Assembly (NCBI GenBank): GCA_013152895.1
Contig: JAADFN010000032.1
Coordinates: forward strand, 1 to 55,892
DNA length: 55,892 nucleotides
Reading direction: 5' to 3'
Origin: Acidobacteriota bacterium
GTDB lineage: Bacteria; Acidobacteriota; Thermoanaerobaculia; Thermoanaerobaculales; Sulfomarinibacteraceae
Shown: piece by piece, positions 1 to 55,892 of the stretch
Position numbering within the stretch: the first letter of the stretch is position 1
Layout: each line of letters opens with the position of its first letter
Translations under genes and position numbers: made by a program
Notes under the pieces: generated by a model
Databases searched by the model: none
Seen by the model: only the letters and a program-made list of their open reading frames with translations
What the model was told of the DNA's origin: nothing

Positions 1-36
1 GAACGGCTCGGGATCAAGACCGCGGGCCGGCCGTAG
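1..36 (+). CDS. Possible 3' end of an upstream gene (ERLGIKTAGRP-stop), truncated by the window edge
   Basis: Open frame 1 from base 1 to TAG at 34-36, followed by GC-rich hairpins; too short to identify. Confidence 0.3.
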   Translation, partial: ERLGIKTAGRP

Positions 37-92
37 GCCGGGCCTCCCGGGCGCTGACCGCGGGCCTGCTGCAAGCAGGGCCTCCCGGGCGC
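18..92. repeat. Two tandem units (38-bp period) of GACCGCGGGCC-N11-GGGCCTCCCGGGCGC, each containing a hairpin
   Basis: Units at 18-54 and 56-92; variable cores CCGGCC-gta-GGCCGG and CCTGCT-gca-AGCAGG are each self-complementary. Confidence 0.7.
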
Positions 93-307
93 CCCTCGAC
101 TCATGCCGAAACTGTCGGCGGCGCGTTCGATACAAGCCCGCATGTCTCACCGTTTCTGTGGCGACCGCGAAGACGCACGCCACCTGCGGAGGAACACCTG
201 TGTCACGCCTTCAGTCACACCCTTGGCTCCCGATCACCCGGCGTGCCTGCATCGTGCTACTCTTTCTCCAAGCGCCATCGTGGCGCTTTCGATCTTCAGG
301 AGGGCCG

Positions 308-2800
308 ATGAACGACGTCAAACCACCGATGAGCGCCGACGAGCTGCGAGACCGGTTCGTCCGTTACCTGCGGTACCAGCGTGGCTTGCGTCTCGACGAG
401 GCCGGCCCCGCCGAGTACCTCGCCGCGCTCGAGCTCGTGGTTCGCGACGTGCTGATCGACCGTGCAATGGACACGCAACGAACGTACGATCTCGTCAAGC
501 CGAAGACCGTCCACTACCTCTCCATGGAGTTCCTGCTCGGCCGGCTCCTCCACAACAACCTGATCTCGACCGGCCTGCTCGAGCCCGCACGCGAGGCGAT
601 GCAGCAGCTCGGCCTCAACCTCGACGTGATCACCGAAGAAGAACCCGATCCCGGCCTCGGCAACGGCGGCCTGGGACGGCTCGCGGCGTGCTTCCTCGAC
701 TCCCTCGCCACCCTCGACTACCCGGCCTTTGGATACGGCTTGCGGTACGAGTACGGCATGTTCCGGCAGGAGATCCAAAACGGCTGGCAGGTGGAGCGGC
801 CGGATACGTGGCTCAAGGGCGGCTACGCCTGGGAGATTCCGCGCCCCGACCTGACAGTCCCGGTCAAGGTCGGCGGTGGGGTGGAGTGGCACCAGGGCGC
901 GAGCGGCAAGTTCCGGCCATCGTGGGTCAACTGGCGCGTCTTTTACGGCGTTCCCCACGACATCCTCGTCGCCGGCTATCAGACGGGAACCGTGTCGATA
1001 CTCCGTCTCTGGGCTGCCGAGGCGCCCCGGGAGTTCGACTTCCAGATCTTCTCCCAGGGGGATTTCATCAAGGCAGTCGCGGAACGCGAGCGGATCGAAT
1101 CGGTCACACGCGTGCTCTACCCGGCCGACGAGGTCGAGGCCGGCCGCCGTCTCCGCCTGCTCCAGGAGTACTTCCTCGTCGCCTCGTCGGTCCAGGACAC
1201 GATGCGCCGTTTCCGCGCCCGGTACGGCGAGGCGTGGGAGCTTTTGCCCGACGCGGTCGCGTTTCAGCTCAACGACACGCACCCTGCGCTGGCCATCGCC
1301 GAGCTCATGCGCTTCCTCGTCGACGAGGCCGAGCTCAGGTGGTCGAAGGCGTGGGAGCTGACCCGTGCGGTCTGCTCGTACACCAATCACACGATGCTCC
1401 CGGAGGCGCTGGAGACGTGGCCAGTCGGATTGATGGAATCGATGCTCCCCCGGCACGTCCAGATCATCTACGAGATCAACCGGCGGTTCCTCAACGGGCT
1501 CTCCCCGGCGATCCAGCAGGACGTCGAGCGGCTGAAGAGGCTTTCGCTGATCCACGAGGACGGGGAGAAGCGCTTCAGAATGGCCCATCTGGCGATCGTA
1601 GGCAGTCACAGGATCAACGGCGTTGCACGCCTGCACACCGAGCTCATCAAGACCCGCCTCGTTCCCGACTTCGCGGCCCTGTGGCCCGACCGTTTCCTCG
1701 CCATCACCAACGGCATCACACCGAGACGCTGGCTGGGCGCCTGCAACCCGAGGCTGGCAGCGATCATCTCGAAGCGTATCGGGCCCGGCTGGCTTCACAA
1801 CCTGCGGCGGCTCGTCGAGCTTGCCCCGATGGCCGGAGACGCCGGGCTCCAGGAGGAGGTTCGCCACGCGAAGCACTCCGCCAAGATCGACCTGGCGCAG
1901 ACGATTTCCGAGCTGTGCAACGTCACGGCCGACCCGGACTCGCTCTTCGACGTCCAGATCAAGCGCCTGCACGAGTACAAGCGGCAACTCCTCAACGCCA
2001 TGCACGTCATCGCACTCTACCGGCGTCTCAAGGCCGACCCGTCGGCCGCGGTCGTCCCCCGCACCGTGATCTTCGCTGCGAAGGCTGCGCCCGCGTACCA
2101 CATGGCCAAGTTGATCATCCGCCTGATCAACGGCATCGGCCACGTGGTCAACAACGACCCGGATACCGCCGGTCATCTCAGCGTCGTCTTCCTCCCCGAC
2201 TACCGCGTGACGCTGGCGGAGAAGATCATCCCGGCCGCCGATCTCTCCGAGCAGATCTCGGCCGCCGGGTGGGAGGCGTCGGGAACCGGCAACATGAAGC
2301 TCGCCCTCAACGGCGCGTTGACGATCGGCACCCTCGACGGCGCGAACATCGAGATCCGGGACGCCGTCGGTCCCGAGAACATCTTCATCTTCGGGCTGAC
2401 CGCCGACGAGGCGCTCCGGCTGACCACCGTCAGCCAGTACGACCCGTGGAACTACTACCGATCGGATCCGGAGCTCGCCGGAGTCATGGACGACCTCCAC
2501 ACCGGCCGCTTCACCCCCGGCGAGGAGCACGTCTCCAGGGAGATCTGGTCAGCGTTGATGGAACACGGCGACCGCTACCTGCACCTCGCAGACTTCCGTT
2601 CCTACGCCGACACCCAGGCCCGCGTCGCCGCGCTCTACACCGATCCCGCCGCATGGACGGCCATGGCCATCAAGAACATCGCCGCCATGGGTTACTTCTC
2701 CTCCGACCGCGCCATCCGCGAGTACGCCGAAAAGATCTGGAATCTCCATCCCGTTCCGGTCAACGCGAACCCCAAGATGCCCACGGACACCTCCACGTAA
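308..2800 (+). CDS. glgP: Glycogen/starch/alpha-glucan phosphorylase
   Basis: YLSMEFL, GLGNGGLGRLAACFLDS, QLNDTHP, YTNHT, ITNGITPRRW, QIKRLHEYKRQ, EASGTGNMK (PLP lysine); start moved to ATG 308 behind the GGAGGG RBS. Confidence 0.97.
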   Translation: MNDVKPPMSADELRDRFVRYLRYQRGLRLDEAGPAEYLAALELVVRDVLIDRAMDTQRTYDLVKPKTVHYLSMEFLLGRLLHNNLISTGLLEPAREAMQQLGLNLDVITEEEPDPGLGNGGLGRLAACFLDSLATLDYPAFGYGLRYEYGMFRQEIQNGWQVERPDTWLKGGYAWEIPRPDLTVPVKVGGGVEWHQGASGKFRPSWVNWRVFYGVPHDILVAGYQTGTVSILRLWAAEAPREFDFQIFSQGDFIKAVAERERIESVTRVLYPADEVEAGRRLRLLQEYFLVASSVQDTMRRFRARYGEAWELLPDAVAFQLNDTHPALAIAELMRFLVDEAELRWSKAWELTRAVCSYTNHTMLPEALETWPVGLMESMLPRHVQIIYEINRRFLNGLSPAIQQDVERLKRLSLIHEDGEKRFRMAHLAIVGSHRINGVARLHTELIKTRLVPDFAALWPDRFLAITNGITPRRWLGACNPRLAAIISKRIGPGWLHNLRRLVELAPMAGDAGLQEEVRHAKHSAKIDLAQTISELCNVTADPDSLFDVQIKRLHEYKRQLLNAMHVIALYRRLKADPSAAVVPRTVIFAAKAAPAYHMAKLIIRLINGIGHVVNNDPDTAGHLSVVFLPDYRVTLAEKIIPAADLSEQISAAGWEASGTGNMKLALNGALTIGTLDGANIEIRDAVGPENIFIFGLTADEALRLTTVSQYDPWNYYRSDPELAGVMDDLHTGRFTPGEEHVSREIWSALMEHGDRYLHLADFRSYADTQARVAALYTDPAAWTAMAIKNIAAMGYFSSDRAIREYAEKIWNLHPVPVNANPKMPTDTST

Positions 2801-3080
2801 CGGCACCACGGACGGCGACCAAGGCCGCGGAACGCTCCGTCCACATCATTCCTGAGTATCTCGTGCCACCCGGGAGCGGCCCATCACGGTGCTGACGATC
2901 CGCGAGACACATCATGGCCCACCGCTCGTGGTCATGCCCGGCCCGGTCCGGTGATTGATATCACCTCTTCCGGATACCCGTCCGTGCCGTCGCACGCACC
3001 GTCCCCCGTCGGCCAGCCGGCCCAAAGCGGGCAATCGAGAAGGCGCCATCGGGCTGCCGAGCCGGGGCCCGGATTCCGGA

Positions 3081-3101
3081 ATCACCTGTTTGGGTGATGA
3101 C
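3081..3101 (+). promoter_or_regulatory. 21-bp palindromic operator-like box ATCACC-TGTTTG-GGTGAT-GAC upstream of peptidase operon 1
   Basis: Exact reverse-complement copy at 8465-8485 upstream of the convergent operon. Confidence 0.75.
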
Positions 3102-3372
3102 GGCGCAACTCCGGAAGATGTATTCACGGTAATAGATGTCACGTTGTAATCACGGGGCCGGATCACGGCTCGTTCGGTCACCAGGCCGGGCTGCTCACGG
3201 TCGCCGTGGACAGTGAGATCGCCCGGCGGCGGCGAGCCTCCGGAGGTCCAGGAGGAAAGGGGGTGGCAGAGAGAGCTTATTGAAGGAAGGATCGAAGGCT
3301 GTGACGGTTACTGGTGCACTCCGCACGGATTGTGCCGGTCCCGCCGATGATGGCAACCGAAAGGAGAACACG

Positions 3373-4557
3373 ATGGGAAAGATTGAATTGCAAGAGGCAC
3401 GACGGCTGGCTGGACTGGAGTTGAACGGGTTGGCAATAACCGGGGCGATCGCCGTCGAGGAAATCGGTGGCGCACGCGTCGGTGCGAGAGGCACCACGAT
3501 CTACGATCCCAGCGGCGAGCCACTGTTCTACCGCGTACCGTTGCACCGCGGAAGGGGAAGGATCGGCTTTACCGACGTGGCCGCGGACGAAGCTTTAGGG
3601 GAGCCACTGCTCGCCACGACGTACGGTGCGGCCTGGGACGAGACGAAGATCAAGCGGGAAGCCATGGTGCACGCCAGAAGGCTGCGGCGCAACCTCAGGT
3701 ACACGAGGATCCGGTTCGTCGCCTACAGCTATCCGAAAGTGGCGGTCCAGTTTCTGCACGGATCCGAAGAAGTGTTGATGCTGGAATGGGGATCATGGGC
3801 GAAGGTGCCACCAGCGAGTGTCGGTGACCGTCACCCCATGGAGCCCGGAAACTTCGAGAGATGGTCGTTGCTCGAAGAGATGCCCGATCGGGTCCGGAGA
3901 GCGAACGAAGAATCGTTCAGAGCTCGTGTCGGCGCCTGGCGCGAGGCGACCGCCGTCCGGGCCTTCCGGGGGTTGGATACCTTGCGGGTGAGGCCCGATC
4001 TGGTGCGGATCAGGCCGGAGATGATTCGTCTTTTCGGCTCGAGAGAGCTCCATTTTTCGGGAGACGCCGGCACGCATCATCCGTGTTATGAGCTCACCGG
4101 CCAGGCCACAAGCGTCTGGTGCGTGGCGGCAAGCACGCAGATGCTCCTGGCGTTCTGGCGCTACGGGTACACCCAGGACCGAATCGCCCAGGCATTGGGG
4201 CTTGGCACCCGCGCTCATCCGAGCGGGCTGCCCTACTCCCGGGTCGGGGACGTCGTGACACAGATCGAGGCCCTGACCTCCCACGCCCTGGACGCCACCA
4301 TGGTTGTCAACCCCGGGTTCAACGTCTTTCGCGACGAGATCGATGAGAATCGTCCATTGATCAGCTTCATCCCCGGTCATTCACGCACGGTTGCGGGCTA
4401 CTATTACACGATACTTCATCTGCCCGGGCAGCTCGCGTTCCGGGGTCTGTTGGTGTACGACCCGTGGCCCCCGAACACCGGTACAATCCACAGGTATGAG
4501 AACTTCAACGTGCAAACCTACCAGTACGCGTACCACGCCCATCTGACCCTGGTGTGA
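3373..4557 (+). CDS. C39-like/papain-fold cysteine peptidase with an N-terminal accessory domain; no evident signal peptide
   Basis: GQATSVWCVAASTQML (oxyanion Q, catalytic C), GHSRTVAGY (His), LLVYDPWP (Asp); AAGGAG RBS before ATG 3373. Confidence 0.75.
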   Translation: MGKIELQEARRLAGLELNGLAITGAIAVEEIGGARVGARGTTIYDPSGEPLFYRVPLHRGRGRIGFTDVAADEALGEPLLATTYGAAWDETKIKREAMVHARRLRRNLRYTRIRFVAYSYPKVAVQFLHGSEEVLMLEWGSWAKVPPASVGDRHPMEPGNFERWSLLEEMPDRVRRANEESFRARVGAWREATAVRAFRGLDTLRVRPDLVRIRPEMIRLFGSRELHFSGDAGTHHPCYELTGQATSVWCVAASTQMLLAFWRYGYTQDRIAQALGLGTRAHPSGLPYSRVGDVVTQIEALTSHALDATMVVNPGFNVFRDEIDENRPLISFIPGHSRTVAGYYYTILHLPGQLAFRGLLVYDPWPPNTGTIHRYENFNVQTYQYAYHAHLTLV

Positions 4558-5072
4558 CCGTGTCCATGGATCGTGAGCTGCACGCCGTGTTGCGGAGAGC
4601 TGCGGAGCTCGTGCGGGCTGGCGTGGCCGGTGATCCATGGGTCCAACTCCACGGACGCTTGCGCGATCCGATGGTGGTCGTCCACCCCTGGGGCGACGCG
4701 CAATCCTGGCTCGTTCCCGTCACTGCCGGAGACCGGATGGTCGGCTACGTGCAGTTGAATCCCGACCTTCAATTCATGCGATACGTATCGTTCCAGAGAG
4801 TGCGCGGCAGCTTGAAGGACACACCGTTGGCGGCGGACTGGTTGGAAACCGAGCGTATCCGGGAGCGGGCGGCGGCTTTCGCCAGGCCTGACGAGATACT
4901 CGATGAGCCCGTTCTCACCTACGACCGGTATCCGGATCGGCTTGCATGGAGGGTCCAGGCTCGAAGCACGGATGGTGGAACGCGGGAGATCATGGTTGCC
5001 GGCGACATGGTTTACGAACCGGTCCAGCCCGGTGACGTGATCGGTGGTCCGGGAAACCAGGGAGCACCCTGA
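4554..5072 (+). CDS. Small hypothetical protein, PepSY/propeptide-like partner of the upstream peptidase
   Basis: GTGA overlap with the peptidase stop; PMVV..SWLVPV..VGYVQL and LAWRV pattern resembles the C-terminal domain of 5227-6417. Confidence 0.6.
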   Translation: MTVSMDRELHAVLRRAAELVRAGVAGDPWVQLHGRLRDPMVVVHPWGDAQSWLVPVTAGDRMVGYVQLNPDLQFMRYVSFQRVRGSLKDTPLAADWLETERIRERAAAFARPDEILDEPVLTYDRYPDRLAWRVQARSTDGGTREIMVAGDMVYEPVQPGDVIGGPGNQGAP

Positions 5073-5226
5073 TACCCGGATACGGCAAAATGGTCGGCCC
5101 CTGCCATCGAGGCAGGGGCCGATTCATCTTGGGACTTCCGGGCCGGCCGGAAGGATCAACGATGCGTTGGGCCGAGCCATCTTACACGCCGTTGTCCCTT
5201 CAGCTCGCAGCCGCCCATCGGCGAGA

Positions 5227-6417
5227 TCACCGCATCTTCGACCTCGGCCGTAGTTTTCGTGAGGGCGGGAGCTTGTACACGGTGCCACGTCCGGTGACCA
5301 CGGCCGAACCTCCCGGGGTTTCGATCCGCCACGCAGGGAGGTAGCGGGGAGCAATGCCGGGGCCGGAAACCGTATACGCCCGAGCTTCGCTCAGATCCCG
5401 AAGCCGCAACACCGCAGCGGATCGGCGGATGGCCTCCCGCTCGTCGAGCAGGGGGCGCGGGCTGAACCGGTCGATCTCCTGGAATTCGCCGGTGTACGCA
5501 TTGACGAGAACCGCCAGCGACGGAGCTTCCCCTCGGCGGGCGAAGGGAACGATGTAGTAGCCCCCTCGCTTCGGGTTGACGAGAATGGGCGCCTGGGGCC
5601 GGGCGCTCTGAGCTCCGCAGAACGGTTCCATTTCGGCAAGCCTCAGCTTCCGGATCCAGCGTCTTGCAAACGCAGCCGCCTTTTCGGGGGGGATCGGCCG
5701 GCCCGTCATGATTTCGCGCCTGACGCGAACGATGCCCCTGCGAGCGGGGGGCTCGATCACCGCCACGTATTTCCCGTTGAAGGCGCTGCTGGCCTTGTTC
5801 ACGGGGCTGAGCTCGCCAAGGAAGATACTGGCCGAAACGTACCTTTCGAGGGGAGGATCGCCCAGGGGGACACCCGGATCGACGAGCCAGACGTACGTGA
5901 GGTCCACCGTCGAGTGGGTCGTCGGGTCCTGGTCGGTGACGATTCCCCTGATGACGATCCAGTGTTCCCGGTGGGCGGTGTACGAGTTGTGCGGATCCGT
6001 GTCAAGCAGCAATGGTACCGGGAAGTTGTTTCGGGTCATCCAGTAGGCGACCGAGTACATGAGCTTGTTGGCGTTCGTACGGGCATAGACGACCCAATGA
6101 CCGGAGGCCGGGGGCGGACACAGGCTCATCAGTGCGCCTCGCAACCCCGCAGGGTCCGTATCCCATGCCGTTTCGGACTTGTTGGCCAGGATGGACAGCC
6201 AGGCGTCGGCCTGACTGATGGTGCACGCCCCGGAGGGGTATCCCTGCATAACCATTTCCGCCGTCGCGGGGCCACACCACGTCACGGCTTCCTCAGAATG
6301 GGGCGGAACGCTCAGCAAGACGCTGTGAAGCTGAGCGAGGCACGGAGACGTCCATAATGTCACCAGGACCGTGCCGAGGAGCGCTCGTTGTACGGTTCTC
6401 CAAGCCGGAGTTCTCAT
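5227..6417 (-). CDS. Secreted C39-like cysteine peptidase with a C-terminal PepSY-like domain
   Basis: Signal peptide (..SPCLA), LSVPPHSEEAVTWCGPATAEMV, EHWIVIRG, VWLVDP; AAGGAG RBS. Confidence 0.75.
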   Translation of the reverse strand: MRTPAWRTVQRALLGTVLVTLWTSPCLAQLHSVLLSVPPHSEEAVTWCGPATAEMVMQGYPSGACTISQADAWLSILANKSETAWDTDPAGLRGALMSLCPPPASGHWVVYARTNANKLMYSVAYWMTRNNFPVPLLLDTDPHNSYTAHREHWIVIRGIVTDQDPTTHSTVDLTYVWLVDPGVPLGDPPLERYVSASIFLGELSPVNKASSAFNGKYVAVIEPPARRGIVRVRREIMTGRPIPPEKAAAFARRWIRKLRLAEMEPFCGAQSARPQAPILVNPKRGGYYIVPFARRGEAPSLAVLVNAYTGEFQEIDRFSPRPLLDEREAIRRSAAVLRLRDLSEARAYTVSGPGIAPRYLPAWRIETPGGSAVVTGRGTVYKLPPSRKLRPRSKMR

Positions 6418-6436
6418 GGTTGTGCTCCTTTCTGTC

Positions 6437-8257
6437 CTACGGCGCGCACGTCGAGCCGGTGATATTGATGGTCACCGATTGATGGGCATCGCCGCGGATG
6501 ATGTAGTTATACCCGTTGATCGTTCGTTTCCAGGTCCGGAGATAGAATGTGTACGCACAGTCACAGGGTGCAGACCATCCGCTCGGGGGCACGATGGCGT
6601 TGACAACGCCGCTCCACAGGAAAGGTCCTTCGGCATTGACGTTCGACGCGTAGCTGTCGCTGAAGATCGACGCCGACTTGTTGTGCCCCCAGAGCGCCCT
6701 CAGGGAGTAGCTGAGAAGGTGATGGTTTGGATCGTACGCCTTGATCCGGAAGTCGAACGTGTTGGAACCCGATAGGACGATCCCGCATGCGCTCACCGGT
6801 CCCCCGGGGACCTGCCGGACCGCGAGCACATCCGTGTCCACCGGGCTGTTGTCGATCATCAATGACAGGCTGTTCTTGGCTGCCGGGAGAAGGTGGGTCA
6901 GCGGCGTGTACGTCGCTCCGGTCTTCTTGTAGAGCTCAACACCGAAGGTGTGCAGGCCGTTGGTGGAGCTGTGCCAGCGCATCATGAGGAACGACGGGTA
7001 CCAGCGGTACGGCGCTCCCGGGTATTCGGGAGGAATCGCGTAGTAGCCCCCTCCCCCGGGGACCGGCCCAACGGGGGTGAGCTCGTACGTGCTCGTGGCC
7101 GGGTTCCATCGATAGGCCTTCCACCCGGACTGAAGGGGCGTCGGCGATCCGCCGGGCGAGGTCATCAGCACCCGGTAGTGCGTCGCTCCGAGACTCTTGA
7201 AGTTGGAGAGATTGCCCAGGATATTGATCGTCCCACCGAACGGAGCGTGAGTGACCTTGAAGAAGTAACCCGGACCGGTGGTTGCGTAGCCATCCACGAT
7301 ACTGGTGGAAGGCACGTGGCCGACACCGAGGAATACGGGCTCTCCCATGGGCAACTGGGCGAGCTGGACGCGCATCAGCTTGCTGTCGGTCGTCACATAC
7401 GCGGTACCCGAGGCGAGGTTGAAGGTAAGAGCCGAGGGTCCGGAAGGCAAACCCGTGATGATGGGGCTGTGCGTCACGGTGACGAGATCGATGAGAGACA
7501 CCTGCCTGGCCGGATTCCTCTGAACGACCCAGAGGGAGGTCTCCGCCGGATCGCTCCACGAGAGGAAGAACGGCGCCGTGAGGCCCGTGGCGACGTTTCG
7601 CACGCGGGTTCCGGTGGAAAGCTCGATCTCGGCGACTCGCGAGCCCGTTTGTTCCGTCACGTAGGCCAGGGTTCGATCCGTCGTGATCGCAAGGCCTACG
7701 GGATGGCCGAGGCCGCCGGTCACCGGGACTTTCACGCCGGTCGTCAGGTTGACCTTCCAGAGCCGGCCGATATCGTATCCGACCACATAAGCAGTACCGT
7801 GGGCTGAATCGAGGGCCAGTTGCTGTGGTGCGCCAAGGTTGAAGGTGACAAGGCTCCTGGCTCCCGTGCCCAGGTCGACTTTCCACAAAGCCCCGCTGGT
7901 ACCGGGGTCGTCGCGAGTCGTGACATACCCCGTGCCGGAATCGAGGTCCAGCGCGATGTCCTCGGGATGGGAGAAGCCGCTCGCGAGCGTTGTCACGGCA
8001 CAGGTGGGCGGGCTCGCGACCTCGCAGCCCGGAACGAGGTCCATGCGCCGAAGCGTTCCCGAGTTGTACTCGACGAAATACAGGGCGTTGGCGGTGGGAT
8101 CGTACGCAATCCCGACCCCAGCTCCGAGCCCTGAGGCGAGCTCGGTCGTGGTTACCGCTGCGACCTGGCTGGCGAGGCACACAACGAGTACGGCCACCAG
8201 GAGGGCACACGCAACAGCCGGGGACCCGTGATGCACGTGGGGGGTGTGGTGTTTCAT
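6437..8257 (-). CDS. Secreted beta-propeller (NHL/YncE-like) protein with an uncharacterised C-terminal beta-rich domain
   Basis: Signal peptide; repeated (L/F)xxPxxIA(L/I)D..T(A/G)YV blades; AAAGGAG RBS; 19 bp upstream of the peptidase gene. Confidence 0.75.
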   Translation of the reverse strand: MKHHTPHVHHGSPAVACALLVAVLVVCLASQVAAVTTTELASGLGAGVGIAYDPTANALYFVEYNSGTLRRMDLVPGCEVASPPTCAVTTLASGFSHPEDIALDLDSGTGYVTTRDDPGTSGALWKVDLGTGARSLVTFNLGAPQQLALDSAHGTAYVVGYDIGRLWKVNLTTGVKVPVTGGLGHPVGLAITTDRTLAYVTEQTGSRVAEIELSTGTRVRNVATGLTAPFFLSWSDPAETSLWVVQRNPARQVSLIDLVTVTHSPIITGLPSGPSALTFNLASGTAYVTTDSKLMRVQLAQLPMGEPVFLGVGHVPSTSIVDGYATTGPGYFFKVTHAPFGGTINILGNLSNFKSLGATHYRVLMTSPGGSPTPLQSGWKAYRWNPATSTYELTPVGPVPGGGGYYAIPPEYPGAPYRWYPSFLMMRWHSSTNGLHTFGVELYKKTGATYTPLTHLLPAAKNSLSLMIDNSPVDTDVLAVRQVPGGPVSACGIVLSGSNTFDFRIKAYDPNHHLLSYSLRALWGHNKSASIFSDSYASNVNAEGPFLWSGVVNAIVPPSGWSAPCDCAYTFYLRTWKRTINGYNYIIRGDAHQSVTINITGSTCAP

Positions 8258-8464
8258 GAAGACATCTCCTTTCTTTCAGCCGGATGTCCCGGCCGAGGTT
8301 GACGAGCTCCCCCGGAAGACGGGGGCCGCAGTGCTCGTGAGAGTCACCACGGTTTTTCATCTCCCGTTGGTGCGAATCCCGGGGACAAATACCGCGTTCG
8401 TCCCCGGGAGGCGATCCGATGTCAGAGGCCTCTTGAGGCATATGTACCGGTTCACCGTCCGGGG

Positions 8465-8485
8465 GTCATCACCCAAACAGGTGAT
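8465..8485 (-). promoter_or_regulatory. Second identical copy of the 21-bp palindromic box, upstream of the propeller/peptidase operon
   Basis: GTCATCACCCAAACAGGTGAT is the exact reverse complement of 3081-3101. Confidence 0.75.
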
Positions 8486-8583
8486 CGGCCCGGTACAAAC
8501 CCACCGATCCGCCGGCGGTAGCACGCCGATCCAGTTGTCATCACTTGAATAACCCGGAGGTACGTCTCTGGCCGCGCGGAGCG

Positions 8584-9792
8584 TCAGACCAGATCGCGGG
8601 GGGCCTCGGGAGGTTTGACCGGGACGTAGAAGCCCGACGAATCATCGGGTCCCTTGATGGGCGCTATGGCACGAAGAACGAGTCTCACGAGGTCGCTTTG
8701 GCGCCCGGCGCCGGTCTTGCGGAAGATGTTCGAGAGCTGGGAATGCACCGTGTTTCTCGAAAGACCGAGCGTGTTGGCCGCTTCGGTCAGGTTCTTCCCG
8801 GCAAGAAGCTCCATGACGAGCCGCACTTCGGCCCCGGTGAGGCCAAAGAGGTCCCGCACGAGATGGTCGACGGGAGTGTGGAATCTCTCCGGATCCGTGA
8901 TGAACAGGATGGCGATGATGGAGCCTTCCGTCATGGGCTGGCAGCTTCGAGGAAGCGGGAGAACAACGACCTGGTAGTCGGATCGGCCCGACGGCCTGGG
9001 GAGCCGGAGAGCTCTTCCCGCGGGTTGCTCCGCTCGCGACCGGGTTCCGCTCGCCTCGCGGATAGTGGCTCGAAGCGTCGTGGTATCGCTGTGGCTGGCT
9101 GCGGCGGGTCCGTCCTCGCGGATGGTGAACCCGTCGTTGTTCCTGCTGATGCGGCGTGCCTCGCGGTTGACCAGCAAGGGACGGCCCTGCCCATCCATCA
9201 GAACGACGCCCGTGGCCATGCGATCGAGGGCGCCAGCCGTGACGTCCGACAGTCGCTCCGCTCGCAGGATTCGGCGTTGAACGGTGACCGCCCGGGCCAT
9301 GTGGGGAAACAGCTCGCGGAGGGTCTGACGCTCCAGCTCCGTGAACGGCGTAGAATCCGTCCCGCGGGCGATCCAGAGAGCCGCGTACAGATCTCGTTCT
9401 GCGAGGAACGCCGCTCCCGCGGCCTCGACGAGCCCCGCAGGCTGCAAGAGGCGCTGAAAAACCGTGGATTTCAGGAACTCCCGTCCCCGAAAGACGACCC
9501 TGGTTGAGAGAACCATCTTGAGAGGGCGGCGCCGTGCCTCCATGACGAGCTCATCGCCGTTCATGTGGCGCTCGTTATACGCGCTGACGACCTCTTCCGG
9601 GAATCCTGTGAATGCGCTGATCCGAACCGTGTTCGTGAGGGGGTCGGTGCAGTGCAGCCATACGGCAGCCGATCCAAGGATCTCCCGCATTGCCACCAAC
9701 GCCTCGTTCCAACGGCCGGGCTTCGTTGCGGCCTCGTAGATGAGCGGGATGACCGAGGCGATCTCGGCGGCATCGTTCATGCGAACCACCAT
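8584..9792 (-). CDS. LuxR-family HTH transcriptional regulator with GAF/PAS-like input domains
   Basis: IYEAATKPGRW N-terminus, GVVLMDGQGRPLLVNREA (PAS-like), FGLTGAEVRLV..EAANTLGLSRNTVHSQLSNIFRKTG..RQSDLV (LuxR HTH). Confidence 0.9.
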   Translation of the reverse strand: MVVRMNDAAEIASVIPLIYEAATKPGRWNEALVAMREILGSAAVWLHCTDPLTNTVRISAFTGFPEEVVSAYNERHMNGDELVMEARRRPLKMVLSTRVVFRGREFLKSTVFQRLLQPAGLVEAAGAAFLAERDLYAALWIARGTDSTPFTELERQTLRELFPHMARAVTVQRRILRAERLSDVTAGALDRMATGVVLMDGQGRPLLVNREARRISRNNDGFTIREDGPAAASHSDTTTLRATIREASGTRSRAEQPAGRALRLPRPSGRSDYQVVVLPLPRSCQPMTEGSIIAILFITDPERFHTPVDHLVRDLFGLTGAEVRLVMELLAGKNLTEAANTLGLSRNTVHSQLSNIFRKTGAGRQSDLVRLVLRAIAPIKGPDDSSGFYVPVKPPEAPRDLV

Positions 9793-10156
9793 GGCGGGGG
9801 TTCTCCCTCACACGGGCGTGCCCGTACATCCCGAGACCGCTCACGGGGGCGAAGGAGACGTGAAGTTGAATTCTGGTTCTCACGCCAACTCATCCACGGC
9901 CTTTGTCGTCCACCGAGCATATCTCCTATCTCCTCCCGGTCCCTCCAGCTCCGATGCGCCCGCCGGGCTCGCTGAGGCGTTCGTCTCCGAGCCACAATCT
10001 TTGATCACGCCTATATGAATCCATGTTACTCAACCTGAGACACTCGCGTCAATACGACGTGATCTTCGACACACAAACAGGGTGCACAACGAGGGGAAGC
10101 GGACGCCGGGGAGGCGGCCGAGCCTGCCAACGACGATTCCTGTGCAACCCAGCAAC

Positions 10157-10203
10157 AGTGGAATCATCCCCAACTCGCGGGCGGGGCTGTGGAACAATCC
10201 CCA
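10157..10203. promoter_or_regulatory. Paired 16-bp dyad sites (putative sigma54-activator enhancer), pair 1
   Basis: AGTGGAATCATCCCCA (10157-10172) and TGTGGAACAATCCCCA (10188-10203), 31-bp period, ~75-120 bp upstream of a sigma54 motif. Confidence 0.7.
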
Positions 10204-10277
10204 CACACCACCCCTGGTGCAGCTGCACAATCCAGCGTTGCCGGCGCCGTTGCGGCTTTCACAACCTTGAAGACGGT

Positions 10278-10293
10278 TGGCACGGTTCTTGTA
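10278..10293 (+). promoter_or_regulatory. Putative sigma54 (-24/-12) promoter
   Basis: TGGCACGGTTCTTGTA; consensus TGGCACG-N4-TTGC with one mismatch at -12. Confidence 0.65.
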
Positions 10294-10355
10294 TTTCTAA
10301 TGAACGCTGTGTGGGTGCGAGCACTGAACATCCGAAAACCGGGGAGGTGAGAACA

Positions 10356-11084
10356 TTGTCACATTCCAGAGCGAGGCATCTGGTTCCGGTCCGGCTGGTA
10401 GGGATTCTTGGGGCGCTCGTTGTCGTGGCATCCGCCGGCGTCGTCATCGGTGCCAGCATCATCGGTTCAAAACACGATCTCTCCACGACGGGTGGCGACC
10501 CATACTCCGACCGGGTCTGCGTTTTCTGCCACACTCCTCACCACGCCAACGACACCCTGCCCATTCAGGCGCCGTTGTGGAACCGGTTCATCGACACCAA
10601 CGAGACCTTTACCGTGTACACAAGCCCGACCATGGACACCACTCCGGGCAATCCAAATACGACGGTTTCCATGCTGTGCCTCGGCTGCCACGACGGGACC
10701 AATGGCACGGCGGTGGTCAACGGCATCACCGGGAGCACCAAGCACGACCTGATCAATGCGCCCGGCCCGGGGGGGATCCCGGACACGACGTCGGAGCCCA
10801 ACTGTCGGCGCTGTCACGGCCAGATGTACGGCGACCCGCCGGCGGTCTGGCAGGGAACGGATCTTTCCAACGACCATCCTATCGCCATGACCTACCCCAC
10901 CTCGGCGCAGGATCCAATGTTCAACACGCCGCCAGATCTCAATACCGGATGGGCTCTGGTTCCCCTCTACAACGGGAAGGTGGAGTGTCCGACCTGCCAC
11001 GATGTCCACAATCCGGCCAATACGCCTTTCCTCCGCATGCCGAACGATGGCAGTCAGCTCTGTGTCACCTGCCACATCAAGTGA
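10356..11084 (+). CDS. OmcE-like multiheme cytochrome c, pentaheme variant
   Basis: Signal peptide, SKHDLS, CVFCHTPH, PLWNR, CLGCHDG, extra CRRCH, GTDLSNDHP, ECPTCH, PFLR, GSQLCVTCHIK; TTG start 8 nt after GGAGG. Confidence 0.85.
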   Translation: MSHSRARHLVPVRLVGILGALVVVASAGVVIGASIIGSKHDLSTTGGDPYSDRVCVFCHTPHHANDTLPIQAPLWNRFIDTNETFTVYTSPTMDTTPGNPNTTVSMLCLGCHDGTNGTAVVNGITGSTKHDLINAPGPGGIPDTTSEPNCRRCHGQMYGDPPAVWQGTDLSNDHPIAMTYPTSAQDPMFNTPPDLNTGWALVPLYNGKVECPTCHDVHNPANTPFLRMPNDGSQLCVTCHIK

Positions 11085-12249
11085 TGATCTCGCGAAGCGG
11101 CTGGGCGGCGGGAAAGAGGTGCGCGACGCCAACGGTTGTTACCGTGAGGGTGAGCGCCTCTGCTATCCGCGGATCGAACTGGCTGCCCGCGCACGCCTCG
11201 ATCTCGGCCAGCGCTTCCTCGATCGTGCGACCCATCCGGTACGGCCGCGGCATCAGCATGGCGTCCAGGGCATCGGCCACCGCGATGATTCGGCTGTGAA
11301 GCGGAATCTCCTCGCCCCGCAGGCCGTCCGGATAGCCGCCGCCGCCGAAGCGCTCGTGGTGTCCCCGCACCACCGGCGCAAGGTCCGAAACCAGCGGGAT
11401 TTCCTCGAGCATCTCTGCTCCCACGACGGGATGTTGCTGGATCCGCAATCGTTCCGCCGCATCCAACGGCCCTGGCTTGCCGAGCACGCTCTCGGGGACA
11501 CCGATCTTGCCGATGTCATGAAGTGATGCGGCAACTTCCAGGCGCTCCAGGGGCGGGCGTTCGATTCCGAGTGTGCGCCCGATGTGGTGACACATATGTG
11601 CGACTCTCGCGGAGTGTCCCCGCGTCACGGCGTCCTTGGCCTCGAGCGCCGTGGCGAGCCCACGGATGATTCCCAGGTAGTTTCGCGCCTCCGCCTCACG
11701 GTAACGCCGGCAGCGCAGGCCCAGGGCCAGGTTCGTCGCGAGCGCCTCGATCACCAGCAAGTCCTCGGCCGCGAAAGCGTTGACCTCGGGGCTTGCCAGC
11801 GTCAGCACGCCAAGAAGCTCACCGTCGTGTTCGATGGGTACGCTGGCCGCGGACAGGCGACGGTACCCGAGAACCGACACCGGGCCGAAACGGCCGTCGG
11901 CCTCCACGTCGTTGACGACGACCATCTGGCGGGTGGTGGCCACCCATCCGGACAGCCCCTCGTGCAACCCGATGGTCGGCACATCGGGGAAGCACCCCGA
12001 AAGTCCCTGGCTCGCCATGAGCTCGAGAGCATTCCCCCCTGGCCTGAGTATGAAGAGCAGGCCAACGGGGCAGCCGATCTGAATGCAGGAGCTGGCAAGC
12101 GCCCGTTCGTAGGCCCTCGCCCCTTGCTCCAGGAGATGGTGGCCGGCCACGACCACCGAACGAAGCCGCCCGAGGGCGGTGCCGGTCGGTGCGTCTTCCT
12201 CCGGCGTTACAGCATTCCAAAACGCCTCGGCCTGCGAACTTTTTCCCAC
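11077..12249 (-). CDS. GAF + HD-GYP cyclic-dinucleotide phosphodiesterase
   Basis: GAF (GLSGWVA..VVNDVEADGRF), GHSARVA, LHDIGKIG, HHERFGGGGYPDGL, IIAVADALDAM; GTG start after GGAGGGGAG. Confidence 0.9.
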   Translation of the reverse strand: MGKSSQAEAFWNAVTPEEDAPTGTALGRLRSVVVAGHHLLEQGARAYERALASSCIQIGCPVGLLFILRPGGNALELMASQGLSGCFPDVPTIGLHEGLSGWVATTRQMVVVNDVEADGRFGPVSVLGYRRLSAASVPIEHDGELLGVLTLASPEVNAFAAEDLLVIEALATNLALGLRCRRYREAEARNYLGIIRGLATALEAKDAVTRGHSARVAHMCHHIGRTLGIERPPLERLEVAASLHDIGKIGVPESVLGKPGPLDAAERLRIQQHPVVGAEMLEEIPLVSDLAPVVRGHHERFGGGGYPDGLRGEEIPLHSRIIAVADALDAMLMPRPYRMGRTIEEALAEIEACAGSQFDPRIAEALTLTVTTVGVAHLFPAAQPLREIIT

Positions 12250-12332
12250 TACTCCCCTCCCGGGTGGTTGAAGATCCGCAGATGCGCCCTGTCTCCACCC
12301 TGTCTCCACGTCATAGCAGGAATCATGCCGGG

Positions 12333-15161
12333 TCAATGGCAACCACTCACCGTCGCACAGGAGAACCTCCTGTAATTCCGGCTGTTCGAGATGCTCCAGG
12401 AGTTAATCCGCGCCGTGTTCCCCCCGGCGTTGTAAGGGGCCGGATCGGACGTCAGGACGATGAGCGCCTTGCGGTGCCAGCCGTGGGGTACCGCGGAGTG
12501 ACACCACGCGCACTTGAAGGTATTGGGAAACGCCGCGGAGTGGGTCCCGTGCAGGTTGATATACCCTCCCATCCACCGGGAGAAACCGGTCTGGCCGGTG
12601 CTGCTGCTCTTTCCGGCATAGGTCTTGTAATCGTGACACTCGAAGCACAGGCCGTTGGGAGTGTTGATCCCGCTGCTCGCATCCCAGGGCTTTTTGAGCA
12701 CCGGTGCGTTCGCCGAACCGTGCGGGCCCTGGACGCCCGAAGAATCGTCGTTCCCGTGGCAGTCGGAGCACACCATGGGCGAGCTCTTGGTCCATGGCGA
12801 GCCCGCGACAAAGGTCATGTAACGGCTCGTGCTGTTGGTACGCGGCGTGTTGTTGGCCGTGGTCCAGTCAGGGGGTTGCGTCGCCGTCTGGTCAGTCATG
12901 ACCCAGTGGTAGGCGTCGTTATTGACGTTGAACTCCAGCGCCTGGTCGGTTTCGCCCGTCGGCAGCGAGGTTCCATAGGCAAAGGAGCTGTGGCACTTCA
13001 AGCAGATCTGGTACTCCGCCGACGCGGCCGCCGGGTGCGAGGTGAAATTCGCGGAGGTGAAAACGGACCACTCGTTTGGAAGAGAGGCCACGCCGACCCC
13101 CGTGGCGCCCGTCAGGGCTCCGGCCAGACCCGCCGAAGCCGGAGTGTGCAGGCCGGCCTGCGCCCGGTGCGTGTCGTGGCAGTCGAGGCAATTGACGTGC
13201 CGGTTCGCCCCGGAGAAGGTCCCGTCGTTGAAGGTCGCCCCTTCCTCGGCCACGGTATTGTGGACGGAATCGGCCTCCACCGGGTGGCTCGATGCCTTGG
13301 CGATCACGGTCGCCACGTCCTTCCCCGAAAGGTTGACTCCCGTGGTCCCGTTTCCGTGACAGTTGTAACAGATGAAGTCGGAGGCGTTTCCTGCTGGGTT
13401 GATCGATCCCGAAAGTAGATCTGGATAGTCGGAGAAGTGGACGGCCCCGAACGGGCTGGAAGAGGCATCCGGTCTGCCGTCGCCACGATCCGCGTGGCAC
13501 TTGGTGCAGTTGCGTTTGAACGTGGAGCCGTCGTGAATCGTGTAGGTCCACGTACCGTAGGCGTTGGAAGTGTAGTTGTGGGCCGAGGCGCTGAAGGCCG
13601 TCTTGTCGATGGTAGGCCTCCCCGAAGCCACGGCGTTCTTGTGGCAGGAGACGCACATCCCGCCGTTGGCTTGGCTGGCGTCAAAATCCGTCTGGGCAGG
13701 CGTCCCGGAGATGATCTCGCCGTTGACGTTCCGGCCCACCGCCCGGCTCGCCTGGGTCGAGGCATCCTGATGGACGTTGTAGTTGTGTGTGGTTCCACCG
13801 GGCGTGTTGTGCACGTGATCCGGGTGGCACATGTTGACGCAGGAACGATCGGCGGGCGCCACCGCCGAGAGCGGCGCCGTCCAGGCGACACCGCTGTCTG
13901 TGAAGCTGTCGTTGACACCCAGCACGGAGCCAATGGAATGCCGGCTGGTCTTGGCCGTCGTGCCATTCATGCCCTCCCAGATCGTCGCGTGGCACCCTGC
14001 GCAGTTTGTGCCGCCCTTGCTCTCCGTGGCTGCGAAGCCCCGATTGTGGGGATGGCAGTTGACGCAGCGCGTGCCAGCATTGTGGGTGTGATTGCCACTG
14101 GCGTTGTTCCGGTGGTACTTGGTTCGTGTATGACAGGCTTCGCAAATGCCGTCATCGTAAGGAGCCGGCGTCGGAGAGGTGACCCCGAGGTAGCTCCGGT
14201 TCGGATTCGTTCCCCCGGTCCTGTCGTCCTCCCAGAACGTGATGTCCTTGGGACCGCTCGAGGGCGTCTCGATCGTTCCCCGGATCAGGTAGATGTTGAG
14301 CGTCCTGTGGGGCGTATGGCAGGTGAGACAGTCCACGGCCCAGTTGCCGTACTTGGTCCCCGTGAATTGGCTCGAATGGGTCGCCAGGTTGTGGCAGTCC
14401 ACGCAGAGCTCGGAGCCATTCGTACGCCGGAGGAGCTGCCCGCTGCCCGCCGGCCGCGTCCCATTGTTTCTCACCGAGACGCCCCGGACCGCGCGGGCGA
14501 CGTTGCCCGCTGCATCGGTGACCTCGACGGTGATCTCGTGCCAACCCCGCGCCAGGGCCGTCAGGTCAACGTTGAACTCCCATACCGAGCAGTTGGTTCC
14601 GCAGTCGTAGTTGGAGTTGACGGTCGCCGTCGTCGATGGTGCTCCCCCATCCACGTACCAGGCGAGCGGCGTGGCCGCAAGACCCCCCTCATCCCACACC
14701 TGGACCTTGACCCGCTCCGTGCCGCCGACCACCGCCCCCTGCGCGGGCACGAGGATGAGGACCGTCGGCGCGACGGTGTCCGCGCCACACGAGGGAAGGG
14801 TGAACGGCCCCAGCACCTCGGGGTTCGAACCGGAGACACCATCGGGATCGCTGAATGTCACGCGTACCCAGTAGCTCTGGCCCGCGGTCAGGCCGGGAAC
14901 CAGACACTGGCGCGGAGAGCCGCCGGAAAGTGCGCTACAGGCCACCGTTCCGGGCCAGCTATTCGCCGTGTTGTACTCCACCTGCGTGGCGCCATCACCG
15001 TTGTCGTCTCCCGTGAATCTGGACGTCACCGTCAACTCCGAGCAGGAAGACACCAGAACGTCGGACCCGACGACAACCGTATTGTTGCCAGCGAACGCGA
15101 TCATGGGAACAGCCAGGATCATGGCGAGGAACGGTCCCGTCAACGTACGTCGAAGCATCAT
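12333..15161 (-). CDS. Large secreted multiheme cytochrome c (13 CXXCH + CX3CH + CX5CH) with N-terminal FN3/Ig-like domains
   Basis: Signal peptide; DTVAPTVLI..P, GWHEITVEVTDAAGN (Ig-like); manual motif count; ATGA overlap with the upstream ORF stop. Confidence 0.9.
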   Translation of the reverse strand: MMLRRTLTGPFLAMILAVPMIAFAGNNTVVVGSDVLVSSCSELTVTSRFTGDDNGDGATQVEYNTANSWPGTVACSALSGGSPRQCLVPGLTAGQSYWVRVTFSDPDGVSGSNPEVLGPFTLPSCGADTVAPTVLILVPAQGAVVGGTERVKVQVWDEGGLAATPLAWYVDGGAPSTTATVNSNYDCGTNCSVWEFNVDLTALARGWHEITVEVTDAAGNVARAVRGVSVRNNGTRPAGSGQLLRRTNGSELCVDCHNLATHSSQFTGTKYGNWAVDCLTCHTPHRTLNIYLIRGTIETPSSGPKDITFWEDDRTGGTNPNRSYLGVTSPTPAPYDDGICEACHTRTKYHRNNASGNHTHNAGTRCVNCHPHNRGFAATESKGGTNCAGCHATIWEGMNGTTAKTSRHSIGSVLGVNDSFTDSGVAWTAPLSAVAPADRSCVNMCHPDHVHNTPGGTTHNYNVHQDASTQASRAVGRNVNGEIISGTPAQTDFDASQANGGMCVSCHKNAVASGRPTIDKTAFSASAHNYTSNAYGTWTYTIHDGSTFKRNCTKCHADRGDGRPDASSSPFGAVHFSDYPDLLSGSINPAGNASDFICYNCHGNGTTGVNLSGKDVATVIAKASSHPVEADSVHNTVAEEGATFNDGTFSGANRHVNCLDCHDTHRAQAGLHTPASAGLAGALTGATGVGVASLPNEWSVFTSANFTSHPAAASAEYQICLKCHSSFAYGTSLPTGETDQALEFNVNNDAYHWVMTDQTATQPPDWTTANNTPRTNSTSRYMTFVAGSPWTKSSPMVCSDCHGNDDSSGVQGPHGSANAPVLKKPWDASSGINTPNGLCFECHDYKTYAGKSSSTGQTGFSRWMGGYINLHGTHSAAFPNTFKCAWCHSAVPHGWHRKALIVLTSDPAPYNAGGNTARINSWSISNSRNYRRFSCATVSGCH

Positions 15162-18100
15162 GGCCCGTCCTCCGTGAAGGTATTGCTGTCGGCGTAATGA
15201 ACCCCGTGGCACGTCAGGCACTGGACACGGCCCCCGGCATCCAGGCGAAGGTTATCGGAGCTCACACCGTCCCCTCCGCCTCCCCCCTGGACGGCGCCGT
15301 TCCCGTCGAGGGGCACCGAGCGGTCGTATCCCCGCCCGTTGGCATTGAGGGCCACGCCGACCGGATGACTCTTCCATTTCCAGTCGAAGACCTCAACCTC
15401 GTTGTAATCCATGGTCCAGAGGGAATGACAGTCACGACAGAACTTGTCGCCGCTGGTATTGTCGCCCTGATCCAGGGGCGCGCGGAGGAAGGGATACGAC
15501 GCCGAAAACCGCCAGCGCTCTCCCAGGACGAAGGTCCCACCGGAGAAGGTTACCGTCAGGCCGTTGTCCAGGGGGACGCCGGTGCCGATGTCCGCTTCAC
15601 CGGCCCAGGTGGAGCCGCCGTCCTTGGAGTACCGAAAGTGGGCATTGGCGATGGTGATCTCGATCAGGTAGGACGAGCCCCCCGCACCGGTGTACGTCCC
15701 GCCCACGGTAACCTGCCCCGTACTGCCCAGGGAGGTGATGCGTTCCGGCGGTGACACGCGGAGTTGGCCGCGGTTGCTGGCCCTGGCCTTGTGCTGATCG
15801 TGGCATGTGGAGCAGACGACGTTGCCATTCATGATCCGTTTGACCATCTCGGGATTTGTTGGCATCTGGGCGCCCCACTGGGACGCATCGACCGGAACAT
15901 CGAAACGGTGCGTCGTTCCCGCCTGGCCCGGCACGGCCCTGTCCGACGAGTTGATGGGCAGAGCGGACGCAAGCCCGCCGGGGCTGTGACATGACTGACA
16001 GAGGTTAACGTTCCCGGCCGAGGTCGTCAGCGAGCCGCCCGCCGCATGGTGCCCCGTGTGGCATGAGGCGCAGTCGATGCCGAAGTACCAGTGAGGCGGG
16101 TCCACGGCCTGGACGGTCGCGGTCCCGGCGAGAAAGACGCCGATGAACACCAAGACCAGCGTGCGGCGCCGGAGAGCTGCCCACCCGGCAAGAGCGAGCA
16201 GCATCGCCATGAGGGCAAGGCCCCAGGGACCCACGGTGGGGATGCTTGCCGCCTGTCCGCCTTCGCCCGAGAGCGTGGCCGTCACCGGACCACCGGACGA
16301 CGTGCTCTCGACGGTCAGAGTCGCTTCCATGTGGCCCGTGGCATCCGGTGAGAACCGGACCTCCAGGGTGCAGGACTCCCCCGGCCCGATGGTGGCGCCG
16401 GTACACGGGTCGGCGACGAGAACGAACTGGGCGGCGTCCTCACCACCGATCTGAACGCTCGTCACGTCCAGAAAACCACCGCCGGCGTTGGAGAGCGTCA
16501 GGGTCCCCGGACCGCTGCTGTGACCCACAGCTACCGTTCCGAAATCCAGGCTGCCTGGCGACAGCTGCGCCAGGGCCGCGGGCGCCGCGATACCCCTCGC
16601 CTGAAGCGCGACCGTCTGGGAACCCTCTCCGCTGCACTGGAAGCTCAGGTCTCCCGCCACCCGGCCGGACCGGACCGGATCGAAAACAACCGTGGCGGTG
16701 CAGCTTTCACCGGGCGCAAGTCCATCGCCGCAGGTGGTCTGCGTCTCGAAGGCGGCGGGCCAATGGATACCGTAGATCCCCACGGGGACAGGACCCGTAT
16801 TGGTCAACTTGACAACGCGGGGTTCGCTCGTCTGTCCCACGGTGACATCTCCAAAGTCAAGAAGCGCCGGACTGGCTTCGGCCTGGGGAACCTCGGCTTC
16901 GGTGCCATCGAGCCGGAAGATCTGGACGCTGGAGGAATTGACAGAAGCTATCGCGAGACGTGGCGGGTTCTCCAGCACGGCAAGCCCCATGGGAGTGTGA
17001 AAACGCCCGGACTCGTCCCCGTACGTCCCCAGGCTTTCCCGGAAGCTGCCGTCGGCGTTGAAGGTCTGGATCCAGCTCTGGAAGGCGTCGGAAACGTACA
17101 GCACGTTCCCCGGTCCCACGGCGACACCGGCGGCCCGCGTCAGCTCTCCTTGACCATTGCCGAGGGAAGAAATGCTCTTGAGAAAGTTCCCCGCAGGATC
17201 GAAAACGAGGACCTGGCCGAGCACGGCGTCAGCCACCAGAACCTCTCCCGCGGGCGACCAGGCCAGCGCCACCGGTTCGCGAAATTCGCCGGAATTCTTC
17301 CCGCGCCGGCCGAAGGTGGCGGTAACGGTGCCCGACCCGTCGAAGGAAACCACCCGGCCAGTGGCGCCGTACAGGACCCAGATCCGATGGCCGGCCTGGT
17401 CGATCGCCACGTCGGTGACGGGACCGAGGGGAGCCCCAGGATCGAGACTACTCAGGATGCTGCCCGTGGCGGACAGCAGAAGCAGTCCTGTCCGGGTTCC
17501 CACCACGAGCCGGCCGAGCCAGTCCCCGGCCACGGAGGTGACGCCAGGGACCCGAACGGTTCCCAGAAACTCGCCCGTAACCGGGTTCACGAAATCCAGC
17601 CCGTCCACGGCCGCATCTGTCACCGCAAGGTCGCCCCACTCGTTGACACCGACGTCGAACGGAGCGGCCAGACCGCTGTCCAACGCCGTCTCCGCTACGG
17701 CGTTCGAGATGGTGAAATCCAACGTCTTGGAGGAGCTGTTGCCGCTTGGATCGCTGGCGGTGCACGTGACGGTTTCCCGTCCCGGAGCGGCCGGCGCGTG
17801 ATACGTGGCGGCGCCGCCGGAGCCGGGCGACACCGTGCCAAGGGCCGCAGACCAGCTGAAGGTAACGGGATCCCCCTGCGGATCTACCGCAGTCGCCTGC
17901 AACTGGGCGTTGCCGTCGACCAGAACCGGGTCATGGTCGACGGTCAGCGAGGTGATCACCGGCTCCTGGCCGGCGGTTGCGCTCACCTTGATCACGACCT
18001 GGGCGCTGGTGGTCTGACGGCCCCCGCACAAGGAGGTTCCGCTGTCAGCGAGTGTGATCGTCACGGTGACCGTTCCCTCCGTGGACGGCGCCCTCCAGAC

Positions 18101-18436
18101 GGCCGAGGCGGAGTATGGCGAGCCGCTGACCCCGTTGTCGATACTGTCGAAGGAGCCGAGGGATGCGTCCCACTGGGTCAAGTCCGCCCGGATGACCTGG
18201 CCACACCCGGTGGTGCAGGTGCCGGGACAATCGGGATCGTGGGCATCGACGGCGAGCGATACGGTTTCACCGGGTTTCACAACGGATGGCGTGGCCGTGA
18301 AGGTATCAATCACCGGTTCGGCCGCTGGGAGGACGGTCGCTCCGGCCACCATCAGCGCTCCGGCAAGCAGAATGCGAAGATGGGGAATAATCCCCAAATC
18401 TCCGCCCTTACCGGTGATGATTCCCCAGCATTCCAC
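15158..18436 (-). CDS. Composite surface protein: Ig-like + NHL propeller + two ASH/choice-of-anchor-D-like domains + internal IPTL-CTERM + second signal peptide + pentaheme cytochrome c
   Basis: NHL blades (GEFREPVALA, GRFHTPMGLAV), LDFGDVTVG..L.NTG repeats, IPTVGPWGLALMAMLLALAGWAALRRR, then CASCH, CQSCH, CSTCH, CRDCH, CLTCH; GTG start after GGAGGGAGGG (start uncertain). Confidence 0.85.
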   Translation of the reverse strand: MECWGIITGKGGDLGIIPHLRILLAGALMVAGATVLPAAEPVIDTFTATPSVVKPGETVSLAVDAHDPDCPGTCTTGCGQVIRADLTQWDASLGSFDSIDNGVSGSPYSASAVWRAPSTEGTVTVTITLADSGTSLCGGRQTTSAQVVIKVSATAGQEPVITSLTVDHDPVLVDGNAQLQATAVDPQGDPVTFSWSAALGTVSPGSGGAATYHAPAAPGRETVTCTASDPSGNSSSKTLDFTISNAVAETALDSGLAAPFDVGVNEWGDLAVTDAAVDGLDFVNPVTGEFLGTVRVPGVTSVAGDWLGRLVVGTRTGLLLLSATGSILSSLDPGAPLGPVTDVAIDQAGHRIWVLYGATGRVVSFDGSGTVTATFGRRGKNSGEFREPVALAWSPAGEVLVADAVLGQVLVFDPAGNFLKSISSLGNGQGELTRAAGVAVGPGNVLYVSDAFQSWIQTFNADGSFRESLGTYGDESGRFHTPMGLAVLENPPRLAIASVNSSSVQIFRLDGTEAEVPQAEASPALLDFGDVTVGQTSEPRVVKLTNTGPVPVGIYGIHWPAAFETQTTCGDGLAPGESCTATVVFDPVRSGRVAGDLSFQCSGEGSQTVALQARGIAAPAALAQLSPGSLDFGTVAVGHSSGPGTLTLSNAGGGFLDVTSVQIGGEDAAQFVLVADPCTGATIGPGESCTLEVRFSPDATGHMEATLTVESTSSGGPVTATLSGEGGQAASIPTVGPWGLALMAMLLALAGWAALRRRTLVLVFIGVFLAGTATVQAVDPPHWYFGIDCASCHTGHHAAGGSLTTSAGNVNLCQSCHSPGGLASALPINSSDRAVPGQAGTTHRFDVPVDASQWGAQMPTNPEMVKRIMNGNVVCSTCHDQHKARASNRGQLRVSPPERITSLGSTGQVTVGGTYTGAGGSSYLIEITIANAHFRYSKDGGSTWAGEADIGTGVPLDNGLTVTFSGGTFVLGERWRFSASYPFLRAPLDQGDNTSGDKFCRDCHSLWTMDYNEVEVFDWKWKSHPVGVALNANGRGYDRSVPLDGNGAVQGGGGGDGVSSDNLRLDAGGRVQCLTCHGVHYADSNTFTEDGP
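18381..18427. promoter_or_regulatory. Paired 16-bp dyad sites, pair 2
   Basis: TGGGGAATAATCCCCA (18381-18396) and CGGTGATGATTCCCCA (18412-18427), 31-bp period, near the divergent promoter region. Confidence 0.65.
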
Positions 18437-18465
18437 GATTCGTTCCCTCCCTCCAAATATACCTG

Positions 18466-18481
18466 AGCAAGAACCATTCCG
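18466..18481 (-). promoter_or_regulatory. Putative sigma54 promoter for the leftward cytochrome operon
   Basis: Minus strand CGGAATGGTTCTTGCT, GG-N10-GC with TTGC, 30 bp before the GTG start. Confidence 0.55.
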
Positions 18482-18613
18482 CCAACGGGGCTTCGCGCGG
18501 TGGCGGCGCCAAGAAGGCGCGAGATCGTCTCGCCCCTGAGAACACGCCTCGTTCATGTACCGCAAAGACCACGTGAGCTGCGATACAATCAACGCGCCGG
18601 GGAGGGTCCACGA

Positions 18614-20104
18614 GTGTCATCCGAGCCGTCCGCAACGAGCCACCGCTTCCGATTGCCATGGTCCCCGCGGACCTTGCTGATCCTGGTGCCCCTGCACCTC
18701 GTGGCCTTCCTGCTCCTGTACGTGGCCGTGCTGCACCTCGTCGTTCACGAGGTCGCCATGACGTACGAGGCGGAGAGCGGAGCGTTGCTCAACGCGGCCG
18801 TCAGCAAAATCCACTCCTCCATGGTGTGCTCGCAAGGAGGCGGCCTGCACGAACGGCTGGGGGACTTGATGGTATCTCACGAGATCCTGGGGCTTTCCGT
18901 CTTCAACGCATCGGGGCACCCCGGTTCTCCCGTCAGGCCGCCCAACCCCAGGGTATCGGCCTTTCTCGCCACTGACGCCGACGAGAATGTCCGCATCGAC
19001 AAGAACGGGGGAAAGACCACGCTGATCGCCATGGCGCGAATCCGGGCGACGAGCGAGTGCAAGCCGTGCCACATCCCGGGAGCGACCATCGGCGCGCTGA
19101 TGGTCACCCGGGATATCAGCGACGCCTTGAGTGCGACACGCCGCCGCACGGGGATCGGTCTCGCCTTGCTGATCGGGGGCTGGGCCGGACTCGTGGTCGT
19201 GGTCAACTTCGCCACGAAACGTTTCGCCACGGCGTCCGTTGACGCCCTCAAAGCCAGGGTGGCGGCAGAGCCCCCCAGTGCGGCGCCCACGACCGGCGTG
19301 CGGCTGGGCATGGACTCCCTGTCCCACGAGCTCTACCGGAGCCTGGAGAGCACGCTTCGCGAACACCGCAAGGAGCGCGCCGCCATGGAGAGCCGTTTCG
19401 AAAACGCCGAGCGGCTGGCCAGCATGGGGCAGCTCGCTGCGGGACTCGCTCACGAGATCAAGAACCCGGTGGCGGGCGTCCAGGGTGCCCTCGAGCTTCT
19501 CGTCGAGGAGTGCCACAACGACGATCGGATCGACCTCTACCAGCGCATGCTCGACGAGCTGAGGCGGGTGAACGAGACACTTCATTCACTGCTCCACTTC
19601 GCCCGTCCCCGGAAACCCCAGCGCCTCTCGACCGACATTCCGCTCCTCCTCAAAGACATCGCCGACCTTGCCCGGCCCGGGCTTTCCCGCCGGGGCATTA
19701 CCCTGAGCATCCGGGTGGATGAACGCGTGCGGACCTTCATCCTCGATCCGGGCCAGATTCGCCAGGTCGTCGTCAACTTGATCACCAACGCTGCGGACGC
19801 CATCGGTAGCTCGGGGAGCATCAAGCTCCTTGCAACGCCCTTCCCGGAAGGGAATGGAATGATCCTGGCCGTGGTGGACGACGGTCACGGCATGGACGAG
19901 GAGACTCTCAAGGCGGTGTTCGAGCCATTCTTCACCACCAAGCTGCACGGAACGGGGCTCGGACTGGCGGTCGCCCAGAAAATCGTCGAGAAGCACGGTG
20001 GGAGCATCCAGATTACCTCGGCGCCGGGAGAGGGGACGACGGTCTTCCTGCTGTTCCCCGATCCGGGCGAGGAGATTTCGTACAGCGGTGGAACGGAGGC
20101 CTGA
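18614..20104 (+). CDS. Membrane sensor histidine kinase with a periplasmic CXXCH (heme c) sensor domain
   Basis: Two TM segments flanking ECKPCH; H-box LAHEIKNP, N-box NLITNAADA, DDGHGM, FEPFFTTK, GTGLGL; GGAGGG RBS before GTG. Confidence 0.92.
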   Translation: MSSEPSATSHRFRLPWSPRTLLILVPLHLVAFLLLYVAVLHLVVHEVAMTYEAESGALLNAAVSKIHSSMVCSQGGGLHERLGDLMVSHEILGLSVFNASGHPGSPVRPPNPRVSAFLATDADENVRIDKNGGKTTLIAMARIRATSECKPCHIPGATIGALMVTRDISDALSATRRRTGIGLALLIGGWAGLVVVVNFATKRFATASVDALKARVAAEPPSAAPTTGVRLGMDSLSHELYRSLESTLREHRKERAAMESRFENAERLASMGQLAAGLAHEIKNPVAGVQGALELLVEECHNDDRIDLYQRMLDELRRVNETLHSLLHFARPRKPQRLSTDIPLLLKDIADLARPGLSRRGITLSIRVDERVRTFILDPGQIRQVVVNLITNAADAIGSSGSIKLLATPFPEGNGMILAVVDDGHGMDEETLKAVFEPFFTTKLHGTGLGLAVAQKIVEKHGGSIQITSAPGEGTTVFLLFPDPGEEISYSGGTEA

Positions 20105-20107
20105 GCC

Positions 20108-21466
20108 ATGGCATTGATTCTGCTCGTGGAGGACGAAGAGCTGCTCAGGTGGGCGCTGAAAAAGAGGCTTGCCAAGGCGGGACATGCCATCGACGAGGCG
20201 GGCTCCCTGGCCGAGGCGGCCGATCACCTCAAGCGTCGCCAGCCGGACCTGATGTTGCTCGATCTGGCACTCCCGGATGGCCATGGGCTCGATTTCTTCG
20301 AGGATCACCAGGCCGACCTGGAAAGTACCGTCACGATCATCATGACGGCCGTTGGCGAAGTGGAAGATGCCGTTCGCGCCATGAAGCTTGGCGCCTTCGA
20401 CTTCCTCTCGAAACCCGTAGATACCACCGAGCTCCTCAAGCTCATCGACCGCTCTTTGGCCCGCCGGCAGGAGTGTCTCACCGCCCAGGTCGCCCGCCGT
20501 GAGCAGGAGACCCGGACGAGCACCGATATCGTGGCACATTCGGCCGTGTTCAAGAAAGTACTGAACATCGCCTGCCAGGTCGCCCAGTCCCACGTCGACA
20601 CCATCCTGGTCCAGGGGGAGAGTGGCACCGGGAAGAACGTGGTCGCACGCTATATCCACGCGGTTTCGCAACGCCGGGACAAGCCGCTCCTCGAGATCAA
20701 CTGTGCTGCGCTTCCCGATCACCTGGTAGAGAGCGAGCTCTTCGGCCATGAACGGGGGGCATTTACCGATGCCAAGACGAGCAAGAAGGGAACCCTCGAG
20801 CTGGCCGCGACCGGCTGCCTCGTCCTCGACGAGATCAGTGAGCTGAAGCTCGAAGTCCAGGCCAAGCTCTTGCAGTTCCTGGAATCCAGGGTTTTCCGGC
20901 GTGTTGGCGGACTGCGGGAAATCCACGTGGAAACGCGCGTGATCGCCTTGACGAACCAGGACCTCCGGGAAATGGTGGCGGAGGGCAGGTTCCGGGCGGA
21001 TCTCTACTACCGGCTCGCCGTTTTCCCCATCACCGTTCCGCCCTTGCGGGAGCGCCACGAGGACGTTCTCCCGCTCGCATGGGCCTTTCTCCGGAAGTTA
21101 CAACCGGCGCTCGGACGCCGTTTCAACGGACTGACACGGGAGGCCGAAAACCTGTTGCTGGGGTACTCGTGGCCCGGCAACGTCCGCGAGCTGCGCAACG
21201 TGGTGGAGCGGGCAATGATTCTCGAAAAGGGCCCAGAGATCACCCCTTCGTCCCTGATCCTCGATCCGGAAACCGGGGCGCCCGCGCCTTCGGGCAGAAC
21301 CGAACCCCTGGCGGGGATCGTCCCCCTCGAAACCGCCGAACGAGAGCTCGTCCGGAGGGCCATGCGGGCGACGGGAGGCAACCAGACACGCGCGGCCGAG
21401 CTCCTGGGAATCACGCGGGATCAGCTCCGCTACCGGCTCAAGCGCTTTCCCGAGGCCAGCGAGTAA
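20108..21466 (+). CDS. NtrC-family sigma54-dependent response regulator
   Basis: REC (VEDE, LLDLALPDG, SKP), GESGTGK, ESELFGHERGAFTDA, FRADLYYRL, WPGNVRELRN, Fis-type HTH (GNQTRAAELLGI). Confidence 0.96.
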   Translation: MALILLVEDEELLRWALKKRLAKAGHAIDEAGSLAEAADHLKRRQPDLMLLDLALPDGHGLDFFEDHQADLESTVTIIMTAVGEVEDAVRAMKLGAFDFLSKPVDTTELLKLIDRSLARRQECLTAQVARREQETRTSTDIVAHSAVFKKVLNIACQVAQSHVDTILVQGESGTGKNVVARYIHAVSQRRDKPLLEINCAALPDHLVESELFGHERGAFTDAKTSKKGTLELAATGCLVLDEISELKLEVQAKLLQFLESRVFRRVGGLREIHVETRVIALTNQDLREMVAEGRFRADLYYRLAVFPITVPPLRERHEDVLPLAWAFLRKLQPALGRRFNGLTREAENLLLGYSWPGNVRELRNVVERAMILEKGPEITPSSLILDPETGAPAPSGRTEPLAGIVPLETAERELVRRAMRATGGNQTRAAELLGITRDQLRYRLKRFPEASE

Positions 21467-21472
21467 CCCACG

Positions 21473-21488
21473 TGGCACGATCCTTGCT
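21473..21488 (+). promoter_or_regulatory. Sigma54 promoter
   Basis: TGGCACGATCCTTGCT, perfect -24/-12 consensus in the gap right after the regulator stop. Confidence 0.85.
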
Positions 21489-21511
21489 GATGCTGCAGTG
21501 CAGGTGGAACG

Positions 21512-21898
21512 ATGCGGATCGCGATTCTCGACTGCTCGCCGTTGACGGCGTGGACCATTGTACGGCTGTTGCCTCCGAATGTGGATTACGACGTGCTGCC
21601 CTCCTTCGAAGAGGCACATCGCGTGCTCTGCGAGGCCCCGCCGGACGCGGTCCTCATCGGTCTGACCGCCGGCCGGTTGCCGTGGGAGGACCTCCTCGAG
21701 CTCTGCAGGTCCAACCATCCGGAGATTCCCTACCTTCTCTACTATTCCCTCAACGCTCTCCCGCCGGGAGAGCCCGTGCCGCAGGCGGTGGCCAACGCCG
21801 CCGTTTCGCCCGTGGAGATCGCGGAGCTGAGGCTGGCCGTTCGGGGCCTTCTCGATCGCGCCAGGTCCCAGGATCGTGCCACACGATCGCCAGGGTAG
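21512..21898 (+). CDS. Stand-alone degenerate (pseudo-)receiver domain protein
   Basis: MRIAILD..SFEEAHRVL....PDAVLIGL..HPEIPYLL follows the REC pattern, with Gly at the phospho-Asp position. Confidence 0.6.
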   Translation: MRIAILDCSPLTAWTIVRLLPPNVDYDVLPSFEEAHRVLCEAPPDAVLIGLTAGRLPWEDLLELCRSNHPEIPYLLYYSLNALPPGEPVPQAVANAAVSPVEIAELRLAVRGLLDRARSQDRATRSPG

Positions 21899-21929
21899 GC
21901 ATCGTTTGTTTCCCAGAGGAGGCCGAACA

Positions 21930-23681
21930 GTGTTGAAGCAGATTGCCCGAATCGGTTCCATAATGCTGGTTGCCGTTGGCGTCTCCGTCCCCGTTGCGAT
22001 TGCGGGCCACCATCCGCAGCTCGTCTCGGTTCAAGCCTCGAAGTGCACAAACTGCCACGGCGACCTCCTGCGGGGCATGGTCTCCGTTCACCCTCCCGCC
22101 AAGGAGGACTGCACGAACTGTCACGACGTGCAGATTACTGCCACGAGCACGACGATCGGGCTCAACGAGAAGGAACCTGCCCTCTGCCTGGAGTGCCACG
22201 ACGGCCTCCAAAAGGCCGTCGACGGAAAGCTGGCGAGCCCCCATCCGCCGGTCGGCGACTCGTGCCTCAACTGCCATTCGCCCCACGCAAGCGCCAACAA
22301 ACACCTCCTCAACGAGGCCATTCCCGCCCTGTGCCTCGCCTGCCACGATCTCGATGAGCTTCAACCGAAGCACGGAGGGCAGCTCACAGAAGACGTCAAT
22401 TGTCTCGCCTGCCACTCCCCCCACGGCAGCGATGCGCCCAACATGTTGCGCGCCAAGCACCAGCATCCACCCTTCGGTGCGGGAGAGTGCGACGCCTGCC
22501 ACCGCAAACCGTTCGCGGGCCGCGTCAGGCTGCGCGCGTTCGGCGCCAAGGTGTGCACCGCATGCCACGGAGAAATCATCAATCCCAAGGCCGTCAGTAT
22601 CCATCCCGCCCTCGACCGCCGGCGGAACCGGAAGGTCTGCGTCGCCTGCCACGACCCGCACATGAGCGACAATCCTTCGCTCCTGATCGTCACCGGCCCC
22701 GACCTTTGCAAGAAGTGCCATCCAGGTATCGTCAAGGCTGCTCGCGCCGACACGGGTCATCCGGCCGCTTCCGAGGATTGCACCAACTGCCACAAGCCTC
22801 ACGACGCGTCCCAGCCCAACCTCCTGACCGAAGCCACGCCGGCTCTCTGCCTGGAGTGCCACGATGCCGATGACGCCCAGCTTCGCAAGGCGCACCTCGG
22901 CGCGGATATGACCACCCTGCCGTGTGTCAGCTGCCACACGCCCCACGGTGACGGCAACAAGTACCTCCTGGCGAAGACCGTCCATCCGCCCGTGCTCGAT
23001 GGCTGCGACACCTGTCACGAGGGGGCGTACAACAAGCTGATGGACGACGGGGGCTCCGCCCTCTGCCTGGAGTGCCACGACGATATCGGCGAAGAGGCCA
23101 AGAAGGCCAAGTTCCCCCACCCGGCGATGGAAATGGCCGAGTGCACCGATTGCCACAACCCCCACGCTAGCGCCCAGGACCACCTGGTGAAGGAACCGTC
23201 CGGCAAGGAGTGCCTGGCGTGCCACGACGACATCGGGCCGGGCAAGAACGAGGTGGCCCACGGCGTGATCACGCTGATCGGGTGCCGGGTCTGTCACGAG
23301 CCCCACGGGGGTTCCAGGCCGCACCTCCTGCGCATGGATCCGGACGCGCTGTGTCTCAGCTGCCATGACGCCAAGCACTCGCCACCCCCGAATTCCACGA
23401 AGCCGGTCAAGGTGCTCGGTCAGTTCGAGATACCCGCCGAGATCGCCCGGGTCATGGCATCTCTCAGACTCAGCCCCGACGGAACCCGGGACCACCCCGT
23501 GACCAACCACCGTGTGCTGGGAACGCCGAGCAAGAAGGAGCTCAAGCGCAACGATGCACACTTCAAGGGAGAGCTCCACTGTCTCACCTGCCACAATCCC
23601 CACAAGGGGGCGTCGCGCCTGCTGCTCCGCTGGGGAGCCGCCAACTCGTACCAGGCCTGTGCCCACTGTCATCCCAAGTGA
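21930..23681 (+). CDS. Periplasmic high-molecular-weight cytochrome c with 21 CXXCH motifs (doubled-CXXCH repeats)
   Basis: Signal peptide; 21 CXXCH by manual count in ~583 aa; recurring HxP..CxxCHxPHxS...LL....LCxxCH; GGAGG RBS. Confidence 0.93.
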   Translation: MLKQIARIGSIMLVAVGVSVPVAIAGHHPQLVSVQASKCTNCHGDLLRGMVSVHPPAKEDCTNCHDVQITATSTTIGLNEKEPALCLECHDGLQKAVDGKLASPHPPVGDSCLNCHSPHASANKHLLNEAIPALCLACHDLDELQPKHGGQLTEDVNCLACHSPHGSDAPNMLRAKHQHPPFGAGECDACHRKPFAGRVRLRAFGAKVCTACHGEIINPKAVSIHPALDRRRNRKVCVACHDPHMSDNPSLLIVTGPDLCKKCHPGIVKAARADTGHPAASEDCTNCHKPHDASQPNLLTEATPALCLECHDADDAQLRKAHLGADMTTLPCVSCHTPHGDGNKYLLAKTVHPPVLDGCDTCHEGAYNKLMDDGGSALCLECHDDIGEEAKKAKFPHPAMEMAECTDCHNPHASAQDHLVKEPSGKECLACHDDIGPGKNEVAHGVITLIGCRVCHEPHGGSRPHLLRMDPDALCLSCHDAKHSPPPNSTKPVKVLGQFEIPAEIARVMASLRLSPDGTRDHPVTNHRVLGTPSKKELKRNDAHFKGELHCLTCHNPHKGASRLLLRWGAANSYQACAHCHPK

Positions 23682-23699
23682 TTCGGAGGCATCTGATCC

Positions 23700-24759
23700 A
23701 TGAACCGACTCATCTTCCCTATTCTCGCCCTGGCGCTGGCCGCCGGGACCATCGGCTGTACCACCATTCCCAAGGCGGAGCCCACGCAAACCAAGAGCCG
23801 TGAGCAGAAATACGCCGCGTACGTGTGGCCCCCGCCCCCCGACCAGCCCCGTATCCGGCTCGTGGACATTCTGCACAGCCGCCTCGACGTGGAACCCAGC
23901 TCGCACTTCGAGAGAGTGCTTCTCGGTTCGAGCCCCCACAGCCCGTGGGACTTCCTCAAGAAGCCCTTCGGGGTCGCCATCGACAGCCACGACCGTATCC
24001 TGGTGACCGACCCCGGGACTGGCGCCCTGGTGCGTTTCGACCGGGCCGGCCGCAAGATGGACGTCATCGGCGTCAAGGGACCGGTCCGCCTCAAGGTCCC
24101 GCTCGGCGTCTCCATCGGACCCGACGGAACCATCTACGTGGCGGATGCAGGCCTGACCAAGGTCGTGGCCTTTTCCCCGAAGGGCAAGCTGGTGAAGGTT
24201 TACGGCCACGAGGGTGAGCTGCTCAACCCCACGGATGCGGTCGTATCCCCGGATGGGACCAAGCTCTACGTGACCGACTCCAAGGCCCACAAGGTCGTGG
24301 TATTCAACGTGGCCAACGGCAAGATCGTCATGAGCTTCGGTTCCCGGGGCACCGAGCCGGGCCAGTTCAACTTTCCGACGGCCCTGGCCTTCTCGCCCGA
24401 CGGCGATCTCTTCGTCGTGGACCAGATGAACTCCCGGGTCCAGGTGTTTACCGGTGATGGCGATGTCCTGGAGACTTTCGGCGCCCTGGGCGTCGGTTTC
24501 GGAAACTTCGTCCGGCCCAAGGCCGTGGCCGTCAACCACGACGGCCTGGTCTTCGTCACCGACGCCGCGTTTGGCAACGTACAGATTTTCGATTCCGACC
24601 TGCGCCTGTTGACCTTCGTCGGTGAAAACGGCCACGGGCCGGGTCAGTTCCAGCTCCCCGCAGGCGTGGCGGTCCACGGGGAACCAGTTCGCCGTCGTGG
24701 ATCAGCTCAACAGGCGGGTTCAGCTCTTCCGCTTCATCAAGCCGAAGGGTGGGAAATAA
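23700..24759 (+). CDS. NHL-repeat beta-propeller lipoprotein, with an apparent 1-bp frameshift at GGGG 24678-24681
   Basis: Lipobox TIGC, WPPPPDQPRI, GQFNFPTALA, GNFVRPKAVAV; removing one G restores HGNQFAVVDQLNRRVQLFRFIKPKGGK-stop (TAA 24757-24759). Confidence 0.85.
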
Positions 24760-24796
24760 TCCCCACCAATCCGCGGGATGGTGGGCGTTTTCCCCA
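24750..24796. promoter_or_regulatory. Paired 16-bp dyad sites, pair 3
   Basis: TGGGAAATAATCCCCA (24750-24765) and GTGGGCGTTTTCCCCA (24781-24796), 31-bp period, upstream of the sigma54 promoter at 25170. Confidence 0.65.
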
Positions 24797-25169
24797 GGCC
24801 GGTTTTCCGGGTTCACACCGCAAGATGAGGAACGTGAGCCATGGACGGCGGCCCCGGGCGGGTGCAACGGACGCGAAACACGCACCAGGAACGCCTCCAG
24901 CCCGCGTCTCTCACGAACGTTCGTTGCGAGGCCATGGAGGCACCGATCAGCATGACGTTCCGACCAAGGTGGCGAAAAGCCCGCTCGTGGCACGTAATCA
25001 GCGCCACCGCCGCGAGAAACGCGGCTATGGCGGGCACATTCGCGGTCGCAGCAGGAAGCCGGCGAGCTTTGTGGGCCGGGGCCGTGCAAACAGCTCCTGC
25101 GCCGCGCTACCCGGGCGGTTGCGGCTCAGGCCCCCCTTCGGCATCGCCGGCCCCCCGATTCTGCGTGGC

Positions 25170-25185
25170 TGGCACGGAGGTTGCA
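25170..25185 (+). promoter_or_regulatory. Sigma54 promoter of the OmcE-like gene
   Basis: TGGCACGGAGGTTGCA, perfect consensus, 67 bp before ATG 25253. Confidence 0.85.
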
Positions 25186-25252
25186 AACTGCAAAGGTACG
25201 CGCTTCTCGTCGGTGCGGGAGGCGGGATATTAACCAGAGAGGGAGGATCATT

Positions 25253-25921
25253 ATGAAGAAAGTCCTAATTATCTGCCTGGCGGTGCTCGTCACCGCTGTC
25301 ATGGCCAACGCCCAAACGGTGGTTGGCACACCCCACGACCTGAGCGCAACGGGGCCGGGCGCCACAACCAACGTCAGCCGGGTCTGCGTCTTCTGCCACA
25401 CGCCTCACCAGGCCAGCGCGGCGGCCGGCCAGTACCCCCTCTGGAACCACACGCTGTCTTCAACCGCCAGCTACGGCGTGTACTCCAGTCCCACGCTCAA
25501 TGCCAGCCCGACCGACATCGGCGGGGCGACGGCAGGATCCGCCGCCGTGTCCAACCTGTGCATGTCCTGTCACGACGGCACGGTCTCCGTGGCCAGCATG
25601 TACAATCCCCCCAACGAGGTGAGCTCTGTCACGCTTACCGCCGGTGGTAACGTGACGTCGGCCGGCCTCATCACAGGCACGCCGGATCTGGGGACAGATC
25701 TCAGCGACGACCACCCGATCAACTTCACCTATGACACGGCTCTGGCCACCGCTGATGGCGGCCTCAACGATCCGGCCACGGATACCGCTGTGGCGGACCT
25801 TCTCATCGGTGGCGAGGTCCAGTGCTCCTCGTGCCACAATCCCCATGACAACACCTACGAGCCCTTCCTGGTGAAGGACAACACGGGCAGCGCACTCTGT
25901 ACGACCTGTCATATCAAGTAG
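25253..25921 (+). CDS. OmcE-like tetraheme cytochrome c, candidate major filament subunit
   Basis: Signal peptide (..MANA), PHDLS, CVFCHTPH, PLWNH, YSSPTL, SNLCMSCHDG, LGTDLSDDHP, QCSSCHNPHDN, PFL, GSALCTTCHIK; 222 aa; GGAGG RBS. Confidence 0.9.
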   Translation: MKKVLIICLAVLVTAVMANAQTVVGTPHDLSATGPGATTNVSRVCVFCHTPHQASAAAGQYPLWNHTLSSTASYGVYSSPTLNASPTDIGGATAGSAAVSNLCMSCHDGTVSVASMYNPPNEVSSVTLTAGGNVTSAGLITGTPDLGTDLSDDHPINFTYDTALATADGGLNDPATDTAVADLLIGGEVQCSSCHNPHDNTYEPFLVKDNTGSALCTTCHIK

Positions 25922-25946
25922 GCTTGTGACCTGAACGAACGATGGA

Positions 25947-25982
25947 CCGCGGGGGCCGGAAAACCGGTCCCCGCGGGTTTGT
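25947..25982 (+). terminator. Strong stem-loop after the OmcE-like gene (partial terminator or mRNA-stabilising hairpin)
   Basis: CCGCGGGGGCCGG-AAAA-CCGGTCCCCGCGG (13-bp stem with one G-U pair) followed by a weak GTTTGT tail. Confidence 0.7.
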
Positions 25983-26059
25983 AGCGGGCAGACACCATTC
26001 CATGAGAAAATGAGTACGGATTGGATGTCTGCATCGCTCAGCAGCACGAAGGGAACAAC

Positions 26060-27049
26060 ATGGTGCGCCACCTTACCGTCCGGCTGGTTGGAGTGATCAT
26101 GGCGGCGGGGCTCATGGCCTCGCCGGCTGCGGGTTCTCAGCCGAAGATCGCCGCCCGGGTGGGCGACAGGATCATCACCCGCGGCGAGCTCGACCGGGAG
26201 GTCCAGCGGGCTATCAACACCGGTTACTTCCACAGGCGGCTCCCGGAAAACGTGCTCCGGGCGCTGCGCCTCAAGCAGCTCGAGAAGCTCATTCACCGCG
26301 ACCTGGACATCCTGGGCGGCTACGACCGGGGCCTCAAGCTGCCGCTGGCCGATGCCAAGGGACGGCGCGCCGCCATGGAGATTCAGCTCGGCAAGAAGAC
26401 GTACGAACGCTCGTTGAAGATCAACGGGTGGACGCGGGCGGACCACGTGCGCATTCTCGCGGAAACACTCATGGGGCAGGAGGCGTACCGCAGATTCGTC
26501 TTGGAGAAAGCCAAGGTTCCGGAAGGTGCCGTGCACCGGGCCTATGAGGCCAACCCCGGACGGTGGAAGATGCCTCCGTCTCTCCACATCTTCCACATCC
26601 TGCTCAAGGTTCCCCCGTCGGCCGGTGGTGCGGTGTGGGCGAAGCGTGAGGCCGAGGCCCGAAAAATCAAGGCCCAGGTCCTGGCGGGAACGCCTTTTAC
26701 CGACCTTGCGGCGCGCCGCTCGGAGGGAATGTACCGGATCAAGGGCGGCGACCTGGGGTGGGTTCACAAGGGCCGTCTCGAGCCCGAGCTCGAGAAAGCG
26801 GCATGGAAGGCGAAGGTGGGTTCCGTGGTGGGCCCCATACGGACCTTGGAGGGGGTACACCTGTTGCTGGTCACGGCGCGCCGGCCAGCGCGGCAGCTCA
26901 CATATAAAGAGGCAGCGCCGATTCTCCGCAAGGAGCTCGAGAAAAAAGCCCTGGCGAATGCCGAGAAGCGCTGGTACAGCGAGGTGCGGAAGCGGCATCC
27001 CGTGGTCATCCTCGATCCGGCTTTGCGTCAGAGCGACGGGGGACGGTAG
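26060..27049 (+). CDS. Exported PpiC/parvulin-type peptidyl-prolyl isomerase chaperone (SurA/PrsA-like)
   Basis: Signal peptide, AARVGDRIITRGEL, HILLKV, FTDLAARRSE, GGDLGWV, PIRTLEGVHLL. Confidence 0.9.
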   Translation: MVRHLTVRLVGVIMAAGLMASPAAGSQPKIAARVGDRIITRGELDREVQRAINTGYFHRRLPENVLRALRLKQLEKLIHRDLDILGGYDRGLKLPLADAKGRRAAMEIQLGKKTYERSLKINGWTRADHVRILAETLMGQEAYRRFVLEKAKVPEGAVHRAYEANPGRWKMPPSLHIFHILLKVPPSAGGAVWAKREAEARKIKAQVLAGTPFTDLAARRSEGMYRIKGGDLGWVHKGRLEPELEKAAWKAKVGSVVGPIRTLEGVHLLLVTARRPARQLTYKEAAPILRKELEKKALANAEKRWYSEVRKRHPVVILDPALRQSDGGR

Positions 27050-27055
27050 CTCCGC

Positions 27056-28834
27056 GTGCGCAGGTGGGGTGCGACGCTGCTCCTGCTGGGGGCAACAGCA
27101 CTCGTCCCGCGAGCAGCTTACGCCCAGCTCTTTGGTCAGTGGTCCTGGAACGCCCTGCTGAGCTTGGAGCAACGTTCCTTCCTGACCGAGACGAAAGGGA
27201 GCGCCTTGACCGATTACAAGGAACGCGGCTTCCGCCTGGATTTGGGCATGAATGGTTTTATCATCCATCCGGCCATCGCCCGCTTCCGCCTCGGCCTCGA
27301 CACCTTGGTTTCCAACTATACGGGAACGGCGGCCCCGGACAACAAACGCTGGGGACTGCACGCGCAGCTCACCCTTCTGCCGTACAGCCGGTACCCCACC
27401 TATTTCCACCTGACCCGCACCCGGTACAACTACACGCTGAATTCCGAGGATCCACTGGCAACGACCGGCCTTGCCGATACGACGAGGAACTGGGGGGCGA
27501 GGATCCGCTTTCGCGGCGGGCTCCTCCGCGGCCTGGCGGCCAGCACTGACCGAACGGACACGAGCTTTGTCGACCCCGCGGTCCGCAACGAGGTCTTTCT
27601 CCGCCAGTACCTGGACTGGGCCGGTGCCTCCGGGCGGATCAACCACCACTACCGCCTCGAACGGCAGTACCGCCGCTACGGCCGGACTCGCTATACCACC
27701 GACGACTACACCCTGACGGTGGACGAGCACGGCCTCCTCTCGGACCGCTGGCGCTGGGACCTCAGCGGTGTCGGCTTTCACCGCAGCTTCGATTACGAGA
27801 ACACCAACAACACGGTGGACACGGCCCGGCTTCGGAATCGCATCGTCTACACGACACATCGTGATGACCTCATAGATCTCTCGTATACCGGTGGTTTTAG
27901 CCATGCCAAGGCCGGGCGCACCGCGACGACCAATGCAGTGACCGCTCGCTACGTCTGGAACGCCGCGAGCGGCCTGCAGGTGACTCCCACGGTGAGCTAC
28001 TCCGTGCAACATGCGGGTGACACAACTGTCAACGCACCGGCGACCGGAGTCAGCCTGTCGTGGAGCCACATCGCGGACCGGTACGACCTCAGTCTCAACG
28101 GGGGCTTAAGCGGCGCGTGGATCGACACGTCCTGGAATGACGGCTCGCAGAAAACAACCGTGATGGCCTGGACCGCGGGTTCCACGGTCGGAACCGGATC
28201 AGAAGATCACGTGCGGGCCGAGCTGGACCTGTCTCTGGCCCACAACGAGCTGCGCACCGTTGGCGACGCCCTGGTGGAGCTCCCCGATCTCGGCACGGAG
28301 TACGAGCGCATCGGCCTCCAGAACAGCTTCCGGAGCCGCCTGACCCTGCGCCGCCGCATTCGCCGATGGCATCTCAGCACCTACCTGGAGCACCGGCATC
28401 GTGAGCAGGAGAGCGCGCGGATCAATCCGGTCCGTGTGAGCTCCAACATCCTGGACGTCACTCTCAGCGGACCCGGCATCGGGTTCACCCTCGACACCGG
28501 CAAGACCCAGGGGCGTTCTGGATTTCAGCAGGATGTGAGCTTCTTCGCTGCGAATATTCACTGGATGCCGCTCCGGTACCTGACGCTGAGATCCACGTAC
28601 CTGACCAACGTGAGCAACGTCTCCCAAGGGCCCGACATCCATCTCCAGCGGATCGAGGGGACCGCCCAGCTCCACTTCGGGCGCTACACCCTCGATGCCA
28701 AGTTGTGGGACCAGACGGAGACGATCGAAGGGAGCCTGCAGCGAACGCGGGGAGTGCTCCTGACCTTCTCCGCCCGCTTCGCCGGATGGCTCCCCTTCGT
28801 CAGCGCTCCACAGCGGCGGGGGATCATCCGATGA
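27056..28834 (+). CDS. Predicted outer-membrane beta-barrel protein (candidate porin or secretion channel)
   Basis: Signal peptide (..AYA); long run of amphipathic alternating strands rich in Y/W/R/T; position within the cytochrome operon. Confidence 0.7.
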   Translation: MRRWGATLLLLGATALVPRAAYAQLFGQWSWNALLSLEQRSFLTETKGSALTDYKERGFRLDLGMNGFIIHPAIARFRLGLDTLVSNYTGTAAPDNKRWGLHAQLTLLPYSRYPTYFHLTRTRYNYTLNSEDPLATTGLADTTRNWGARIRFRGGLLRGLAASTDRTDTSFVDPAVRNEVFLRQYLDWAGASGRINHHYRLERQYRRYGRTRYTTDDYTLTVDEHGLLSDRWRWDLSGVGFHRSFDYENTNNTVDTARLRNRIVYTTHRDDLIDLSYTGGFSHAKAGRTATTNAVTARYVWNAASGLQVTPTVSYSVQHAGDTTVNAPATGVSLSWSHIADRYDLSLNGGLSGAWIDTSWNDGSQKTTVMAWTAGSTVGTGSEDHVRAELDLSLAHNELRTVGDALVELPDLGTEYERIGLQNSFRSRLTLRRRIRRWHLSTYLEHRHREQESARINPVRVSSNILDVTLSGPGIGFTLDTGKTQGRSGFQQDVSFFAANIHWMPLRYLTLRSTYLTNVSNVSQGPDIHLQRIEGTAQLHFGRYTLDAKLWDQTETIEGSLQRTRGVLLTFSARFAGWLPFVSAPQRRGIIR

Positions 28835-29817
28835 GGAGATTGGCGTGGCTCCTGGTGGCTGCCGGGGCGCTGGCGGGCGCCTGCACCGTGGTCCATCACG
28901 CACCATCGGCCCACGAGGGGGCCGGGGTCCGGTTGTGGCCGGCGGAGCACCCGCGTATCGAGCTCGTCCGGGTTCTCGGTGTCCGGGGTGACCTGCGCGG
29001 TGGCGGGCTCCTGCGTTGGCTCCGGGGCGGACGCAAGGATCCACTCTTCGCCAGGCCTTACGGCGTGGCCTGGGATGGCGAGGCGCTCCTCGTGGCTGAT
29101 CCCGGGGCTGCCCGAGTCCTGAGGATCGCGCCGGGCGGCGGCATCCGCCAGAGCAAGGAGGGCCTCTTCGTGGCGCCAGTGGCCCTGGCCGCCTGCGAGG
29201 GAGGCATCGTCGTCACCGATCCGGCGGCCGGAAGCGTCGCCCTCCTCGACCGTGACCTCCGGCTTTCCCGCTGGCTGGCTCGCGATCTCCAGCGCCCCAC
29301 GGGCGTGGCGTGCGTGGGTCCCCATGTCTACGTGCTGGAGACCGGCGCCCACCGGCTGGTGGAGATCCGGGATCAAGCCGTGGTTCCCGTGCTCGGAGGG
29401 CGGGGAGATGGACCCGGACAGTTCAACTTCCCCACGGCCCTGACGGCCGACGGGTCCACCCTCTGGGTGGGTGATACGCTTAATTTCCGGGTCGTGAGGG
29501 TGGATCCGGCGAGCCGCCAGGTCCTGGAGACCTTCGGAACCCTGGGTGATTCCCCGGGAGAGATGCCCCGGCTCAAGGGGCTGGCGGTCGATCGGGAGGG
29601 ACGCCTGTGGATCAGTGACGGTCTTCTTGACCAGATCGCCCTGTACACCCGGGGAGGAACGTACCTCATGTCGATCGGACGACACGGAAGCGCTCCGGGT
29701 GAGCTGAGCTTCCCCGCCGGGCTCGCCACCGGGCCACACGGACGGGTCGTGGTGGCCGATTCCCTCAACCGGAGGCTCCAGGTTTTCGCGCCCGTCCCAA
29801 CGGAGGCAATGCCATGA
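28831..29817 (+). CDS. NHL-repeat beta-propeller lipoprotein (paralog of 23700-24759)
   Basis: Lipobox LAGAC, LWPAEHPRIEL, GQFNFPTAL, GELSFPAGLA, VADSLNRRLQVF; ATGA overlap. Confidence 0.88.
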   Translation: MRRLAWLLVAAGALAGACTVVHHAPSAHEGAGVRLWPAEHPRIELVRVLGVRGDLRGGGLLRWLRGGRKDPLFARPYGVAWDGEALLVADPGAARVLRIAPGGGIRQSKEGLFVAPVALAACEGGIVVTDPAAGSVALLDRDLRLSRWLARDLQRPTGVACVGPHVYVLETGAHRLVEIRDQAVVPVLGGRGDGPGQFNFPTALTADGSTLWVGDTLNFRVVRVDPASRQVLETFGTLGDSPGEMPRLKGLAVDREGRLWISDGLLDQIALYTRGGTYLMSIGRHGSAPGELSFPAGLATGPHGRVVVADSLNRRLQVFAPVPTEAMP

Positions 29818-30512
29818 ACGGCCCACAACGATCGTCCCGATTTCTGGCGGCCGGCCTGGTTGTGTGCCTGTGGACCGTGCTGCCCAGCCCTGCGGTGGCC
29901 CAGCAGCGGGTCGCAGACACGCTCCACAACCTCTCGGTCAGTGGCCCCGGCGCGATTCATTCGGTCAGCGAGACGCAAGTGTGCAAGTTCTGCCACATCC
30001 CGCACAACGCCGTCGTCCCCCATCCCCTCTGGGGGCACACCCTTTCCTCGGCCGACTACCGCGTACCCGACGTGATTTCGCCCTCGGGAGGAAAGCTGCC
30101 AGCGCCCCAACCCGACGGCTCCTCCCGGCTCTGCCTGTCCTGCCACGACGGTACGGTGGCGCTCGGCGACCTGGGCGGGAAACGGCCCATCCCCATGCTG
30201 GGGAGCCAGCGCCTGACCCCCGGACGGCGCGGTTTCATCGGCACGGATCTCAGCGGAAGCCATCCCATCTCTTTCGTCGTTCGTGACGCTACCGGTGCCC
30301 GTGGCGCGGCAACTGAACGGGACATGGGGCTCCGTCCCCTTTCCTCCATCACGGCAGATCCGGACGTCCGGCTGGACGCCATGGGAAAGATGCAGTGCAC
30401 CACCTGCCACGATCCCCATAGCGATCAGTATTACAAAAAGGGCCAGGTCCCCCACTTCTGGGTCAAGCCGACGGTCCAGGAGGTCTGTATCACATGCCAC
30501 GCCCTCCGGTAA
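29814..30512 (+). CDS. Second OmcE-like tetraheme cytochrome c
   Basis: Signal peptide, LHNLS, CKFCHIPH, PLWGH, SRLCLSCHDG, IGTDLSGSHP, QCTTCHDPH, CITCH. Confidence 0.87.
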   Translation: MNGPQRSSRFLAAGLVVCLWTVLPSPAVAQQRVADTLHNLSVSGPGAIHSVSETQVCKFCHIPHNAVVPHPLWGHTLSSADYRVPDVISPSGGKLPAPQPDGSSRLCLSCHDGTVALGDLGGKRPIPMLGSQRLTPGRRGFIGTDLSGSHPISFVVRDATGARGAATERDMGLRPLSSITADPDVRLDAMGKMQCTTCHDPHSDQYYKKGQVPHFWVKPTVQEVCITCHALR

Positions 30513-31714
30513 TCGCACCGTTTCTCGCGTTTCTCCTGGGTGTCGCGGCTCTCGCTGCCGGCCAGACGCCCCACATGGACCCCAGCCGCGTGCCCGGGTC
30601 GTGCATGGCCTGCCACATGGGTCACGGGGTCAGCGGCTCACCCATGCTCTCCGAGCCGGTTGACGCCGTCTGTCTGCGCTGCCACGGAACCCTCAGCGAT
30701 CGCAACCGCATGATCATGGAAGGATTGCTGGCCGGTGACGCCACGCCCCTGTCTTTGAGCTCAGTCCTCGCCCAGCCGTACACCCACCCGCTCGATGCCT
30801 CCGCCACCTCGGCCGAAACTGCTTCCACGGCCACCTGTACCTCGTGTCACGCACCACACCGTGGGTTCGAGGGCGCCGGGAACCAGCCGGCCGGCATACC
30901 GAAACGCTCCCCGAAAAACCCGAACCGCTTCGAGTATCAGCTCTGTGAGGGGTGCCATGGCAGTGCAGGCGCCACCACCACGAGCGTCTCCGATATCAGC
31001 CGGCTCTTTTACCCTGGTAACGCTTCCTACCACCCGGTAGAGGCGCCAGCCAACGACAGCTCCCCCTCCGTCATCGCATCACTGAGGGGCAAGCAGATCA
31101 GCTGTACGGATTGCCACGGCAACAGCAACCCGGCCGGGCCCCGGGGTCCTCACGGGTCCGCCGTACAGTACATCCTACGCCTCAATTATGTGACAACGGA
31201 TGGACCGGAAAGCCCGAACGCCTACGCCCTGTGCTACGCCTGCCACGATCGCAAGAAGGTGCTCGACAGTACGGCATTCCCGGAGCACGGCGAGCACATC
31301 GTGAAGATCGGGGCCTCCTGCGCCACCTGCCACAATCCGCACGGCTCCGTGATCAACCGAGCCCTGATCCGTTTTGGCGAGGAAACCATCATCTCGGGAG
31401 TGGCACCGTCACCCTCGACGGGCCGGCTCGCCTTCGTGTCGACGGGCCCAGGGTCCGGGGCGTGCTACCTGCTCTGCCACGGGAAGGACCACGGTCCGGC
31501 GACGTACGGATCGGTGAGCCTTCAGCGCCTCCAAAGAAGGATGGCGCCCGGGCCGTCCCGGGTTCCAGCAGAGACGACGCTCCCTTCACGAAGGGTCCTG
31601 AGGGGTTCGGGCGTTTCTCCACGCAAGCACAACCCCCAGGATGATACCGAGCCGCACGGCCGACCCCCAGTCCACGCTCCCGCTCCCGTGCGCCACCAGG
31701 CTCCACAGGAATGA
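30494..31714 (+). CDS. Multiheme cytochrome c (7 CXXCH + CX3CH)
   Basis: Signal peptide; CMACH, CLRCH, CTSCH, CEGCH, CTDCH, CYACH, CATCH, CYLLCH. Confidence 0.88.
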   Translation: MPRPPVIAPFLAFLLGVAALAAGQTPHMDPSRVPGSCMACHMGHGVSGSPMLSEPVDAVCLRCHGTLSDRNRMIMEGLLAGDATPLSLSSVLAQPYTHPLDASATSAETASTATCTSCHAPHRGFEGAGNQPAGIPKRSPKNPNRFEYQLCEGCHGSAGATTTSVSDISRLFYPGNASYHPVEAPANDSSPSVIASLRGKQISCTDCHGNSNPAGPRGPHGSAVQYILRLNYVTTDGPESPNAYALCYACHDRKKVLDSTAFPEHGEHIVKIGASCATCHNPHGSVINRALIRFGEETIISGVAPSPSTGRLAFVSTGPGSGACYLLCHGKDHGPATYGSVSLQRLQRRMAPGPSRVPAETTLPSRRVLRGSGVSPRKHNPQDDTEPHGRPPVHAPAPVRHQAPQE

Positions 31715-31786
31715 AACCGCCGCCGTCACCACGAAAGTCAATGAAAAAAAGAGTGCAAACTCCCGGAACGATCTAAGGGCGTTCAT
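31586..31786 (-). CDS. Small two-helix membrane protein
   Basis: GGAGG RBS + ATG; FALFFSLTFVVTAAVSFLWSLV and AVRLGIILGVVLAW hydrophobic segments; overlaps the low-complexity tail of the cytochrome gene. Confidence 0.6.
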   Translation of the reverse strand: MNALRSFREFALFFSLTFVVTAAVSFLWSLVAHGSGSVDWGSAVRLGIILGVVLAWRNARTPQDPS

Positions 31787-31905
31787 GGTGTGTCCTCCTC
31801 GATCCCCTTTCTTCACAGAGGGATGCTATTCCAAGGTACGCACCGCCGCGGAAAAGATTCCGACCTGACAACGGTGTTCCCAGTGTTCCCAGGTATCCTA
31901 CCAGT

Positions 31906-32110
31906 ATGGCGAGGCGGCTTCTCGTGGTTCAGGATGGCGTGCGCAGAATGATCGCGGGCGCCTCGCGGATCACGATCCCAACGTGGCGGTGGTTCACCAT
32001 CCGGATCGTCCAGAAGGGCGACCACATCGAGGGTTGGCTCGACGGGAAGAAGCTCCCGGATGTCCACAACACGACGTTGAGCAAGGCCGGCGGAGCCGGT
32101 CGCTCCTCCC
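31906..32110 (+). pseudogene. Probable remnant of a DUF1080/concanavalin-like domain gene
   Basis: WFTIRIVQKGDHIEGWLDGKKL.DVH.TTLSKAGG resembles the C-terminal strands of that family; no N-terminal part is visible. Confidence 0.45.
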
Positions 32111-32152
32111 CCACATTGCGCACGTGCCAGCGTGGCGGCAGCTCGACCTTCG

Positions 32153-32890
32153 TCACGGCGATCCCTCGAGCGTCCGCTGGAGCCTTGCAAACAGCGGGGT
32201 CAACCGGTCGGGGTCGCCCGTCGCGGCGAGGATGACCCGGTAAAGCACCCCGACGTCCGTGTGTCCGAACGAGGTCGCGGCAGCCCACCGGGGTTTCGTG
32301 TCCGCGATCAGGCGGTCCAGGGCGTGACCCGCCTCCGGATCGAAGCCTTCGGGGTCGACGAGCTGGCCGAGACGCCGGGATACCGGCAGCGTCAGCCAGA
32401 GATGCGTGCACCGCTCCGCATCCCGGTGGGAGAACGCACGTTCGAGACGGTGGGCCAGCCGCTGGAGGCTGGGACCGACCGCGATCAGCCGCGGCTCACC
32501 GTCCCAGCGTTGACGAACGACGAGGTTGTACACGTCATCGGGACGGCGCAGCGTTTCGGCGACGCGGACCAACGTGTCGATGAGATCCGTCCGGACCCGG
32601 GCCTCGTCCGCCAACGGCGCGTCGATCTCAAGATCCAGGCGCCACGACTCATCTCCGGCGATCGCGCCGGCTTCGCGCCGCGACGCACCGTGGCCGGACG
32701 CCCCCGCGAGCTGCCAGCGAACATGGCAACCCCGGCCACGACGCGAGGCACGCACGGTGCGGACGAGCGCAGCCCAGGGGGCGAGAAGCACGAGGAACAC
32801 GGCGCCGGCCGCGGCCCGCAGGCATCCCCCCCGCGGTGGTTTCCCCGCTGCATCACACCGTTCCGGTTGGCGCAGCGCGCCTTCAGTCAT
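32153..32890 (-). CDS. Hypothetical membrane-anchored protein, last gene of the ccm operon
   Basis: ATG overlaps the ccmF stop; one N-terminal hydrophobic helix (AVFLVLLAPWAALV). Confidence 0.55.
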   Translation of the reverse strand: MTEGALRQPERCDAAGKPPRGGCLRAAAGAVFLVLLAPWAALVRTVRASRRGRGCHVRWQLAGASGHGASRREAGAIAGDESWRLDLEIDAPLADEARVRTDLIDTLVRVAETLRRPDDVYNLVVRQRWDGEPRLIAVGPSLQRLAHRLERAFSHRDAERCTHLWLTLPVSRRLGQLVDPEGFDPEAGHALDRLIADTKPRWAAATSFGHTDVGVLYRVILAATGDPDRLTPLFARLQRTLEGSP

Positions 32891-35426
32891 CCCTGAGCGG
32901 AATCGAGGCAATGTCTCTCCGGCGGTAGACCATCGCAAGAAAGATGCCCAGGATGAGGATGATGGTTCCTATCCACACCAGGGAAATGCCAGGCTTCGTC
33001 GAGACGTCCAGCACGAGGCTCGGCCGCGCCGGCGGCTGGGGCGGAAGGGACGGATCGTAGAGCTCGAGCTCGACGGCCCCCCCGTTGGCGTCGATCTTTC
33101 CGAGCGTCAGGGCGAGGCCCCCGCTCCCGGGAATCCCGGCTGGAATCACCCGTTCGGAGGACGCGGTGTCCTTGAGATACTTCGGTTCCAGCGCGTACGT
33201 CTTCCCCTCCCGCGTGACCTTGAGCTTGACGCCGATGTGAATCCGTCCGGCCTCGGGTTTGAAGTCGGAGAGATCGAACCCCTCGAACGTCGCCGTGACG
33301 CCGTCGTATTTCAAGCTCTGGCCCACTCGAAGCAATGCCTTACGCGCGATGCCACCGCCAAGACCGAGGAGCTGAACTCTGATGACGCCCGAATTCGCAT
33401 CCATCCCGCTGAGCCGAATCTTGCCGGCGCCGGTGCCTGGGATCGTCACCGGGACCGCCTGGACCCCCTTGTTCGTCGAGATGATCGAGGGCTCGACCTT
33501 CACCGGCTTCTCGCCGGGGCGGTCGATCTCGACGACAGCGCCGACGGTGATCGCATTCGGAACGGCATTCTGACGGGACAGGTCGAACCCCTTGAAAACC
33601 ACGTGCCAGCTCCTGAAAGCGACCGGCCGATCCTTCGCCAACCTTAGCGTGCCACTGACGGGCGCTTCCTCCCCCGGATCGTACTGGGCCGGCGCCAGGT
33701 AAAGATCGCCCATGATAGATTTCTTGATATCCGGTTTGGCGACGAGCTGATTCGTCTTGCGGTTGATCCACATGTGCGGTTTGAGCACGTAGCTCTTGCC
33801 CTTGGGGGCCGTCACATCGACTACCATTGCATTGTGAGATTCTGGGGTCGACTGCTCAACACCCTTGAAGGTCAGCGTATAACCGAGCACCTTCGTCGGA
33901 TGACCCTCGACGAGCCGGAGCTTCACCCTCTGCGAGTACACGCCCGAAACCAGGAAAGAAAGCAGCATGATCCCCACGCCGATGTGCGTCAGAGGCCCCC
34001 CCACCTCCTTCCAGCTCCCGTGGCGGACACCCCTGATGAGCTTGCTCGCGTTCGCGACGATGGCGAAGAAGGCAACGGCGACGTACGCAAGATAAAGCGG
34101 CTGCCGGGCACCCAGGACGGCTGCCAGCGCCGTGAGCAACGCCGTGATCCCGAGAACAACGGCCAGGCGCCGGCCGGCCTGACGCATCGGTCCCTTCCAC
34201 GTGAGGAAAGGGATGATCCCCAGGATCAACGCCAGGGCCATGGCCAAGGGCAGACCGACCCGGTTGTAGAAGCTCGGACCGACCTGGGCCGGCTTCGTGA
34301 AGAGCTCCGTAATCAACGGCGCCGACGTGCCGACGGCGACGAAAAGCCCCGTCGCCAGAAGCAGGAGAATGCCAATAACCGAGATTATGGTCAACGACCA
34401 GAACGGCTCCTCTCCGCTCTCGGCTGGAATCTCCTTCCAGCGTAACGCGAGCAGGCCGACGGAGATGATCAGGAAGAACGCGAGGTTGAAGACGAGCCAG
34501 GCCGTGATCCCGAGATTGACGAACGAGTGAACCGAGAAATTGGCCAGGACGCCGGACCGGGTCAGGAACGTTCCGTACACGACGAAGAGAAAACCCAGGA
34601 CGGCCAAGACGATGTTGAGACGCCGGAATCGCTTTCGCGCCCTTTGAAGCACAAGCCCGTGGGTCAGGGCTGCCGTCATCAGCCACGGGACCAGCGATGC
34701 GTTTTCAACGGGATCCCAACCCCAGTAGCCACCCCAGCCGAGCGTCTCGTACGACCAGTAGGCGCCAAGCATGATCGCCGCACCCAGGGTTACGAGGGCG
34801 AGAAGCACCCACGGCATCGAGGCCTTCGTCCACTCGTCGTACCGTCGCATCCACAGGGCCGCCATGGCGAACGCGAAGGGAACCGCCATCGCCGCGTAGC
34901 CGATGAACATGACCGGCGGATGGATGACCATCCACGGGTTCTGCAAGAGTGGATTGAGCCCGGCGCCGTCCAGCGGGATTCTCGCCGCCGTCAACCCCGG
35001 GTGGAAGTGGAACGGGTCCTGCTTCACCAGGAGCATGATCAGCGAAAGAACGGTCAGGTTGTAGAAAATCATGGCCCTCGACTCGTAATGCCGGGCGTAG
35101 CGCATCAGCGGCAGGCCCAGGAGCGAGGCGAAAAAGACCCACAGAAGGAAGCTTCCCTCCTGCCCCGCCCAGAAGCTCGAAACCAGGTATTGCCAGGACA
35201 GGGAATTGTCCGAATACGCCGTCACATACGAGAGGCGGTAATCGTGCGTCAAGAGCAGGTACATCAACAGGCCGGAGGCCGCAATCACGGCCACCGTCAT
35301 CAGCACGTAAGCTTGGTGCGCCGTCGTGCGCCAGCGATCCTCGCGCAGGGACAGGACATAGGCGACCGTTGACGCAATGCCGAAAAGCAATGCCGCCCAG
35401 AGCAGAATGGACCCAGGGTAGTACAT
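32883..35426 (-). CDS. ccmF: Cytochrome c heme lyase CcmF with an extended C-terminal periplasmic region
   Basis: FWAGQEGSFLLW, GLNPLLQNPWMVIHPP, WGGYWGWDPVENAS, FLTRSG..SVHSF, HIGV, KPGISLVWIG. Confidence 0.95.
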   Translation of the reverse strand: MYYPGSILLWAALLFGIASTVAYVLSLREDRWRTTAHQAYVLMTVAVIAASGLLMYLLLTHDYRLSYVTAYSDNSLSWQYLVSSFWAGQEGSFLLWVFFASLLGLPLMRYARHYESRAMIFYNLTVLSLIMLLVKQDPFHFHPGLTAARIPLDGAGLNPLLQNPWMVIHPPVMFIGYAAMAVPFAFAMAALWMRRYDEWTKASMPWVLLALVTLGAAIMLGAYWSYETLGWGGYWGWDPVENASLVPWLMTAALTHGLVLQRARKRFRRLNIVLAVLGFLFVVYGTFLTRSGVLANFSVHSFVNLGITAWLVFNLAFFLIISVGLLALRWKEIPAESGEEPFWSLTIISVIGILLLLATGLFVAVGTSAPLITELFTKPAQVGPSFYNRVGLPLAMALALILGIIPFLTWKGPMRQAGRRLAVVLGITALLTALAAVLGARQPLYLAYVAVAFFAIVANASKLIRGVRHGSWKEVGGPLTHIGVGIMLLSFLVSGVYSQRVKLRLVEGHPTKVLGYTLTFKGVEQSTPESHNAMVVDVTAPKGKSYVLKPHMWINRKTNQLVAKPDIKKSIMGDLYLAPAQYDPGEEAPVSGTLRLAKDRPVAFRSWHVVFKGFDLSRQNAVPNAITVGAVVEIDRPGEKPVKVEPSIISTNKGVQAVPVTIPGTGAGKIRLSGMDANSGVIRVQLLGLGGGIARKALLRVGQSLKYDGVTATFEGFDLSDFKPEAGRIHIGVKLKVTREGKTYALEPKYLKDTASSERVIPAGIPGSGGLALTLGKIDANGGAVELELYDPSLPPQPPARPSLVLDVSTKPGISLVWIGTIILILGIFLAMVYRRRDIASIPLRDD

Positions 35427-35527
35427 GAACCCCCCTCACATGCGGAATACCGCTCATCGGTTCAAATGATCACAACTCCGAATGTCATCAGCAACCAGGG
35501 ATATCGGGACTCGCCGAGGCCGCACTG

Positions 35528-35938
35528 TCATGAACCGCTCGTTGCACCCGGTTTTTCGAGCCCCTGGTACTTGGAAGGACACTTGACAAGCATCTGCGTG
35601 GCGTAGAACGCGCCGTTGTGGTACCTGCCGATGACGACGATTTCTTTCGCGTCCTCGAAATTCCCGGGTTTGACGCCCTTGTACAGAACGCGCATCTTCT
35701 CGCCGTGCTTGTTCATGATCATAAAACTGAGCTCGTTGGCGCCCTTGACAAAGCTCGAAGAGCCCCGGACCAGCTCGCCCGCGACCTGGACCTGCCGATG
35801 TCCCGACATCGCGTCGCCGAAGGACACGTACGGCGTCAGGTTTGACTTGAACGATGTCGCTCCGAACGCGATGAAGGCAATCAGGAGGACACCGCCGATG
35901 ACGTACCAGAGCTGCCGCTGTCTCTTCGGATCCTTCAC
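35528..35938 (-). CDS. ccmE: Heme chaperone CcmE, cysteine (CxxxY) type
   Basis: N-terminal TM, VLYKGVKPGNF, F.ATQMLVKCPSKY. Confidence 0.93.
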   Translation of the reverse strand: MKDPKRQRQLWYVIGGVLLIAFIAFGATSFKSNLTPYVSFGDAMSGHRQVQVAGELVRGSSSFVKGANELSFMIMNKHGEKMRVLYKGVKPGNFEDAKEIVVIGRYHNGAFYATQMLVKCPSKYQGLEKPGATSGS

Positions 35939-36048
35939 AGATCTTCCCTTTCCAGGCGCCTGACCTTGCGATCCAGGCGATAGATGTAGCTGAAGAGCCC
36001 CGCCCAGATAATAAGCGTGACCAACATGATTCCCAGCAGGTCATTCAT
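35935..36048 (-). CDS. ccmD: CcmD-family small membrane protein (37 aa; absent from the ORF track)
   Basis: MNDLLGIMLVTLIIWAGLFSYIYRLDRKVRRLEREDL; abuts the ccmC stop and has a GTGA overlap with ccmE. Confidence 0.85.
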   Translation of the reverse strand: MNDLLGIMLVTLIIWAGLFSYIYRLDRKVRRLEREDL

Positions 36049-36729
36049 TTACAGCACCTCCTGCTGCCTGCGCCGCCGGATCCTCTCGATCCGGCACGCC
36101 ACAGTGTACAACCAAACAAAGAGCCCGGAAAATCCCACAAGTGATCCCATGAGCACCTCGAACATCCGCGAGCCCATCTTGATCTTCGCCTGGGCGTTGA
36201 TGATGGTATCCGGGTGGAGCGACCAGTAGATCCTTGGCACGACGAAAACGAGGAACGGAACCGTGACGAACGCAAGGATCGAATAGACCGCCGCCAGGGA
36301 CGCCCGGCGCTCCGGATCGGCCACCGCGGCCCGGAGGGCGAAGTACGCCGCGTAGATCAGCAAAAGAAACGTAATCGACGTCTCCCGCGGATCCCAGTTC
36401 CAGTACGAGCCCCACATGATCCGCGCAAAGATCGATCCCGTCACCGTCGCGAGGATGGCGAAGAGCAGCCCGAGCGAGCTCGCAACCTCGGCGCGCACGT
36501 CATCGGCCATGGAACGGGTCCGCAAGTACCGGATCGAGGCGACGCACGAGACCAGAAATGCCAGAGTCGCAACCCACGCAATCGGCACGTGGAAGAATAC
36601 GATGCGGCTCGACTGTCCCTTGAAACCGGCTGCCGCCGGGGCGTAGAAGAACGCGGCCCAGATGATCACACCGATCCAGACGAAGAGGATCCACTTGAGG
36701 ACCTCCCCACGCGAGCGGCGGCTACTCAT
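36049..36729 (-). CDS. ccmC: Heme exporter CcmC
   Basis: RIVFFHVPIAW, WGSYWNWDPRET (WWD domain), SLHP. Confidence 0.95.
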   Translation of the reverse strand: MSSRRSRGEVLKWILFVWIGVIIWAAFFYAPAAAGFKGQSSRIVFFHVPIAWVATLAFLVSCVASIRYLRTRSMADDVRAEVASSLGLLFAILATVTGSIFARIMWGSYWNWDPRETSITFLLLIYAAYFALRAAVADPERRASLAAVYSILAFVTVPFLVFVVPRIYWSLHPDTIINAQAKIKMGSRMFEVLMGSLVGFSGLFVWLYTVACRIERIRRRRQQEVL

Positions 36730-37402
36730 TCCACACCGCCGGAAACAGAACGATTGAAACGATTGTCATGACGCCTCCCAAGGATACAACGGCCCGCAGA
36801 GCGCTCCCGGCGCCCTGGGCCGATCCCTCCGCCACCGCTCTCGTTCCCTGGATGACGAAGATCAGCAGCGGAAGCAGCAACGGCAACGAAAGCACCGAGA
36901 ACAGAGCGCCGCGCGACGAGGCACGGGCGATGATTGCCGCCACGATCGTTGTCGTCACCGCCAGAGTATACCCCCCGGCAAGCAGGATCCAGATCAACCC
37001 GCCCACGGAAAGGACCTGGAAACCCATCAGGACGACGTAGAGCGGCACGAGAATGACCATCAGCAATTCGAGCACGACAAAATTGAAAAGCAGCTTGCCA
37101 CCCCACACGACCAGCGGCCGCGCCGAGAGGCGCAGGAGCGCAGCCGTGTGCGAATCCTCCTCCTTGACGAATGAGCGGTCGAGACCAGCCATCGCCGCGA
37201 AGAAGATGACGATCCACAGGAGCGCGGAGAGCAGGTACGGCCGGTCGGCTTGAGCAATCCGGTACGGACCGATCGTGTAGGAGATCGCGGCCAGCGTGGT
37301 GATCGCGAAGAGCCCAAGCGCATTGAAAGCCACGCGGGTCCGCAGCTCAGTCCTCAAGTCCTTGACGAAGACTGCCCCTGCCTCAGCCAGAAAGCGCCAC
37401 AC
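36722..37402 (-). CDS. ccmB: Heme exporter permease CcmB
   Basis: KDLRTELRT, LLWIVIFFAAM.GL.RSF..EED, GKLLFN, LSLPLLLPLL; GTG start. Confidence 0.92.
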   Translation of the reverse strand: MWRFLAEAGAVFVKDLRTELRTRVAFNALGLFAITTLAAISYTIGPYRIAQADRPYLLSALLWIVIFFAAMAGLDRSFVKEEDSHTAALLRLSARPLVVWGGKLLFNFVVLELLMVILVPLYVVLMGFQVLSVGGLIWILLAGGYTLAVTTTIVAAIIARASSRGALFSVLSLPLLLPLLIFVIQGTRAVAEGSAQGAGSALRAVVSLGGVMTIVSIVLFPAVWNE

Positions 37403-38015
37403 GGCTCGTCCCCCATTCCATTTCCCTGAGATCGTTCGTCGCGAGCACGATCGTCTTCCCGGCCCTCCGCTGGCCACCAACCAGCTCCTCCAGCCAGCCC
37501 TGCCCGGCCGGGTCGAGATTGGCTCCCGGCTCGTCGAGGAACAGGACCTCCGGATCGTGCAGGATCGCCTGTGCGATCTTCAACCGCTGGTGCATCCCGG
37601 TCGAAAAACCGCGAACCTGCGTCTTTCGCTCAGGATCCAACCCGACACGTTCCAGGGAGGCGCGGCACCGCTTCTCGGCGTCCCGGACACCTCGGACCAG
37701 CGCGAAGAATCGCAGGTTCTCCAACGCGTCCAGCTCCTCGTACAGGCTCATCGCGGGCGCCACGATCCCGAGATGGTCGCGCCAGCTCTCGCGGGGAATC
37801 TCCCCGTCGGAGCCAGCCCGGTACCGGACCGTGCCGCGCGTCGCCCGCACCAGCCCGCACAGGATCGTCACGAGCGTCGATTTTCCAGATCCGTTCGGGC
37901 CCGTGATCGCCAACACCTCTCCGGGCCCCACGCGCCCGGACACGCTCCGGAAAACCACCCGCATGTCGAACCGCTTGGCCAACTCCTCGAACTCGATCGT
38001 GATCCCACCGCTCAT
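37383..38015 (-). CDS. ccmA: Heme ABC exporter ATPase CcmA
   Basis: GPNGSGKST, LENLRFF, FSTGMHQRL, LFLDEP..NLD; first gene of the ccm operon. Confidence 0.9.
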   Translation of the reverse strand: MSGGITIEFEELAKRFDMRVVFRSVSGRVGPGEVLAITGPNGSGKSTLVTILCGLVRATRGTVRYRAGSDGEIPRESWRDHLGIVAPAMSLYEELDALENLRFFALVRGVRDAEKRCRASLERVGLDPERKTQVRGFSTGMHQRLKIAQAILHDPEVLFLDEPGANLDPAGQGWLEELVGGQRRAGKTIVLATNDLREMEWGTSRVALSG

Positions 38016-38311
38016 GAACGAGAAGATACCATGCCCCCGACCGGTGCCGCACGCGCCAGACCTGTCCCAACGGCCTCGGCCGCGTATCTTGAGGTCTTTC
38101 GTCGCGAGAGGGTGGAGACGACCTGACGTTTCGACCAAGGTCGAGCCACGGCGTGCTCGTGGCACGCCGTCGGCGGCGCCGCCGCGAGAAATACCGACCT
38201 GGCGGGCGTCCGCACGGTCGCAGCGGGAAGCCGACGAGAGCTGCTGATGGATGACAGGGGATGTGGAGACCCGTGGCTCTTCCTCTTTTCCGGCTCTGTG
38301 GCAGGAGCGGG

Positions 38312-39913
38312 TTACAGGCTCTGGGCGGCAATCCTTCCGGTGAGAATACTCGTGCCCAGGAAGGTGCCTTCCAGCGTGCCACGGCCGTGGATGCCACCAC
38401 CGCCGAACCCGGCGGCTTCGCCGGCGGCCCACAGGCCCGGGATCGGTGCGCCGTCCCGGCCGAGCGCGCGGGACTGGAGATCGGTCTCGATGCCTCCCAG
38501 GCTTTTCCGGGCGAGGATCAGCTCGCGGATGGCCACGAGCGGACGGGCCTTGAGATCGAGGATCCGCTGGAATTTGCAGGTTCGAACCCGGTCCCCCCGG
38601 TACTGCCGGCAGTGGGCGATGCGGCGGAGCTGCTCGTCGTTGTGCAGCTTCGGCCCCCGGGCGATGTTGGCGTCGTAGCGGCGGATCTCCTCTTCGAGCA
38701 CGGCGGGATCGACGCGGTTTTCCCCCGTCAAGGCGTTCATCCCGGCGGCCAGCCCCTCGACCGTGTCCGCGACAACGAAGTCCTCGCACTCCGCGGCGAG
38801 CCGTTCGACGAGCTTCGGGTTCCCGAACAGGACTTCGCGGATGAACCTCGCGAACTGCTTGTTCCTGACGGCGTCGTTGTACTCCGAGCCCGACACCGCC
38901 AGCTCTTTCGTCGCAATCTTCCAGTTCATCACCTGCCAGGAGTACTGGCCCGGCTGGCGCAGGATCTGCTCGACCAGGAACCGCGTGTCGTACGCCGTGA
39001 TCAACGGCATCGGTCCGATCCGGCGCCCGTCAGCGTTCATCCAGAGCGCCGACTTCGGCGGGACCAGGCTGAGGCCGTGCCGCTCCCGGTCCGGATGGGG
39101 GTGGTGGATTCCGGCAGCGTAGTGCCACTGCAGGTCGAGGTGCGTGATCCTGCCGCCCAGCTTTTCGACGAGATCCTGAAGCTCGCCATCGCCGAACCGG
39201 TGGGCGCCGTTGAGGAGCTGGGCCGGAGGCGCGCCCCACGGCGTGTACCAGTGCCGGTGCAGCTTCTCCAGCGAGCCGCAGATCCCTCCCGCCGCCACGA
39301 TGACGGCGTCCCCGTGGGCAACGAGCTCCTCGCCGGTATCCTCGAAGACGCCGGAACATCCGGTCACCGCTCCGCCCGAGGTTTCCAGCCCGTTGATGTG
39401 GCAGCCAAAGTGCATCCCGAGGTTGCTCCGGCGCGGGTGATTCTCAAGGGTCGCGACGAGCGCCTCGATCAGGCCGTGCCCCGTTCCCCACACCATGTGG
39501 AAACGCGGCACCGAGTTGCCGGGCCCGTACAGGCCGCGCTCGACCCAGTGGACCACGGGGAAGAATGTCACCTTGCACGCCTTCAACCAGGTGTAGACGT
39601 CCTCGTGGCAGCGGTTGACGTAGGCCTCGGCCCACCGACCCGGCCAGGCGTCATCCTCGCCGAGATGCGCCACCGAGAGCCAGTCCCGCAACGCCAGATC
39701 CGGGCTGTCGTGGATCCCGAGCCGCCGCTGTTCCTTTGATCCGACGACGAAGATGCCGCCGAACGACTCCCTGGCGAGCCCCCCGAACCGCTCCGGCGTA
39801 TCGCGGTCGAGGAGCGTCACCTTCATCCCTCGATCGAGCAGCTCCAACGCCGCCGCAATCCCCGCGATCCCCCCGCCAACGATCACAACATCGCTTTGCA
39901 GTTTCCGTACCAT
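38312..39913 (-). CDS. FAD-binding dehydrogenase (FAD_binding_2/KstD-like family)
   Basis: VVIVGGGIAG, GGLARESFGG, PRFHMVWGTG, RKSLGGIETD, GLWAAGEAAGFGGGG, LEGTFLG. Confidence 0.9.
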   Translation of the reverse strand: MVRKLQSDVVIVGGGIAGIAAALELLDRGMKVTLLDRDTPERFGGLARESFGGIFVVGSKEQRRLGIHDSPDLALRDWLSVAHLGEDDAWPGRWAEAYVNRCHEDVYTWLKACKVTFFPVVHWVERGLYGPGNSVPRFHMVWGTGHGLIEALVATLENHPRRSNLGMHFGCHINGLETSGGAVTGCSGVFEDTGEELVAHGDAVIVAAGGICGSLEKLHRHWYTPWGAPPAQLLNGAHRFGDGELQDLVEKLGGRITHLDLQWHYAAGIHHPHPDRERHGLSLVPPKSALWMNADGRRIGPMPLITAYDTRFLVEQILRQPGQYSWQVMNWKIATKELAVSGSEYNDAVRNKQFARFIREVLFGNPKLVERLAAECEDFVVADTVEGLAAGMNALTGENRVDPAVLEEEIRRYDANIARGPKLHNDEQLRRIAHCRQYRGDRVRTCKFQRILDLKARPLVAIRELILARKSLGGIETDLQSRALGRDGAPIPGLWAAGEAAGFGGGGIHGRGTLEGTFLGTSILTGRIAAQSL

Positions 39914-39985
39914 GGATCCCCTTCCGCGCCCTCCATTTCGTTCTGTTCCCAGTGTACAACCAGCTGCTCCGGCCATGGCCGCGTT

Positions 39986-42628
39986 ATGATGATGAGGATG
40001 TTTGTCGATCTGAAGCCAGGAATGCTGCTCGGGGATTACCGGCTGGTCTCCGTTATCGGTCATGGCGGCATGGGGACCGTCTGGCGCGCCACCCACGAGG
40101 CTCTTGGCCGCGAGGTCGCGGTCAAGGTTCTCCCCGAGCACCTCGTCAACGATGAGAGCGCCAGGAAGCGTTTCTACCGGGAAGCCCGGGTGCTGGCCCA
40201 GCTCGTTCATCCAAATATCGTGACGATCTTCGACGTCGGGTCGGTTGAGGTCGAGCGGGAGACGATGCCGTACATCGTCATGGAGCTCCTGCACGGCCGC
40301 TCTTTGGACGTCAGGATTTCCGGGGGCGATCTGGGCCCGCAGGAGGCCGTCCGGATCGCCATGCAGATCGCCCGGGCCCTCGGCGCCGCGCACCGGGCCG
40401 GTATCGTGCACAGGGATCTCAAGCCGTCGAACGTCATCGTCGATAGCTCCGGACACGTCAAGGTTCTCGACTTCGGCTTGGCGCGTCTGCTGCAACCTGG
40501 AGCCGCGTCGGAGACCACGCTGACCGAGACCGGAATCGTCCTCGGCTCGTGCGCCTACATGTCCCCGGAGCAGGCCAGCGGCGATACGATCGGGCCACCG
40601 TCGGATGTCTTTTCCTTCGGATCTCTCGTCTTCGAGATGCTCACCGGGCGCCGTGCCTTCGAAGGGCCGACTCCCGTTACCGTCCTCGAACAGGTTGCAA
40701 AGGCGAAGAAGCCTGCGATCGAAGAGGTGGCCCCGCAGCTTCCTCCCTCCTTGGTAGCCATCATCGAGAGGTGCATGGAGAAGAATCCCGAGCGGCGTTA
40801 CGCCGATGGAGAAGAGCTCGCCCAGGACCTGGGAACGATCGACGCTTCGGCCATCGGATCATACAGCCAGCGCGCGACCCAGAGCTCGCCCGTCGTCAGC
40901 CGCCCGCAGGCACTCGCCAGCCGGAGGCGCAAACGCCTGAAACGGGCTCTCGTCTACGTGTTGGCCGGGCTGACCGCCGGCGTTCTGGCAGGGTTTCTCA
41001 CGGCACGGCACGGGTACGAGCCACTTCGCCCCGATCCGGGGCTGTGGACGAGCCAGGAGGTGCTTCAAACACGGGGGCAGCTTGCCCATCCAGACTGGAA
41101 CCCCTCGGGAAAGTGGCTGGCCGTCGAGCATCTCCAGGGTGCGGAGGGGGAGATCATTCTCGTCGCCTCCAACGGCGCCCGGCGGCGGAGGCTTGCCCGG
41201 GCGGTGCCGGGGCATATCCTCGCATGGCCGCATTTCTCGCCGGACGGATCTGCGCTGGCCGTCACCGAGATCGGAGGGCCGAGCTCGCAGGCGCTTATCT
41301 ACCCGGCCGTGGGAGGCTCGCCGACGGCGAAGATCGCCAACGCTGCTCATGCCAGCTGGGTCGGGCCACACCTCGTGGCGTTCTCACGTTTCGCCGGAAC
41401 CTCAAGCTCACTGTGGGAACACGACCTGACCACGGGGAACGAGCGCGAGCTGCTCCCCGCGGACGGTGGCACCTGGTGGTGGGCCGCCGAGCGCAATGCC
41501 TCCGGCCGGATGGCCGTCCTCGGCGGGCCGAACGATGTCCGGGGCGGGATCTGGATCATGGGCCGGCCTGGCGGCCGGCCAGTGCCGTGGTTGCGGCCCG
41601 GGCGGAAGGTGGCCGGGTTCAGCTGGGCGTCCGGGGGACGATCCCTGGCGGTTTCGATCGACGACAGGCTGGCACAGCTCGGACCGGAAGGCCTCCGGCC
41701 CCTGGTCCCCAGCCTCGATCACCTGACGAATCCCGCATTCGATTCGAGCGGAACGCGTCTCGCCATCGTTCGAAACCACCGCCAGACGGAGCTGGTTGCG
41801 GTCCCGCCAAGCGGAGGGTCATGGTCATGCCTCGCGTGCAACGTGCCGGGAATGGGCTGGGGCAGCACCGGGCCCGGGGGTACCGTCCTGTACGGACGCG
41901 TGCGCGGCCACCATCGTGAAATCGAGATGACGAGCCCTCGCTCCGCCCCGCGGGTCGTCAGCCCTCCTGGAGAGGATGCGTCCTGCCCGGTGCTCTCGCC
42001 GGACGGGGCCCGGGTCGCCTACCTCTCACGCACCGCCGGCATGGGCACGGAGTTGCGGGTCATCGCCCTCGACGGCGGCGAGCCCGTCACGCTGGCGACC
42101 GGCGTCGAGGGATCCGAGCTGGTCAGCTGGTCGCCTGACGGCCGTTTTCTGACCTATGCCGGGGGCTCCCCGACCTCCGTCTTCACCGTCGCAACCGCGG
42201 GAGGCGCGCCAAACCGGCTGACGGAGGGCGATTATCCCGCGTGGAGTCCCAGGGGAACGTGGATCGCCCTCGCCGTCTGGACGGACGAGAGCGATCCCAG
42301 GCAAGGGACATGGGTCATCCATCCCGATGGAACGGGCGCCCTCAAGGTCAGCGACAGCCCCACCCGAACCGTCTGGCGTCCCGACGGCCGCGCGCTGTGG
42401 CAACTGCGCCGGGGCAAGAACGCCCTCGAGCTGTGGGAATGCTCCGTCAAGGGATGGAGGTGGCGCCGACGCTCGGTCCTCGATCTCGGAGTGCCCCCCG
42501 TCCCCTACGCCGAGTACTTCCCGTTCAGCGTCGACCCGGGCACCGGCGCTCTCGCCATCCATCGCCGCACGACGATCGGGGAGCTGATCGTCTTCTCCGG
42601 CATCGATCCCAGGCGGTGGAAACCGTAG
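39986..42628 (+). CDS. Hanks-type Ser/Thr kinase with a TM helix and extracytoplasmic TolB-like (PD40) propeller repeats
   Basis: IGHGGMGTVW, VAVKVL, HRDLKPSN, DFGLA, YMSPEQ; TM; FSPDG/LSPDG/WSPDG repeats; start uncertain between 39986 and 39998. Confidence 0.92.
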   Translation: MMMRMFVDLKPGMLLGDYRLVSVIGHGGMGTVWRATHEALGREVAVKVLPEHLVNDESARKRFYREARVLAQLVHPNIVTIFDVGSVEVERETMPYIVMELLHGRSLDVRISGGDLGPQEAVRIAMQIARALGAAHRAGIVHRDLKPSNVIVDSSGHVKVLDFGLARLLQPGAASETTLTETGIVLGSCAYMSPEQASGDTIGPPSDVFSFGSLVFEMLTGRRAFEGPTPVTVLEQVAKAKKPAIEEVAPQLPPSLVAIIERCMEKNPERRYADGEELAQDLGTIDASAIGSYSQRATQSSPVVSRPQALASRRRKRLKRALVYVLAGLTAGVLAGFLTARHGYEPLRPDPGLWTSQEVLQTRGQLAHPDWNPSGKWLAVEHLQGAEGEIILVASNGARRRRLARAVPGHILAWPHFSPDGSALAVTEIGGPSSQALIYPAVGGSPTAKIANAAHASWVGPHLVAFSRFAGTSSSLWEHDLTTGNERELLPADGGTWWWAAERNASGRMAVLGGPNDVRGGIWIMGRPGGRPVPWLRPGRKVAGFSWASGGRSLAVSIDDRLAQLGPEGLRPLVPSLDHLTNPAFDSSGTRLAIVRNHRQTELVAVPPSGGSWSCLACNVPGMGWGSTGPGGTVLYGRVRGHHREIEMTSPRSAPRVVSPPGEDASCPVLSPDGARVAYLSRTAGMGTELRVIALDGGEPVTLATGVEGSELVSWSPDGRFLTYAGGSPTSVFTVATAGGAPNRLTEGDYPAWSPRGTWIALAVWTDESDPRQGTWVIHPDGTGALKVSDSPTRTVWRPDGRALWQLRRGKNALELWECSVKGWRWRRRSVLDLGVPPVPYAEYFPFSVDPGTGALAIHRRTTIGELIVFSGIDPRRWKP

Positions 42629-42692
42629 GCGCTACCCGGATCATTCACCTCTCGCCGCGCCACTCGCCACGACCGCTGATGCACCATCCGCG

Positions 42693-43721
42693 CTACGCAA
42701 CGCCGTAGTAGTCGCGGTACCACGCCACGAAGCGGCGGATCCCCTCCTCGATCGGCGTGGCGGGTTTGAAACCGACCGCCTCCGTGAGGCTTTCAACATC
42801 GGCGTAGGTCGCCGGAACATCCCCGGGTTGCAACGGAAGCATCGTCTTCTTGGCCGTGCGCCCGAGCGCCCGCTCGATCGCGGAGATGAAGTCCATCAGC
42901 TCGACGGGGTTGTTGTTGCCGATGTTGTACAGGCGGTACGGCGCCGGGCTCGTCCCGGGATCGGGCCTGTCGCCCGACCAGTCCGGGTCGGGCCCGGGGA
43001 CCCGGTCCAGCACACGGACCACGCCCTCGATGATGTCATCGATGTAGGTGAAGTCGCGCCGCATCCGGCCGTGGTTGAACACGTCGATCGGCTTGCCCTC
43101 CAGGATCGCCCTGGTGAAGAGGAACAACGCCATGTCGGGCCGGCCCCACGGGCCGTAGACGGTGAAGAACCTCAGGCCGGTCGTCGGCACGCCGTACAGG
43201 TGCGCGTAGGTGTGTGCCATCAGCTCGTTGGCCTTCTTCGTCGCGGCGTAGAGGGATACGGGATGATCGACATTGTCATGCACCGAAAACGGCATCTTCG
43301 TGTTGAGACCGTAGACGGACGACGATGATGCGAAGACGAGGTGCCCGACGCCGGTGTGACGGCATCCCTCGAGGATGTTGAGAAAACCGACGACGTTGGA
43401 GTCGATGTAGGCGTACGGGTTTTCGAGCGAGTACCGGACGCCGGCCTGCGCCGCGAGGTTGACCACCTTGCCGAACCGGCTTTCCTCGAAGAGCGACTTC
43501 ATGCCCGCGCGGTCGGCGAGATCGATGCGGACGAACCGGAAACCCGGGTGGGAGTCAAGCCGGGCGAGTCGCGCCTGCTTGAGGGCGGGATCGTAGTAGT
43601 CGTTGAGGTTGTCGAGACCGGTGACGCTCTCGCCCTGCTCGAGCAGCCGTTTCGCGAGGTGAAAACCGATGAAACCGGCGGCGCCGGTGATCAGGATTGG
43701 AGACTTCGTCGAGCTCGTCAT
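42693..43721 (-). CDS. NAD-dependent epimerase, UDP-glucuronate 4-epimerase-like
   Basis: [45 protein letters not shown]. Confidence 0.93.
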
Positions 43722-43733
43722 CGGCCGTCCTCC

Positions 43734-45056
43734 TCAGGCCCGAACGACGTTGGGTCGCGGGTCCCGGTAGACGCCGCGGGTGTCGACGATCAACGGTGCG
43801 GAGCGGGCGACACGATCGTAATCGACGGCGGAGTGATCCGTTGCGATGAGCACCGCGTCGCAGGCGGCGAGCCCATCTTCTGTCAACGCCACCGATTCCA
43901 TCGGAGGCAGATCGGGCCAGGAGCGCATGCGCGGCGCGCGCGGGATGTGTGGATCGTGATAGCTGACTTCGGCGCCACGCTGGAGCAGCCGGTGGATCAG
44001 CTCGAAGGAAGGGCTCTCGCGGGGATCGTCGATGTCCTTCTTGTACGCCAGACCGAGCACGAGAATCTTCGACCCGTTGATCGCCTTGCCACGGTCGTTG
44101 AGCGCCATCTGGAGCTTTTCGACAACGTAGTGAGGCATCTCCACGTTGATCTCGCCCGCCAGCTCGATGAACTTCGTGGGTTGGCCGTACTCGCGCGCCT
44201 TCCAGGCGAGGTAGAACGGGTCGAGCGGGATGCAGTGTCCACCCCAGCCGGGTCCCGGGTTGAACCGCATGAAGCCGAACGGCTTGGATTCCGCGGCGTC
44301 GAGAACCTCCCAGACGTCGATCCCCATGGCGTCGTAGACGACCTTAAGCTCGTTGACGAGGGCGATGTTGACGGCCCGGAAGATGTTTTCCATCAGCTTG
44401 GTGGCTTCCGCAGTCCGCGCCGACGAGACGCGGACCGTCCGGGCGATCGCCTGCGAGTACAGGAGCTCGGCGAGATCGCCCGAGGCTGGATCGACCCCAC
44501 CCACCACCTTGGGAATGGTCGTCGTGCCAAAATCGGGATTGCCCGGATCCTCGCGCTCCGGCGAGAAGGCGAGGAAGAAACCAGTTCCACACTCCAGACC
44601 GGACTCTTCGAGGATGCCTCGAATCAACTCGTCGGTCGTGCCGGGGTAGGTCGTCGACTCCAGGACGACGAGCTGGCCCCGCCGGAGCCGCGGTGCGATC
44701 TGCCGCGCGGTCTTTTCCACGTAGCTCATGTCTGGCTCGCGCTGGGGCGTCAACGGCGTCGGTACGCAGATGAGGATCGCATCCGGTTCGTCCAGGCGAT
44801 GGAAATCTGCCGTCGCGTGCAACCGGCCCGCCTGGACGGCCGCCGCGAGCCGGCCCCCGTCGAGGTGCTTGATGTACGACTCCCCACGGCCGATGGCGCC
44901 GATCTTCGCCTGGTCGATATCGAAGCCGAGGACGTCGAACCCACGCTCGGCGAAAGCGATGGCAAGGGGGAGGCCGACGTAGCCCAGGCCGATGACGCCG
45001 ATGGCCGCCTCGTGGTGAACAATCTTTTCACGCAGCGATGTCGCGAGCTCCTTCAT
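43734..45056 (-). CDS. Nucleotide-sugar dehydrogenase (UDP-GlcNAc 6-dehydrogenase, WbpA/WecC-like)
   Basis: [54 protein letters not shown]; ATGA overlap with rfbA. Confidence 0.92.
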
Positions 45057-45919
45057 TGATCCAACAACTCCACGAGATACCTCCCGTACCCGCTCTTGGC
45101 GAGTGGCTCTGCAAGCTTCTTCAACTGTTCGCCATCGATGAATCCCATCCGCCATGCGACCTCTTCCGGGCTCGCGATCTTGAATCCCTGGCGTTCTTCG
45201 ACGATCTGGATGAACTTGGACGCCTTGAGAAGCGACTCGTGGGTGCCGGTGTCCAGCCACGCGTACCCGCGGCCGAGCAGCTCGACGTGAAGCTCGCCGG
45301 CGTCCATGTACCACCGGTTGACGTCGGTGATCTCCAGCTCGCCGCGCGCCGATCGCTCGATCGACTTTGCAATACCGATAACGCGCCGGTCGTAAAAATA
45401 AAGGCCGGTCACGGCAAAGTTGGATCGCGGGCTGGCGGGCTTCTCTTCGAGGCTCACGGCGCGGCCGTCCGGCCCGAGCTCGACGACGCCGTACCGCTCG
45501 GGATCGTGGACCCGGTAGGCGAAGACCGTCGCTCCCTGGGGATCCGCCGCCACACGCTGCAGGCGCTTGGCGAAGCCGTGTCCGTAGAAGATATTGTCGC
45601 CGAGGATCAGGCACACCGTCTCGTCCCCGACGAACCGCTCGCCGATCAAGAACGCCTCGGCCAGGCCGCCGGGAAACGGCTGGACGGCGTACTCGAGCTC
45701 GATCCCCCACTGGCGCCCGTCACCGAGAAGCCGGCGGAATTGTTCCTGCTCGTGGGGCGTCGTGATGATCAGGATCTTCCGCAGGCCCGCCAGCATCAAC
45801 GTGCTGAGCGGATAGTAGATCATCGGCTTGTCGTACACCGGCATGAGCTGTTTCGAAACCGCGATCGTCAATGGGTGCAGCCGGGTCCCCGCTCCTCCGG
45901 CGAGGATGATCCCCCTCAT
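45053..45919 (-). CDS. rfbA: Glucose-1-phosphate thymidylyltransferase
   Basis: [51 protein letters not shown]. Confidence 0.96.
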
Positions 45920-48087
45920 GTCGTCACCCTCGGCTTTTTCTTCTTTTTCCGCGCATCCCCGCCCTCGGTGGCGTCGGTTCCATACCCGTACCGGTAATAG
46001 CTGTAATAACCCGCGTAATAATAATGATCCCTTTCCAGATCGACGTAGTTGAGCACCACGCCGGCGATCCGGGCGCCCGTCCGCGTCAACTGCCGCATCG
46101 CATCGTTGATCACCTTGCGCTTCGAAAAACCGTAGCGGACGACGACCAGCACAAGGTCGGAGGCCTGTGCGGCGATGACCGAATCGGTGACCGAGGCCAC
46201 CGGCGGAGAATCCATGATGATCCAGTCGTACTTTTCGCGCGCCCGTTCCAGCATCCTGACAAACGACTTCTTGCTGAAAAGCTCGGGCGGGTTCGGAGGC
46301 AGAGGACCGGTGGTCACGATGTCAAGGTTGGGCACGTCGGCAATCGTGTGCGCGACGTCCAGGATCTCCCGCTCTCCCAGGACGACGGAGGTCAATCCAC
46401 GCACATTCTTCGTGTTGATCAGGTGGTGAAGACTCGGCTTCCTCAGATCGGCATCGAGGATCAGCACCTTGCTCCCGCTGACCGCCAGCGTCTTGGCAAG
46501 GTTGAACGCCGTTGTCGTCTTTCCCTCCTGGGGTGTCGCAGAGGTTACCAGGATCACCTGGGATCCCTCGTTCCTCGCGGCCACCATCAACGCAGTTCTC
46601 AGGGAGTGGTACACCTCCCGTGCGACGCTTGAAGTCTCGCCCGTGTACGCGGGGACCGCGACCAGCGGCTCGCTTCCGAGATAGCGCTCGACGTCCTCGG
46701 GAGTGCGGATCGTCTGATCGATGTAATCCAGGCCGAGCACCAGGCCAACCCCGAGAAACAGTCCGAGCACGACCGAGAGCAGCAGCGTACGCCGCGGATT
46801 CGGCCGGTACGGCGCCGTCGGGGCCACGGCCGGATCGATAACGCGCACGTTGTTCAAACCCGCCGTCGACGAGATGTCGGTCTCCTTCGACCTTTGGAGC
46901 ATCTCCTCGTAGAACCGCTTGTTCTGTTCATACTCATGCTGAATCTTGTCGTACTCCAGGGTCTGCTTGGAAAGCTCGATGGCCTGCTGCCTGAGATTCT
47001 GGAGGTTCGAATACAACGCCAGCTCCCGGGCCTTCTTGATCTGGTAATCCGTCTGGAGCGATCTTACGATCCTCCTGATCTGCTCGCTGATCTTGTTGTT
47101 GAGACCCCGGATTCGCGAGCGCAGATCCTTGATGATCGGGTGGCCGGACTTGTAGGTCTGCAGCTTCTCGGCCAGCTCGATCTCGAGTTGGTTCTGCTGC
47201 TGCCTCAGTTGCTGGATCGTTGGATCGTTCATGATCTCCGGGAGGCTCGCGCCCGACAGGTTCTCCGCCCGGAGCCGTTTCAACGCCGCGATCTTCGTCT
47301 CCAGCCTGATCCGGCTCGTCTTGGCCTGGGCGTACGCCGAGGTCAGCGTGTTGACCTGCTCGGTGATCACGTTCTTGTCCTGGTCCCCGACAAACAGGGC
47401 GTCCTTGCGCTCCTTGAACTGCAGTAGTTTCTGCTCGGAAGCTTCGAGCTGCTTGCGTAACGGGGCGAGCTTACTCTGAATGACCTCGTACACCTTGCGC
47501 GTCCGGTCGAGGTTGTCCTCGATATTCATCGCGATGTACTCCTGCACGTACAGGTTGAGCCACTCGGCCGCCTTCTTCGGATCGGTATTGATCAGGGAGA
47601 GCTCGAGCACGTTCGTATCCTTGACCGGCTTGACGGTCAGGTTGCCAAGAAGCTGGTACGCAGCGGAATTGCTGTTCGGATTGTCCAGGCCGAGCTTCCT
47701 GGCAACCCGTTCGGCGAGCCGCCGCGTTTCGAGAACCTGCACCTGGTCCTGGGCGTAATGTTGGAGCTCCCACCAGCTCACGCCGCTGTAGATCTGATTC
47801 TTGATGATTTGTGGCGCCTGCTCCAGTGCGATTCGCGTCGAAGCCCGGTAGAGCTTCGTACGCGTAAACGCCCACGCACCCCCAACAAGAATGGCAACCA
47901 GGACGACAGCCGCAATGATCCACTTCTGACCCCAGAGGAGGTGGACATAGTCCATCACATTGATCTCGGGCTCCGTCTCCTCGGCGAACCAGCCGCCATC
48001 CGCAGGAGGTGGCGCCCACATTGGAGGCACACCCGGAGGCATCACGTACTGAGGTCCGCCCGGGTTGTTGATTGGCACGTCAGGCAT
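45916..48087 (-). CDS. wzc: Polysaccharide co-polymerase/BY tyrosine autokinase (Wzc/GumC family)
   Basis: Two TMs around a coiled coil, [25 protein letters not shown]-terminal Tyr cluster [16 protein letters not shown]. Confidence 0.92.
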
Positions 48088-48261
48088 AAAACGTTCTCCT
48101 TAGAAAAAACGAAGGCGGCGAACCACTCTTCGAGAGTGTGCGGACTTCGGACCACGACCAGTCTCTCCGTGCACATCGGTAGAAACTCCCGATGGACGAA
48201 AGCTCTGCGGCAGAAACGTGCTCCAAACGAGTGAAAGAAAACCCACCATACACCGTCACCA

Positions 48262-48792
48262 TCAGGCAACCACTGACAACGACGCCACGTCTACCTCGAC
48301 GAGGCGTTGCGCCCTGAGAAGTCCGAGCAACACCTGGGCGCGTTGGCCACCCTTGACATACCCGTTAAACATGCCTTCCAATCCCTTCAAGGGTCCCCCC
48401 ATCACCCGCACGCGGCACCCCTTGGACATCGGACGTGCGACGTCTTCATGAATGATAAACCCGCGGTCTCCCTCAAGGTCCCGTAGGCTCATGATGAACG
48501 CCTCGTCGACCATTGCCGGCCGCCCGTCGAAGCTCACTGGCCTGAGCACGCCCGGGCAATACCGTACGGCGTTGAGCTGACGGCCGCTGTCACACCTGAC
48601 GAAGATATACCCTGCAAAGAGAGGAACCGGTCCCTTGGGGGCGCGCAGGTGCCACACCGGCTCGAGAAACAGCGGACAGTACGGAACCACTTCACGCTGC
48701 GCAAGATGTGACACTGCGACCCGCTCCTGTCGTGGCTTCGTCTGGACGACGAGCCAGACCTCACGATCGTCATGGGGGCTCGTCGGCATCAT
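48262..48792 (-). CDS. Operon-specific NusG paralog (RfaH/UpxY-like antiterminator)
   Basis: WLVVQTKPRQE, PLFAGYIFV (NGN), GCRVRVMGGPLKGLEG (KOW); heads the polysaccharide operon. Confidence 0.9.
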   Translation of the reverse strand: MMPTSPHDDREVWLVVQTKPRQERVAVSHLAQREVVPYCPLFLEPVWHLRAPKGPVPLFAGYIFVRCDSGRQLNAVRYCPGVLRPVSFDGRPAMVDEAFIMSLRDLEGDRGFIIHEDVARPMSKGCRVRVMGGPLKGLEGMFNGYVKGGQRAQVLLGLLRAQRLVEVDVASLSVVA

Positions 48793-48869
48793 GGCATCCC
48801 GCCCTGCAGGAAGCAGATGGGTCGTACTACACGCGGACTTACACGGATTTCAACGCTCATCGCGTCCGT

Positions 48870-48898
48870 ATTATGTGTGTGCATCGAACAAGCGTCAA
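48870..48898 (-). promoter_or_regulatory. Sigma70-type promoter for the NusG-paralog/wzc operon
   Basis: Minus strand TTGACG-N17-CATAAT. Confidence 0.65.
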
Positions 48899-49073
48899 GC
48901 GTTTCCAGCGGTACGTTCTCCTGCTTCTCCAGGATTTTTGACACGCTCAAGCGCCTGTGCTAGATTTTGCTTTCGGCCTGAGATCGTCGACAGATCTCGG
49001 CCATATTAATAACTGGAGTTTCTCTGGAGACTTCAACCTCTCCGGAGAGCCGAGCGCCCCGGGAGGCTTTTTC

Positions 49074-49454
49074 ATGGCCGTTATCGATCTTACAAGCGCC
49101 AACATGAACGAGACGATCGAGAACAACGAGATCGTCATCGTAGATTTCTGGGCATCGTGGTGCGGGCCGTGCATGGCTTTCAAGCCCATTTTCCACAAGG
49201 TGTCCGAGAAGCATCCGGAGATTGTTTTTGCGTCCTGCAACACCGAGGAAGAGATGGATCTGGCGGCGATGTTTCAGATTCGCTCCATTCCAACCTTGAT
49301 GATCTTCCGCGAGAAGATTCTCATTTTCGCCCAACCCGGCATGCTGCCCGAAGAGGTGCTCGAGGACCTGATCGGAAAGGTTCTCGCCCTGGACATGGAC
49401 GAGGTCCGGGCCGAAATAGCCAAGCAGGACAAGCAAGAAGCCGCCAACGCCTGA
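49074..49454 (+). CDS. trxA: Thioredoxin
   Basis: VDFWASWCGPC, FQIRSIPTL; GGAGG RBS. Confidence 0.9.
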   Translation: MAVIDLTSANMNETIENNEIVIVDFWASWCGPCMAFKPIFHKVSEKHPEIVFASCNTEEEMDLAAMFQIRSIPTLMIFREKILIFAQPGMLPEEVLEDLIGKVLALDMDEVRAEIAKQDKQEAANA

Positions 49455-49576
49455 CCATCGTTCGCGGCGCACGTTCCTCCACCGCGCCGCCGGCGGCACT
49501 CGCCGAAGGCACGTGGCGACAACGTCCTTTCAGAGCGCCATGCGCCCTGGCCCAGGCGGCGCGGGACAATGGCCCG

Positions 49577-49741
49577 ATGTGCGGACGCTTGACGCTGATG
49601 ATTGGCGGCAAGGCGCTCTGCAAGCTTTTCGGGCTCTCCGGAGAGCTTGAGCTTACCGTGTTTTTGCATCTTCGAGCCGTGTGCCCCCGACGAGATGGAA
49701 GACCGCCCCGTCCCGCGGCTGGCCGACTCTCCCGCAGATGA
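49577..49741 (+). pseudogene. Truncated remnant of an SOS-response-associated peptidase (SRAP/YedK) gene
   Basis: Starts MCGRLTL....ALCKLFGL, resembling the SRAP MCGR(F/Y) N-terminus; similarity is lost after ~26 aa. Confidence 0.5.
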
Positions 49742-49803
49742 GGGATCACCCTGTCTCACGGAGGACGTGGCACAATAGGGGCGTAGAACACGGGAGCACG
49801 ATC

Positions 49804-50157
49804 GTGAAGAAATTGCTTCTCTTCCTCATCGTCGTCTTGATTGGGCTTATCGCATACAACTACGTGAAGACCGGCACACTCCGCATCATCCCCGCCAGGC
49901 CGGCGCCTGCCTCACAGCAGCTTGACCGGCTGACCGCCCGGTTCCACACCCTCGTCCGCGAGTACAACAACGCGGGCCGGGCGGCCGCGATCTCAGGCCT
50001 CGACACATCGTACGACGCGGGCGCCATCCGCTTGAAGATGCTCGCGCTTCAGGAGAACGTCGACGAGCTCGCCCTCAAGCTCACGAATCCCGGGGAAAAA
50101 GAAGACCTTCAGAAGCTTCAGACCCAGATCAAGAGCTTCCTGGCGCAGTTGCAGTAG
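49804..50157 (+). CDS. Hypothetical membrane-anchored helical protein
   Basis: GGGAG RBS + GTG, KKLLLFLIVVLIGLIAY TM, typical codon usage. Confidence 0.7.
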   Translation: MKKLLLFLIVVLIGLIAYNYVKTGTLRIIPARPAPASQQLDRLTARFHTLVREYNNAGRAAAISGLDTSYDAGAIRLKMLALQENVDELALKLTNPGEKEDLQKLQTQIKSFLAQLQ

Positions 50158-50488
50158 CCTGCAACGGCCAGGAGCCCCGGCCCACCGCAGTTCCACGTCC
50201 CCACTCGGACGAACCACCGGGGCCGAGGCACGGCGGCGAGCGCTCTCCACAGGTCCGGACGTGCGGGACGACCCCATCCGGCTCCTCGGCACGTGGCTTC
50301 GCTCGCCCATGGATCCGTAGTTTCGGCAGCGGCATGGGGTTGTCCTGGGAATACCTCCAGCACCGCTCCCATGGCATGGTCCGGTGTTGAGATCGCGGGT
50401 TCCGCCGGCATCGCCGGTGCGTCCCGCGCTTCGCTTCCGGAGACGGTGAGAATTGCGGGCTCGGGTTTCCGGGGTATGATGAGCCGAG

Positions 50489-51601
50489 ATGACGAGCCGG
50501 AATGATTCTCCCGAACGTGTGATCCGCGACAAGATCGCGGACCTGCTCGCGCAGTGCGAGCACTGGAGCGAGCTGCGGAGATACCGGAAGATCCTCGAGG
50601 CGGTGGAACGCGCCCTGCCTACAACGGATGATCTTCCCGAGCTCAGGACCGAGCTGCTGATCTGGAAAGCCCACGCCATGGGCGCGATGGGCATGCCGGA
50701 TCGCGCCTATGCCGCGGCGGCCGGGGCCTGGGAGCTTGAGCCATCCTCCCAGGCGGCTCATCTCATGGCCCTCGCCCTCATCCAGGAGGGTGAGGACGAT
50801 CATGCGGAGGAGATCCTCCGTTTCGGGCTGCAACGGTTTCCCGGCGCAGCGCACCTCGTCTTCCAGCTCGCGCTCCTGATGGCCGAGCAGGGCCGCGTTC
50901 CGGAGGCCATGGACCTCGTCAACGATATCGAGATCGACGCGGGAGAGGAGGATGAGCAGGTTTTCGCGTTACACGTCGGGATTCGGGCGAACCTGCTGGC
51001 GCGTATGGGCCGGTGGGATGAGGCCATGCAAACCATCCAGGGCGGCCTCGAGGCGCATCCCGACATCTTCGAGCTCCGAAGAACGTATGACACTCTCAAG
51101 AAACAACATGATCTTCATCACGCTCGAGATCATCTCGCCACCGTCTGGCAAACGTCCCTGCAACCCCTTCACGAAGCGTCGACAGCCGGGGTCGACGCCT
51201 CCATCGAAACTCTCGGTGTCTCAATGGAGCTCCCCCGCCTGGTGATCCTTGCAGCACAACGCCTCTGGCGGCGGTTTCTCGACGCGGATCCCGTCCAGCC
51301 ACGGGCTCACGAGGCCTGGGCAGCCGCCCTCCTGGCGTCGGTTTTTGTGATCGATGGTGGATCCGCTCCGCTTTCTTTCTTCGCACGCTACGCCGGGACG
51401 AGCTACGAAACGGTCCGCTCCGCATACCGGCGTATCGATACATTCCTCGGCCGGCTACACCCGGAGGAGAGGCTCTGCGCATTCGCCGTCCGCTTGAATC
51501 CGCAGCTCGATCCATCGCACCCCGGCCCTCCAGGAGCCCCGGCCCCCCAAGCAGGTCAGCTCATCCTCTTTCCTCACCATGGAGAAGGGAAAACGTCATG
51601 A
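50489..51601 (+). CDS. TPR-containing protein with a C-terminal helical/HTH-like domain
   Basis: TPR-like helices (AEEILRFGLQRFP, GRVPEAM, GRWDEAM..GLEAHP). Confidence 0.7.
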   Translation: MTSRNDSPERVIRDKIADLLAQCEHWSELRRYRKILEAVERALPTTDDLPELRTELLIWKAHAMGAMGMPDRAYAAAAGAWELEPSSQAAHLMALALIQEGEDDHAEEILRFGLQRFPGAAHLVFQLALLMAEQGRVPEAMDLVNDIEIDAGEEDEQVFALHVGIRANLLARMGRWDEAMQTIQGGLEAHPDIFELRRTYDTLKKQHDLHHARDHLATVWQTSLQPLHEASTAGVDASIETLGVSMELPRLVILAAQRLWRRFLDADPVQPRAHEAWAAALLASVFVIDGGSAPLSFFARYAGTSYETVRSAYRRIDTFLGRLHPEERLCAFAVRLNPQLDPSHPGPPGAPAPQAGQLILFPHHGEGKTS

Positions 51602-52599
51602 AGACAGACCGCGCACCCCTCGTTTCGTTCGTGATGATCCTGTGTCTCGCCAGCCTGGCGCCGGCTGCTCACGCGTATGAGCGCTCCATCAACCAGACGT
51701 GGACCTATCCCGCCAAGGCCGGGAAAAAGGTCATCATCGATGCTGGAGACGTGGACGTCCACGTTCGCGCCGGGGATGTCAACCGCGTTCACGTCACGGC
51801 CCAGCTCAAGATATCCGGGGTCACCGTGACCCGCGCGTTGAGCTGGATCAAGTATCACATGCCCACCATGACGGACCAGGACGATGCGCTGACGATCACC
51901 ATACCCCGCCACAAGGAGGGATTCCTCGGCCTTGGCTACCTGACCGGGAAAGCGCATCTCGGCGTGATTCTCCCCATTTCGATGATTCCGGACATCACCA
52001 CCCGGGGAGGCACCATTGAGCTGTGGGGAGACTTTCCCGGCGCGGATCCGCTGCGCCTCCGGACGGCAACGGGTGCCATTCACGCCGTTGGGGCCGCGGT
52101 GAGCGTCGATGCCCGGTCGGTCTCGGGCGACATTCGCATCGACGTCGTCAGACCCCTGGAGAGCTTTTTCGCCAGGACGGCCGGCGGCGACGTGACATTG
52201 ACCGGTGGCGCCAAGAAGGTACACGTCGACACCGCTTCGGGCGATATCTGGCTCAACGCCCTGTCCGGTCCGGCGAGTATCGTTACATCAAGCGGAAAGG
52301 TCACGTTGCGTTGGGATCGCATCGATCCGAGCGACACCATCAAGGTGCGTGGTACGTCCGGCGACGTCCGTCTTGTACTTCCCAAAGGCGTCAAACCCTC
52401 CGGTCATCTTCGTACCGTGAAGGGAAAGATCAGCACCGATCTCGCCGCGACCATCAGCCCAGACGGCATGAGCGTAACGTTTGAGGGCGCGGGCCCGCTG
52501 CTGGACGTCGAAACTGCTTCCGGCAAGATCGAGCTCGGGGAAAGGGGCGGGGGGTGGGAAATCTCGCCGCCGGCGTTCAGGGCGGGGCGCACCCGGTGA
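51598..52599 (+). CDS. Exported DUF4097-like beta-strand repeat protein
   Basis: Signal peptide; repeats T.SGDI, TAGGDV, TSSGKV, TASGKI. Confidence 0.85.
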   Translation: MKTDRAPLVSFVMILCLASLAPAAHAYERSINQTWTYPAKAGKKVIIDAGDVDVHVRAGDVNRVHVTAQLKISGVTVTRALSWIKYHMPTMTDQDDALTITIPRHKEGFLGLGYLTGKAHLGVILPISMIPDITTRGGTIELWGDFPGADPLRLRTATGAIHAVGAAVSVDARSVSGDIRIDVVRPLESFFARTAGGDVTLTGGAKKVHVDTASGDIWLNALSGPASIVTSSGKVTLRWDRIDPSDTIKVRGTSGDVRLVLPKGVKPSGHLRTVKGKISTDLAATISPDGMSVTFEGAGPLLDVETASGKIELGERGGGWEISPPAFRAGRTR

Positions 52600-52745
52600 T
52601 ACGCTTCGCCCGAAAGGGCGCCGCCAGAACTTTCCACCTCCTCCCAGCGTTTTTCTTCATGTGGGCATGAACCCCGCGCGCCGGAAGCTGCATCAGGGCC
52701 GCAGTGGCCTTTGAAAGAGGGTTTCCGGTGAAAGAGAGGACGGCG

Positions 52746-53459
52746 ATGAGAAAGCACACACTGATGGCAATGATCCTCCTGCTCGCCGGGGCGGCCGGCG
52801 TCAACGCCGCGGCCGGGGAACGTGTGATCAGCGGCACATACCCGGCCAAGGGGCTCGAAGGCATCGAGCTGAACGTCGCCGTCGGCGATGCCAGGATCAC
52901 GGTTGGAAAGCCCGGAATCATCGAGTTTCACGTTCGTCTGACACCGCGCCGCGGTGGCGTCTTCTCCTCCATGGCCGAGGCCCGCAAACAGGTCGATGCC
53001 GCCCGGCTCGACATGACGCCCGCCGGGAAGACGCTCAAGCTTTCGATCCAGTCGAACGGTCAGAATCCAAAGTTCGAAGCCACGTGGAGCATCTCCATCC
53101 CCGCCCGTCTTGGGGTCTCCGTCCGCACCGGCGTCGGCGACGTCATGATCCGAGGCGTGACGGGAGCGGTCAAAGTCAAGGACGGCGTCGGCGATGTCAC
53201 GGTGACAACCCACGGCTCACACGTCACCGTTGATACCGGGGTTGGCGACGTCACGATCCGCGGTGACCTGGCCCGGTTCGGCCGTATCACCGGCGCCGCC
53301 GGCGTCGGCGATGCGACCCTGACGACGCCGAACACGACGATCGATGGGAGCGGCATGGTCGGCAAACGGCTGAGCTGGACCGGCCCAGGGCCCGGCGTGA
53401 TGCGCATCAAGGCCGGCGTCGGCGACGTCGAGATCAGCCTGGTGGTCTCCCCGCACTGA
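52746..53459 (+). CDS. Exported DUF4097-like beta-strand repeat protein
   Basis: Signal peptide; repeated GVGDV motif; GAGAGG RBS. Confidence 0.82.
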   Translation: MRKHTLMAMILLLAGAAGVNAAAGERVISGTYPAKGLEGIELNVAVGDARITVGKPGIIEFHVRLTPRRGGVFSSMAEARKQVDAARLDMTPAGKTLKLSIQSNGQNPKFEATWSISIPARLGVSVRTGVGDVMIRGVTGAVKVKDGVGDVTVTTHGSHVTVDTGVGDVTIRGDLARFGRITGAAGVGDATLTTPNTTIDGSGMVGKRLSWTGPGPGVMRIKAGVGDVEISLVVSPH

Positions 53460-53619
53460 TAGCCCGCATTTCTCCCGCGTTTCCAGCTGCAACCGCAGAA
53501 ACGCGTGCCACCGCGCCGTTTTGGTGGTGCCTTGCTTGAAACGCCACGCGTTGCAGGCAGTCTCCACGCTCTCGCAACGAAAGTGCGCGAGATACGCGGG
53601 CTACCTGGAACGGCCACCG

Positions 53620-55263
53620 TTACGGCTTGAAAACGACAACGTGGAAACCCGTCTGCACCGCGTTTCCCGAAAGATCATAGATCTGCACCAGCAACTTCCC
53701 GCCGACGCTACCGGTGGTGGCAAACCTCGGGGTATTCGAGGCAGTCGTCGGGGTCACCTCGGTCACGTACTGTTGATAGTAATAGGTAACGTTAGCAATT
53801 GTGATTTCATACCTCTTGTACGTGGCGTTCCATGTCGAGCTGACGTTCGGCGTTCCTTTGAAGACCGCGCCATCTTGCTTGATTACGGCATACGCGATCG
53901 GCAGGGACACATGCGCCGTCCCCGCCGAGACCCGCCCGGTCGAATCCACCGTAAAGACATTCTGTGAGCTCCCGTCTTGGACCTGAAGCAGTGTGCTACC
54001 GCCACCCTGCACAAAAAGCGGAATCCCGGACGAGCTTCCGGCCGTGACGCCGTACCCCGAGCTCGAATAGCCCCGGACCCCGGTGCCGCCGGCAGAAGCG
54101 TACCCGTACACGCCGTACATGGCGCCATCAGTGACCCCCTTGATGCCGAATCCAGAACCCGTGTTCTTGACGCTGAAGGCCACACCCGAGCTGCTCACCG
54201 CGCCCGAGTACGGCAGGCTCAGCCCGCCCTCGGCATCGGCAGCCCAGCCGACGGACGATCCGTTGAACTTGAGCACCTGGCCGCTGGACGCACCCGAGCC
54301 GCTGATCTTGGCGGTTGTTACGGCCCCGTTGGCGATCTTCGCGCTCGACACCGAACCATCCGCAAGCTTCGCCGCCGTGATCCCGCCGTTCGCAACTCCG
54401 AGCGGGCTCGACGACGTCCCGTCGCCAGCCAGCGTGCTATCGTGCGCCACCTGTGTCAGCCCCGACCCCGAGCCCTGCGTCAGCTCGTACTCCATCTCCA
54501 GCGTCGACGGATCCTGCGACACCGTGCCGTTGCCAACCATGGAGGCGAACGTCAGCACCTTTCCCGTCCCCGACAGCACCTCAACATCCATCCGCCCGCC
54601 GTCCACCGTCGCGCCGGAGTTGAACGCGTGCAGGCTGACCTGGATCGGCTCGTACGGCGAGAGCGTGTACATCTTCGTCGCGACCGGCACCCCGTCCCGG
54701 TCGTACAGCGTCACCTGGACGTTCGCCGTCCCCCCGGCCGTCTCCACCAGCGCGAAGTTGCTCCGAAAGCTCCCGTCCGCAGGCTGCGTGATCCCAGGAA
54801 TCGACGTCTTCTGACCCGAGCCGATCGCCAGCTCCGACGGCATCGCCGCCACGAACTGCCCCTGCGAGTCCGCCAGCCCGGCCGCCGTCAGGTTGTACGA
54901 GCGCGCCGAGACCACTACCTTGTGGTCGCTCTGGAACCGCAACGCCCCCTTGGCGTCGCTCAACCCGAACAGGTCCTGGAATACGTCCCCGAGCTTCATC
55001 GTCTCGCCCGGATTTACCGTCACCGTCTGGCTCATCGGCGACACGTTCGAATGATCTCTGACGAGGAAGCTCACCGTCACCTGGGCCGCCTGCGTCCCCG
55101 GGTTGTGGATCCACACCGTCGCGTACCACTGCGAGCCGTTCTGCCCGGGTGTCCGCGCCAAAGATGGCTCCCACAGGTCCGTGCCGGGAATTCCAGCCCA
55201 GGCCCCGGCCACCAGGAATACCACCACAACAATCACGACAACGCCTAATACTCTCCCTTTCAT
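53620..55263 (-). CDS. Secreted surface/fibre-like protein: duplicated Ig-like N-terminus, AKIA stalk repeats, GVxG beta-repeats and a divergent C-terminal tip
   Basis: GGAGG RBS, signal peptide, ARTPGQNGSQW..VWIHNPG, FRSNFALVE, ITAAKLADGSVSSAKIANGAVTTAKI, GQVLKFNG, YGVYG/TGVRG/YGVTA. Confidence 0.8.
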   Translation of the reverse strand: MKGRVLGVVVIVVVVFLVAGAWAGIPGTDLWEPSLARTPGQNGSQWYATVWIHNPGTQAAQVTVSFLVRDHSNVSPMSQTVTVNPGETMKLGDVFQDLFGLSDAKGALRFQSDHKVVVSARSYNLTAAGLADSQGQFVAAMPSELAIGSGQKTSIPGITQPADGSFRSNFALVETAGGTANVQVTLYDRDGVPVATKMYTLSPYEPIQVSLHAFNSGATVDGGRMDVEVLSGTGKVLTFASMVGNGTVSQDPSTLEMEYELTQGSGSGLTQVAHDSTLAGDGTSSSPLGVANGGITAAKLADGSVSSAKIANGAVTTAKISGSGASSGQVLKFNGSSVGWAADAEGGLSLPYSGAVSSSGVAFSVKNTGSGFGIKGVTDGAMYGVYGYASAGGTGVRGYSSSGYGVTAGSSSGIPLFVQGGGSTLLQVQDGSSQNVFTVDSTGRVSAGTAHVSLPIAYAVIKQDGAVFKGTPNVSSTWNATYKRYEITIANVTYYYQQYVTEVTPTTASNTPRFATTGSVGGKLLVQIYDLSGNAVQTGFHVVVFKP

Positions 55264-55892
55264 GTTGTCCTCCAGATTTGTTTTGATTGTAATTATGGTC
55301 CTCTCGCGGTGTAATTGCAAGGTCCTGAGGCCGAGGTTGTTGCGCTGTACCCATTTTGGAGGAGGGGGGGTTGTCGTCAATGGCACGGGTTGTCGGCTTC
55401 GCGTGTGACCTCCGTGGTGAAATCCCGCGCCTTCGCGCCTCGGCGTCGCCTTCTCTCCGATCGATGGAAATCCGCAAAATCCGTGACCTCCACTTGTCTC
55501 CGGGTTTGGCGCTCCCCCACCCGGATCCTTCGCCACGGGCCGATGGCCCTTCGCTCTCGACGAACAAGCATTTCCGGTCAACGGGGAATGTCGTGTATGT
55601 CACTGTCATCGCACGCCTTGCTGAGGCCACCCCCCCCTTGTTCATCCGCAGACGTGGTACTGCTCGTGGGGCATGACGGTGCTCAGGATGACAGGCTGAG
55701 GAGAGGCCTCCGGCTCCTCCGAGTGAAGGGACACGCCTCCGGCTCATCAGCGGCCGCAGGGCGTCGGATGCCACCGCTCATCTTTGCGAGCGGCGGGTGT
55801 CTCGCCCGCCCGGCGGAGAGAGCTCACATTACGTGCTGGGCCGAAAAGCCTGTTCCCCCACCCAGGCGGCGGGACCCCTGCCGCTACCAAGG

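Follow-up and report, generated by a model that had tools for sequence, protein, structure and literature searches.

A gene cluster in an acidobacterial genome is probably a Uet/OmcE-type extracellular cytochrome module, building a heme wire by the steps proposed below. It lies in a 55.9-kb stretch of DNA that we analysed in full (the window). The host belongs to the Acidobacteriota, class Thermoanaerobaculia: the nearest named matches of ribosomal protein L2 and of the cluster proteins are in Thermoanaerobaculales, Acidobacteriota and Ca. Sulfomarinibacteraceae, in agreement with the original prediction of a probable acidobacterium and not a Geobacter relative. The genome is a MAG of 221 contigs, 96.9% complete, that encodes 22 ORFs with at least three CXXCH motifs, RpoN and one heme-copper oxidase; RuBisCO was not found in it. 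In the literature searched, we found no cytochrome filaments from any acidobacterium.

OmcE-like cytochromes

Counting ORFs of at least 80 aa with at least two CXXCH motifs in the six frames of the window returned exactly seven multiheme cytochromes, the number predicted: 10005–11084 (+, 5 CXXCH), 12333–15251 (−, 13), 15158–18616 (−, 5), 21831–23681 (+, 21), 24998–25921 (+, 4), 29703–30512 (+, 4) and 30422–31714 (+, 7, or 8 under a looser motif). Three of the genes had been proposed as OmcE homologues: OmcEa (25253–25921, +; 222-aa tetraheme), OmcEb (29814–30512, +; 232-aa tetraheme, 4 CXXCH) and a cytochrome of 242 aa with a signal peptide (10356–11084, +). Compared by phmmer with the solved filament subunits 7TFS (G. 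sulfurreducens) and 9YUQ (Desulfuromonas soudanensis, WTL bundle), all three align with OmcE over their own full length and beyond the CXXCH motifs. OmcEa gave E values of 1e-34 against 7TFS (123.3 bits, residues 6–222 on 9–232) and 3.3e-32 against 9YUQ, the 10356–11084 product 7.5e-27 and 2.5e-23, and OmcEb 3.8e-19 and 4.3e-13. The top 7TFS score among the nine OmcE-like sequences tested belongs to OmcEa; its closeness to the two proven filament subunits equals that of other standalone family members.

The common motif series claimed for these proteins recurs in a 14-row alignment, where four CXXCH and four extra His are invariant, the latter in HDLS/HNLS, CHxPH, DHP and CHxxH. In OmcEa numbering these distal ligands are H28, H52, H154 and H198, invariant in alignments of 14 and 37 rows and, at the equivalent positions, of 26 rows, and the conserved OmcE regions named in the available text of PMC13712944 are those of the distal His. 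All eight Cys and eight His of OmcEa are invariant across the 37 rows, and OmcEa retains every heme-ligating residue of the solved filament subunits in the alignment. An AF2 model of the OmcEa monomer without hemes was useless (pLDDT 45.7).

Two parts of the original prediction gave way. The 10356–11084 product, taken for a tetraheme, has five CXXCH motifs, the extra one being CRRCH, with an extra KHDL inside an insertion; it departs from the OmcE size and motif definition (~200–230 aa, four CXXCH) that OmcEa and OmcEb fit, and its closest grouping is with a protein from an Opitutales MAG that has five hemes too (support 99). Nor are the three genes alike as filament subunits: 10356–11084 encodes a five-heme variant, and 29814–30512 forms a split undecaheme with the adjoining 30494–31714. 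The filament subunit is likely to be OmcEa, the proposed major subunit. Its locus has both a barrel gene and a beta-propeller lipoprotein gene nearby, the neighbours with which PMC13712944, in its available text, regards homologues as potentially nanowire-forming.

Companion genes and regulation

The operon at 21.5–31.7 kb holds the companions predicted for it, a 21-heme cytochrome, two NHL lipoproteins, a PpiC chaperone and a ~27-strand barrel, and these are the genes reported for OmcE clusters in the available text of PMC13712944, as had been claimed. The 21-heme cytochrome (21876–23681, +; 21 CXXCH) consists of paired-CXXCH and c7-type repeats (Pfam Paired_CXXCH in 11 stretches, Cytochrome_C7 in 4) and would serve as a relay in the periplasm, where we infer it to be located. 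The first NHL beta-propeller lipoprotein, NHL1 (23700–24759, +; lipobox TIGC; Pfam NHL 2.5e-20), has the identity predicted, but the long ORF to 25256 ascribed to it is a frameshift artefact. Through residue 328 it is 84% identical to its counterpart in a second Thermoanaerobaculia MAG (L005), relative to which one base is inserted near 24683; the last ~25 residues are recovered in the +1 frame. The frameshift may stem from the assembly or be genuine damage to the gene.

Downstream of OmcEa lies a periplasmic PpiC-type prolyl isomerase (26021–27049, +; Pfam Rotamase 3.1e-18) with a SurA-like N-domain (SurA_N_3 7.9e-4). It is followed by the outer-membrane beta-barrel (27056–28834, +), which has no Pfam match. 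Its AF2 model comprises a signal helix and ~27 long strands (pLDDT 76.3, pTM 0.66), and its Foldseek matches are all large outer-membrane barrels (TonB-dependent transporters and MtrB), the best being MtrB (6R2Q_B) at a TMq of 0.47; model and matches together bear out its prediction as a barrel. Aligned with hhalign to 45 barrel ORFs of other clusters, it gave a probability of 98.5% (E 3.1e-15, 549 columns). The second NHL lipoprotein (28831–29817, +; Pfam NHL 3.5e-14) was correctly identified in the ORF 28705–29817, but its start is most likely ~28831, at the lipobox LAGAC, and overlaps the stop of the barrel gene. The last gene (30494–31714, +) encodes a 7-heme cytochrome that starts with a separate signal peptide.

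Two further cytochromes are encoded upstream on the opposite strand. The 13-heme protein (12333–15221, −; 13 CXXCH) has an Ig-like N-terminal part and matches Paired_CXXCH, Cytochrome_C7 and, weakly, Big_7 (Pfam); it is probably on the cell surface. A mosaic protein of 1144 aa (15158–18592, −) combines PKD/Ig domains, an NHL propeller, two choice-of-anchor-D domains and a C-terminal five-heme module (Pfam, NCBIfam), with an IPTL-CTERM-like sorting segment mid-protein (residues 782–810) that scores 41.9 bits against the midcut-by-XrtH model, below its cut-off of 45. On the other side, the adjacent ccm operon that had been predicted is present as System I genes (32883–38150, −): CcmF (32883–35426), CcmC (36049–36729), CcmB (36722–37480) and CcmA (within 37383–38150) by Pfam, and a CcmE-like gene (35528–35938; CPSKY) by eye.

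The regulatory genes precede the operon. A histidine kinase (18500–20104, +; Pfam HisKA, HATPase_c) carries one CXXCH (CKPCH, residue 187) in the segment that separates two hydrophobic stretches. Such a motif, at residues 131–187, is shared by 7 of 10 further kinases linked to these clusters, and the protein is a putative heme-c redox sensor. The next gene encodes a sigma-54-dependent response regulator (20108–21466, +; receiver, AAA+ and Fis HTH; Pfam Sigma54_activat 5.6e-63). Only two matches to the sigma-54 −24/−12 element (TGGCAC-N5-TTGC) occur in the whole window, one upstream of the 21-heme gene (21473–21487, +) and one ~70 nt upstream of OmcEa (25170–25184, +), whose ATG is preceded by a GGGAGG ribosome-binding site. 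Both 15-mers are identical in L005, the one upstream of the 21-heme gene at the same place. The element is not general to the family: among 71 standalone OmcE-like genes of other loci, 2 are preceded by it. Next to the five-heme gene, a GAF plus HD-GYP-type regulator (11077–12342, −; Pfam HD_5 2e-38, GAF_2 1.9e-14) is, from its family membership, probably a c-di-GMP phosphodiesterase.

The proposed wire and anchor, and alternative readings

We propose the following mechanism. Sec would export the cytochromes, the neighbouring Ccm system would supply their hemes, and the 21-heme protein would carry electrons across the periplasm. The ~27-strand barrel, aided by the two NHL lipoproteins and the PpiC chaperone, would act as outer-membrane conduit and assembly site. 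Polymerised head-to-tail, OmcEa would form an insulated heme wire of the kind known for OmcE in Geobacter and Desulfuromonas. The undecaheme made up of OmcEb and the 7-heme protein would link wire and barrel, with its OmcE-like module docked at the end of the filament. The heme-c sensor kinase and the sigma-54 activator would switch on the two sigma-54 promoters, before the 21-heme gene and before OmcEa. Electron flow would most likely be outward, to Fe(III)/Mn(IV) oxides or partner cells.

Several observations bear on the step that joins wire and barrel. First, residues ~22–338 of the 7-heme protein align by BLASTP to the C-terminal part of 68/68 fused 11-heme ORFs (median subject start 259), the undecaheme being fused in most other phyla. 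Second, in a tree OmcEb nests among the N-modules of 11-heme proteins and groups with a split form from a Nitrospirae MAG (support 95). Judged from sequence, OmcEb is thus a free-standing N-terminal module of a conserved UetJ-type undecaheme, of which it forms a split version with the 7-heme gene. An AU test leaves OmcEa and OmcEb as sisters unrejected (p 0.107), and therefore the tree alone is no proof of the split-undecaheme origin.

Third, OmcEa and OmcEb folded together are predicted to dock head-to-tail with a score of 0.79 (runs 0.79, 0.81 and 0.76; best control 0.00), a prediction that concerns this hetero pair only, with ligation and heme geometry outside the output of the tool. Of 80 solved complexes 58 attain that mark, as do 2 of 110 mismatched pairs. 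The runs share at least 96% of contacts, with partner pLDDT of at least 86, and the interface pairs OmcEa, by its C-terminal heme-4 region (210–222, 146–154), with the N-terminal heme-1 region of OmcEb (30–72). The docking suggests an anchor within the operon; because OmcE filaments have already been solved, the pass may reflect likeness to them.

These observations invite a broader idea, which we offer tentatively. OmcE nanowires may have their missing anchor in the conserved undecaheme (UetJ; in this operon, OmcEb with the 7-heme protein), its N-module an OmcE fold that accepts the heme-4 end of the last subunit by the normal interface and its 7-heme part carrying the heme chain toward or through the barrel. 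The recurrent five-heme paralogue might then be a tip or 'leaky' branch subunit, and Uet uptake and OmcE nanowires might be one machine in at least a dozen phyla. If so, the wire would be plugged into the cell electrically and mechanically by an operon-encoded protein, and two separate literatures, on Uet electron uptake and on OmcE nanowires, would merge.

An alternative that we consider unlikely is a porin-cytochrome conduit that makes no polymer, in which the undecaheme sits in the barrel the way MtrA occupies MtrB, and OmcEa works at the surface as a terminal reductase, either as a monomer or as a short oligomer. The authors of the uet study, in its available text, read the same architecture as a porin-cytochrome conduit for electron uptake (10.1101/2022.05.06.490989), MtrB is the barrel's best TM-score match, and the predicted OmcEa–OmcEb contact would fit a 1:1 surface complex too. 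The closeness of OmcEa to proven filament subunits, its full set of their heme ligands and the treatment of homologues with such neighbours in the available text of PMC13712944 argue instead for the wire.

The system is neither rare nor limited to Geobacter-like hosts but widespread across phyla and within the host phylum, with a uet cluster already in print (10.1101/2022.05.06.490989, available text), the complete gene quartet at 42 of 80 loci in 12 named phyla and OmcE-like genes in 56 of 401 genomes sampled from Acidobacteriota. The whole operon is kept in L005 (protein identity 68–90%), and the available text of PMC8528874 describes syntenic clusters that combine multihemes with a barrel in Thermoanaerobaculia, among them Thermoanaerobaculum aquaticum, which reduces Fe/Mn oxides. 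Closer to the host, a 99%-complete genome of the same genus (G143) lacks both an OmcE-like gene and a barrel, and none of its DNA matches 2.8–32.2 kb of the window, and OmcE-like matches were found in 0 of 3 genomes of the same family and 0 of 2 of the same order. The cytochrome block is accessory, because G143 has the ccm operon without it.

The same machinery could run in the direction of uptake, with Fe(II), a cathode or a partner cell being oxidised. This mode has been proposed for Tenderiales and Gallionella; we regard it as quite unlikely here. The uet cluster is described, in the text available, only in cathode- and iron-oxidising lineages, and the heme-copper oxidase makes an aerobic sink for imported electrons possible; the failure to find RuBisCO in the 96.9%-complete genome and the anaerobic reduction of Fe and Mn oxides by the cultured relative, as given in the available text of PMC8528874, speak against it. 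Since bis-His multiheme wires work both ways, the direction does not follow from gene content. Finally, a decaying or silent cluster, newly acquired or being lost, would fit the frameshifted NHL1, the absence from G143 and the patchiness in the class, but is very unlikely given that the other 15 genes of the block are all intact, that the promoters and ribosome-binding site are conserved and that one-base insertions in G/A/C runs are errors to which the assembly of a MAG in 221 contigs is commonly prone.

Comparison with known systems

MtrCAB/Pcc conduits share with the acidobacterial cluster a large barrel whose gene accompanies those of multihemes on both sides, periplasmic and extracellular. 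In sequence the systems are unrelated: NCBIfam MtrA/DmsE-type matches fall far below cut-off except in the 21-heme repeats, and MtrCAB/Pcc has no counterpart of the NHL lipoproteins or the OmcE-like subunit.

The OmcE filaments (7TFS, 9YUQ) have a subunit that, like OmcEa, is a ~220-aa tetraheme, with the same four CXXCH and four distal His. The minimal OmcE cluster of Desulfuromonadia, as set out in the available text of PMC13712944, comprises two multihemes, two beta-propeller lipoproteins, OmcE and a large barrel, a gene set equal to that of the acidobacterial operon. That text names five phyla, Acidobacteriota, the phylum of our host, not among them. The acidobacterial cluster differs in having a PpiC gene between subunit and barrel, a 21-heme relay, a second OmcE-like gene in the operon and a five-heme one 10 kb away, and in its neighbouring maturation genes, which are System I (ccm) and not resB/ccsB. 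Filaments have been solved there, whereas the acidobacterial cluster is known from its genes.

The Uet system is known from uetABCDEFGHIJ of Ca. Tenderia electrophaga (10.1101/2022.05.06.490989), described in the available text as a tetraheme (uetA), a PPIase (uetB), a 28-strand barrel (uetC), NHL proteins (uetH/I), an undecaheme (uetJ) and ccsAB; the cluster is also reported from Gallionella (PMC10734462). We draw the equivalence from this published description, as far as it is available, and from Pseudomonadota loci of the same layout. Uet hosts are aerobic iron or cathode oxidisers. By the same description, UetDEFG are a cupredoxin and three triheme c7 proteins of the periplasm, whereas our operon has none of these and instead, upstream, a 21-heme protein with c7-type repeats; and where NHL is followed by an extracellular undecaheme in Uet, NHL2 is followed here by split 4-heme and 7-heme genes. 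In both clusters cytochrome-maturation genes adjoin, and the tetraheme–PPIase–barrel order of uetABC equals that of 25253–25921, 26021–27049 and 27056–28834, the UetA, UetB and UetC equivalents.

Operon layout, regulation and host

The cluster described here genuinely belongs to the OmcE/Uet type, in a host phylum new to such clusters, and has a putative 21-heme relay, a five-heme paralogue and what we read as a split undecaheme. Six-frame counting of CXXCH motifs gave seven multiheme ORFs, which are confined to 10–32 kb of the window; as the host genome (2.99 Mb in 221 contigs, 96.9% complete) has 22 ORFs with at least three such motifs, a third of its multihemes are located here. A second multiheme-rich region lies on host contig G000:C47 (7368–39293), with ORFs of 9, 5, 23, 11, 10 and 7 CXXCH motifs and a NapC/NrfH-like match at 13517–13789.

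The operon runs on the plus strand. It begins with a histidine kinase (18500–20104), a sigma-54 response regulator, a sigma-54 element, the 21-heme cytochrome and NHL lipoprotein 1; continues with a second sigma-54 element, the tetraheme OmcEa (25253–25921), a PpiC/SurA-like isomerase and a 592-aa protein without a family match (27056–28834); and ends with NHL lipoprotein 2, the tetraheme OmcEb (29814–30512) and a 7-heme cytochrome (30494–31714). Upstream, on either strand, are a five-heme OmcE-like gene (10356–11084) and genes encoding a regulator of GAF/HD-GYP type, a 13-heme protein and a mosaic protein of 1144 aa with five hemes in its C-terminal module (15158–18592, minus strand); ccmA, B, C, E and F lie downstream on the minus strand. 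The window contains no Rfam match at the gathering threshold and no tRNA gene.

Several neighbouring genes have unusual features. In the mosaic protein, an IPTL-CTERM-like sorting segment sits mid-protein (residues 782–810), ahead of the five-heme module, and the midcut-by-XrtH model scores just below its cut-off; a single weak exosortase match was found in the genome (G000:C121:29068–29481, 28.6 bits). CcmF (32883–35426, minus strand) is long, at 847 aa: its C-terminal extension is large, and part of it gives a short match of ResB type. The CcmE-like ORF (35528–35938, minus strand) has CPSKY in place of the expected heme-binding His motif, by which we take it to be a Cys-type CcmE. Past the ccm genes, 39896–48087 holds a gene for a PD40-repeat Ser/Thr kinase, together with exopolysaccharide genes of epimerase/dehydratase, UDP-glucose dehydrogenase and Wzz/tyrosine-kinase type; glycosylation genes come after many OmcE clusters, according to PMC13712944. 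NHL lipoprotein 1 carries, at 24660–24760, a one-base insertion relative to L005, the locus of a second Thermoanaerobaculia metagenome-assembled genome (MAG) (GGGGAACCAG versus GGGGACCGG); past it, the last ~25 residues lie in the +1 frame, and the ORF that continues to 25256 is spurious.

The pattern TGGCAC-N5-TTGC has only two copies in 55.9 kb, the first 7 bases past the stop codon of the regulator and the second ~70 bases 5′ of OmcEa. L005, with proteins 68–90% identical to those of the window, has the two 15-mers unchanged. Because a looser sigma-54 pattern is expected 1.8 times by chance, the argument is one of placement and conservation, not of count; rpoN is present in the genome. The element is not a family-wide feature, lying within 250 nt of only 2 of 71 standalone and 1 of 75 fused genes. 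A single CXXCH (CKPCH, residue 187) lies in the outer segment of the histidine kinase, between two hydrophobic segments, and suggests a sensor with covalently bound heme c; a similarly placed CXXCH occurs in 7 of 10 other kinases linked to such clusters.

The original prediction of an acidobacterial, non-Geobacter host is borne out. The nearest named relatives of ribosomal protein L2 (contig C44) are Thermoanaerobaculales, Acidobacteria/Acidobacteriota and Ca. Sulfomarinibacteraceae at 82–83% identity, and relatives of the cluster proteins point in the same taxonomic direction. By these similarities, the host belongs to Acidobacteriota, class Thermoanaerobaculia, and not to Desulfobacterota.

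Three non-equivalent OmcE-like genes

When all PDB chains were searched with phmmer, the only significant matches of the three small cytochromes were the OmcE filament of G. sulfurreducens (7TFS) and the OmcE bundle of D. soudanensis (9YUQ). E-values against 7TFS and 9YUQ were 1e-34 and 3.3e-32 for OmcEa, 7.5e-27 and 2.5e-23 for the five-heme gene, and 3.8e-19 and 4.3e-13 for OmcEb. All three aligned with OmcE end to end, and the four CXXCH motifs and four further histidines showed no variation in any alignment made, which upholds the proposal that these are OmcE homologues rather than proteins alike in CXXCH only. An AlphaFold2 monomer of OmcEa from a 37-row alignment (pLDDT 45.7, pTM 0.30) was too poor for a fold search.

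The three genes, which the original prediction took together as OmcE-like, are not equivalent: OmcEb is better read as half of a split undecaheme, and the five-heme gene as a variant. Seven standalone tetrahemes, OmcEa among them, form a starred clade whose members come from Acidobacteriota, Nitrospirota and Gammaproteobacteria. The five-heme gene pairs with one of the same heme number, which heads the cluster of an Opitutales MAG, and such a paralogue stands beside the cluster in 6 of the best 80 loci; PMC13712944 also describes five-heme OmcE-like proteins from uncultured bacteria.

Several lines of evidence bear on OmcEb. First, in most phyla the second NHL gene is followed by one for an 11-heme protein whose first ~220 residues are OmcE-like and whose remainder carries seven hemes (69 fused rows); the N-terminal module of the Geobacteraceae form matches 7TFS at E 1.4e-27. 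The window has, as counterpart, OmcEb and, after it, a 7-heme gene whose product bears a signal peptide of its own and aligns to the C-terminal part of fused 11-heme proteins in 68 of 68 cases. Second, OmcEb falls inside the fused clade in a FastTree phylogeny of 144 modules (5 partial rows dropped), and groups at 95 (starred) with an equally split gene of a Nitrospirae MAG in an IQ-TREE phylogeny of 60 rows, 29 chosen and 31 randomly drawn; both trees are free of 7TFS, 9YUQ and Tenderia sequences. Third, the locus of that lineage, L010 (Nitrospirae GWC2_42_7 MAG, 7940–15967), is laid out like the window, with NHL, tetraheme and PpiC genes, a gap the size of a barrel gene, NHL, and separate 4-heme and 7-heme genes, so that the split form is common to two phyla.

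The alternative, in which OmcEb arose by recent duplication of OmcEa, is less favoured, although an AU test does not reject the two as sisters (p 0.107), and the case for a split undecaheme thus draws mainly on gene position and the 7-heme match. Given these and the split form in the Nitrospirae MAG, we prefer to read OmcEb and the 7-heme gene as the probable split form of the undecaheme.

Among Desulfuromonadia, the MAG loci L045 and L059 offered no close standalone orthologue of the solved OmcE by which 7TFS could be placed among the modules, their standalone tetrahemes reaching only 45–51 bits. In L045 (Geobacteraceae, 2035–11602) the standalone tetraheme scores 49 bits to the solved OmcE and the 11-heme N-module 99.8 bits; a sigma-54-like element lies upstream of the former.

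The barrel and a predicted OmcEa–OmcEb contact

The 592-aa protein, previously put forward as a barrel, has only 14 homologues in a large protein collection, one of them named Acidobacteria. AlphaFold2, run on their alignment, gave a signal helix and ~27 long antiparallel strands (pLDDT 76.3, pTM 0.66), and Foldseek matched this model exclusively to large outer-membrane barrels, with the lowest E-values for TonB-dependent transporters and the best TM-score, 0.47, for MtrB of the Mtr complex. Jackhmmer against the ORFs of the best 80 loci found L005 only, and by BLAST single linkage the protein stays apart from the 57-member barrel family of these clusters. It is joined to that family solely by profile–profile comparison with large ORFs at the same position elsewhere (the 45 of 57 uncut by locus ends), at 98.5% probability and E 3.1e-15 over 549 columns; the protein is, as judged by profiles, a divergent member of the family. 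Together, the model, its structural matches and the profile link bear out the barrel.

How OmcE wires start, end and mount on the cell is posed as a question in the 2026 D. soudanensis paper (PMC13712944), which states that the OmcE operons encode no candidate for an anchor or a tip. We therefore chose OmcEa and OmcEb for complex prediction, with four hemes, in three runs and with three controls. The complex scored 0.79 (runs 0.79, 0.81 and 0.76) and the best control 0.00. In a calibration whose alignments and riding ligands differ from ours, 58 of 80 complexes of known structure attain that mark, as do 2 of 110 mismatched pairs. At least 96% of contacts agree among the runs, with partner pLDDT of at least 86. 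The predicted contact is head-to-tail, between residues 210–222, 146–154 and 77–81 of OmcEa, including the last CXXCH and the DHP histidine, and residues 30–72 of OmcEb, comprising the N terminus and first CXXCH. Because OmcE filaments are already solved, passing may mean simply that OmcEb resembles a subunit, rather than that the two bind.

In the mechanism proposed here, OmcEa would form a filament, OmcEb would anchor it and electrons would flow outward; we regard this mechanism overall as reasonably probable. An in-cluster protein with an OmcE-like first module is present in the window and in 42 of the best 80 related loci, and the Thermoanaerobaculia form, in which that module is a separate small gene, lends itself to easy expression, deletion and pull-down. 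Should a wire form, acidobacteria would be among the organisms respiring minerals or partner cells at a distance.

Distribution and relation to published clusters

A scan of one genome per species gave 418 OmcEa relatives, of which the best 80 were kept. These span Acidobacteriota (including Geothrix fermentans DSM 14018), Verrucomicrobiota, Planctomycetota, Bacteroidota, Calditrichota, Pseudomonadota, Nitrospirota and others. A standalone OmcE-like gene, NHL gene, barrel-family ORF and 11-heme gene occur together in 42 of the 80, from 12 named phyla; the L005 barrel was assigned by hand, and for L005 and L010 a split undecaheme was counted. Of the remaining 38 loci, many are short contigs. 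Hosts of the complete cluster now include Acidobacteriota, and Thermoanaerobaculia are abundant in sediments. In G. fermentans, a cultured Fe(III)-reducing acidobacterium that offers an experimental handle, an OmcE-like tetraheme (L008, 8837–10660; 7TFS E 2.4e-32) directly follows an NHL gene, and close by are another OmcE-like gene and one of 7-heme type.

Within the host phylum, 56 of 401 genomes (45 of 227 genera) have an OmcE-like match at E <= 1e-10, compared with 0 of 3 genomes of the same family and 0 of 2 of the same order; the barrel variant of the window is rare, in 4 of the 401. G143, a genome of the same genus, gives no DNA match to 2.8–32.2 kb of the window, although it contains the ccm operon (79% DNA identity) and both outer flanks (79–84%); the contig with this operon stops 264 bases beyond the match. 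Judged by these comparisons, the cluster block is accessory and patchy.

Literature searches on OmcE or nanowires with Acidobacteriota, Thermoanaerobaculia or Geothrix brought up no account of an acidobacterial cytochrome filament. Syntenic multiheme-plus-barrel clusters in Thermoanaerobaculia MAGs and T. aquaticum appear in PMC8528874 as candidates for metal reduction. The accessible text of PMC13712944 (mBio 2026), which solves a second OmcE filament, lists cluster-supported OmcE homologues in five phyla, Acidobacteriota not among them, and a minimal cluster of two multihemes, two beta-propeller lipoproteins, OmcE and a large barrel. For the uet cluster, only the Tenderiales preprint (bioRxiv 10.1101/2022.05.06.490989) and PMC10734462, which reports it in Gallionella, were relevant among the papers listed; uetA–J, in the available part of the preprint, comprise a tetraheme, PPIase, 28-strand barrel, trihemes, cupredoxin, two NHL proteins and an undecaheme, with ccsAB adjoining. 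In the portions available, PMC13712944 has no mention of Uet, Tenderia or undecaheme, nor the preprint or PMC10734462 of OmcE. The window operon fits both published descriptions, as far as those portions go, and connects the uet electron-uptake cluster with the OmcE nanowire cluster, whose literatures, to the same extent, are without cross-citation.

Follow-up and report, generated by a model that had tools for sequence, protein, structure and literature searches.

Three pairs of dyads near cytochrome genes of an acidobacterial locus, predicted as sites of a local NtrC-family regulator

To our knowledge, next to nothing is known of what turns on the multihaem cytochrome clusters of uncultured Acidobacteriota. 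The locus described here poses this question in concrete form: a short inverted repeat recurs in three pairs beside genes for cytochromes, a sensor kinase and a transcriptional regulator, within a 55,892-nucleotide stretch of DNA analyzed as a whole (hereafter the window). Are these repeats more than chance, which protein might bind them, and what might one pair be doing inside the gene that it appears to serve?

Form and rarity of the paired dyads

The first-pass annotation had listed six 16-mers ending in TCCCCA and repeating with a 31-bp period. Direct reading of the DNA bears out all six sites (Table 1) and the period in 3/3 pairs. The best site, which had been labeled a near-palindrome, is in fact a perfect 6+6 inverted repeat (18381). 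The general motif is TGnGGA-(A/T-rich N4)-TCCnCA, with 6+4+6 dyad symmetry, and the pairs have the form expected of an NtrC-family upstream activating sequence, namely at least two dyad-symmetric sites in helical phase. A separation of 31 bp, or three helical turns, places both dyads on the same helix face. The site at 24781 is credible only because relatives hold a comparable second site 31-32 bp from the strong one.

Table 1. Coordinates of the dyad sites, promoters and genes in the window
Feature	Position	Strand	Sequence	Remarks
Site 1A, distal dyad of pair 1	10157..10172		AGTGGAATCATCCCCA	matrix score 19.2; orthologous site in G005
Site 1B, proximal dyad of pair 1	10188..10203		TGTGGAACAATCCCCA	matrix score 21.6
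Sigma54-type promoter	10278..10293	+	TGGCACGGTTCTTGTA	GT instead of GC at -12; identical 16-mer in G005
Small c-type cytochrome, predicted pair 1 target	10356..11084	+		doubled CXXCH
962-aa multihaem cytochrome	12333..15221	-		downstream of the 1092-aa gene, same strand
1092-aa secreted multidomain protein	15158..18436	-		first ~20 codons hold pair 2
Site 2A, perfect dyad	18381..18396		TGGGGAATAATCCCCA	matrix score 26.0; codons ~14-19 of the 1092-aa gene
Site 2B	18412..18427		CGGTGATGATTCCCCA	matrix score 18.1; codons ~4-9 of the 1092-aa gene
Sigma54-type promoter reading towards pair 2	18466..18481	-	CGGAATGGTTCTTGCT	GG-N8-TTGC in 8/8 genomes
Conserved -10-like box ahead of kinase gene	18584..18589	+	TACAAT	read by eye in G000, G005, G023, G010, G002
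Sensor histidine kinase	18614..20104	+		conserved CXXCH in periplasmic loop
NtrC-family response regulator, proposed binder	20108..21466	+		
Perfect sigma54 promoter just after regulator gene	21473..21488	+	TGGCACGATCCTTGCT	conserved in 6 genomes
NHL-repeat gene	23700..24759	+		frame change near 24670
Site 3A, strong dyad	24750..24765		TGGGAAATAATCCCCA	matrix score 23.0
Site 3B, weak, right half only	24781..24796		GTGGGCGTTTTCCCCA	matrix score <7
Perfect sigma54 promoter, predicted to be served by pair 3	25170..25185	+	TGGCACGGAGGTTGCA	
Small c-type cytochrome, predicted pair 3 target	25253..25921	+		paralogue of 10356-11084, 36% identity

The pairs are real and far beyond chance. The pattern TCCCCA-N25-TCCCCA matches three times in the window; 100 dinucleotide-preserving shuffles averaged 0.01 matches, and none of them reached three. 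Across the assembly (2,993,163 bases, both strands), TCCCCA pairs with 31-bp spacing likewise number three, all of them in the window and on the plus strand, and each other spacing from 20 to 44 yields 0-2 matches. The perfect TGGGGA-N4-TCCCCA occurs genome-wide only at 18381, with 10 sites at one mismatch and 130 at two. When the genome is scored with a weight matrix built from 20 sites, exclusively from other genomes, its top four positions are 18381, 24750, 10188 and 10157, and 18412 is tied sixth; these matrix counts, like those of symmetry, are partly circular because the sites from other genomes were chosen by their likeness to the dyad. When one site was required to score at least 12 and its partner at least 8 at a spacing of 18-45 bp, the scan of 2.99 Mb returned pairs 1 and 2 alone, both at 31 bp. 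Equally good pairs were thus not found elsewhere in the genome, either at the 31-bp TCCCCA spacing or by matrix.

These statistics oppose the view that the pairs are a chance similarity or a short functionless dispersed repeat, which we regard as hardly credible. Short G/C-rich palindromes are indeed common, isolated perfect dyads arise by chance in the coding DNA of relatives (G023:C157, G037:C7), and 10 of the 15 perfect dyads in 41 genomes fall outside the locus. Yet the alignment of 167-bp windows around the three pairs reveals no homology in their flanks and is identical only at the two 16-mers, which rules out a dispersed repeat or duplicated segment, and the conserved positions and fixed period seen across many genera already contradict such an origin.

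Recurrence in relatives and the candidate binder

Motif searches genome-wide and in orthologous loci showed the sites to be confined to the locus in the source genome and to recur at the three corresponding positions among relatives with an orthologue of the regulator; these relatives span at least 10 genera with regulator identities of 53-90%, all the genomes compared being kin of one another. There the motif is usually paired at 31-32 bp and adjoins the sigma54 -24/-12 promoter of a cytochrome gene. Among 27 anchor sites, 16 have a partner scoring at least 4, the spacing being 31 bp in 10, 32 bp in three, and 21, 24 and 29 bp in one each. A strong dyad is present at the pair 1 place in 6/7 genomes, dyads at the position of site 1B being found in G005, G023, G033, G010 and G056. 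At the pair 3 place, a strong dyad (score at least 17) is seen in 10/11 genomes, G073 having instead a weaker pair exactly 31 bp apart, and a downstream sigma54 promoter was flagged in 10/11.

In the source genome, promoters of the -24 GG/-12 GC type lie within looping distance of the pairs (10278, 25170 and, on the minus strand, 18481-18466) and are conserved in relatives, as judged by a rough scoring scheme of our own. All distances are counted from starts predicted from the -12 element; where transcription begins, and whether a given site activates or represses, is what we infer. On this count, pair 1 is centred at about -139.5 (1A) and -108.5 (1B) and pair 3 at about -438 (3A) and -407 (3B). 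Enhancer sites of NtrC-family activators are typically found ~80-150 bp upstream, a range that pair 1 fits; pair 3 is upstream but farther away, and pair 2 is on the downstream side. The earlier statement that each pair lies near a sigma54 motif of a cytochrome gene holds, with the qualification that for pair 3 this promoter, at 25170 on the plus strand, is ~375 bp off. Such distances vary from ~45 to 440 bp across genomes at the pair 1 and pair 3 places; in G033 and G010, the pair 1 sites lie ~55/87 and ~45/77 bp upstream of their promoters. Pair 3 straddles the 3' end of the plus-strand NHL-repeat gene, whose stop codon TAA (24757-24759) falls in the spacer of site 3A; its placement upstream of a minus-strand gene was considered and rejected.

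The regulator at 20108-21466 is the only DNA-binding protein conserved in the locus; a neighboring LuxR-type gene is not conserved beside the target in relatives. Pfam profiles resolve it into receiver, sigma54-interacting AAA+ and Fis-type HTH domains (Response_reg 2.1e-25, Sigma54_activat 5.6e-63, HTH_8 9.4e-15), and its sequence displays GESGTGKN, ELFGHERGAFTDA and a GAFTDA loop in the AAA+ domain. Sigma54 itself (rpoN) is encoded in the genome (Sigma54_DBD, 216 bits, at G000:C172). Identification of the regulator as NtrC proper or as a named equivalog (AtoC, ZraR, FlbD, LuxO and others) was rejected, all of its best NCBIfam scores being below the cut-off (bits/cut-off: PEP_resp_reg 379/503, AtoC 371/714, ntrC 360/559, FlbD 298/750). 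Its orthologues occur in 19 of 119 genomes of the order, at 53-90% identity as against no more than 47% for paralogues, and their HTH recognition helix is almost invariant.

We consider it likely, on the basis of sequence comparison, that the three pairs are binding sites of this regulator and that it activates the cytochrome genes. This prediction, already made in the first-pass annotation, gains support from locus specificity, symmetry and co-occurrence. At L041 and L042, the regulator (61-65% identity) stands beside different cytochrome genes, and dyad pairs at 32 and 31 bp, respectively, precede perfect sigma54 promoters. In 4/4 further regulator-bearing cases, a dyad scoring 19-21 lies upstream of related cytochromes, whereas 0/5 genomes lacking the regulator have a dyad scoring at least 10 or a sigma54 promoter upstream of related cytochromes; these five controls come from a single genus and carry more distant cytochrome homologues (~42% identity).

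It is improbable, by comparison, that the dyads are bound by a transcription factor encoded elsewhere while the neighboring NtrC-type regulator uses other, unrecognized sites. The genome does hold further NtrC-family paralogues (10 matches at E <=1e-60), the dyads are assigned to the regulator through co-occurrence only, and the 21473 promoter adjoining the regulator gene has no strong dyad near it in the source genome. At that promoter, the regulator may act from a distance or via a weak site in its own gene, or else another activator may be used. However, the motif is confined to the locus in the genome, it tracks the regulator orthologues even where their targets differ and is missing where they are missing, no second DNA-binding gene is conserved in the locus, and the conserved recognition helix of the orthologues matches the conserved motif.

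If the local regulator is the binder, the partner kinase, with a haem-c motif in its periplasmic loop, would probably sense a redox or ligand signal. Phosphorylated regulator dimers would then occupy the two TGnGGA-N4-TCCnCA dyads of a pair, form an active AAA+ ring and touch sigma54-RNA polymerase through DNA looping, a contact that would open the cytochrome gene promoters. Pairs 1 and 3 would be ordinary upstream enhancers of the two paralogous small cytochrome genes, and pair 2 would act from the transcribed side on the sigma54 promoter of the large cytochrome operon. The kinase-regulator operon itself is probably driven by an ordinary promoter, as the conserved box ahead of the kinase gene suggests.

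Pair 2 within its predicted target gene

That pair 2 lies downstream of its promoter and within the beginning of the open reading frame had been correctly recognized; this placement is conserved in 8/8 genomes, seven of which have a partner at 31-32 bp. Its dyads are centred at about +36 (2B) and +67 (2A) from the predicted minus-strand start; measured from the promoter centre, they lie 54 and 85 bp into the transcribed side. Site A is centred at +63.5 to +67.5 in 7/8 genomes, and G073 has a single dyad at +35.5. The host gene encodes a protein with Ig-like, NHL/beta-propeller, IPTL-CTERM plus midcut-by-XrtH, and CXXCH segments, and it is a probable operon with the 962-aa cytochrome.

Selection on the sites acts at the level of DNA rather than of RNA or peptide. 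The half-sites of pair 2 remain constant while an encoded residue varies (I, K, R, F), and the dyads use A/T-ending codons inside genes with a GC3 of 0.73-0.88. It is accordingly very unlikely that the conserved sequence works as an RNA hairpin at the start codon or as an N-terminal peptide (M-G-x-I-P-H) of secreted cytochromes. Such roles could be suggested by the 6-bp hairpin that site 2A forms in the predicted mRNA, by dyads beginning at the TG of the start codon in five cases (the large gene of G073 and the DmsE-like gene of G033, G058, G073 and G077), and by the encoding of G-x-I-P by self-complementary GGG...CCC. Nevertheless, the 91-nt leader folds no better than shuffled versions (z = -1.47; 15/200 shuffles fold as well), and departures from symmetry are mostly one-sided and uncompensated: at position pair 3/14, the two bases fail to pair in 17 of 44 sites, and three sites carry a symmetric C-G change. 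Moreover, pairs 1 and 3 lie away from start codons, pair 1 being in untranscribed DNA upstream of its promoter and pair 3 on a stop codon. Outside the sites, the minus-strand reading through pair 1 shows no protein-level conservation between G000 and G005. A 31-bp period common to coding and non-coding contexts fits a DNA-bound protein.

A sigma54 promoter needs an activator to fire. As no other dyad scoring at least 7 was found between 18428 and 21311, pair 2 is the only candidate activator site for the 18466-18481 promoter. Bound there, the regulator may switch the promoter on from the downstream side, cap or brake transcription, or do both depending on its state. We tentatively put forward, as a possibility somewhat short of probable, that pair 2 is a working enhancer within its own target gene, and that with the kinase it forms a self-contained redox circuit. 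The regulator would assemble at a fixed position of +33/+64, downstream of the sigma54 promoter, and activate from there, RNA polymerase would have to transcribe through its own activator, and the sites would have imposed an M-x-x-W/R-G-x-I-T ... L-G-x-I-P-H extension on the signal peptide of the secreted cytochrome. The downstream in-gene arrangement is kept across at least seven genera of Thermoanaerobaculia. If this reading is true, the circuit would sense redox state on behalf of extracellular-electron-transfer-like cytochromes in an uncultured lineage of Acidobacteriota.

A negative role for pair 2, with dimers bound at +33/+64 acting as a roadblock or "governor" and only pairs 1 and 3 as enhancers, appears rather doubtful to us. 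It would extend to certain dyads of relatives: the DmsE-like cytochrome genes of G058, G073 and G077 each have a lone dyad across the start codon, downstream of TATAAT-like boxes, and this dyad looks like an operator rather than an enhancer. The position of pair 2 is also tightly fixed, whereas the other two places vary. Precedents exist: at glnAp2, NtrC sites near the promoter are held to inhibit (PMC5159524), and FlbD is reported to activate and repress at its own sites, according to the title of a study cited in PMC3096577. On the other hand, a purely negative element would deprive the sigma54 promoter of its sole candidate activator site. The pair 1 sites of G033 and G010 are equally close on the upstream side, so short distances are evidently used in this system, and the fixed spacing may have its simple cause in what lies between promoter and sites, namely a ribosome-binding site, the start codon and the reading frame.

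Relation to known sigma54 systems

The system is of a known kind, an NtrC-family sigma54 enhancer, with one unusual placement, that of pair 2. It provides a specific candidate binding motif and a small predicted regulon for an uncharacterized sigma54 two-component system of uncultured Thermoanaerobaculia (Acidobacteriota). To this regulon would belong four sigma54 promoters, the two paralogous small cytochromes, the operon of the large secreted cytochrome and a DmsE-like multihaem cytochrome. Metagenomes can be searched with the motif for the same circuit. The closest parallel is the NtrC enhancer of Escherichia coli glnAp2, which likewise combines a receiver, sigma54-AAA+ and Fis-type HTH activator with a -24/-12 promoter and a strong site accompanied by weaker ones. 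The recognition consensus of NtrC differs from the dyads here, the targets are multihaem cytochromes rather than nitrogen assimilation genes, and one pair lies downstream of its promoter and another ~400 bp upstream. At glnAp2, two dyads are ~three helical turns apart, centred at -140 and -108, nearly the same as pair 1, and modeling holds that sites as near to the promoter as those of pair 2 are unable to contact the polymerase and have a negative effect (PMC5159524).

On the sensor side, the partner kinase shares a conserved CXXCH in its periplasmic loop with the sCache_haem and Geobacter chemoreceptor sensors, a likeness that lies in this motif, the loop having no significant Pfam match (the best, Mcp40H-20_sensor, reaches E = 0.008 and 16.9 bits, below the cut-off of 27). 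Extracytoplasmic CXXCH sensor domains fused to signaling modules form a large family, according to the available text of one survey (PMC12889525).

For the in-gene pair, two systems offer partial precedents, as far as the excerpts of the respective sources extend. At the ftr sites of Caulobacter flagellar sigma54 promoters, the activator FlbD naturally binds on the transcribed or 3' side, and this one protein both activates and represses (PMC3096577); the sites here differ in their place, being at a fixed distance and among the first 20 codons of the gene that they would control. Nla28 and Nla6 of Myxococcus xanthus use tandem half-sites near sigma54 promoters, with regulatory elements in coding sequence, but these sites are 8-bp direct repeats upstream of the promoter rather than 16-bp inverted repeats, and the intragenic element is mainly a promoter in an upstream gene (bioRxiv 10.1101/2021.11.28.470282). 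Pair 2, by contrast, sits downstream of its promoter, inside the very gene that it would regulate. It is a natural test case for where an activator may be placed at a sigma54 promoter, both how near and on which side, and for whether a single protein can both fire and limit a promoter.

Rarity and placement of the dyad pairs

A first-pass annotation had described three pairs of 16-bp dyads as the predicted enhancer of the NtrC-family response regulator encoded between them, and re-reading of the sequence confirmed its six 16-mers, each with a TCCCCA end, along with the 31-bp period that it claimed for every pair (3/3). The pattern TCCCCA-N25-TCCCCA has three matches in the window against a mean of 0.01, and none of 100 dinucleotide-preserving shuffles contained three. 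The source assembly (G000; 2,993,163 bases, 221 contigs, GC 0.65) holds 1419 copies of the hexamer, both strands counted, and exactly three pairs 31 bp apart, every one of them on the plus strand of the window; the same pairs are thus the only ones at this spacing on either strand of the whole assembly, where the other TCCCCA-TCCCCA spacings in the range 20-44 yield zero to two pairs each. The perfect TGGGGA-N4-TCCCCA has its sole genome copy at 18381. A weight matrix was built from 20 sites, all from genomes other than G000 and chosen by their likeness to the dyad, so that it is not fully independent; the later loci (related genomes G056, G058, G073, G077, G002, G014 and G044 and loci L041 and L042 of related genomes) were left out of its construction. 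Its top positions in the source genome are 18381, 24750, 10188 and 10157, and pairs 1 and 2, each with the 31-bp period, are the only matrix-scored pairs in that entire genome.

When the three 167-bp regions that contain the pairs are aligned, only the two sites match and the flanks lack homology, which rules out a duplicated segment or mobile repeat. Two relatives have isolated perfect dyads (G023:C157 and G037:C7); these sit within coding sequence, have neither a partner nor a sigma54 promoter, and were taken as chance occurrences. A short minus-strand ORF that begins at pair 1 was likewise dismissed, since conservation of the encoded protein between G000 and the related genome G005 does not extend past the sites. 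We consider it highly probable that the dyads are locus-specific regulatory sites bound by a protein.

Predicted features around the dyad pairs. Gene assignments are based on Pfam, NCBIfam and GC-by-codon-position profiles; sigma54-type promoters come from a simple -24/-12 scan with weights of our own.
Feature	Coordinates	Strand	Basis or remark
LuxR-type gene	8584-9792	-	family and GC-profile map
Pair 1, sites 1A / 1B	start 10157 / 10188		16-bp dyads
Sigma54-type promoter	10278	+	TGGCACGGTTCTTGTA
Small c-type cytochrome	10356-11084	+	family and GC-profile map
GAF/HD-GYP gene	11077-12342	-	family and GC-profile map
Multihaem cytochrome, 962 aa	12333-15221	-	family and GC-profile map
Secreted multidomain protein with CXXCH segment, 1092 aa ("big")	15158-18436	-	family and GC-profile map
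Pair 2, sites 2A / 2B	start 18381 / 18412		16-bp dyads
Sigma54-type promoter	18481-18466	-	CGGAATGGTTCTTGCT
Histidine kinase	18614-20104	+	family and GC-profile map
NtrC-family response regulator: REC, sigma54 AAA+ (GAFTDA loop), HTH_8	20108-21466	+	domain search, sequence
Sigma54-type promoter	21473-21488	+	perfect match
128-aa ORF	between regulator and DmsE-like gene		without family match
DmsE-like multihaem cytochrome	21876-23681		
NHL-repeat gene	23700-24759	+	coding signal
Pair 3, sites 3A / 3B	start 24750 / 24781		16-bp dyads
Sigma54-type promoter	25170	+	perfect match
Second small cytochrome	25253-25921		paralogue, 36% identity to 10356-11084
PpiC/SurA-like gene and unknown 592-aa gene	beyond second small cytochrome		

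With the transcription start placed 12 nt past the -12 C, an inferred position, the centres of pair 1 fall at about -139.5 and -108.5 with respect to the 10278 promoter, and those of pair 3 at about -438 and -407 with respect to the 25170 promoter. For pair 2 the centres are about +36 and +67 from the minus-strand promoter, in the stretch of the big gene that spans codons 3-20; these predicted positions agree with the earlier claim that it lies downstream of its promoter inside the start of the ORF, an arrangement kept in relatives. Read along the plus strand, strong site A comes first in all three pairs, followed by site B and then the promoter, and only the direction of the promoter differs. 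The coding signal of the plus-strand NHL-repeat gene reaches a TAA at 24757-24759, within the spacer of site 3A, which rules out pair 3 lying upstream of a minus-strand gene: the long minus-strand ORF at 21750-24677 has no coding signal around pair 3 and is a coding artefact, and the 3' part of the plus-strand ORF up to 25256 also lacks coding signal, the real gene end being 24759. Around 24665-24675 the frame of the NHL-repeat gene shifts by one base compared with the relatives G005 and G023, in which the gene is uninterrupted, so that the last NHL repeat (..FAVVDQLNRRVQLFRF..) falls in a different frame; the cause is an assembly error or a genuine frameshift. A weaker sigma54-like match with CAGC at -12 (TGGCACGTAATCAGCG, 24988-25003) is seen between pair 3 and the perfect 25170 promoter.

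Conservation and the candidate binder

Orthologues of the regulator (53-90% identity) are separated by a clear gap from its paralogues (at most 47%) and were found in 10 of the 40 relatives first searched and, with G000 counted, in 19 of 119 genomes of the order; none was found in the same-genus genome G001. The motif check in orthologous loci that the annotation had called for located the dyad at corresponding places in the regulator-bearing relatives, namely, the same three. At the place of pair 3, which lies between the stop codon of the NHL gene and the small-cytochrome sigma54 promoter, a strong dyad (score at least 17) is present in 10 of 11 genomes, with a weaker pair, exactly 31 bp apart, in G073; the promoter itself was flagged in 10 of the 11. 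Upstream of orthologues of the 10356-11084 cytochrome, six of seven genomes have a strong dyad, that of G011 being weak, and at the start of the big gene the dyad occurs in 8/8, with a partner at 31-32 bp in 7/8. Apart from the ribosome-binding site and the sigma54 promoter, the flanking and intervening DNA is unalignable among relatives. Partners (score at least 4, within 18-45 bp) accompany 16 of 27 anchor sites, 10 of them at 31 bp, three at 32 bp and one each at 21, 24 and 29 bp; pair spacing is the most constant feature. In relatives the dyad has a fourth place, the beginning of the gene for the DmsE-like cytochrome (L019:12625 in G033, and G058, G073 and G077); one dyad stands there alone, and its first two bases coincide with the TG of the start codon (M-G-R-I-P-H, M-R-I-I-A-H and similar).

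Of the DNA-binding proteins in the locus, only the regulator is conserved. Its HTH helix is almost invariant among orthologues and unlike that of a paralogue, in agreement with the conserved motif. At two further loci (L041 and L042), the regulator (61-65% identity) adjoins other cytochrome and beta-propeller genes, and dyad pairs at 32 and 31 bp are followed by perfect sigma54 promoters. Upstream of related small cytochromes, further regulator-bearing cases have the dyad in 4/4 (scores 19-21), and regulator-less genomes have neither a dyad scoring at least 10 nor a sigma54 promoter in any of five, a control weak on its own since the five belong to one genus and carry more distant homologues. 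In genus g4 (L016:9364 in G004; the G053 locus at 9343) the neighbourhood of the regulator lacks the orthologous cytochromes, and a divergent sigma54 promoter beside the kinase gene has a variant dyad, the extended palindrome TGGGTAAAATCACCCA, 230 bp upstream. Positions 5 and 12 of this dyad are changed symmetrically with the recognition helix unchanged; hence, half-site variants are read as tolerated positions, and a test for covariation between the half-sites (TGCGGA in G010, TGGGTA in genus g4) and the constant helix adds no extra evidence. The LuxR-type neighbour was rejected as the binder, as it is not kept beside orthologous targets. Co-occurrence thus gives good support to the proposal that the regulator is probably the protein that binds the dyads.

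The pair inside the start of the big gene

The 44 collected sites (41 distinct; consensus TGGGGAATATTCCCCA) have invariant G2 and C13, and C15 is present in 43 of them. Departures from dyad symmetry are mostly one-sided, which points to independent decay of two protein half-sites and not to an RNA helix. Accordingly, an RNA hairpin or leader at the big gene was rejected: the fold is no better than that of shuffles (z = -1.47), and the compensatory pattern is absent. Six of eight genomes keep the reading frame at pair 2 together with a strong ribosome-binding site and a start codon 5' of both sites; of the other two, G073 has a start codon that overlaps with its single dyad, and the case of G023 is ambiguous. 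Across genomes the half-sites are constant and the spacer-encoded residue varies (I, K, R, F), and the G000 site uses A/T-ending codons, though the genes of this genome have a GC3 of 0.73-0.88. Thus, it appears from the sequences that the signal peptide owes the form of its N-terminal extension to the DNA site, and not the site to the peptide.

Two modes of action were weighed for pair 2, activation and braking. A sigma54 promoter cannot fire unaided, and pair 2 is the only candidate site for the 18481-18466 promoter, with no other dyad scoring at least 7 in 18428-21311. Promoter distances on the upstream side are equally short in G033 and G010. Caulobacter flagellar promoters reportedly have downstream or 3' enhancers. 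We lean modestly toward activation from downstream, alone or combined with a ceiling effect. A purely negative role, as a brake, seems rather doubtful; it would accord with the fixed position of the pair (site A at +63.5 to +67.5 in 7/8 genomes), with the single dyads of G058, G073 and G077, which lie on start codons and downstream of TATAAT-like boxes, and with a dyad downstream of a sigma54 promoter in G033. Modelling of glnAp2 also treats close-in NtrC sites as inhibitory (PMC5159524).

Predicted enhancer mechanism and neighbouring features

Under the mechanism that we propose, the haem-c kinase would phosphorylate the regulator, whose dimers would fill the two dyads on one helix face and thereby allow an AAA+ ring to assemble, and this ring would activate sigma54 polymerase through looping. 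Pairs 1 and 3 would then be conventional upstream enhancers of the two paralogous small cytochromes. The rpoN gene is encoded elsewhere in the G000 genome. The arrangement would work like the NtrC/glnAp2 enhancer of E. coli, whose sites are centred at -140 and -108 (PMC5159524), which the centres of pair 1 match; for pair 2, it resembles the FlbD/ftr downstream elements. By its architecture the regulator is a member of the NtrC family, yet it falls below every named equivalog cut-off in NCBIfam. Full-text searches, as judged on titles and abstract openings, found no published description of this motif, and nothing on this system among the matches listed. The prediction that the pairs are an enhancer and mark a small cytochrome regulon in an uncultured acidobacterial lineage is well supported; the one unusual conserved feature is that one pair sits on the transcribed side of its promoter, inside the opening 20 codons.

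The kinase carries CKPCH, a CXXCH haem-c motif, in a periplasmic loop (about residues 148-152) between two membrane segments, and CXXCH is present in 20/20 retrieved orthologous segments, a count that includes G000 and in which some loci are perhaps from the same genomes as others. The domain search gave a single, sub-threshold indication for it, Mcp40H-20_sensor (E = 0.008); extracytoplasmic sensor domains that bear CXXCH have been described (PMC12889525).

The perfect promoter at 21473-21488, 7 bp past the regulator stop codon, is conserved in six genomes and precedes, and is predicted to drive, the family-less 128-aa ORF and the DmsE-like cytochrome. The matrix scan of G000 placed no strong dyad near it. 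The sole weak match, CGGGGATCGTCCCCCT (21312-21327, score 8.6-8.8), lies about 160 bp upstream within the regulator gene and encodes G-I-V-P-L, a stretch conserved in regulator orthologues and not in a paralogue; either a weak site within the gene or mere coincidence of codons could account for the match.

The GAF and HD-GYP (HD_5) gene on the minus strand amid the cytochrome genes likely encodes a cyclic-di-GMP phosphodiesterase; it is kept in G023 and was not detected at the same place in G010 or G005. Finally, the big protein combines an IPTL-CTERM sorting motif with a mid-protein "midcut-by-XrtH" segment directly before its CXXCH region, which suggests that an exosortase-type system cuts it in two.

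Follow-up and report, generated by a model that had tools for sequence, protein, structure and literature searches.

How does a cell handle a protein in which a sorting signal of the C-terminal type sits mid-chain and is followed, in the same frame, by a second signal-like segment and a cytochrome? Such a gene is found in the window (the whole stretch analysed, 55,892 nucleotides) at 15158..18436 on the minus strand, which also carries all other features of this gene and of its downstream neighbor given below. Counted by arithmetic from GTG 18436, the gene encodes 1092 aa and corresponds to database protein P0003 of the same contig; the consensus of 17 homologues begins at the same position. 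The frame is open upstream of this codon, and the longest ORF (15158..18592) encodes 1144 aa from TTG 18592. Residue numbers refer to this 1144-aa frame. As judged from the sequence features described below, the cell most likely cuts the fused chain back into two proteins.

The N-terminal part is a multidomain scaffold. A predicted Sec-type signal peptide, LRILLAGALMVAGATVLPAA (18320..18379, residues 72–91, a hydropathy peak), contains no cysteine and is therefore not a lipobox; its end reads PAA/EP. A bacterial Ig/PKD-like domain (17711..17962, residues 211–294) matches Pfam Big_9 with 29.7 bits (gathering score 23.6) and PKD with 24.6 bits (gathering score 23.5). It is followed by an NHL-type β-propeller-like region (16898..17695, about residues 300–565, with approximate boundaries), which matches the six-bladed β-propeller family DUF5128 in Pfam (26.8 bits, gathering score 22.9), while NHL, at 19.9 bits, lies just under its gathering score of 20 and NCBIfam scyF_NHL, at 73.5 bits, under its cut-off of 350. 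Two choice-of-anchor D/ASH-type Ig domains (16262..16891, residues 568–777) complete the scaffold (NF012200, 126.3 bits over two stretches, cut-off 45; PF22544, 72.8 bits; ASH, 56.2 bits).

The joint between the scaffold and the cytochrome reads through as GQAASIPTVGPWGLALMAMLLALAGWAALRRRTLVLVFIGVFLAGTATVQAVDPPHWYF with no stop codon. By arithmetic, residues 784–829 correspond to nt 16243–16106, and translation confirmed the frame that the original prediction had traced over 16106–16243 from a sorting signal through RRR and a second segment to VDPPH. Its first part is an internal IPTL-CTERM sorting signal (16163..16243, residues 784–810), made up of the motif IPTVGPWG, a TM helix and RRR. This assignment held when HMMs were run on the full protein: TIGR04174 matches residues 784–810 with 26.2 bits (cut-off 20.5; 33.2 bits in the genome scan), and Pfam PF18203 matches residues 782–809 with 29.9 bits (gathering score 20.8). 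The domain does not occupy the extreme C-terminus; it ends at residue 810 of 1144, with 334 residues after it. The second part is a retained signal-peptide-like segment, TLVLVFIGVFLAGTATVQA (16106..16162, residues 811–829), for which the preceding RRR doubles as the n-region. With the layout RRR / TLVLVFIGVFLAG / TATVQA, and with V at −3 and A at −1, it has the basic n-region, short h-region and small −3/−1 residues of the Sec signal pattern. The same pattern is seen in 13–14 of the 15 fused homologues with an IPTL-CTERM signal and in the stand-alone homologues. Unlike the usual Sec signal peptide, the segment is not N-terminal, as it starts at residue 808–811. A 17-residue hydropathy scan of the whole protein found only three strongly hydrophobic segments (72–91, 791–807 and 811–830), and all five of the CXXCH motifs that had been noted are present, every one beyond the joint. 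The joint DNA lacks a stop, an ATG and a GGAGG, in agreement with the claim that no stop, RBS or ATG separates the halves. It does have CTG, TTG and GTG codons within the hydrophobic segment, so that an internal start within the fused gene is conceivable.

The open frame might itself be an artefact, with two genes joined by a mistake in assembly or by an indel error, or else a pseudo-fusion of recent date and without function. The genome from which the window was taken is a draft in 221 contigs, and a one-base indel would suffice to fuse the frames of the split relatives. However, the in-frame joint is kept by fifteen database proteins (P0003–P0017), with 41–100% identity over 93–100% of the queried region, drawn from four sources (NCBI, JGI, ENA and Logan assemblies). 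Two further genomes of this family, each a species representative, also have the fused open frame (1099 and 1092 aa), and the joint sequences have diverged and yet remain in frame. Since the joint recurs in independent assemblies, the fused gene is real and not an assembly error; an artefact or a pseudo-fusion is highly improbable.

The fusion is not universal among relatives. These fifteen proteins keep it, but only 3 of the 12 module-bearing genomes in the class sample are fused, and the other 9 are split. A large ORF ends 50–286 nt upstream of the cytochrome module in all 37 loci examined, and in 34 of them it is homologous to the N-terminal part of the fused protein. Closest among the split relatives are L011 and L012, which are placed as sister to the fused clade (SH-aLRT 99). 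The proteins encoded upstream of the module in these two loci have degenerate IPxxxPAG-TM-RR tails, and that of another split locus, L107, has a clear IPTL-CTERM at its end (36.7 bits). The scaffold and cytochrome genes share an ATGA stop/start overlap in three of four split loci compared. Because of these adjacent homologous ORFs, split sister loci, IPTL-like tails and ATGA overlaps, the gene pair is, on comparative grounds, ancestral, and the fused gene is a translational fusion of two neighbors. The pair belongs to a widespread putative electron-transfer cassette.

The origin of the second hydrophobic segment is seen from alignments. In a 25-sequence alignment with 24 stand-alone homologues, the RRR coincides with their n-regions, the hydrophobic run with their h-regions, and VQA/VDPPH with AxA/xDPPH; the sharing of RRR between the sorting signal and a second signal was thus correctly anticipated. 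By this homology, the segment evidently once served the cytochrome as its signal peptide. Position −1 is alanine in 13 of 15 fused-IPTL, 8 of 8 fused-Cys and 62 of 71 stand-alone sequences, and 14 of the 15 fused-IPTL forms carry A or V at −3. Counted from the final basic residue, −1 lies at a median distance of 19 in fused-IPTL forms versus 16 in stand-alone forms. Within the main fused clade, I784, P785, G791, G803 and the −1 alanine are invariant (13/13), and IP, G791, the basic cluster, A(−1) and DPPHW are kept in 10–13 of 13 sequences, as against 3–8 of 13 for the letters of the linker (residues 779–783) and of the h-region. Conservation at the joint, judged from this alignment, is specific to the motifs. 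Together with the frame kept in fifteen proteins, it upholds the earlier view that the joint is no accident. The −1 alanine could instead be kept as part of the mature fold. An AlphaFold2 model renders both joint segments as one long helix (pLDDT 60–75), which speaks neither for nor against a membrane hairpin.

The genome also encodes the exosortase XrtH (contig C121; TIGR04177, 136.5–136.7 bits, cut-off 86), its sole PF09721 match, directly followed by an XrtH-associated membrane protein (41.7 bits, cut-off 35). From its NCBI/NCBIfam naming, we take XrtH to be the partner of IPTL-CTERM; no published biochemistry of XrtH was found. Ordinary IPTL-CTERM proteins, ending in ...AIPTL...RR and a stop, are encoded on contigs C42 and C8. 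In a class sample of 151 genomes, IPTL-CTERM matches occur in 73, all 73 of which have an XrtH match, and in none of the 35 genomes without XrtH; this co-occurrence was compared by eye, and the related genomes in the counts are not independent.

We consider it about 60% probable, from these sequence features, that both halves are exported via a two-helix hairpin and then cut by XrtH and signal peptidase I. Our inferences are the topology, both cuts and where the products end up. The N-terminal signal peptide would initiate export of the scaffold, and the IPTL-CTERM helix would halt transfer, so that RRR stays in the cytoplasm. What had been the cytochrome's signal peptide would then re-enter the membrane to complete a helical hairpin as its second arm and restart translocation, so that the apo-cytochrome would reach the periplasm and acquire its hemes there. 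Signal peptidase I would cut after VQA to give a cytochrome beginning VDPPHWYF, and XrtH would cut at the IPTL motif and send the scaffold on its way to the cell surface. What would be left in the membrane is a hairpin peptide of some 45 residues, and the final products would be the same as from the split gene pair, at a fixed 1:1 ratio. Cleavage by signal peptidase I beyond the second of two helices that are joined by a loop of only three residues is an assumption from first principles.

The second of these cuts might not take place. Signal peptidase I usually acts on N-terminal signals, and an internal site would be unusual for it. If XrtH alone cut the chain, the second segment would serve as an uncleaved signal-anchor and the leftover hairpin would tether the cytochrome to the inner membrane; through the fusion, a cytochrome otherwise soluble in the periplasm would then have become membrane-bound. 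The hairpin has sufficient hydrophobicity to remain in the membrane (maximum mean Kyte-Doolittle hydropathy 2.10 and 2.29 over 17 residues), and the ArtA-dependent central cleavage of HVO_0405 indicates, in the part of PMC7157517 consulted, that a sortase-type cut alone is possible. The joint itself fits a peptidase site better: the −1 alanine is invariant (13/13) and −3 is small, while the neighboring c-region is free to vary, and a core of about 13 residues after RRR gives way to the polar c-region TATVQA, as is typical of cleaved signals. The cytochrome of the split relatives, moreover, has an ordinary signal that is cleavable in appearance. We therefore regard a cut by XrtH alone as possible but unlikely.

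It is also conceivable that the chain is cut at neither site and functions as one inner-membrane protein on a two-helix hairpin, with both parts periplasmic and the IPTL motif a relic. The scaffold and cytochrome may in any case bind each other. Complex prediction is weakly supportive of such binding: the median ipSAE was 0.51 (runs of 0.51, 0.59 and 0.00; best of three controls 0.00), with at least 11% of contacts common between runs and a partner pLDDT of at least 72. Among solved complexes 58 of 80 attain the mark applied, and among mismatched pairs 2 of 110 do. Only 7 of the 80 solved complexes, however, attain it with a score of up to 0.60, as do both of the passing mismatches. A relic would sit poorly with the IP...G signature, which is invariant (13/13) beside a variable linker, with the presence of XrtH in all three fused genomes of the class sample, and with the two separate proteins of the split relatives. 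Furthermore, in the one case tested, the part of PMC8671808 consulted places an IPTL-CTERM protein, mela_00855 of Methylomirabilis lanthanidiphila, in the S-layer on the surface of the cell. An uncut chain appears improbable, and cleavage by both enzymes remains our preferred reading.

The portion that signal peptidase I would release is a pentaheme c-type cytochrome module (15161..16105, residues 830–1144, from VDPPHWYF) with a central β-sandwich insert. Paired_CXXCH_1 matches it with 32.6 bits (gathering score 20.6). Homologues of the module number 506 at E≤1e-3, the majority being stand-alone proteins of 340–390 aa. In an AlphaFold2 model, the β-sandwich spans roughly residues 170–255 of P0002 (pLDDT 85–95). 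In a comparison with nanowire cytochromes of the OmcS/OmcE type in the PDB, the module profile scores 24.9 bits with OmcS and 24.1 bits with 7tfs, with per-stretch i-E-values of 0.09–0.9; a poor AlphaFold2 model (mean pLDDT 67.3) gave no Foldseek match at E≤0.001. A second multiheme cytochrome gene (12333..15161; 13 CXXCH and one CX3-4CH) lies immediately downstream, its ATG, preceded by GGAGGA, overlapping the TGA of the fused gene (ATGA). By tblastn, this gene is conserved 3′ of the module elsewhere (L009, 75% identity; L012, 69%; L011, 55%; L034, 40%). The window also contains a cytochrome c maturation gene, CcmF/ResB-like, at 32886–35426.

The arrangement is not confined to one sorting system. 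The fused architecture, with the same order of sorting signal, RRR, signal peptide and module, recurs with MYXO-CTERM-type signals (P0141, 27.3 bits; P0222, 21.4 bits; cut-off 20). Internal modules number 12 among the 150 representatives listed; 10 are preceded by two hydrophobic segments, 2 by none and 0 by one, and the topology rule of two segments or none before an internal module holds. A single clade for all 25 fused rows was rejected by the AU test (p-AU 7.9e-7).

Whether the hairpin joint offers any advantage is more speculative. It might be a selected device that delivers scaffold and cytochrome strictly 1:1 via the same translocon and near the same sorting enzyme, and bacteria might have come to it more than once, by way of two or more unrelated sorting systems (XrtH/IPTL-CTERM and myxosortase/MYXO-CTERM). 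A cut by signal peptidase would in addition release the invariant DPPH histidine at the N-terminus. The cytochrome family alignment contains six invariant non-motif histidines versus five hemes, so that one histidine would be spare. In cytochrome filaments, a heme can be ligated by a histidine of the neighboring subunit; the spare histidine might likewise ligate the heme of an adjacent subunit, and the scaffold would be the seed or the holder of a cytochrome assembly outside the cell. Since most relatives are split, the fusion may bring no advantage and simply be tolerated; we consider the selected device distinctly doubtful.

The principle of an internal sorting signal in fusions is already known from midcut-by-XrtH, HVO_0405 and MXAN_5598, and the idea has less novelty than the original prediction implied, as far as the NCBIfam entry and the parts of PMC7157517 and PMC11980579 consulted indicate. 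The NCBIfam model NF033207, 'midcut-by-XrtH', compared here by name and profile only, describes an XrtH-type signal mid-chain, and the fused protein likewise has a mid-protein sorting signal in an XrtH-bearing genome. Positions 14–90 of its 175-position profile align with residues 760–838, a stretch that takes in the IPTL motif, the TM helix, the basic cluster, the second segment and about 10 residues past it. The score of 41.3–41.9 bits is below the cut-off of 45 (44.8 bits for the fused homologue P0016), and none of 301 genomes sampled from the phylum has a match over the cut-off; a text search found no paper using the name. The tail after the proposed cut, a pentaheme cytochrome of about 315 residues, is not NF033207's own tail.

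In Haloferax volcanii, the gene fusion HVO_0405 requires the exosortase homologue ArtA for cleavage of its central signal; the part of PMC7157517 consulted describes it as an archaeal, strain-specific Tat substrate with a PGF-CTERM signal. The fused protein, by comparison, is bacterial and clade-conserved, uses IPTL-CTERM/XrtH and retains a second, Sec-type signal for export of a heme protein. The primary paper on HVO_0405 is reportedly that of Abdul Halim et al. (2017) in J Bacteriol. For Myxococcus xanthus MXAN_5598, the authors propose a two-gene fusion in which a MYXO-CTERM tag was left internal and the N-terminal part is processed; a CPBP-family myxosortase is the sorting enzyme, and the C-terminal part is an OM β-barrel with an OmpA domain (PMC11980579, in the part consulted). 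The likeness extends to the present family, since its cytochrome module also occurs behind MYXO-CTERM signals. One chain also yields two membrane or exported proteins in the cytochrome b/c1 precursor FbcH of Bradyrhizobium japonicum, where one of them is a c-type cytochrome, and in viral envelope polyproteins processed by signal peptidase; both are cut at an internal signal sequence after a membrane span. Unlike the fused protein, neither has a sortase-type sorting signal. The classical IPTL-CTERM proteins, among them mela_00855 (PMC8671808, in the part consulted), carry the same HMM-defined signal at the C-terminus, whereas in the fused protein 334 residues extend beyond it.

The fused gene lies on the minus strand, where its longest open frame covers 15158–18592 (1144 residues, the numbering used here); the product on record for the contig (P0003) has 1092 residues, in agreement with 15158–18436. 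A hydrophobic N-terminal signal (residues 72–91, from hydropathy) is followed by an Ig domain matching Big_9/PKD, a beta-propeller-like region (DUF5128 above its gathering score; NHL narrowly below, with 19.9 bits against 20) and two choice-of-anchor D/ASH Ig domains detected by profile. The joint then runs from the motif IPTVGPWG through a transmembrane helix and RRR to a second hydrophobic segment with VQA at its end, after which the cytochrome part starts with VDPPHWYF and continues through five CXXCH motifs. Only three strongly hydrophobic segments are detected in the whole fused protein by a hydropathy scan. The IPTL-CTERM match is above both curated thresholds (TIGR04174, 26.2 against 20.5; PF18203, 29.9 against 20.8). 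The DNA of the joint contains no stop, no ATG and no GGAGG; the lack of the latter two makes translation starting internally at the joint less likely, and a start within the h-region would yield a protein without an n-region. The original prediction, an internal IPTL-CTERM signal with no stop, ribosome-binding site or ATG between the halves, is borne out; only the strand was left unstated there.

The fused frame is not an artefact, an alternative to which we give almost no weight. In a word-indexed search with residues 700–1144, 8000 candidates were scored and 131 proteins reached E≤1e-3. The 15 best (P0003–P0017) cover 93–100% of these residues at 41–100% identity, originate from NCBI, JGI, ENA and Logan assemblies, and are 1082–1253 residues long where full length. 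Their joints have diverged, yet are in frame in all of them. The same joint occurs in open frames of two more species representatives (1099 and 1092 residues), found in a sample of 151 genomes of the class, in line with the earlier view that the junction is not accidental.

The origin of the second hydrophobic segment was explored with an exhaustive phmmer search (query residues 780–1144), which gave 506 proteins at E≤1e-3. Among the 150 listed representatives that were sorted, 104 are stand-alone proteins whose module starts within 70 residues of the N-terminus, 34 are fragments or lack the start motif, and 12 have internal modules. Two hydrophobic segments with an intervening basic cluster directly precede the module in 10 of these 12 (six identified by regular expression; P0141, P0217, P0222 and P0243 added by eye), while two have none and none has a single segment. 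An even number of spans is expected, since topology requires it if both parts are outside the cytoplasm. When the joint is aligned with 24 stand-alone homologues, RRR matches their n-regions, the hydrophobic run coincides with their h-regions, and VQA|VDPPH is paired with AxA|xDPPH, which fits the proposal that one basic cluster would serve both signals. Position −1 is alanine in 13 of 15 forms fused behind IPTL-type signals, 8 of 8 fused behind Cys-type (MYXO-CTERM-like) signals and 62 of 71 stand-alone forms; 14 of the 15 IPTL-type fusions have A or V at position −3. In the main fused clade (n = 13), I784, P785, G791, G803, A829 and D831–W835 are invariant and the basic cluster is retained in 10–11 members, whereas agreement is limited to 3–8 members for the letters of the second h-region and of the linker preceding IP. 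Both signals therefore look maintained, judging from this pattern of conservation. A reading in which only exosortase H (XrtH) cuts, so that the cytochrome would stay tethered, appears unlikely.

The possibility that RRRTL marks a Tat signal was rejected because the n-regions of the stand-alone homologues are ordinary, with single or mixed basic residues, and because c-type cytochromes mature from unfolded chains. In 25 sequences, six histidines that do not belong to a CXXCH motif are invariant, against five hemes (residues 55, 69, 116, 155, 297 and 353 of the module query, P0002). One of them is the histidine of DPPH (residue 834), four residues past the presumed signal-peptidase site. The structure model of the cytochrome module is mediocre (mean pLDDT 67.3, pTM 0.55, first two heme motifs below 50). 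Foldseek with this model against the PDB gave no matches at E≤0.001, the top TM-scores (≤0.2) being driven by a long helix. A PDB sequence search with the module found weak cytochrome-motif matches only, which are kept as a lead.

Scaffold and cytochrome also occur as adjacent separate genes. A scan of species-representative genomes gave 237 stretches encoding a relative, from which 80 loci were kept; 47 of these, with a match spanning most of the module, were examined, and 37 with a stand-alone-looking cytochrome gene were taken further. The loci span Acidobacteriota, Anaeromyxobacter and other Myxococcota, Nitrospirota, Victivallales and others, according to record titles. In all 37, a large ORF (290–1877 residues from stop to stop) ends 50–286 nt before the DxPH codon. 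This ORF is homologous to the N-terminal part of the fused protein in 34 (22–42% identity); those of the remaining three loci (L021, L029 and L059) have no match to it. The check on homologues proposed with the original prediction has a divided answer: the fusion is kept in P0003–P0017, while the halves are separate adjacent genes in 34 of these 37 loci and in 9 of the 12 class-sample genomes that carry the module. A tree built from 68 modules places the 13 fused sequences closest to the window in one group (SH-aLRT 92), whose sister is the split pair L011/L012 (SH-aLRT 99). The upstream protein of split locus L107 has a clear IPTL-CTERM (36.7 bits), those of L011 and L012 have degenerate tails with only weak matches to NF033207 (midcut-by-XrtH), and that of L018 has no HMM match. 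The upstream stop and the cytochrome ATG overlap as ATGA in L012, L018 and L107 and are two bases apart in L011; therefore, a one-base indel could fuse the two frames. An ATGA overlap, with GGAGGA upstream, is also seen at 15158–15161, between the fused-gene stop and the start of the next cytochrome gene, and is the same kind of junction as that between scaffold and pentaheme genes in the split relatives. No module was found at E≤1e-20 in G143, the sample's sole other genome of the source genus (99% complete); it is present in more distant family members, so its distribution is patchy.

The module also follows Cys-type signals, with RRR and a signal-peptide-like segment in between. MYXO-CTERM exceeds its 20-bit cut-off in two of six such joints tested (P0141, 27.3; P0222, 21.4), is below it in P0142 and P0213, and gives no match in P0243 and P0266. 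At minimum, three state changes for IPTL fusions and three for Cys-type fusions are needed on the module tree, which is unrooted and does not distinguish gains from losses. The AU test rejects placing all 25 fused rows in one group, which was named after the tree was seen (lnL difference 257.9, p-AU 7.9e-7). The source genome encodes a second protein with a mid-chain IP-type signal (contig C38, about 1869–5165, plus strand; L112:370–3666; 1098 residues), with beta-helix-like and Calx-beta-like regions. In its joint, EIPVLGSWG is followed by a transmembrane helix, by RRR and by a second hydrophobic segment that ends with AMA, and about 130 residues lie beyond; TIGR04174 scores 24.0 bits in the genome scan and 17.2 in hmmscan, and no near-length homologue was found for its 184-residue tail. 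Three other Acidobacteriota loci (L089 in G266, L097 in G226 and L098 in G005) encode mid-chain IPTL-type signals with a basic cluster and a second hydrophobic segment; the L097 protein apparently corresponds to that of C38. The 200–420 residues after the second segment in these three are non-cytochrome, and the architecture is therefore wider than the cytochrome cassette.

We take XrtH to be the IPTL-CTERM enzyme, following NCBI's naming; the profile names themselves read only 'exosortase H' and 'midcut-by-XrtH protein'. The single exosortase-family gene of the source genome is XrtH (136.5–136.7 bits; cut-off 86), directly followed by an XrtH-associated membrane protein (41.7 bits; cut-off 35). 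Among the 151 class-sample genomes, which are related and hence not independent and which include the unpublished G024, G378 and G409, XrtH is over the cut-off in 114 and matched at any strength in 116; all 73 with IPTL-CTERM are among these 116 (compared by eye), one of them (G131) with an XrtH match below the cut-off only. Among the 12 genomes with the module, XrtH is found in 3 of 3 with the fusion, in 3 of 3 with split genes and an IP-type tail on the upstream protein, and in one (G056) of six split without such a tail; it was not found in the other five, for one of which (G399) absence is read from its not appearing among the matches. That neither site is cleaved seems more doubtful still than cleavage by XrtH only.

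The reading we favor, with a probability of roughly 60%, is Sec export, a membrane hairpin, and cleavage by signal peptidase I and XrtH into two proteins. The scaffold would be exported via Sec, the IPTL helix would act as a stop-transfer segment with RRR inside, and the old signal peptide would be re-inserted as the second arm of the hairpin. The apo-cytochrome would then be exported and receive its hemes. Signal peptidase I would cut after VQA and XrtH at the IPTL motif, giving the same pair of proteins as in the split relatives. Prediction of a complex between scaffold and cytochrome gave a median ipSAE of 0.51 (runs 0.51, 0.59 and 0.00; best of three controls 0.00), with at least 11% of contacts common between runs and partner pLDDT of at least 72. 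Of 80 solved complexes, 58 attain this mark, as do 2 of 110 mismatched pairs; at scores up to 0.60, just 7 of the 80 and both mismatches do. These counts hold only roughly here, with our own alignments. The prediction weakly supports a complex.

The gene next to the fused gene (12333–15161), whose ATG overlaps its stop, encodes a cytochrome with 13 CXXCH motifs and one CX3-4CH, and in many loci a conserved counterpart lies downstream of the module. Divergent from the fused gene are a sensor histidine kinase and a sigma-54-type response regulator (18500–21466, plus), the latter best matched in NCBIfam by the PEP-CTERM-box response regulator (379 bits, below the 502.6 cut-off). Near the cytochrome genes lies the gene of an 847-residue, CcmF/ResB-like cytochrome c maturation protein (32886–35426, minus), which matches Cytochrom_C_asm and CcmF_C and ends in a ResB-like part. 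Exopolysaccharide genes are located at 43737–48087 (minus): a UDP-glucose/GDP-mannose dehydrogenase-family protein and an adjoining Wzz/GNVR/AAA_31 chain-length-determinant tyrosine-kinase-type protein. A 353-residue ORF (10023–11084, plus) has five CXXCH motifs and a doubled-CXXCH match (40.7 bits) near its C-terminus; its actual start may be further in, as the N-terminal part does not resemble a signal peptide. In excerpts of two papers, NHL-repeat proteins stand beside multiheme cytochromes in extracellular electron-transfer clusters (UetHI, PMC10734462; DFE_0451/0463, PMC9769857), listed there without an assigned role. A role of the fused-gene cassette in extracellular electron transfer is a reasonable inference, and the fusion provides a Rosetta-stone link between NHL/Ig scaffold proteins and the multiheme cytochromes of such putative clusters.

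The fused protein is probably a bacterial example of a c-type cytochrome exported through an internal, retained signal peptide. Its architecture suggests that C-terminal sorting signals can outlast gene fusion provided that a further membrane span re-establishes the topology. Main-text literature searches found no description of a mid-chain signal combined with a c-type cytochrome and its retained Sec signal, nor of clade conservation or two-sorting-system recurrence of such a fusion; related cases may be among supplementary data, for example the internal MYXO-CTERM proteins tabulated in Table S1 of PMC11980579. Literature searches on midcut-by-XrtH or XrtH gave irrelevant papers only, those on an fbcH polyprotein or Bradyrhizobium cytochrome c1 found none, and those on an internal signal peptide and signal peptidase polyprotein for a bacterial c-type cytochrome gave nothing relevant. 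Haft's myxosortase preprint does not mention internal signals. The literature search found no biochemistry of exosortase H or IPTL-CTERM, the latter being a predicted domain only in the excerpt of PMC8671808. If cleaved as proposed, the ~115 kDa chain would give the scaffold and a heme-stainable piece of ~33 kDa, a convenient reporter of XrtH activity.

The principle of a mid-chain sortase-type signal after gene fusion is already known from three cases. The NCBIfam family midcut-by-XrtH (NF033207) embodies the same mid-chain principle; the fused protein is just short of its cut-off, and no match over the cut-off was found in 301 genomes of the phylum. MXAN_5598 carries a mid-chain signal after fusion, for which processing is proposed (PMC11980579). 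HVO_0405 likewise has a mid-chain signal after fusion and, according to the excerpt of PMC7157517, undergoes ArtA-dependent cleavage and played the same reporter part for archaeosortase.

Follow-up and report, generated by a model that had tools for sequence, protein, structure and literature searches.

The locus raises the question of which of its three OmcE-like cytochromes is the major subunit of an extracellular structure and how the production of this subunit is balanced against that of the assembly genes. The window, i.e. the whole stretch of 55,892 nucleotides analysed here, comes from an uncultured bacterium of the Thermoanaerobaculia (Acidobacteriota), and all features described below lie on the + strand. 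A sequence-only reading had proposed that the gene at 25253–25921, here named OmcE1, encodes the bulk filament protein. We regard OmcE1, with a probability of about 0.6, as the principal extracellular subunit of a cytochrome system of the OmcE/Uet type in this bacterium, expressed in excess over the machinery. Its most likely role is that of the unit repeated along a haem filament.

The OmcE1 gene encodes a tetrahaem cytochrome of the OmcE/UetA type with four CXXCH motifs. OmcE itself is a four-haem protein that builds conductive filaments on the outside of Geobacter cells. In sequence searches the protein matches the solved filament chains 7tfs_A (E 1e-34, residues 6–222) and 9yuq_N (E 3e-32, residues 1–222), and the homology to solved OmcE filament subunits is full-length. 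The structure 9YUQ is the OmcE filament bundle of D. soudanensis, according to the accessible part of Petersen et al. (PMC13712944). Against the two solved subunits, the OmcE1-type profile (40 orthologs) reaches 207 and 173 bits, and the profile of the paralog OmcE2 reaches 130 and 92 bits. By this measure OmcE1 is much closer than OmcE2 to the solved OmcE filament subunits. The four CXXCH motifs and the additional residues His28, His52, His154 and His198 are invariant in 22 of 22 OmcE1 orthologs and also unchanged in 40/40 aligned orthologs. The ligand histidines align with histidines in both solved chains. A ninth histidine, found in a WNH or WGH motif, is present in OmcE1 too (17 of 22 orthologs), and the histidine count was therefore rejected as a discriminator between OmcE1 and OmcE2 in this genome; the position is occupied by arginine in both solved OmcE chains. 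The mature OmcE1 has a pI of 4.49, three Lys and Arg residues, 17 Asp and Glu residues and a Ser, Thr, Ala and Gly content of 44%. OmcE2 has a pI of 8.48 and 20 Lys and Arg residues, so the earlier description of OmcE1 as an acidic, Thr/Ser/Ala-rich protein with a more basic paralog was correct. The acidic character and very low Lys/Arg content extend to the orthologs: 16 of the 22 OmcE1 proteins contain one to five Lys and Arg residues, and OmcE2 proteins contain 9–23. OmcE1 is not marked out by its codon adaptation index of 0.726, which corresponds to the 53rd percentile (genome median 0.72). This index, calculated against 21 genes of the ribosomal cluster (rpoA and 20 ribosomal protein genes), is uninformative in this genome, since the ribosomal protein genes themselves (0.63–0.77) are not set apart from the genome median.

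The genes surrounding OmcE1 show that the cluster belongs to the known omcE/uet kind. The upstream region encodes a sensor histidine kinase (18500–20104; Pfam HisKA and HATPase_c) with equally placed homologs in relatives, an NtrC-type sigma-54 activator with receiver, AAA+ and HTH_8 domains (20108–21466; Pfam Sigma54_activat, E 5.6e-63), a small protein without a Pfam family and with homologs in relatives (21512–21898), a cytochrome with 21 CXXCH motifs counted from its corrected start (21930–23681; Pfam Paired_CXXCH_1) and the NHL beta-propeller NHL1 (23700–24759; Pfam NHL). Judged by eye from its sequence, the small protein has a receiver-like look. The downstream region encodes a secreted, UetB-like prolyl isomerase of the PpiC type with a SurA-like N-terminal part (26060–27049; Pfam Rotamase and SurA_N_3), a large UetC-like outer-membrane beta-barrel with a signal peptide and 28 strands (27056–28834; AlphaFold2 pLDDT 87), the second NHL beta-propeller NHL2 (28705–29817; Pfam NHL), OmcE2 (29814–30512) and a heptahaem cytochrome (30494–31714). 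The open reading frame listed for NHL2 overlaps the end of the barrel gene, and its true start is probably later than 28705. The third paralog, OmcE3 (10356–11084), has five CXXCH motifs and appears to be a stand-alone transcription unit. The same gene order was detected by tblastn in nine related loci (L005, L007–L011 and L014–L016) and, up to the contig end, in L025; the isomerase gene comes after OmcE1 in L005 and L007–L011. The Oryzomonas locus L161 was considered as the same cluster and set aside as related but different, with no small OmcE gene in the examined stretch.

The large beta-barrel and beta-propeller genes next to OmcE1 form the neighbourhood by which Petersen et al. recognize nanowire clusters. 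The omcE nanowire cluster of Desulfuromonadia (OmcE of G. sulfurreducens, 7TFS; D. soudanensis, 9YUQ) also combines a tetrahaem OmcE with two propellers, a large barrel and more multihaem cytochromes, and this gene set is termed the "smallest cluster" in the accessible part of Petersen et al. (10.1101/2025.10.22.684050; mBio 2026, PMC13712944). The five phyla listed there do not include Acidobacteriota, the phylum of this window, and the isomerase gene is extra here in comparison to their omcE cluster. Nothing on promoters or terminators was found in that paper, in which the words "promoter" and "sigma" are absent. The uet cluster of Tenderiales (10.1101/2022.05.06.490989), as far as the accessible part of the preprint describes it, encodes the tetrahaem protein UetA, the isomerase UetB, the barrel UetC, NHL proteins and the undecahaem cytochrome UetJ in an order identical to the one found here. 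Unlike this window, it also encodes the trihaem c7 proteins UetD, UetE and UetG and the cupredoxin UetF. None of them is located between the barrel and the NHL gene here: a Pfam search over 27056–29817 returned only the barrel (no family) and NHL, and no UetD, UetE, UetG or UetF genes. OmcE is not mentioned in the Tenderiales preprint, and a literature search found no paper naming both UetJ and OmcE. The osc (OmcS companion) operon of G. sulfurreducens, reported by Shen et al. 2025 as cited in PMC13194489, similarly combines a filament subunit with the paralogs OmcT and OscC and proposed folding and secretion proteins; this subunit, OmcS, has six haems and no sequence likeness to OmcE.

The gene order, which agrees with that of uetA, uetB, uetC, the NHL genes and uetJ, would also suit a different role of OmcE1, namely that of an extracellular tetrahaem cap, monomeric or short, on a porin-cytochrome conduit of the Uet type, with the separate promoter reflecting no more than another stoichiometry or regulatory input. 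The Tenderiales authors, in the accessible part of their preprint, mainly interpret the Uet proteins as a conduit through the barrel, and no filament is known from Acidobacteriota, a phylum that neither version of the paper on the OmcE bundle mentions. However, both solved homologs of OmcE1 are polymers, and all eight histidines that align with haem ligands are kept in OmcE1. One of these ligands in OmcE serves the haem of the neighbouring subunit, according to the accessible part of a review, and the Tenderiales authors also allow for conductive polymers formed by one Uet protein. We consider the cap rather unlikely and the filament subunit the preferred role of OmcE1.

Inside the larger cluster, OmcE1 is preceded by its own predicted promoter. 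The sigma-54 −24/−12 element TGGCACGGAGGTTGCA at 25170–25185, with GG at 25171–25172 and GC at 25183–25184, stands 83 nt 5′ of the ATG codon and is an exact match to the scanned consensus TGGCAC-N5-TTGCW, in which GG and GC are ten bases apart. Only seven exact matches occur in the 2.99-Mb genome, two of them inside this cluster; the first exact element of the cluster is TGGCACGATCCTTGCT at 21473–21488. The rpoN gene is present in the genome (Sigma54_DBD match on another contig). In 8/8 of the nearest aligned relatives, a sigma-54 site is located 69–83 nt 5′ of the ATG codon of the OmcE1-type gene. Such a site was detected at 13 of 55 OmcE1-type loci versus 6 of 550 control windows, and the other 42 of the 55 loci contain no match to the scanned pattern. 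The GGAGG ribosome-binding site of OmcE1 (25242–25246) ends 6 nt before the ATG codon at 25253. The perfect sigma-54 promoter and the strong GGAGG site that the sequence-only reading had assigned to OmcE1 are thus confirmed, but these features are not unique to the gene, as had been claimed. GGAGG is also found upstream of OmcE2 (29801–29805), the heptahaem gene (30480–30484) and OmcE3 (10343–10347), and OmcE3 is preceded by a sigma-54-like site with one mismatch (10278–10293). A stem-loop at 25195–25231 (−18.1 kcal/mol, z −2.4) lies within the predicted 5′ leader of OmcE1. A leader hairpin of 7–10 bp occurs at the equivalent position in seven of seven leaders folded, each of them singly weak (z −0.4 to −2.4), and RNAalifold returned no consensus base pairs for the seven leaders.

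The region upstream of this promoter had been described as a non-coding gap of about 490 bp with an enhancer pair. In the assembled sequence, a 518-aa open reading frame (23700–25256) crosses the gap, so that a gap of 493 bp (24760–25252) is real only if the apparent frameshift in NHL1 at about 24679–24683 is accepted. Aligned with its ortholog, NHL1 runs in frame 2 up to 24683 and in frame 3 over 24679–24756. A palindrome is located at the stop codon of NHL1, with an adjacent ..GCGTTTTCCCC block (24749–24798). Both are also found in relatives; the palindrome aligns across eight relative loci, and the block was identified by eye from the sequence and the alignment. The stop-codon region folds no better than its shuffles (z −0.9). 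No enhancer pair could be identified. A repeat finder and a palindrome scan over eight orthologous upstream regions revealed dozens of GC-rich palindromes and no common promoter-proximal site; the GC-rich gap is crowded with short palindromes, none of which is conserved near the promoter in the relatives.

Behind OmcE1, a GC-rich hairpin at 25947–25976 is proposed to act as a leaky terminator or 3′ stabilizer. It consists of 13 base pairs, including one G-U pair, with an AAAA loop, and is followed by GUUUGU. The 111-nt region around it has a z score of −4.0, and none of 200 shuffles folds equally well. The tail GGTTTGTAG contains just 4 T in 9 positions, and for this reason the hairpin is omitted by a consensus terminator scan. 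This bears out the 13-bp stem-loop with a weak U-tail noted earlier. The orthologous hairpins of L008, L011, L014, L029 and L031 have tails with 5–8 T. Of 55 loci, 23 carry a terminator-like hairpin of −15 kcal/mol or better 3′ of the small OmcE gene, versus 7 of 275 control windows; if at least four T behind the hairpin are also demanded, the numbers are 16 of 55 and 1 of 275. The strict test is negative in 32 of the 55 loci, and some visible bulged hairpins escape it. As judged from these comparisons, the promoter and the hairpin are traits of one part of the OmcE family.

The hairpin might also be a complete terminator, with OmcE1 transcribed alone and the genes from the isomerase to UetJ served by their own promoter within the 84 nt in between. 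This reading is favoured by a very stable stem, whose 28-nt core reaches −26.6 kcal/mol, and by a long spacer between the hairpin and the next gene, 84 nt in this window and about 90 nt in L007. The U-tail in the window is weak, however, and a scan of the + strand over 25977–26059 gave no match to a sigma-54 or sigma-70 consensus. In L005, L008, L009, L010 and L011, the isomerase gene has its ribosome-binding site and start codon no more than about 20 nt beyond the hairpin, too short a distance to accommodate a promoter; the downstream genes in these five loci thus need read-through. Complete termination is consequently regarded as improbable, and a leaky signal is preferred. The layout of an own promoter and a leaky stop signal suggests that OmcE1 is made in excess over the assembly genes, as is expected for the main building block of a filament. 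The proposal of OmcE1 as the bulk filament protein with an attenuating hairpin has therefore gained comparative support from the profiles, the promoters in 8/8 relatives, the hairpins at 23 of 55 loci and the five read-through relatives, although the underlying features are not exclusive to OmcE1.

Chaperone-usher pilus operons, for instance pap and fim, begin with the gene of the major subunit, behind which stand a stem-loop and then assembly genes expressed at a lower level. The comparison with these operons, drawn already from the sequence, holds for the expression logic only. A PapD-like chaperone is absent here, the candidate for this function being a PpiC/SurA-type isomerase, and haem proteins take the place of the Ig-like pilins of chaperone-usher pili. 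Pfam searches of the cluster returned a rotamase, but no pilus chaperone or usher family. The barrel is just generically usher-like. Its Foldseek matches are generic with TM scores of about 0.3, FimD appears at rank 20 (TM 0.28), and the likeness to FimD is no more specific than that to TonB-dependent receptors or LptD. A protein-atlas look-up yielded weak porin leads only. With generic barrel matches and no Pfam usher family, an assignment of the barrel as an usher was not adopted. The type IV pilin gene pilA is controlled by PilS-PilR and sigma-54. It resembles OmcE1 as a filament subunit gene with a sigma-54 promoter and a neighbouring two-component system, but the two systems are unrelated in both subunit family and assembly machinery.

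The paralog OmcE2 had been seen as translationally coupled, and indeed its ATG codon at 29814 overlaps the stop codon of NHL2 as ATGA. OmcE2 retains four CXXCH haem motifs and the equivalent eight ligand histidines. The next gene, with seven CXXCH motifs, overlaps it by 19 nt. In Tenderiales, UetJ is described in the accessible part of the preprint as a single undecahaem protein, whereas two genes with 4 + 7 CXXCH motifs are found here. The OmcE-like and seven-haem modules are fused in 17 open reading frames among L005–L084 and in 75 of 79 loci in L085–L163. On the evidence of these sequences, OmcE2 and the heptahaem gene are a split form of the 11-haem UetJ, which is a single protein in many phyla. 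In a tree of 70 OmcE-like modules, the split OmcE2-type sequences form a clade (100/93), and the fused N-terminal modules form a poorly supported grade beside the small OmcE1-type sequences. Because of this grade, the tree by itself is insufficient to identify OmcE2 as the N-terminal module of UetJ; the assignment follows from the gene order and the fusions. OmcE2 had been proposed as a minor, initiator or adaptor subunit. It is not an ordinary pilus-style minor subunit but a module of a split UetJ, and the term adaptor may hold within the 11-haem protein.

Modelling of hetero-oligomers, suggested earlier, gave for OmcE1 and OmcE2 with four haems a heterodimer with a score of 0.79, compared to 0.00 for the best control. 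Among solved complexes, 116 of 157 attain a docking mark of that height, as do 2 of 215 mismatched pairs. The contacts in the runs agree to at least 94%, and the pLDDT of the partner is at least 87. In the modelled interface, the C-terminal side of OmcE1 is placed against the N-terminal side of OmcE2 in a head-to-tail manner. The solved OmcE homopolymer may have been memorized by the model, OmcE2 being a paralog of the true partner, and the docking is possibly due to likeness to solved filaments. A role of OmcE2 as a co-polymerizing subunit that alternates with OmcE1 or polymerizes by itself would agree with this contact, the shared eight ligand histidines and the four haem motifs, but it is very improbable, given that the OmcE2-type C-terminal side is covalently joined to the seven-haem module in many phyla, where head-to-tail growth would thereby be blocked, and that OmcE2 is more distant than OmcE1 from the solved filament subunits and lacks the acidic, low-Lys/Arg make-up of OmcE1.

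We propose that the sigma-54 promoter of OmcE1 is turned on by the adjoining pair of histidine kinase and NtrC-type activator. The majority of the transcripts would end, or be stabilized, at the hairpin 25947–25976, and a minor share would continue into the isomerase, barrel, NHL2 and split UetJ genes. OmcE1 would be in excess over the machinery because only this fraction of the transcripts passes the hairpin. The split UetJ, consisting of OmcE2 and the heptahaem protein, may attach to one end of the OmcE1 polymer and connect it to seven further haems. According to Petersen et al. (PMC13712944), candidates for an anchor or a tip are not encoded in OmcE operons; the 11-haem cytochrome of the cluster, in contrast, begins with an OmcE-like module both here and in most of the related loci. 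It is tentatively suggested, at well below even odds, that this four-haem N-terminal module of UetJ, which is the free-standing OmcE2 with nine invariant histidines in this cluster, is the filament anchor and sets the number of anchors to approximately one per filament. The terminal OmcE1 subunit would offer its C-terminal face to OmcE2 for head-to-tail docking, and OmcE2 would cap the filament end because its far side is taken by the seven-haem module, joined to it by fusion in most phyla and by translational coupling here. The capped end would be wired to haems located at the barrel or running through it. With little of the split UetJ made by read-through and much of OmcE1, each filament would receive roughly one anchor.

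The secretion of cytochrome nanowires, their start and end, and their connection to the cell are live questions in the accessible parts of the 2026 literature. The split UetJ with OmcE2 provides a concrete candidate for a filament anchor or base within the cluster itself. The promoter-terminator layout predicts the bulk cytochrome and could help to pick nanowire subunits in uncultured phyla. The cluster also gives reason to place the omcE clusters known from metal reducers and the uet clusters known from electron-uptake bacteria in a single family, and the Thermoanaerobaculia join the likely users of OmcE-type wires.

The window, an entire 55.9-kb contig within a 2.99-Mb metagenome-assembled genome, has its nearest relatives among public genomes in the Thermoanaerobaculia, phylum Acidobacteriota. 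The gene at 25253-25921, OmcE1, encodes a secreted product of 222 residues with four CXXCH haem motifs. This product aligns over its full length with the OmcE filament subunit of Geobacter sulfurreducens (7tfs_A, E 1e-34) and with 9yuq_N (E 3e-32), so that the label OmcE-like, given to it from the sequence alone, is correct. The latter entry belongs to the OmcE bundle of Desulfuromonas soudanensis (Petersen et al., PMC13712944). Two paralogs are encoded in the window: OmcE2 (29814-30512), which shares 35% identity with OmcE1 and matches 7tfs with an E value of 4e-19, and OmcE3 (about 10356-11084), a form with five CXXCH motifs. A truncated relative with three haems lies on a different contig of the same genome. 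As had been noted, OmcE1 is acidic and rich in Ser, Thr, Ala and Gly (pI 4.49), whereas OmcE2 is basic (pI 8.48). OmcE3 is consistent with the "five-haem OmcE-like" group, which Petersen et al. suggest may be a new nanowire family (PMC13712944); its gene end abuts a convergent GAF/HD-domain gene. On a short contig from another genome (L017:909-2482), a gene with 69% identity to OmcE3 comes next in tandem after one of the OmcE1 type, which shows that the two types can adjoin.

The order of the cluster on the + strand was derived from Pfam and tblastn matches. It starts with a histidine kinase and an NtrC-type sigma-54 activator, followed by the first sigma-54 site (21473), a small protein with no Pfam match, a 21-haem cytochrome, the NHL propeller NHL1, a gap holding the second sigma-54 site (25170), OmcE1, and a hairpin. 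Beyond it lie the genes for a PpiC/SurA-type isomerase, a 592-residue predicted barrel without Pfam family, the propeller NHL2, OmcE2 and a heptahaem cytochrome. The barrel was assigned from an AlphaFold2 model, which predicts a signal peptide and 28 strands (pLDDT 87). An identical order is found in nine related loci of other genomes (L005, L007-L011 and L014-L016), and in L025 up to the end of its contig; many phyla carry a looser form. Cytochrome c maturation genes and additional multihaem proteins flank the cluster. Immediately beyond it, and convergent on it, are CcmF-like (ResB-like end), CcmC-like and CcmB genes (32883-37480, - strand). Two very large ORFs of 962 and 1144 codons (12333-18592, - strand) each have CXXCH-type Pfam matches, the longer one also Ig-like, PKD, six-bladed propeller and IPTL-CTERM matches; they may encode additional surface electron-transfer proteins. 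The true end of the heptahaem gene is uncertain: a predicted Pro/Arg-rich tail (31470-31800 region) runs about 80 residues beyond the end of its relatives, and this tail is overlapped by a short opposite-strand ORF that has a strong GAGGAGG site and begins near 31787.

The sequence-only reading had singled out OmcE1 as the major subunit by its expression architecture, which was judged here by conservation among related loci. The gene's own sigma-54 element (25170-25185) is an exact match, one of only seven in the genome, which also encodes RpoN. In all eight aligned close relatives the start codon is preceded, at 69-83 nt, by a sigma-54-type element, and a relaxed pattern occurs in 13 of 55 loci compared with 6 of 550 control windows. 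The GGAGG ribosome site is present as claimed, but it is shared with other genes, and the OmcE3 region (10278-11084) combines a GGAGG site with a sigma-54-like site, TGGCACGGTTCTTGTA, with one mismatch. Codon bias offers no guidance in this genome. Two additional exact sites are located on contig C96 (C96:7628 and C96:3684), and the 16-mer of the former is letter-identical to the cluster's site at 21473. In 7 of 7 cases the 5′ leader predicted for the OmcE1 gene contains a 7-10 bp hairpin soon after the predicted transcript start (25195-25231 in the window; L005, L007-L011), with differing sequences and weak individual z-scores (-0.4 to -2.4). An A-rich open stretch holding the ribosome site follows. 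The leader hairpin may act as a 5′ stabiliser.

The 13-bp hairpin behind OmcE1 (25947-25976) is as described. A hairpin of -15 kcal/mol or lower within 110 nt past the stop codon of the small OmcE gene was found in 23 of 55 loci and 7 of 275 control windows; requiring at least four T downstream lowers these counts to 16 of 55 and 1 of 275. The strict shape filter behind these counts passes over some bulged hairpins visible in relatives. The stem sequences vary among loci, so what is conserved is the structure. In L005, L008, L009, L010 and L011 the isomerase ribosome site and start codon lie within about 20 nt of the hairpin. This leaves no room for a promoter, so the isomerase and the genes packed behind it can be transcribed only by read-through. 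The hairpin in these five relatives would thus be a leaky terminator, or a processing and stability element that shifts the ratio in the same way. The spacer to the isomerase in the window is 84 nt, and read-through is inferred by extrapolation from the relatives' spacing.

Upstream of OmcE1, a non-coding gap of about 490 bp with an enhancer pair had been described. In the assembly as it stands, an ORF of 518 codons extends from the NHL gene across the whole gap to 25256. Comparison with the L007 ortholog follows one frame to 24683 and the next at 24679-24756. NHL1 therefore has a frameshift of one base within a run of G (24670-24690), real or an assembly error, and should end at 24759. Only if this is accepted does a gap, of 493 bp, exist. 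The reading past the frameshift is Arg/Gly-rich and overlaps the OmcE1 start. The enhancer pair was not confirmed; the GC-rich gap is crowded with short palindromes. The sole element common to relatives is a palindrome across the NHL1 stop codon (consensus TGGGGAATAGTCCCCA) with a short block after it (together 24749-24798), which precedes the promoter by over 370 nt. The palindrome occupies the same place in L005, L007-L011 and L014; the block, ..GCG(T/A)TTTC.., lies about 20 nt beyond and is kept in loci with otherwise divergent spacers. RNA folding at the palindrome is no better than chance, which makes a protein-binding site possible.

OmcE2 had been regarded as a minor, initiator or adaptor subunit. 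Gene order and fusion argue instead for one half of a split UetJ. Its start codon sits on the NHL2 stop codon (ATGA), and the sequence for its final haem motif shares 19 nt with the start of the heptahaem gene. In many other phyla the two are encoded as a single ORF, about 500-660 residues long and with 10-12 CXXCH motifs, mostly 11 (17 such ORFs among L005-L084). An alignment of 16 of these fused ORFs, used as query, retrieved relatives from at least 413 public-genome stretches. Among 79 loci fetched with it, 75 have an OmcE-like match directly followed by a heptahaem module; an NHL gene ends no more than 400 nt upstream in 65 of these 75, and 53 have a separate small OmcE-like gene. The split is common to Thermoanaerobaculia loci and to Zixibacteria- and Krumholzibacteria-type loci, and is thus old and not an assembly error. 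In the tree, the split OmcE2-type sequences form one clade (100/93), separate from all small first-position OmcE sequences. The fused N-modules form a weakly supported grade between them, so gene order and fusion, rather than the tree, carry the UetJ assignment.

The undecahaem electron transfer (Uet) cluster of Tenderiales has the same backbone: uetA (tetrahaem), uetB (isomerase), uetC (barrel) and uetJ (undecahaem), together with three trihaem genes, a cupredoxin and two NHL genes (bioRxiv 10.1101/2022.05.06.490989). The locus in the window is an omcE/uet kind of cluster, in which OmcE1 corresponds to UetA, and OmcE2 with the heptahaem gene to a split UetJ. The Desulfuromonadales locus L061 (1141-7743) has NHL, small OmcE, two trihaem genes, barrel, NHL and a fused 11-haem UetJ-type gene, and bridges the Geobacter-type omcE and Tenderiales uet layouts. 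In the literature searched we found no Acidobacteriota as carriers, no treatment of promoters or terminators of omcE/uet clusters, no link between uet and omcE clusters, and no mention of the OmcE-like nature of the UetJ N-terminus.

A role of OmcE2 as filament end or anchor is possible. The 2026 OmcE bundle paper raises how filaments end or anchor, argues that the ideal anchor would be OmcE-like, with nine histidines for its four haems, and reports that OmcE operons encode no such candidate (PMC13712944). OmcE2, encoded inside the cluster, has four haems, and its nine histidines are conserved throughout 22 of 22 orthologs. This count by itself is weak evidence, because OmcE1 of the same genome also has the ninth histidine. 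Hetero-oligomer modelling of mature OmcE1 and OmcE2 with four haems scored 0.79, the best of three controls 0.00; 116 of 157 solved complexes attain this level, as do 2 of 215 mismatched pairs. At least 94% of contacts recur between runs, with partner pLDDT of at least 87. The modelled interface joins the C-terminal side of OmcE1 (143-154, 194, 210-222) to the N-terminal side of OmcE2 (32-72), a predicted head-to-tail geometry as expected for a filament, which would leave the OmcE2 C-terminal side free for the heptahaem module. The model supports binding without showing it. With solved structures existing for OmcE homopolymers, and OmcE2 being a paralog, the pass may reflect no more than this likeness.

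In pili, a subunit gene followed by a stem-loop and then the machinery is the classical expression logic. The machinery in the window is of another type than the chaperone-usher system invoked for comparison. The original observation is largely right, and its main inference, that OmcE1 is the bulk filament protein, made in excess over the assembly genes, is plausible and backed by conservation among the related loci.
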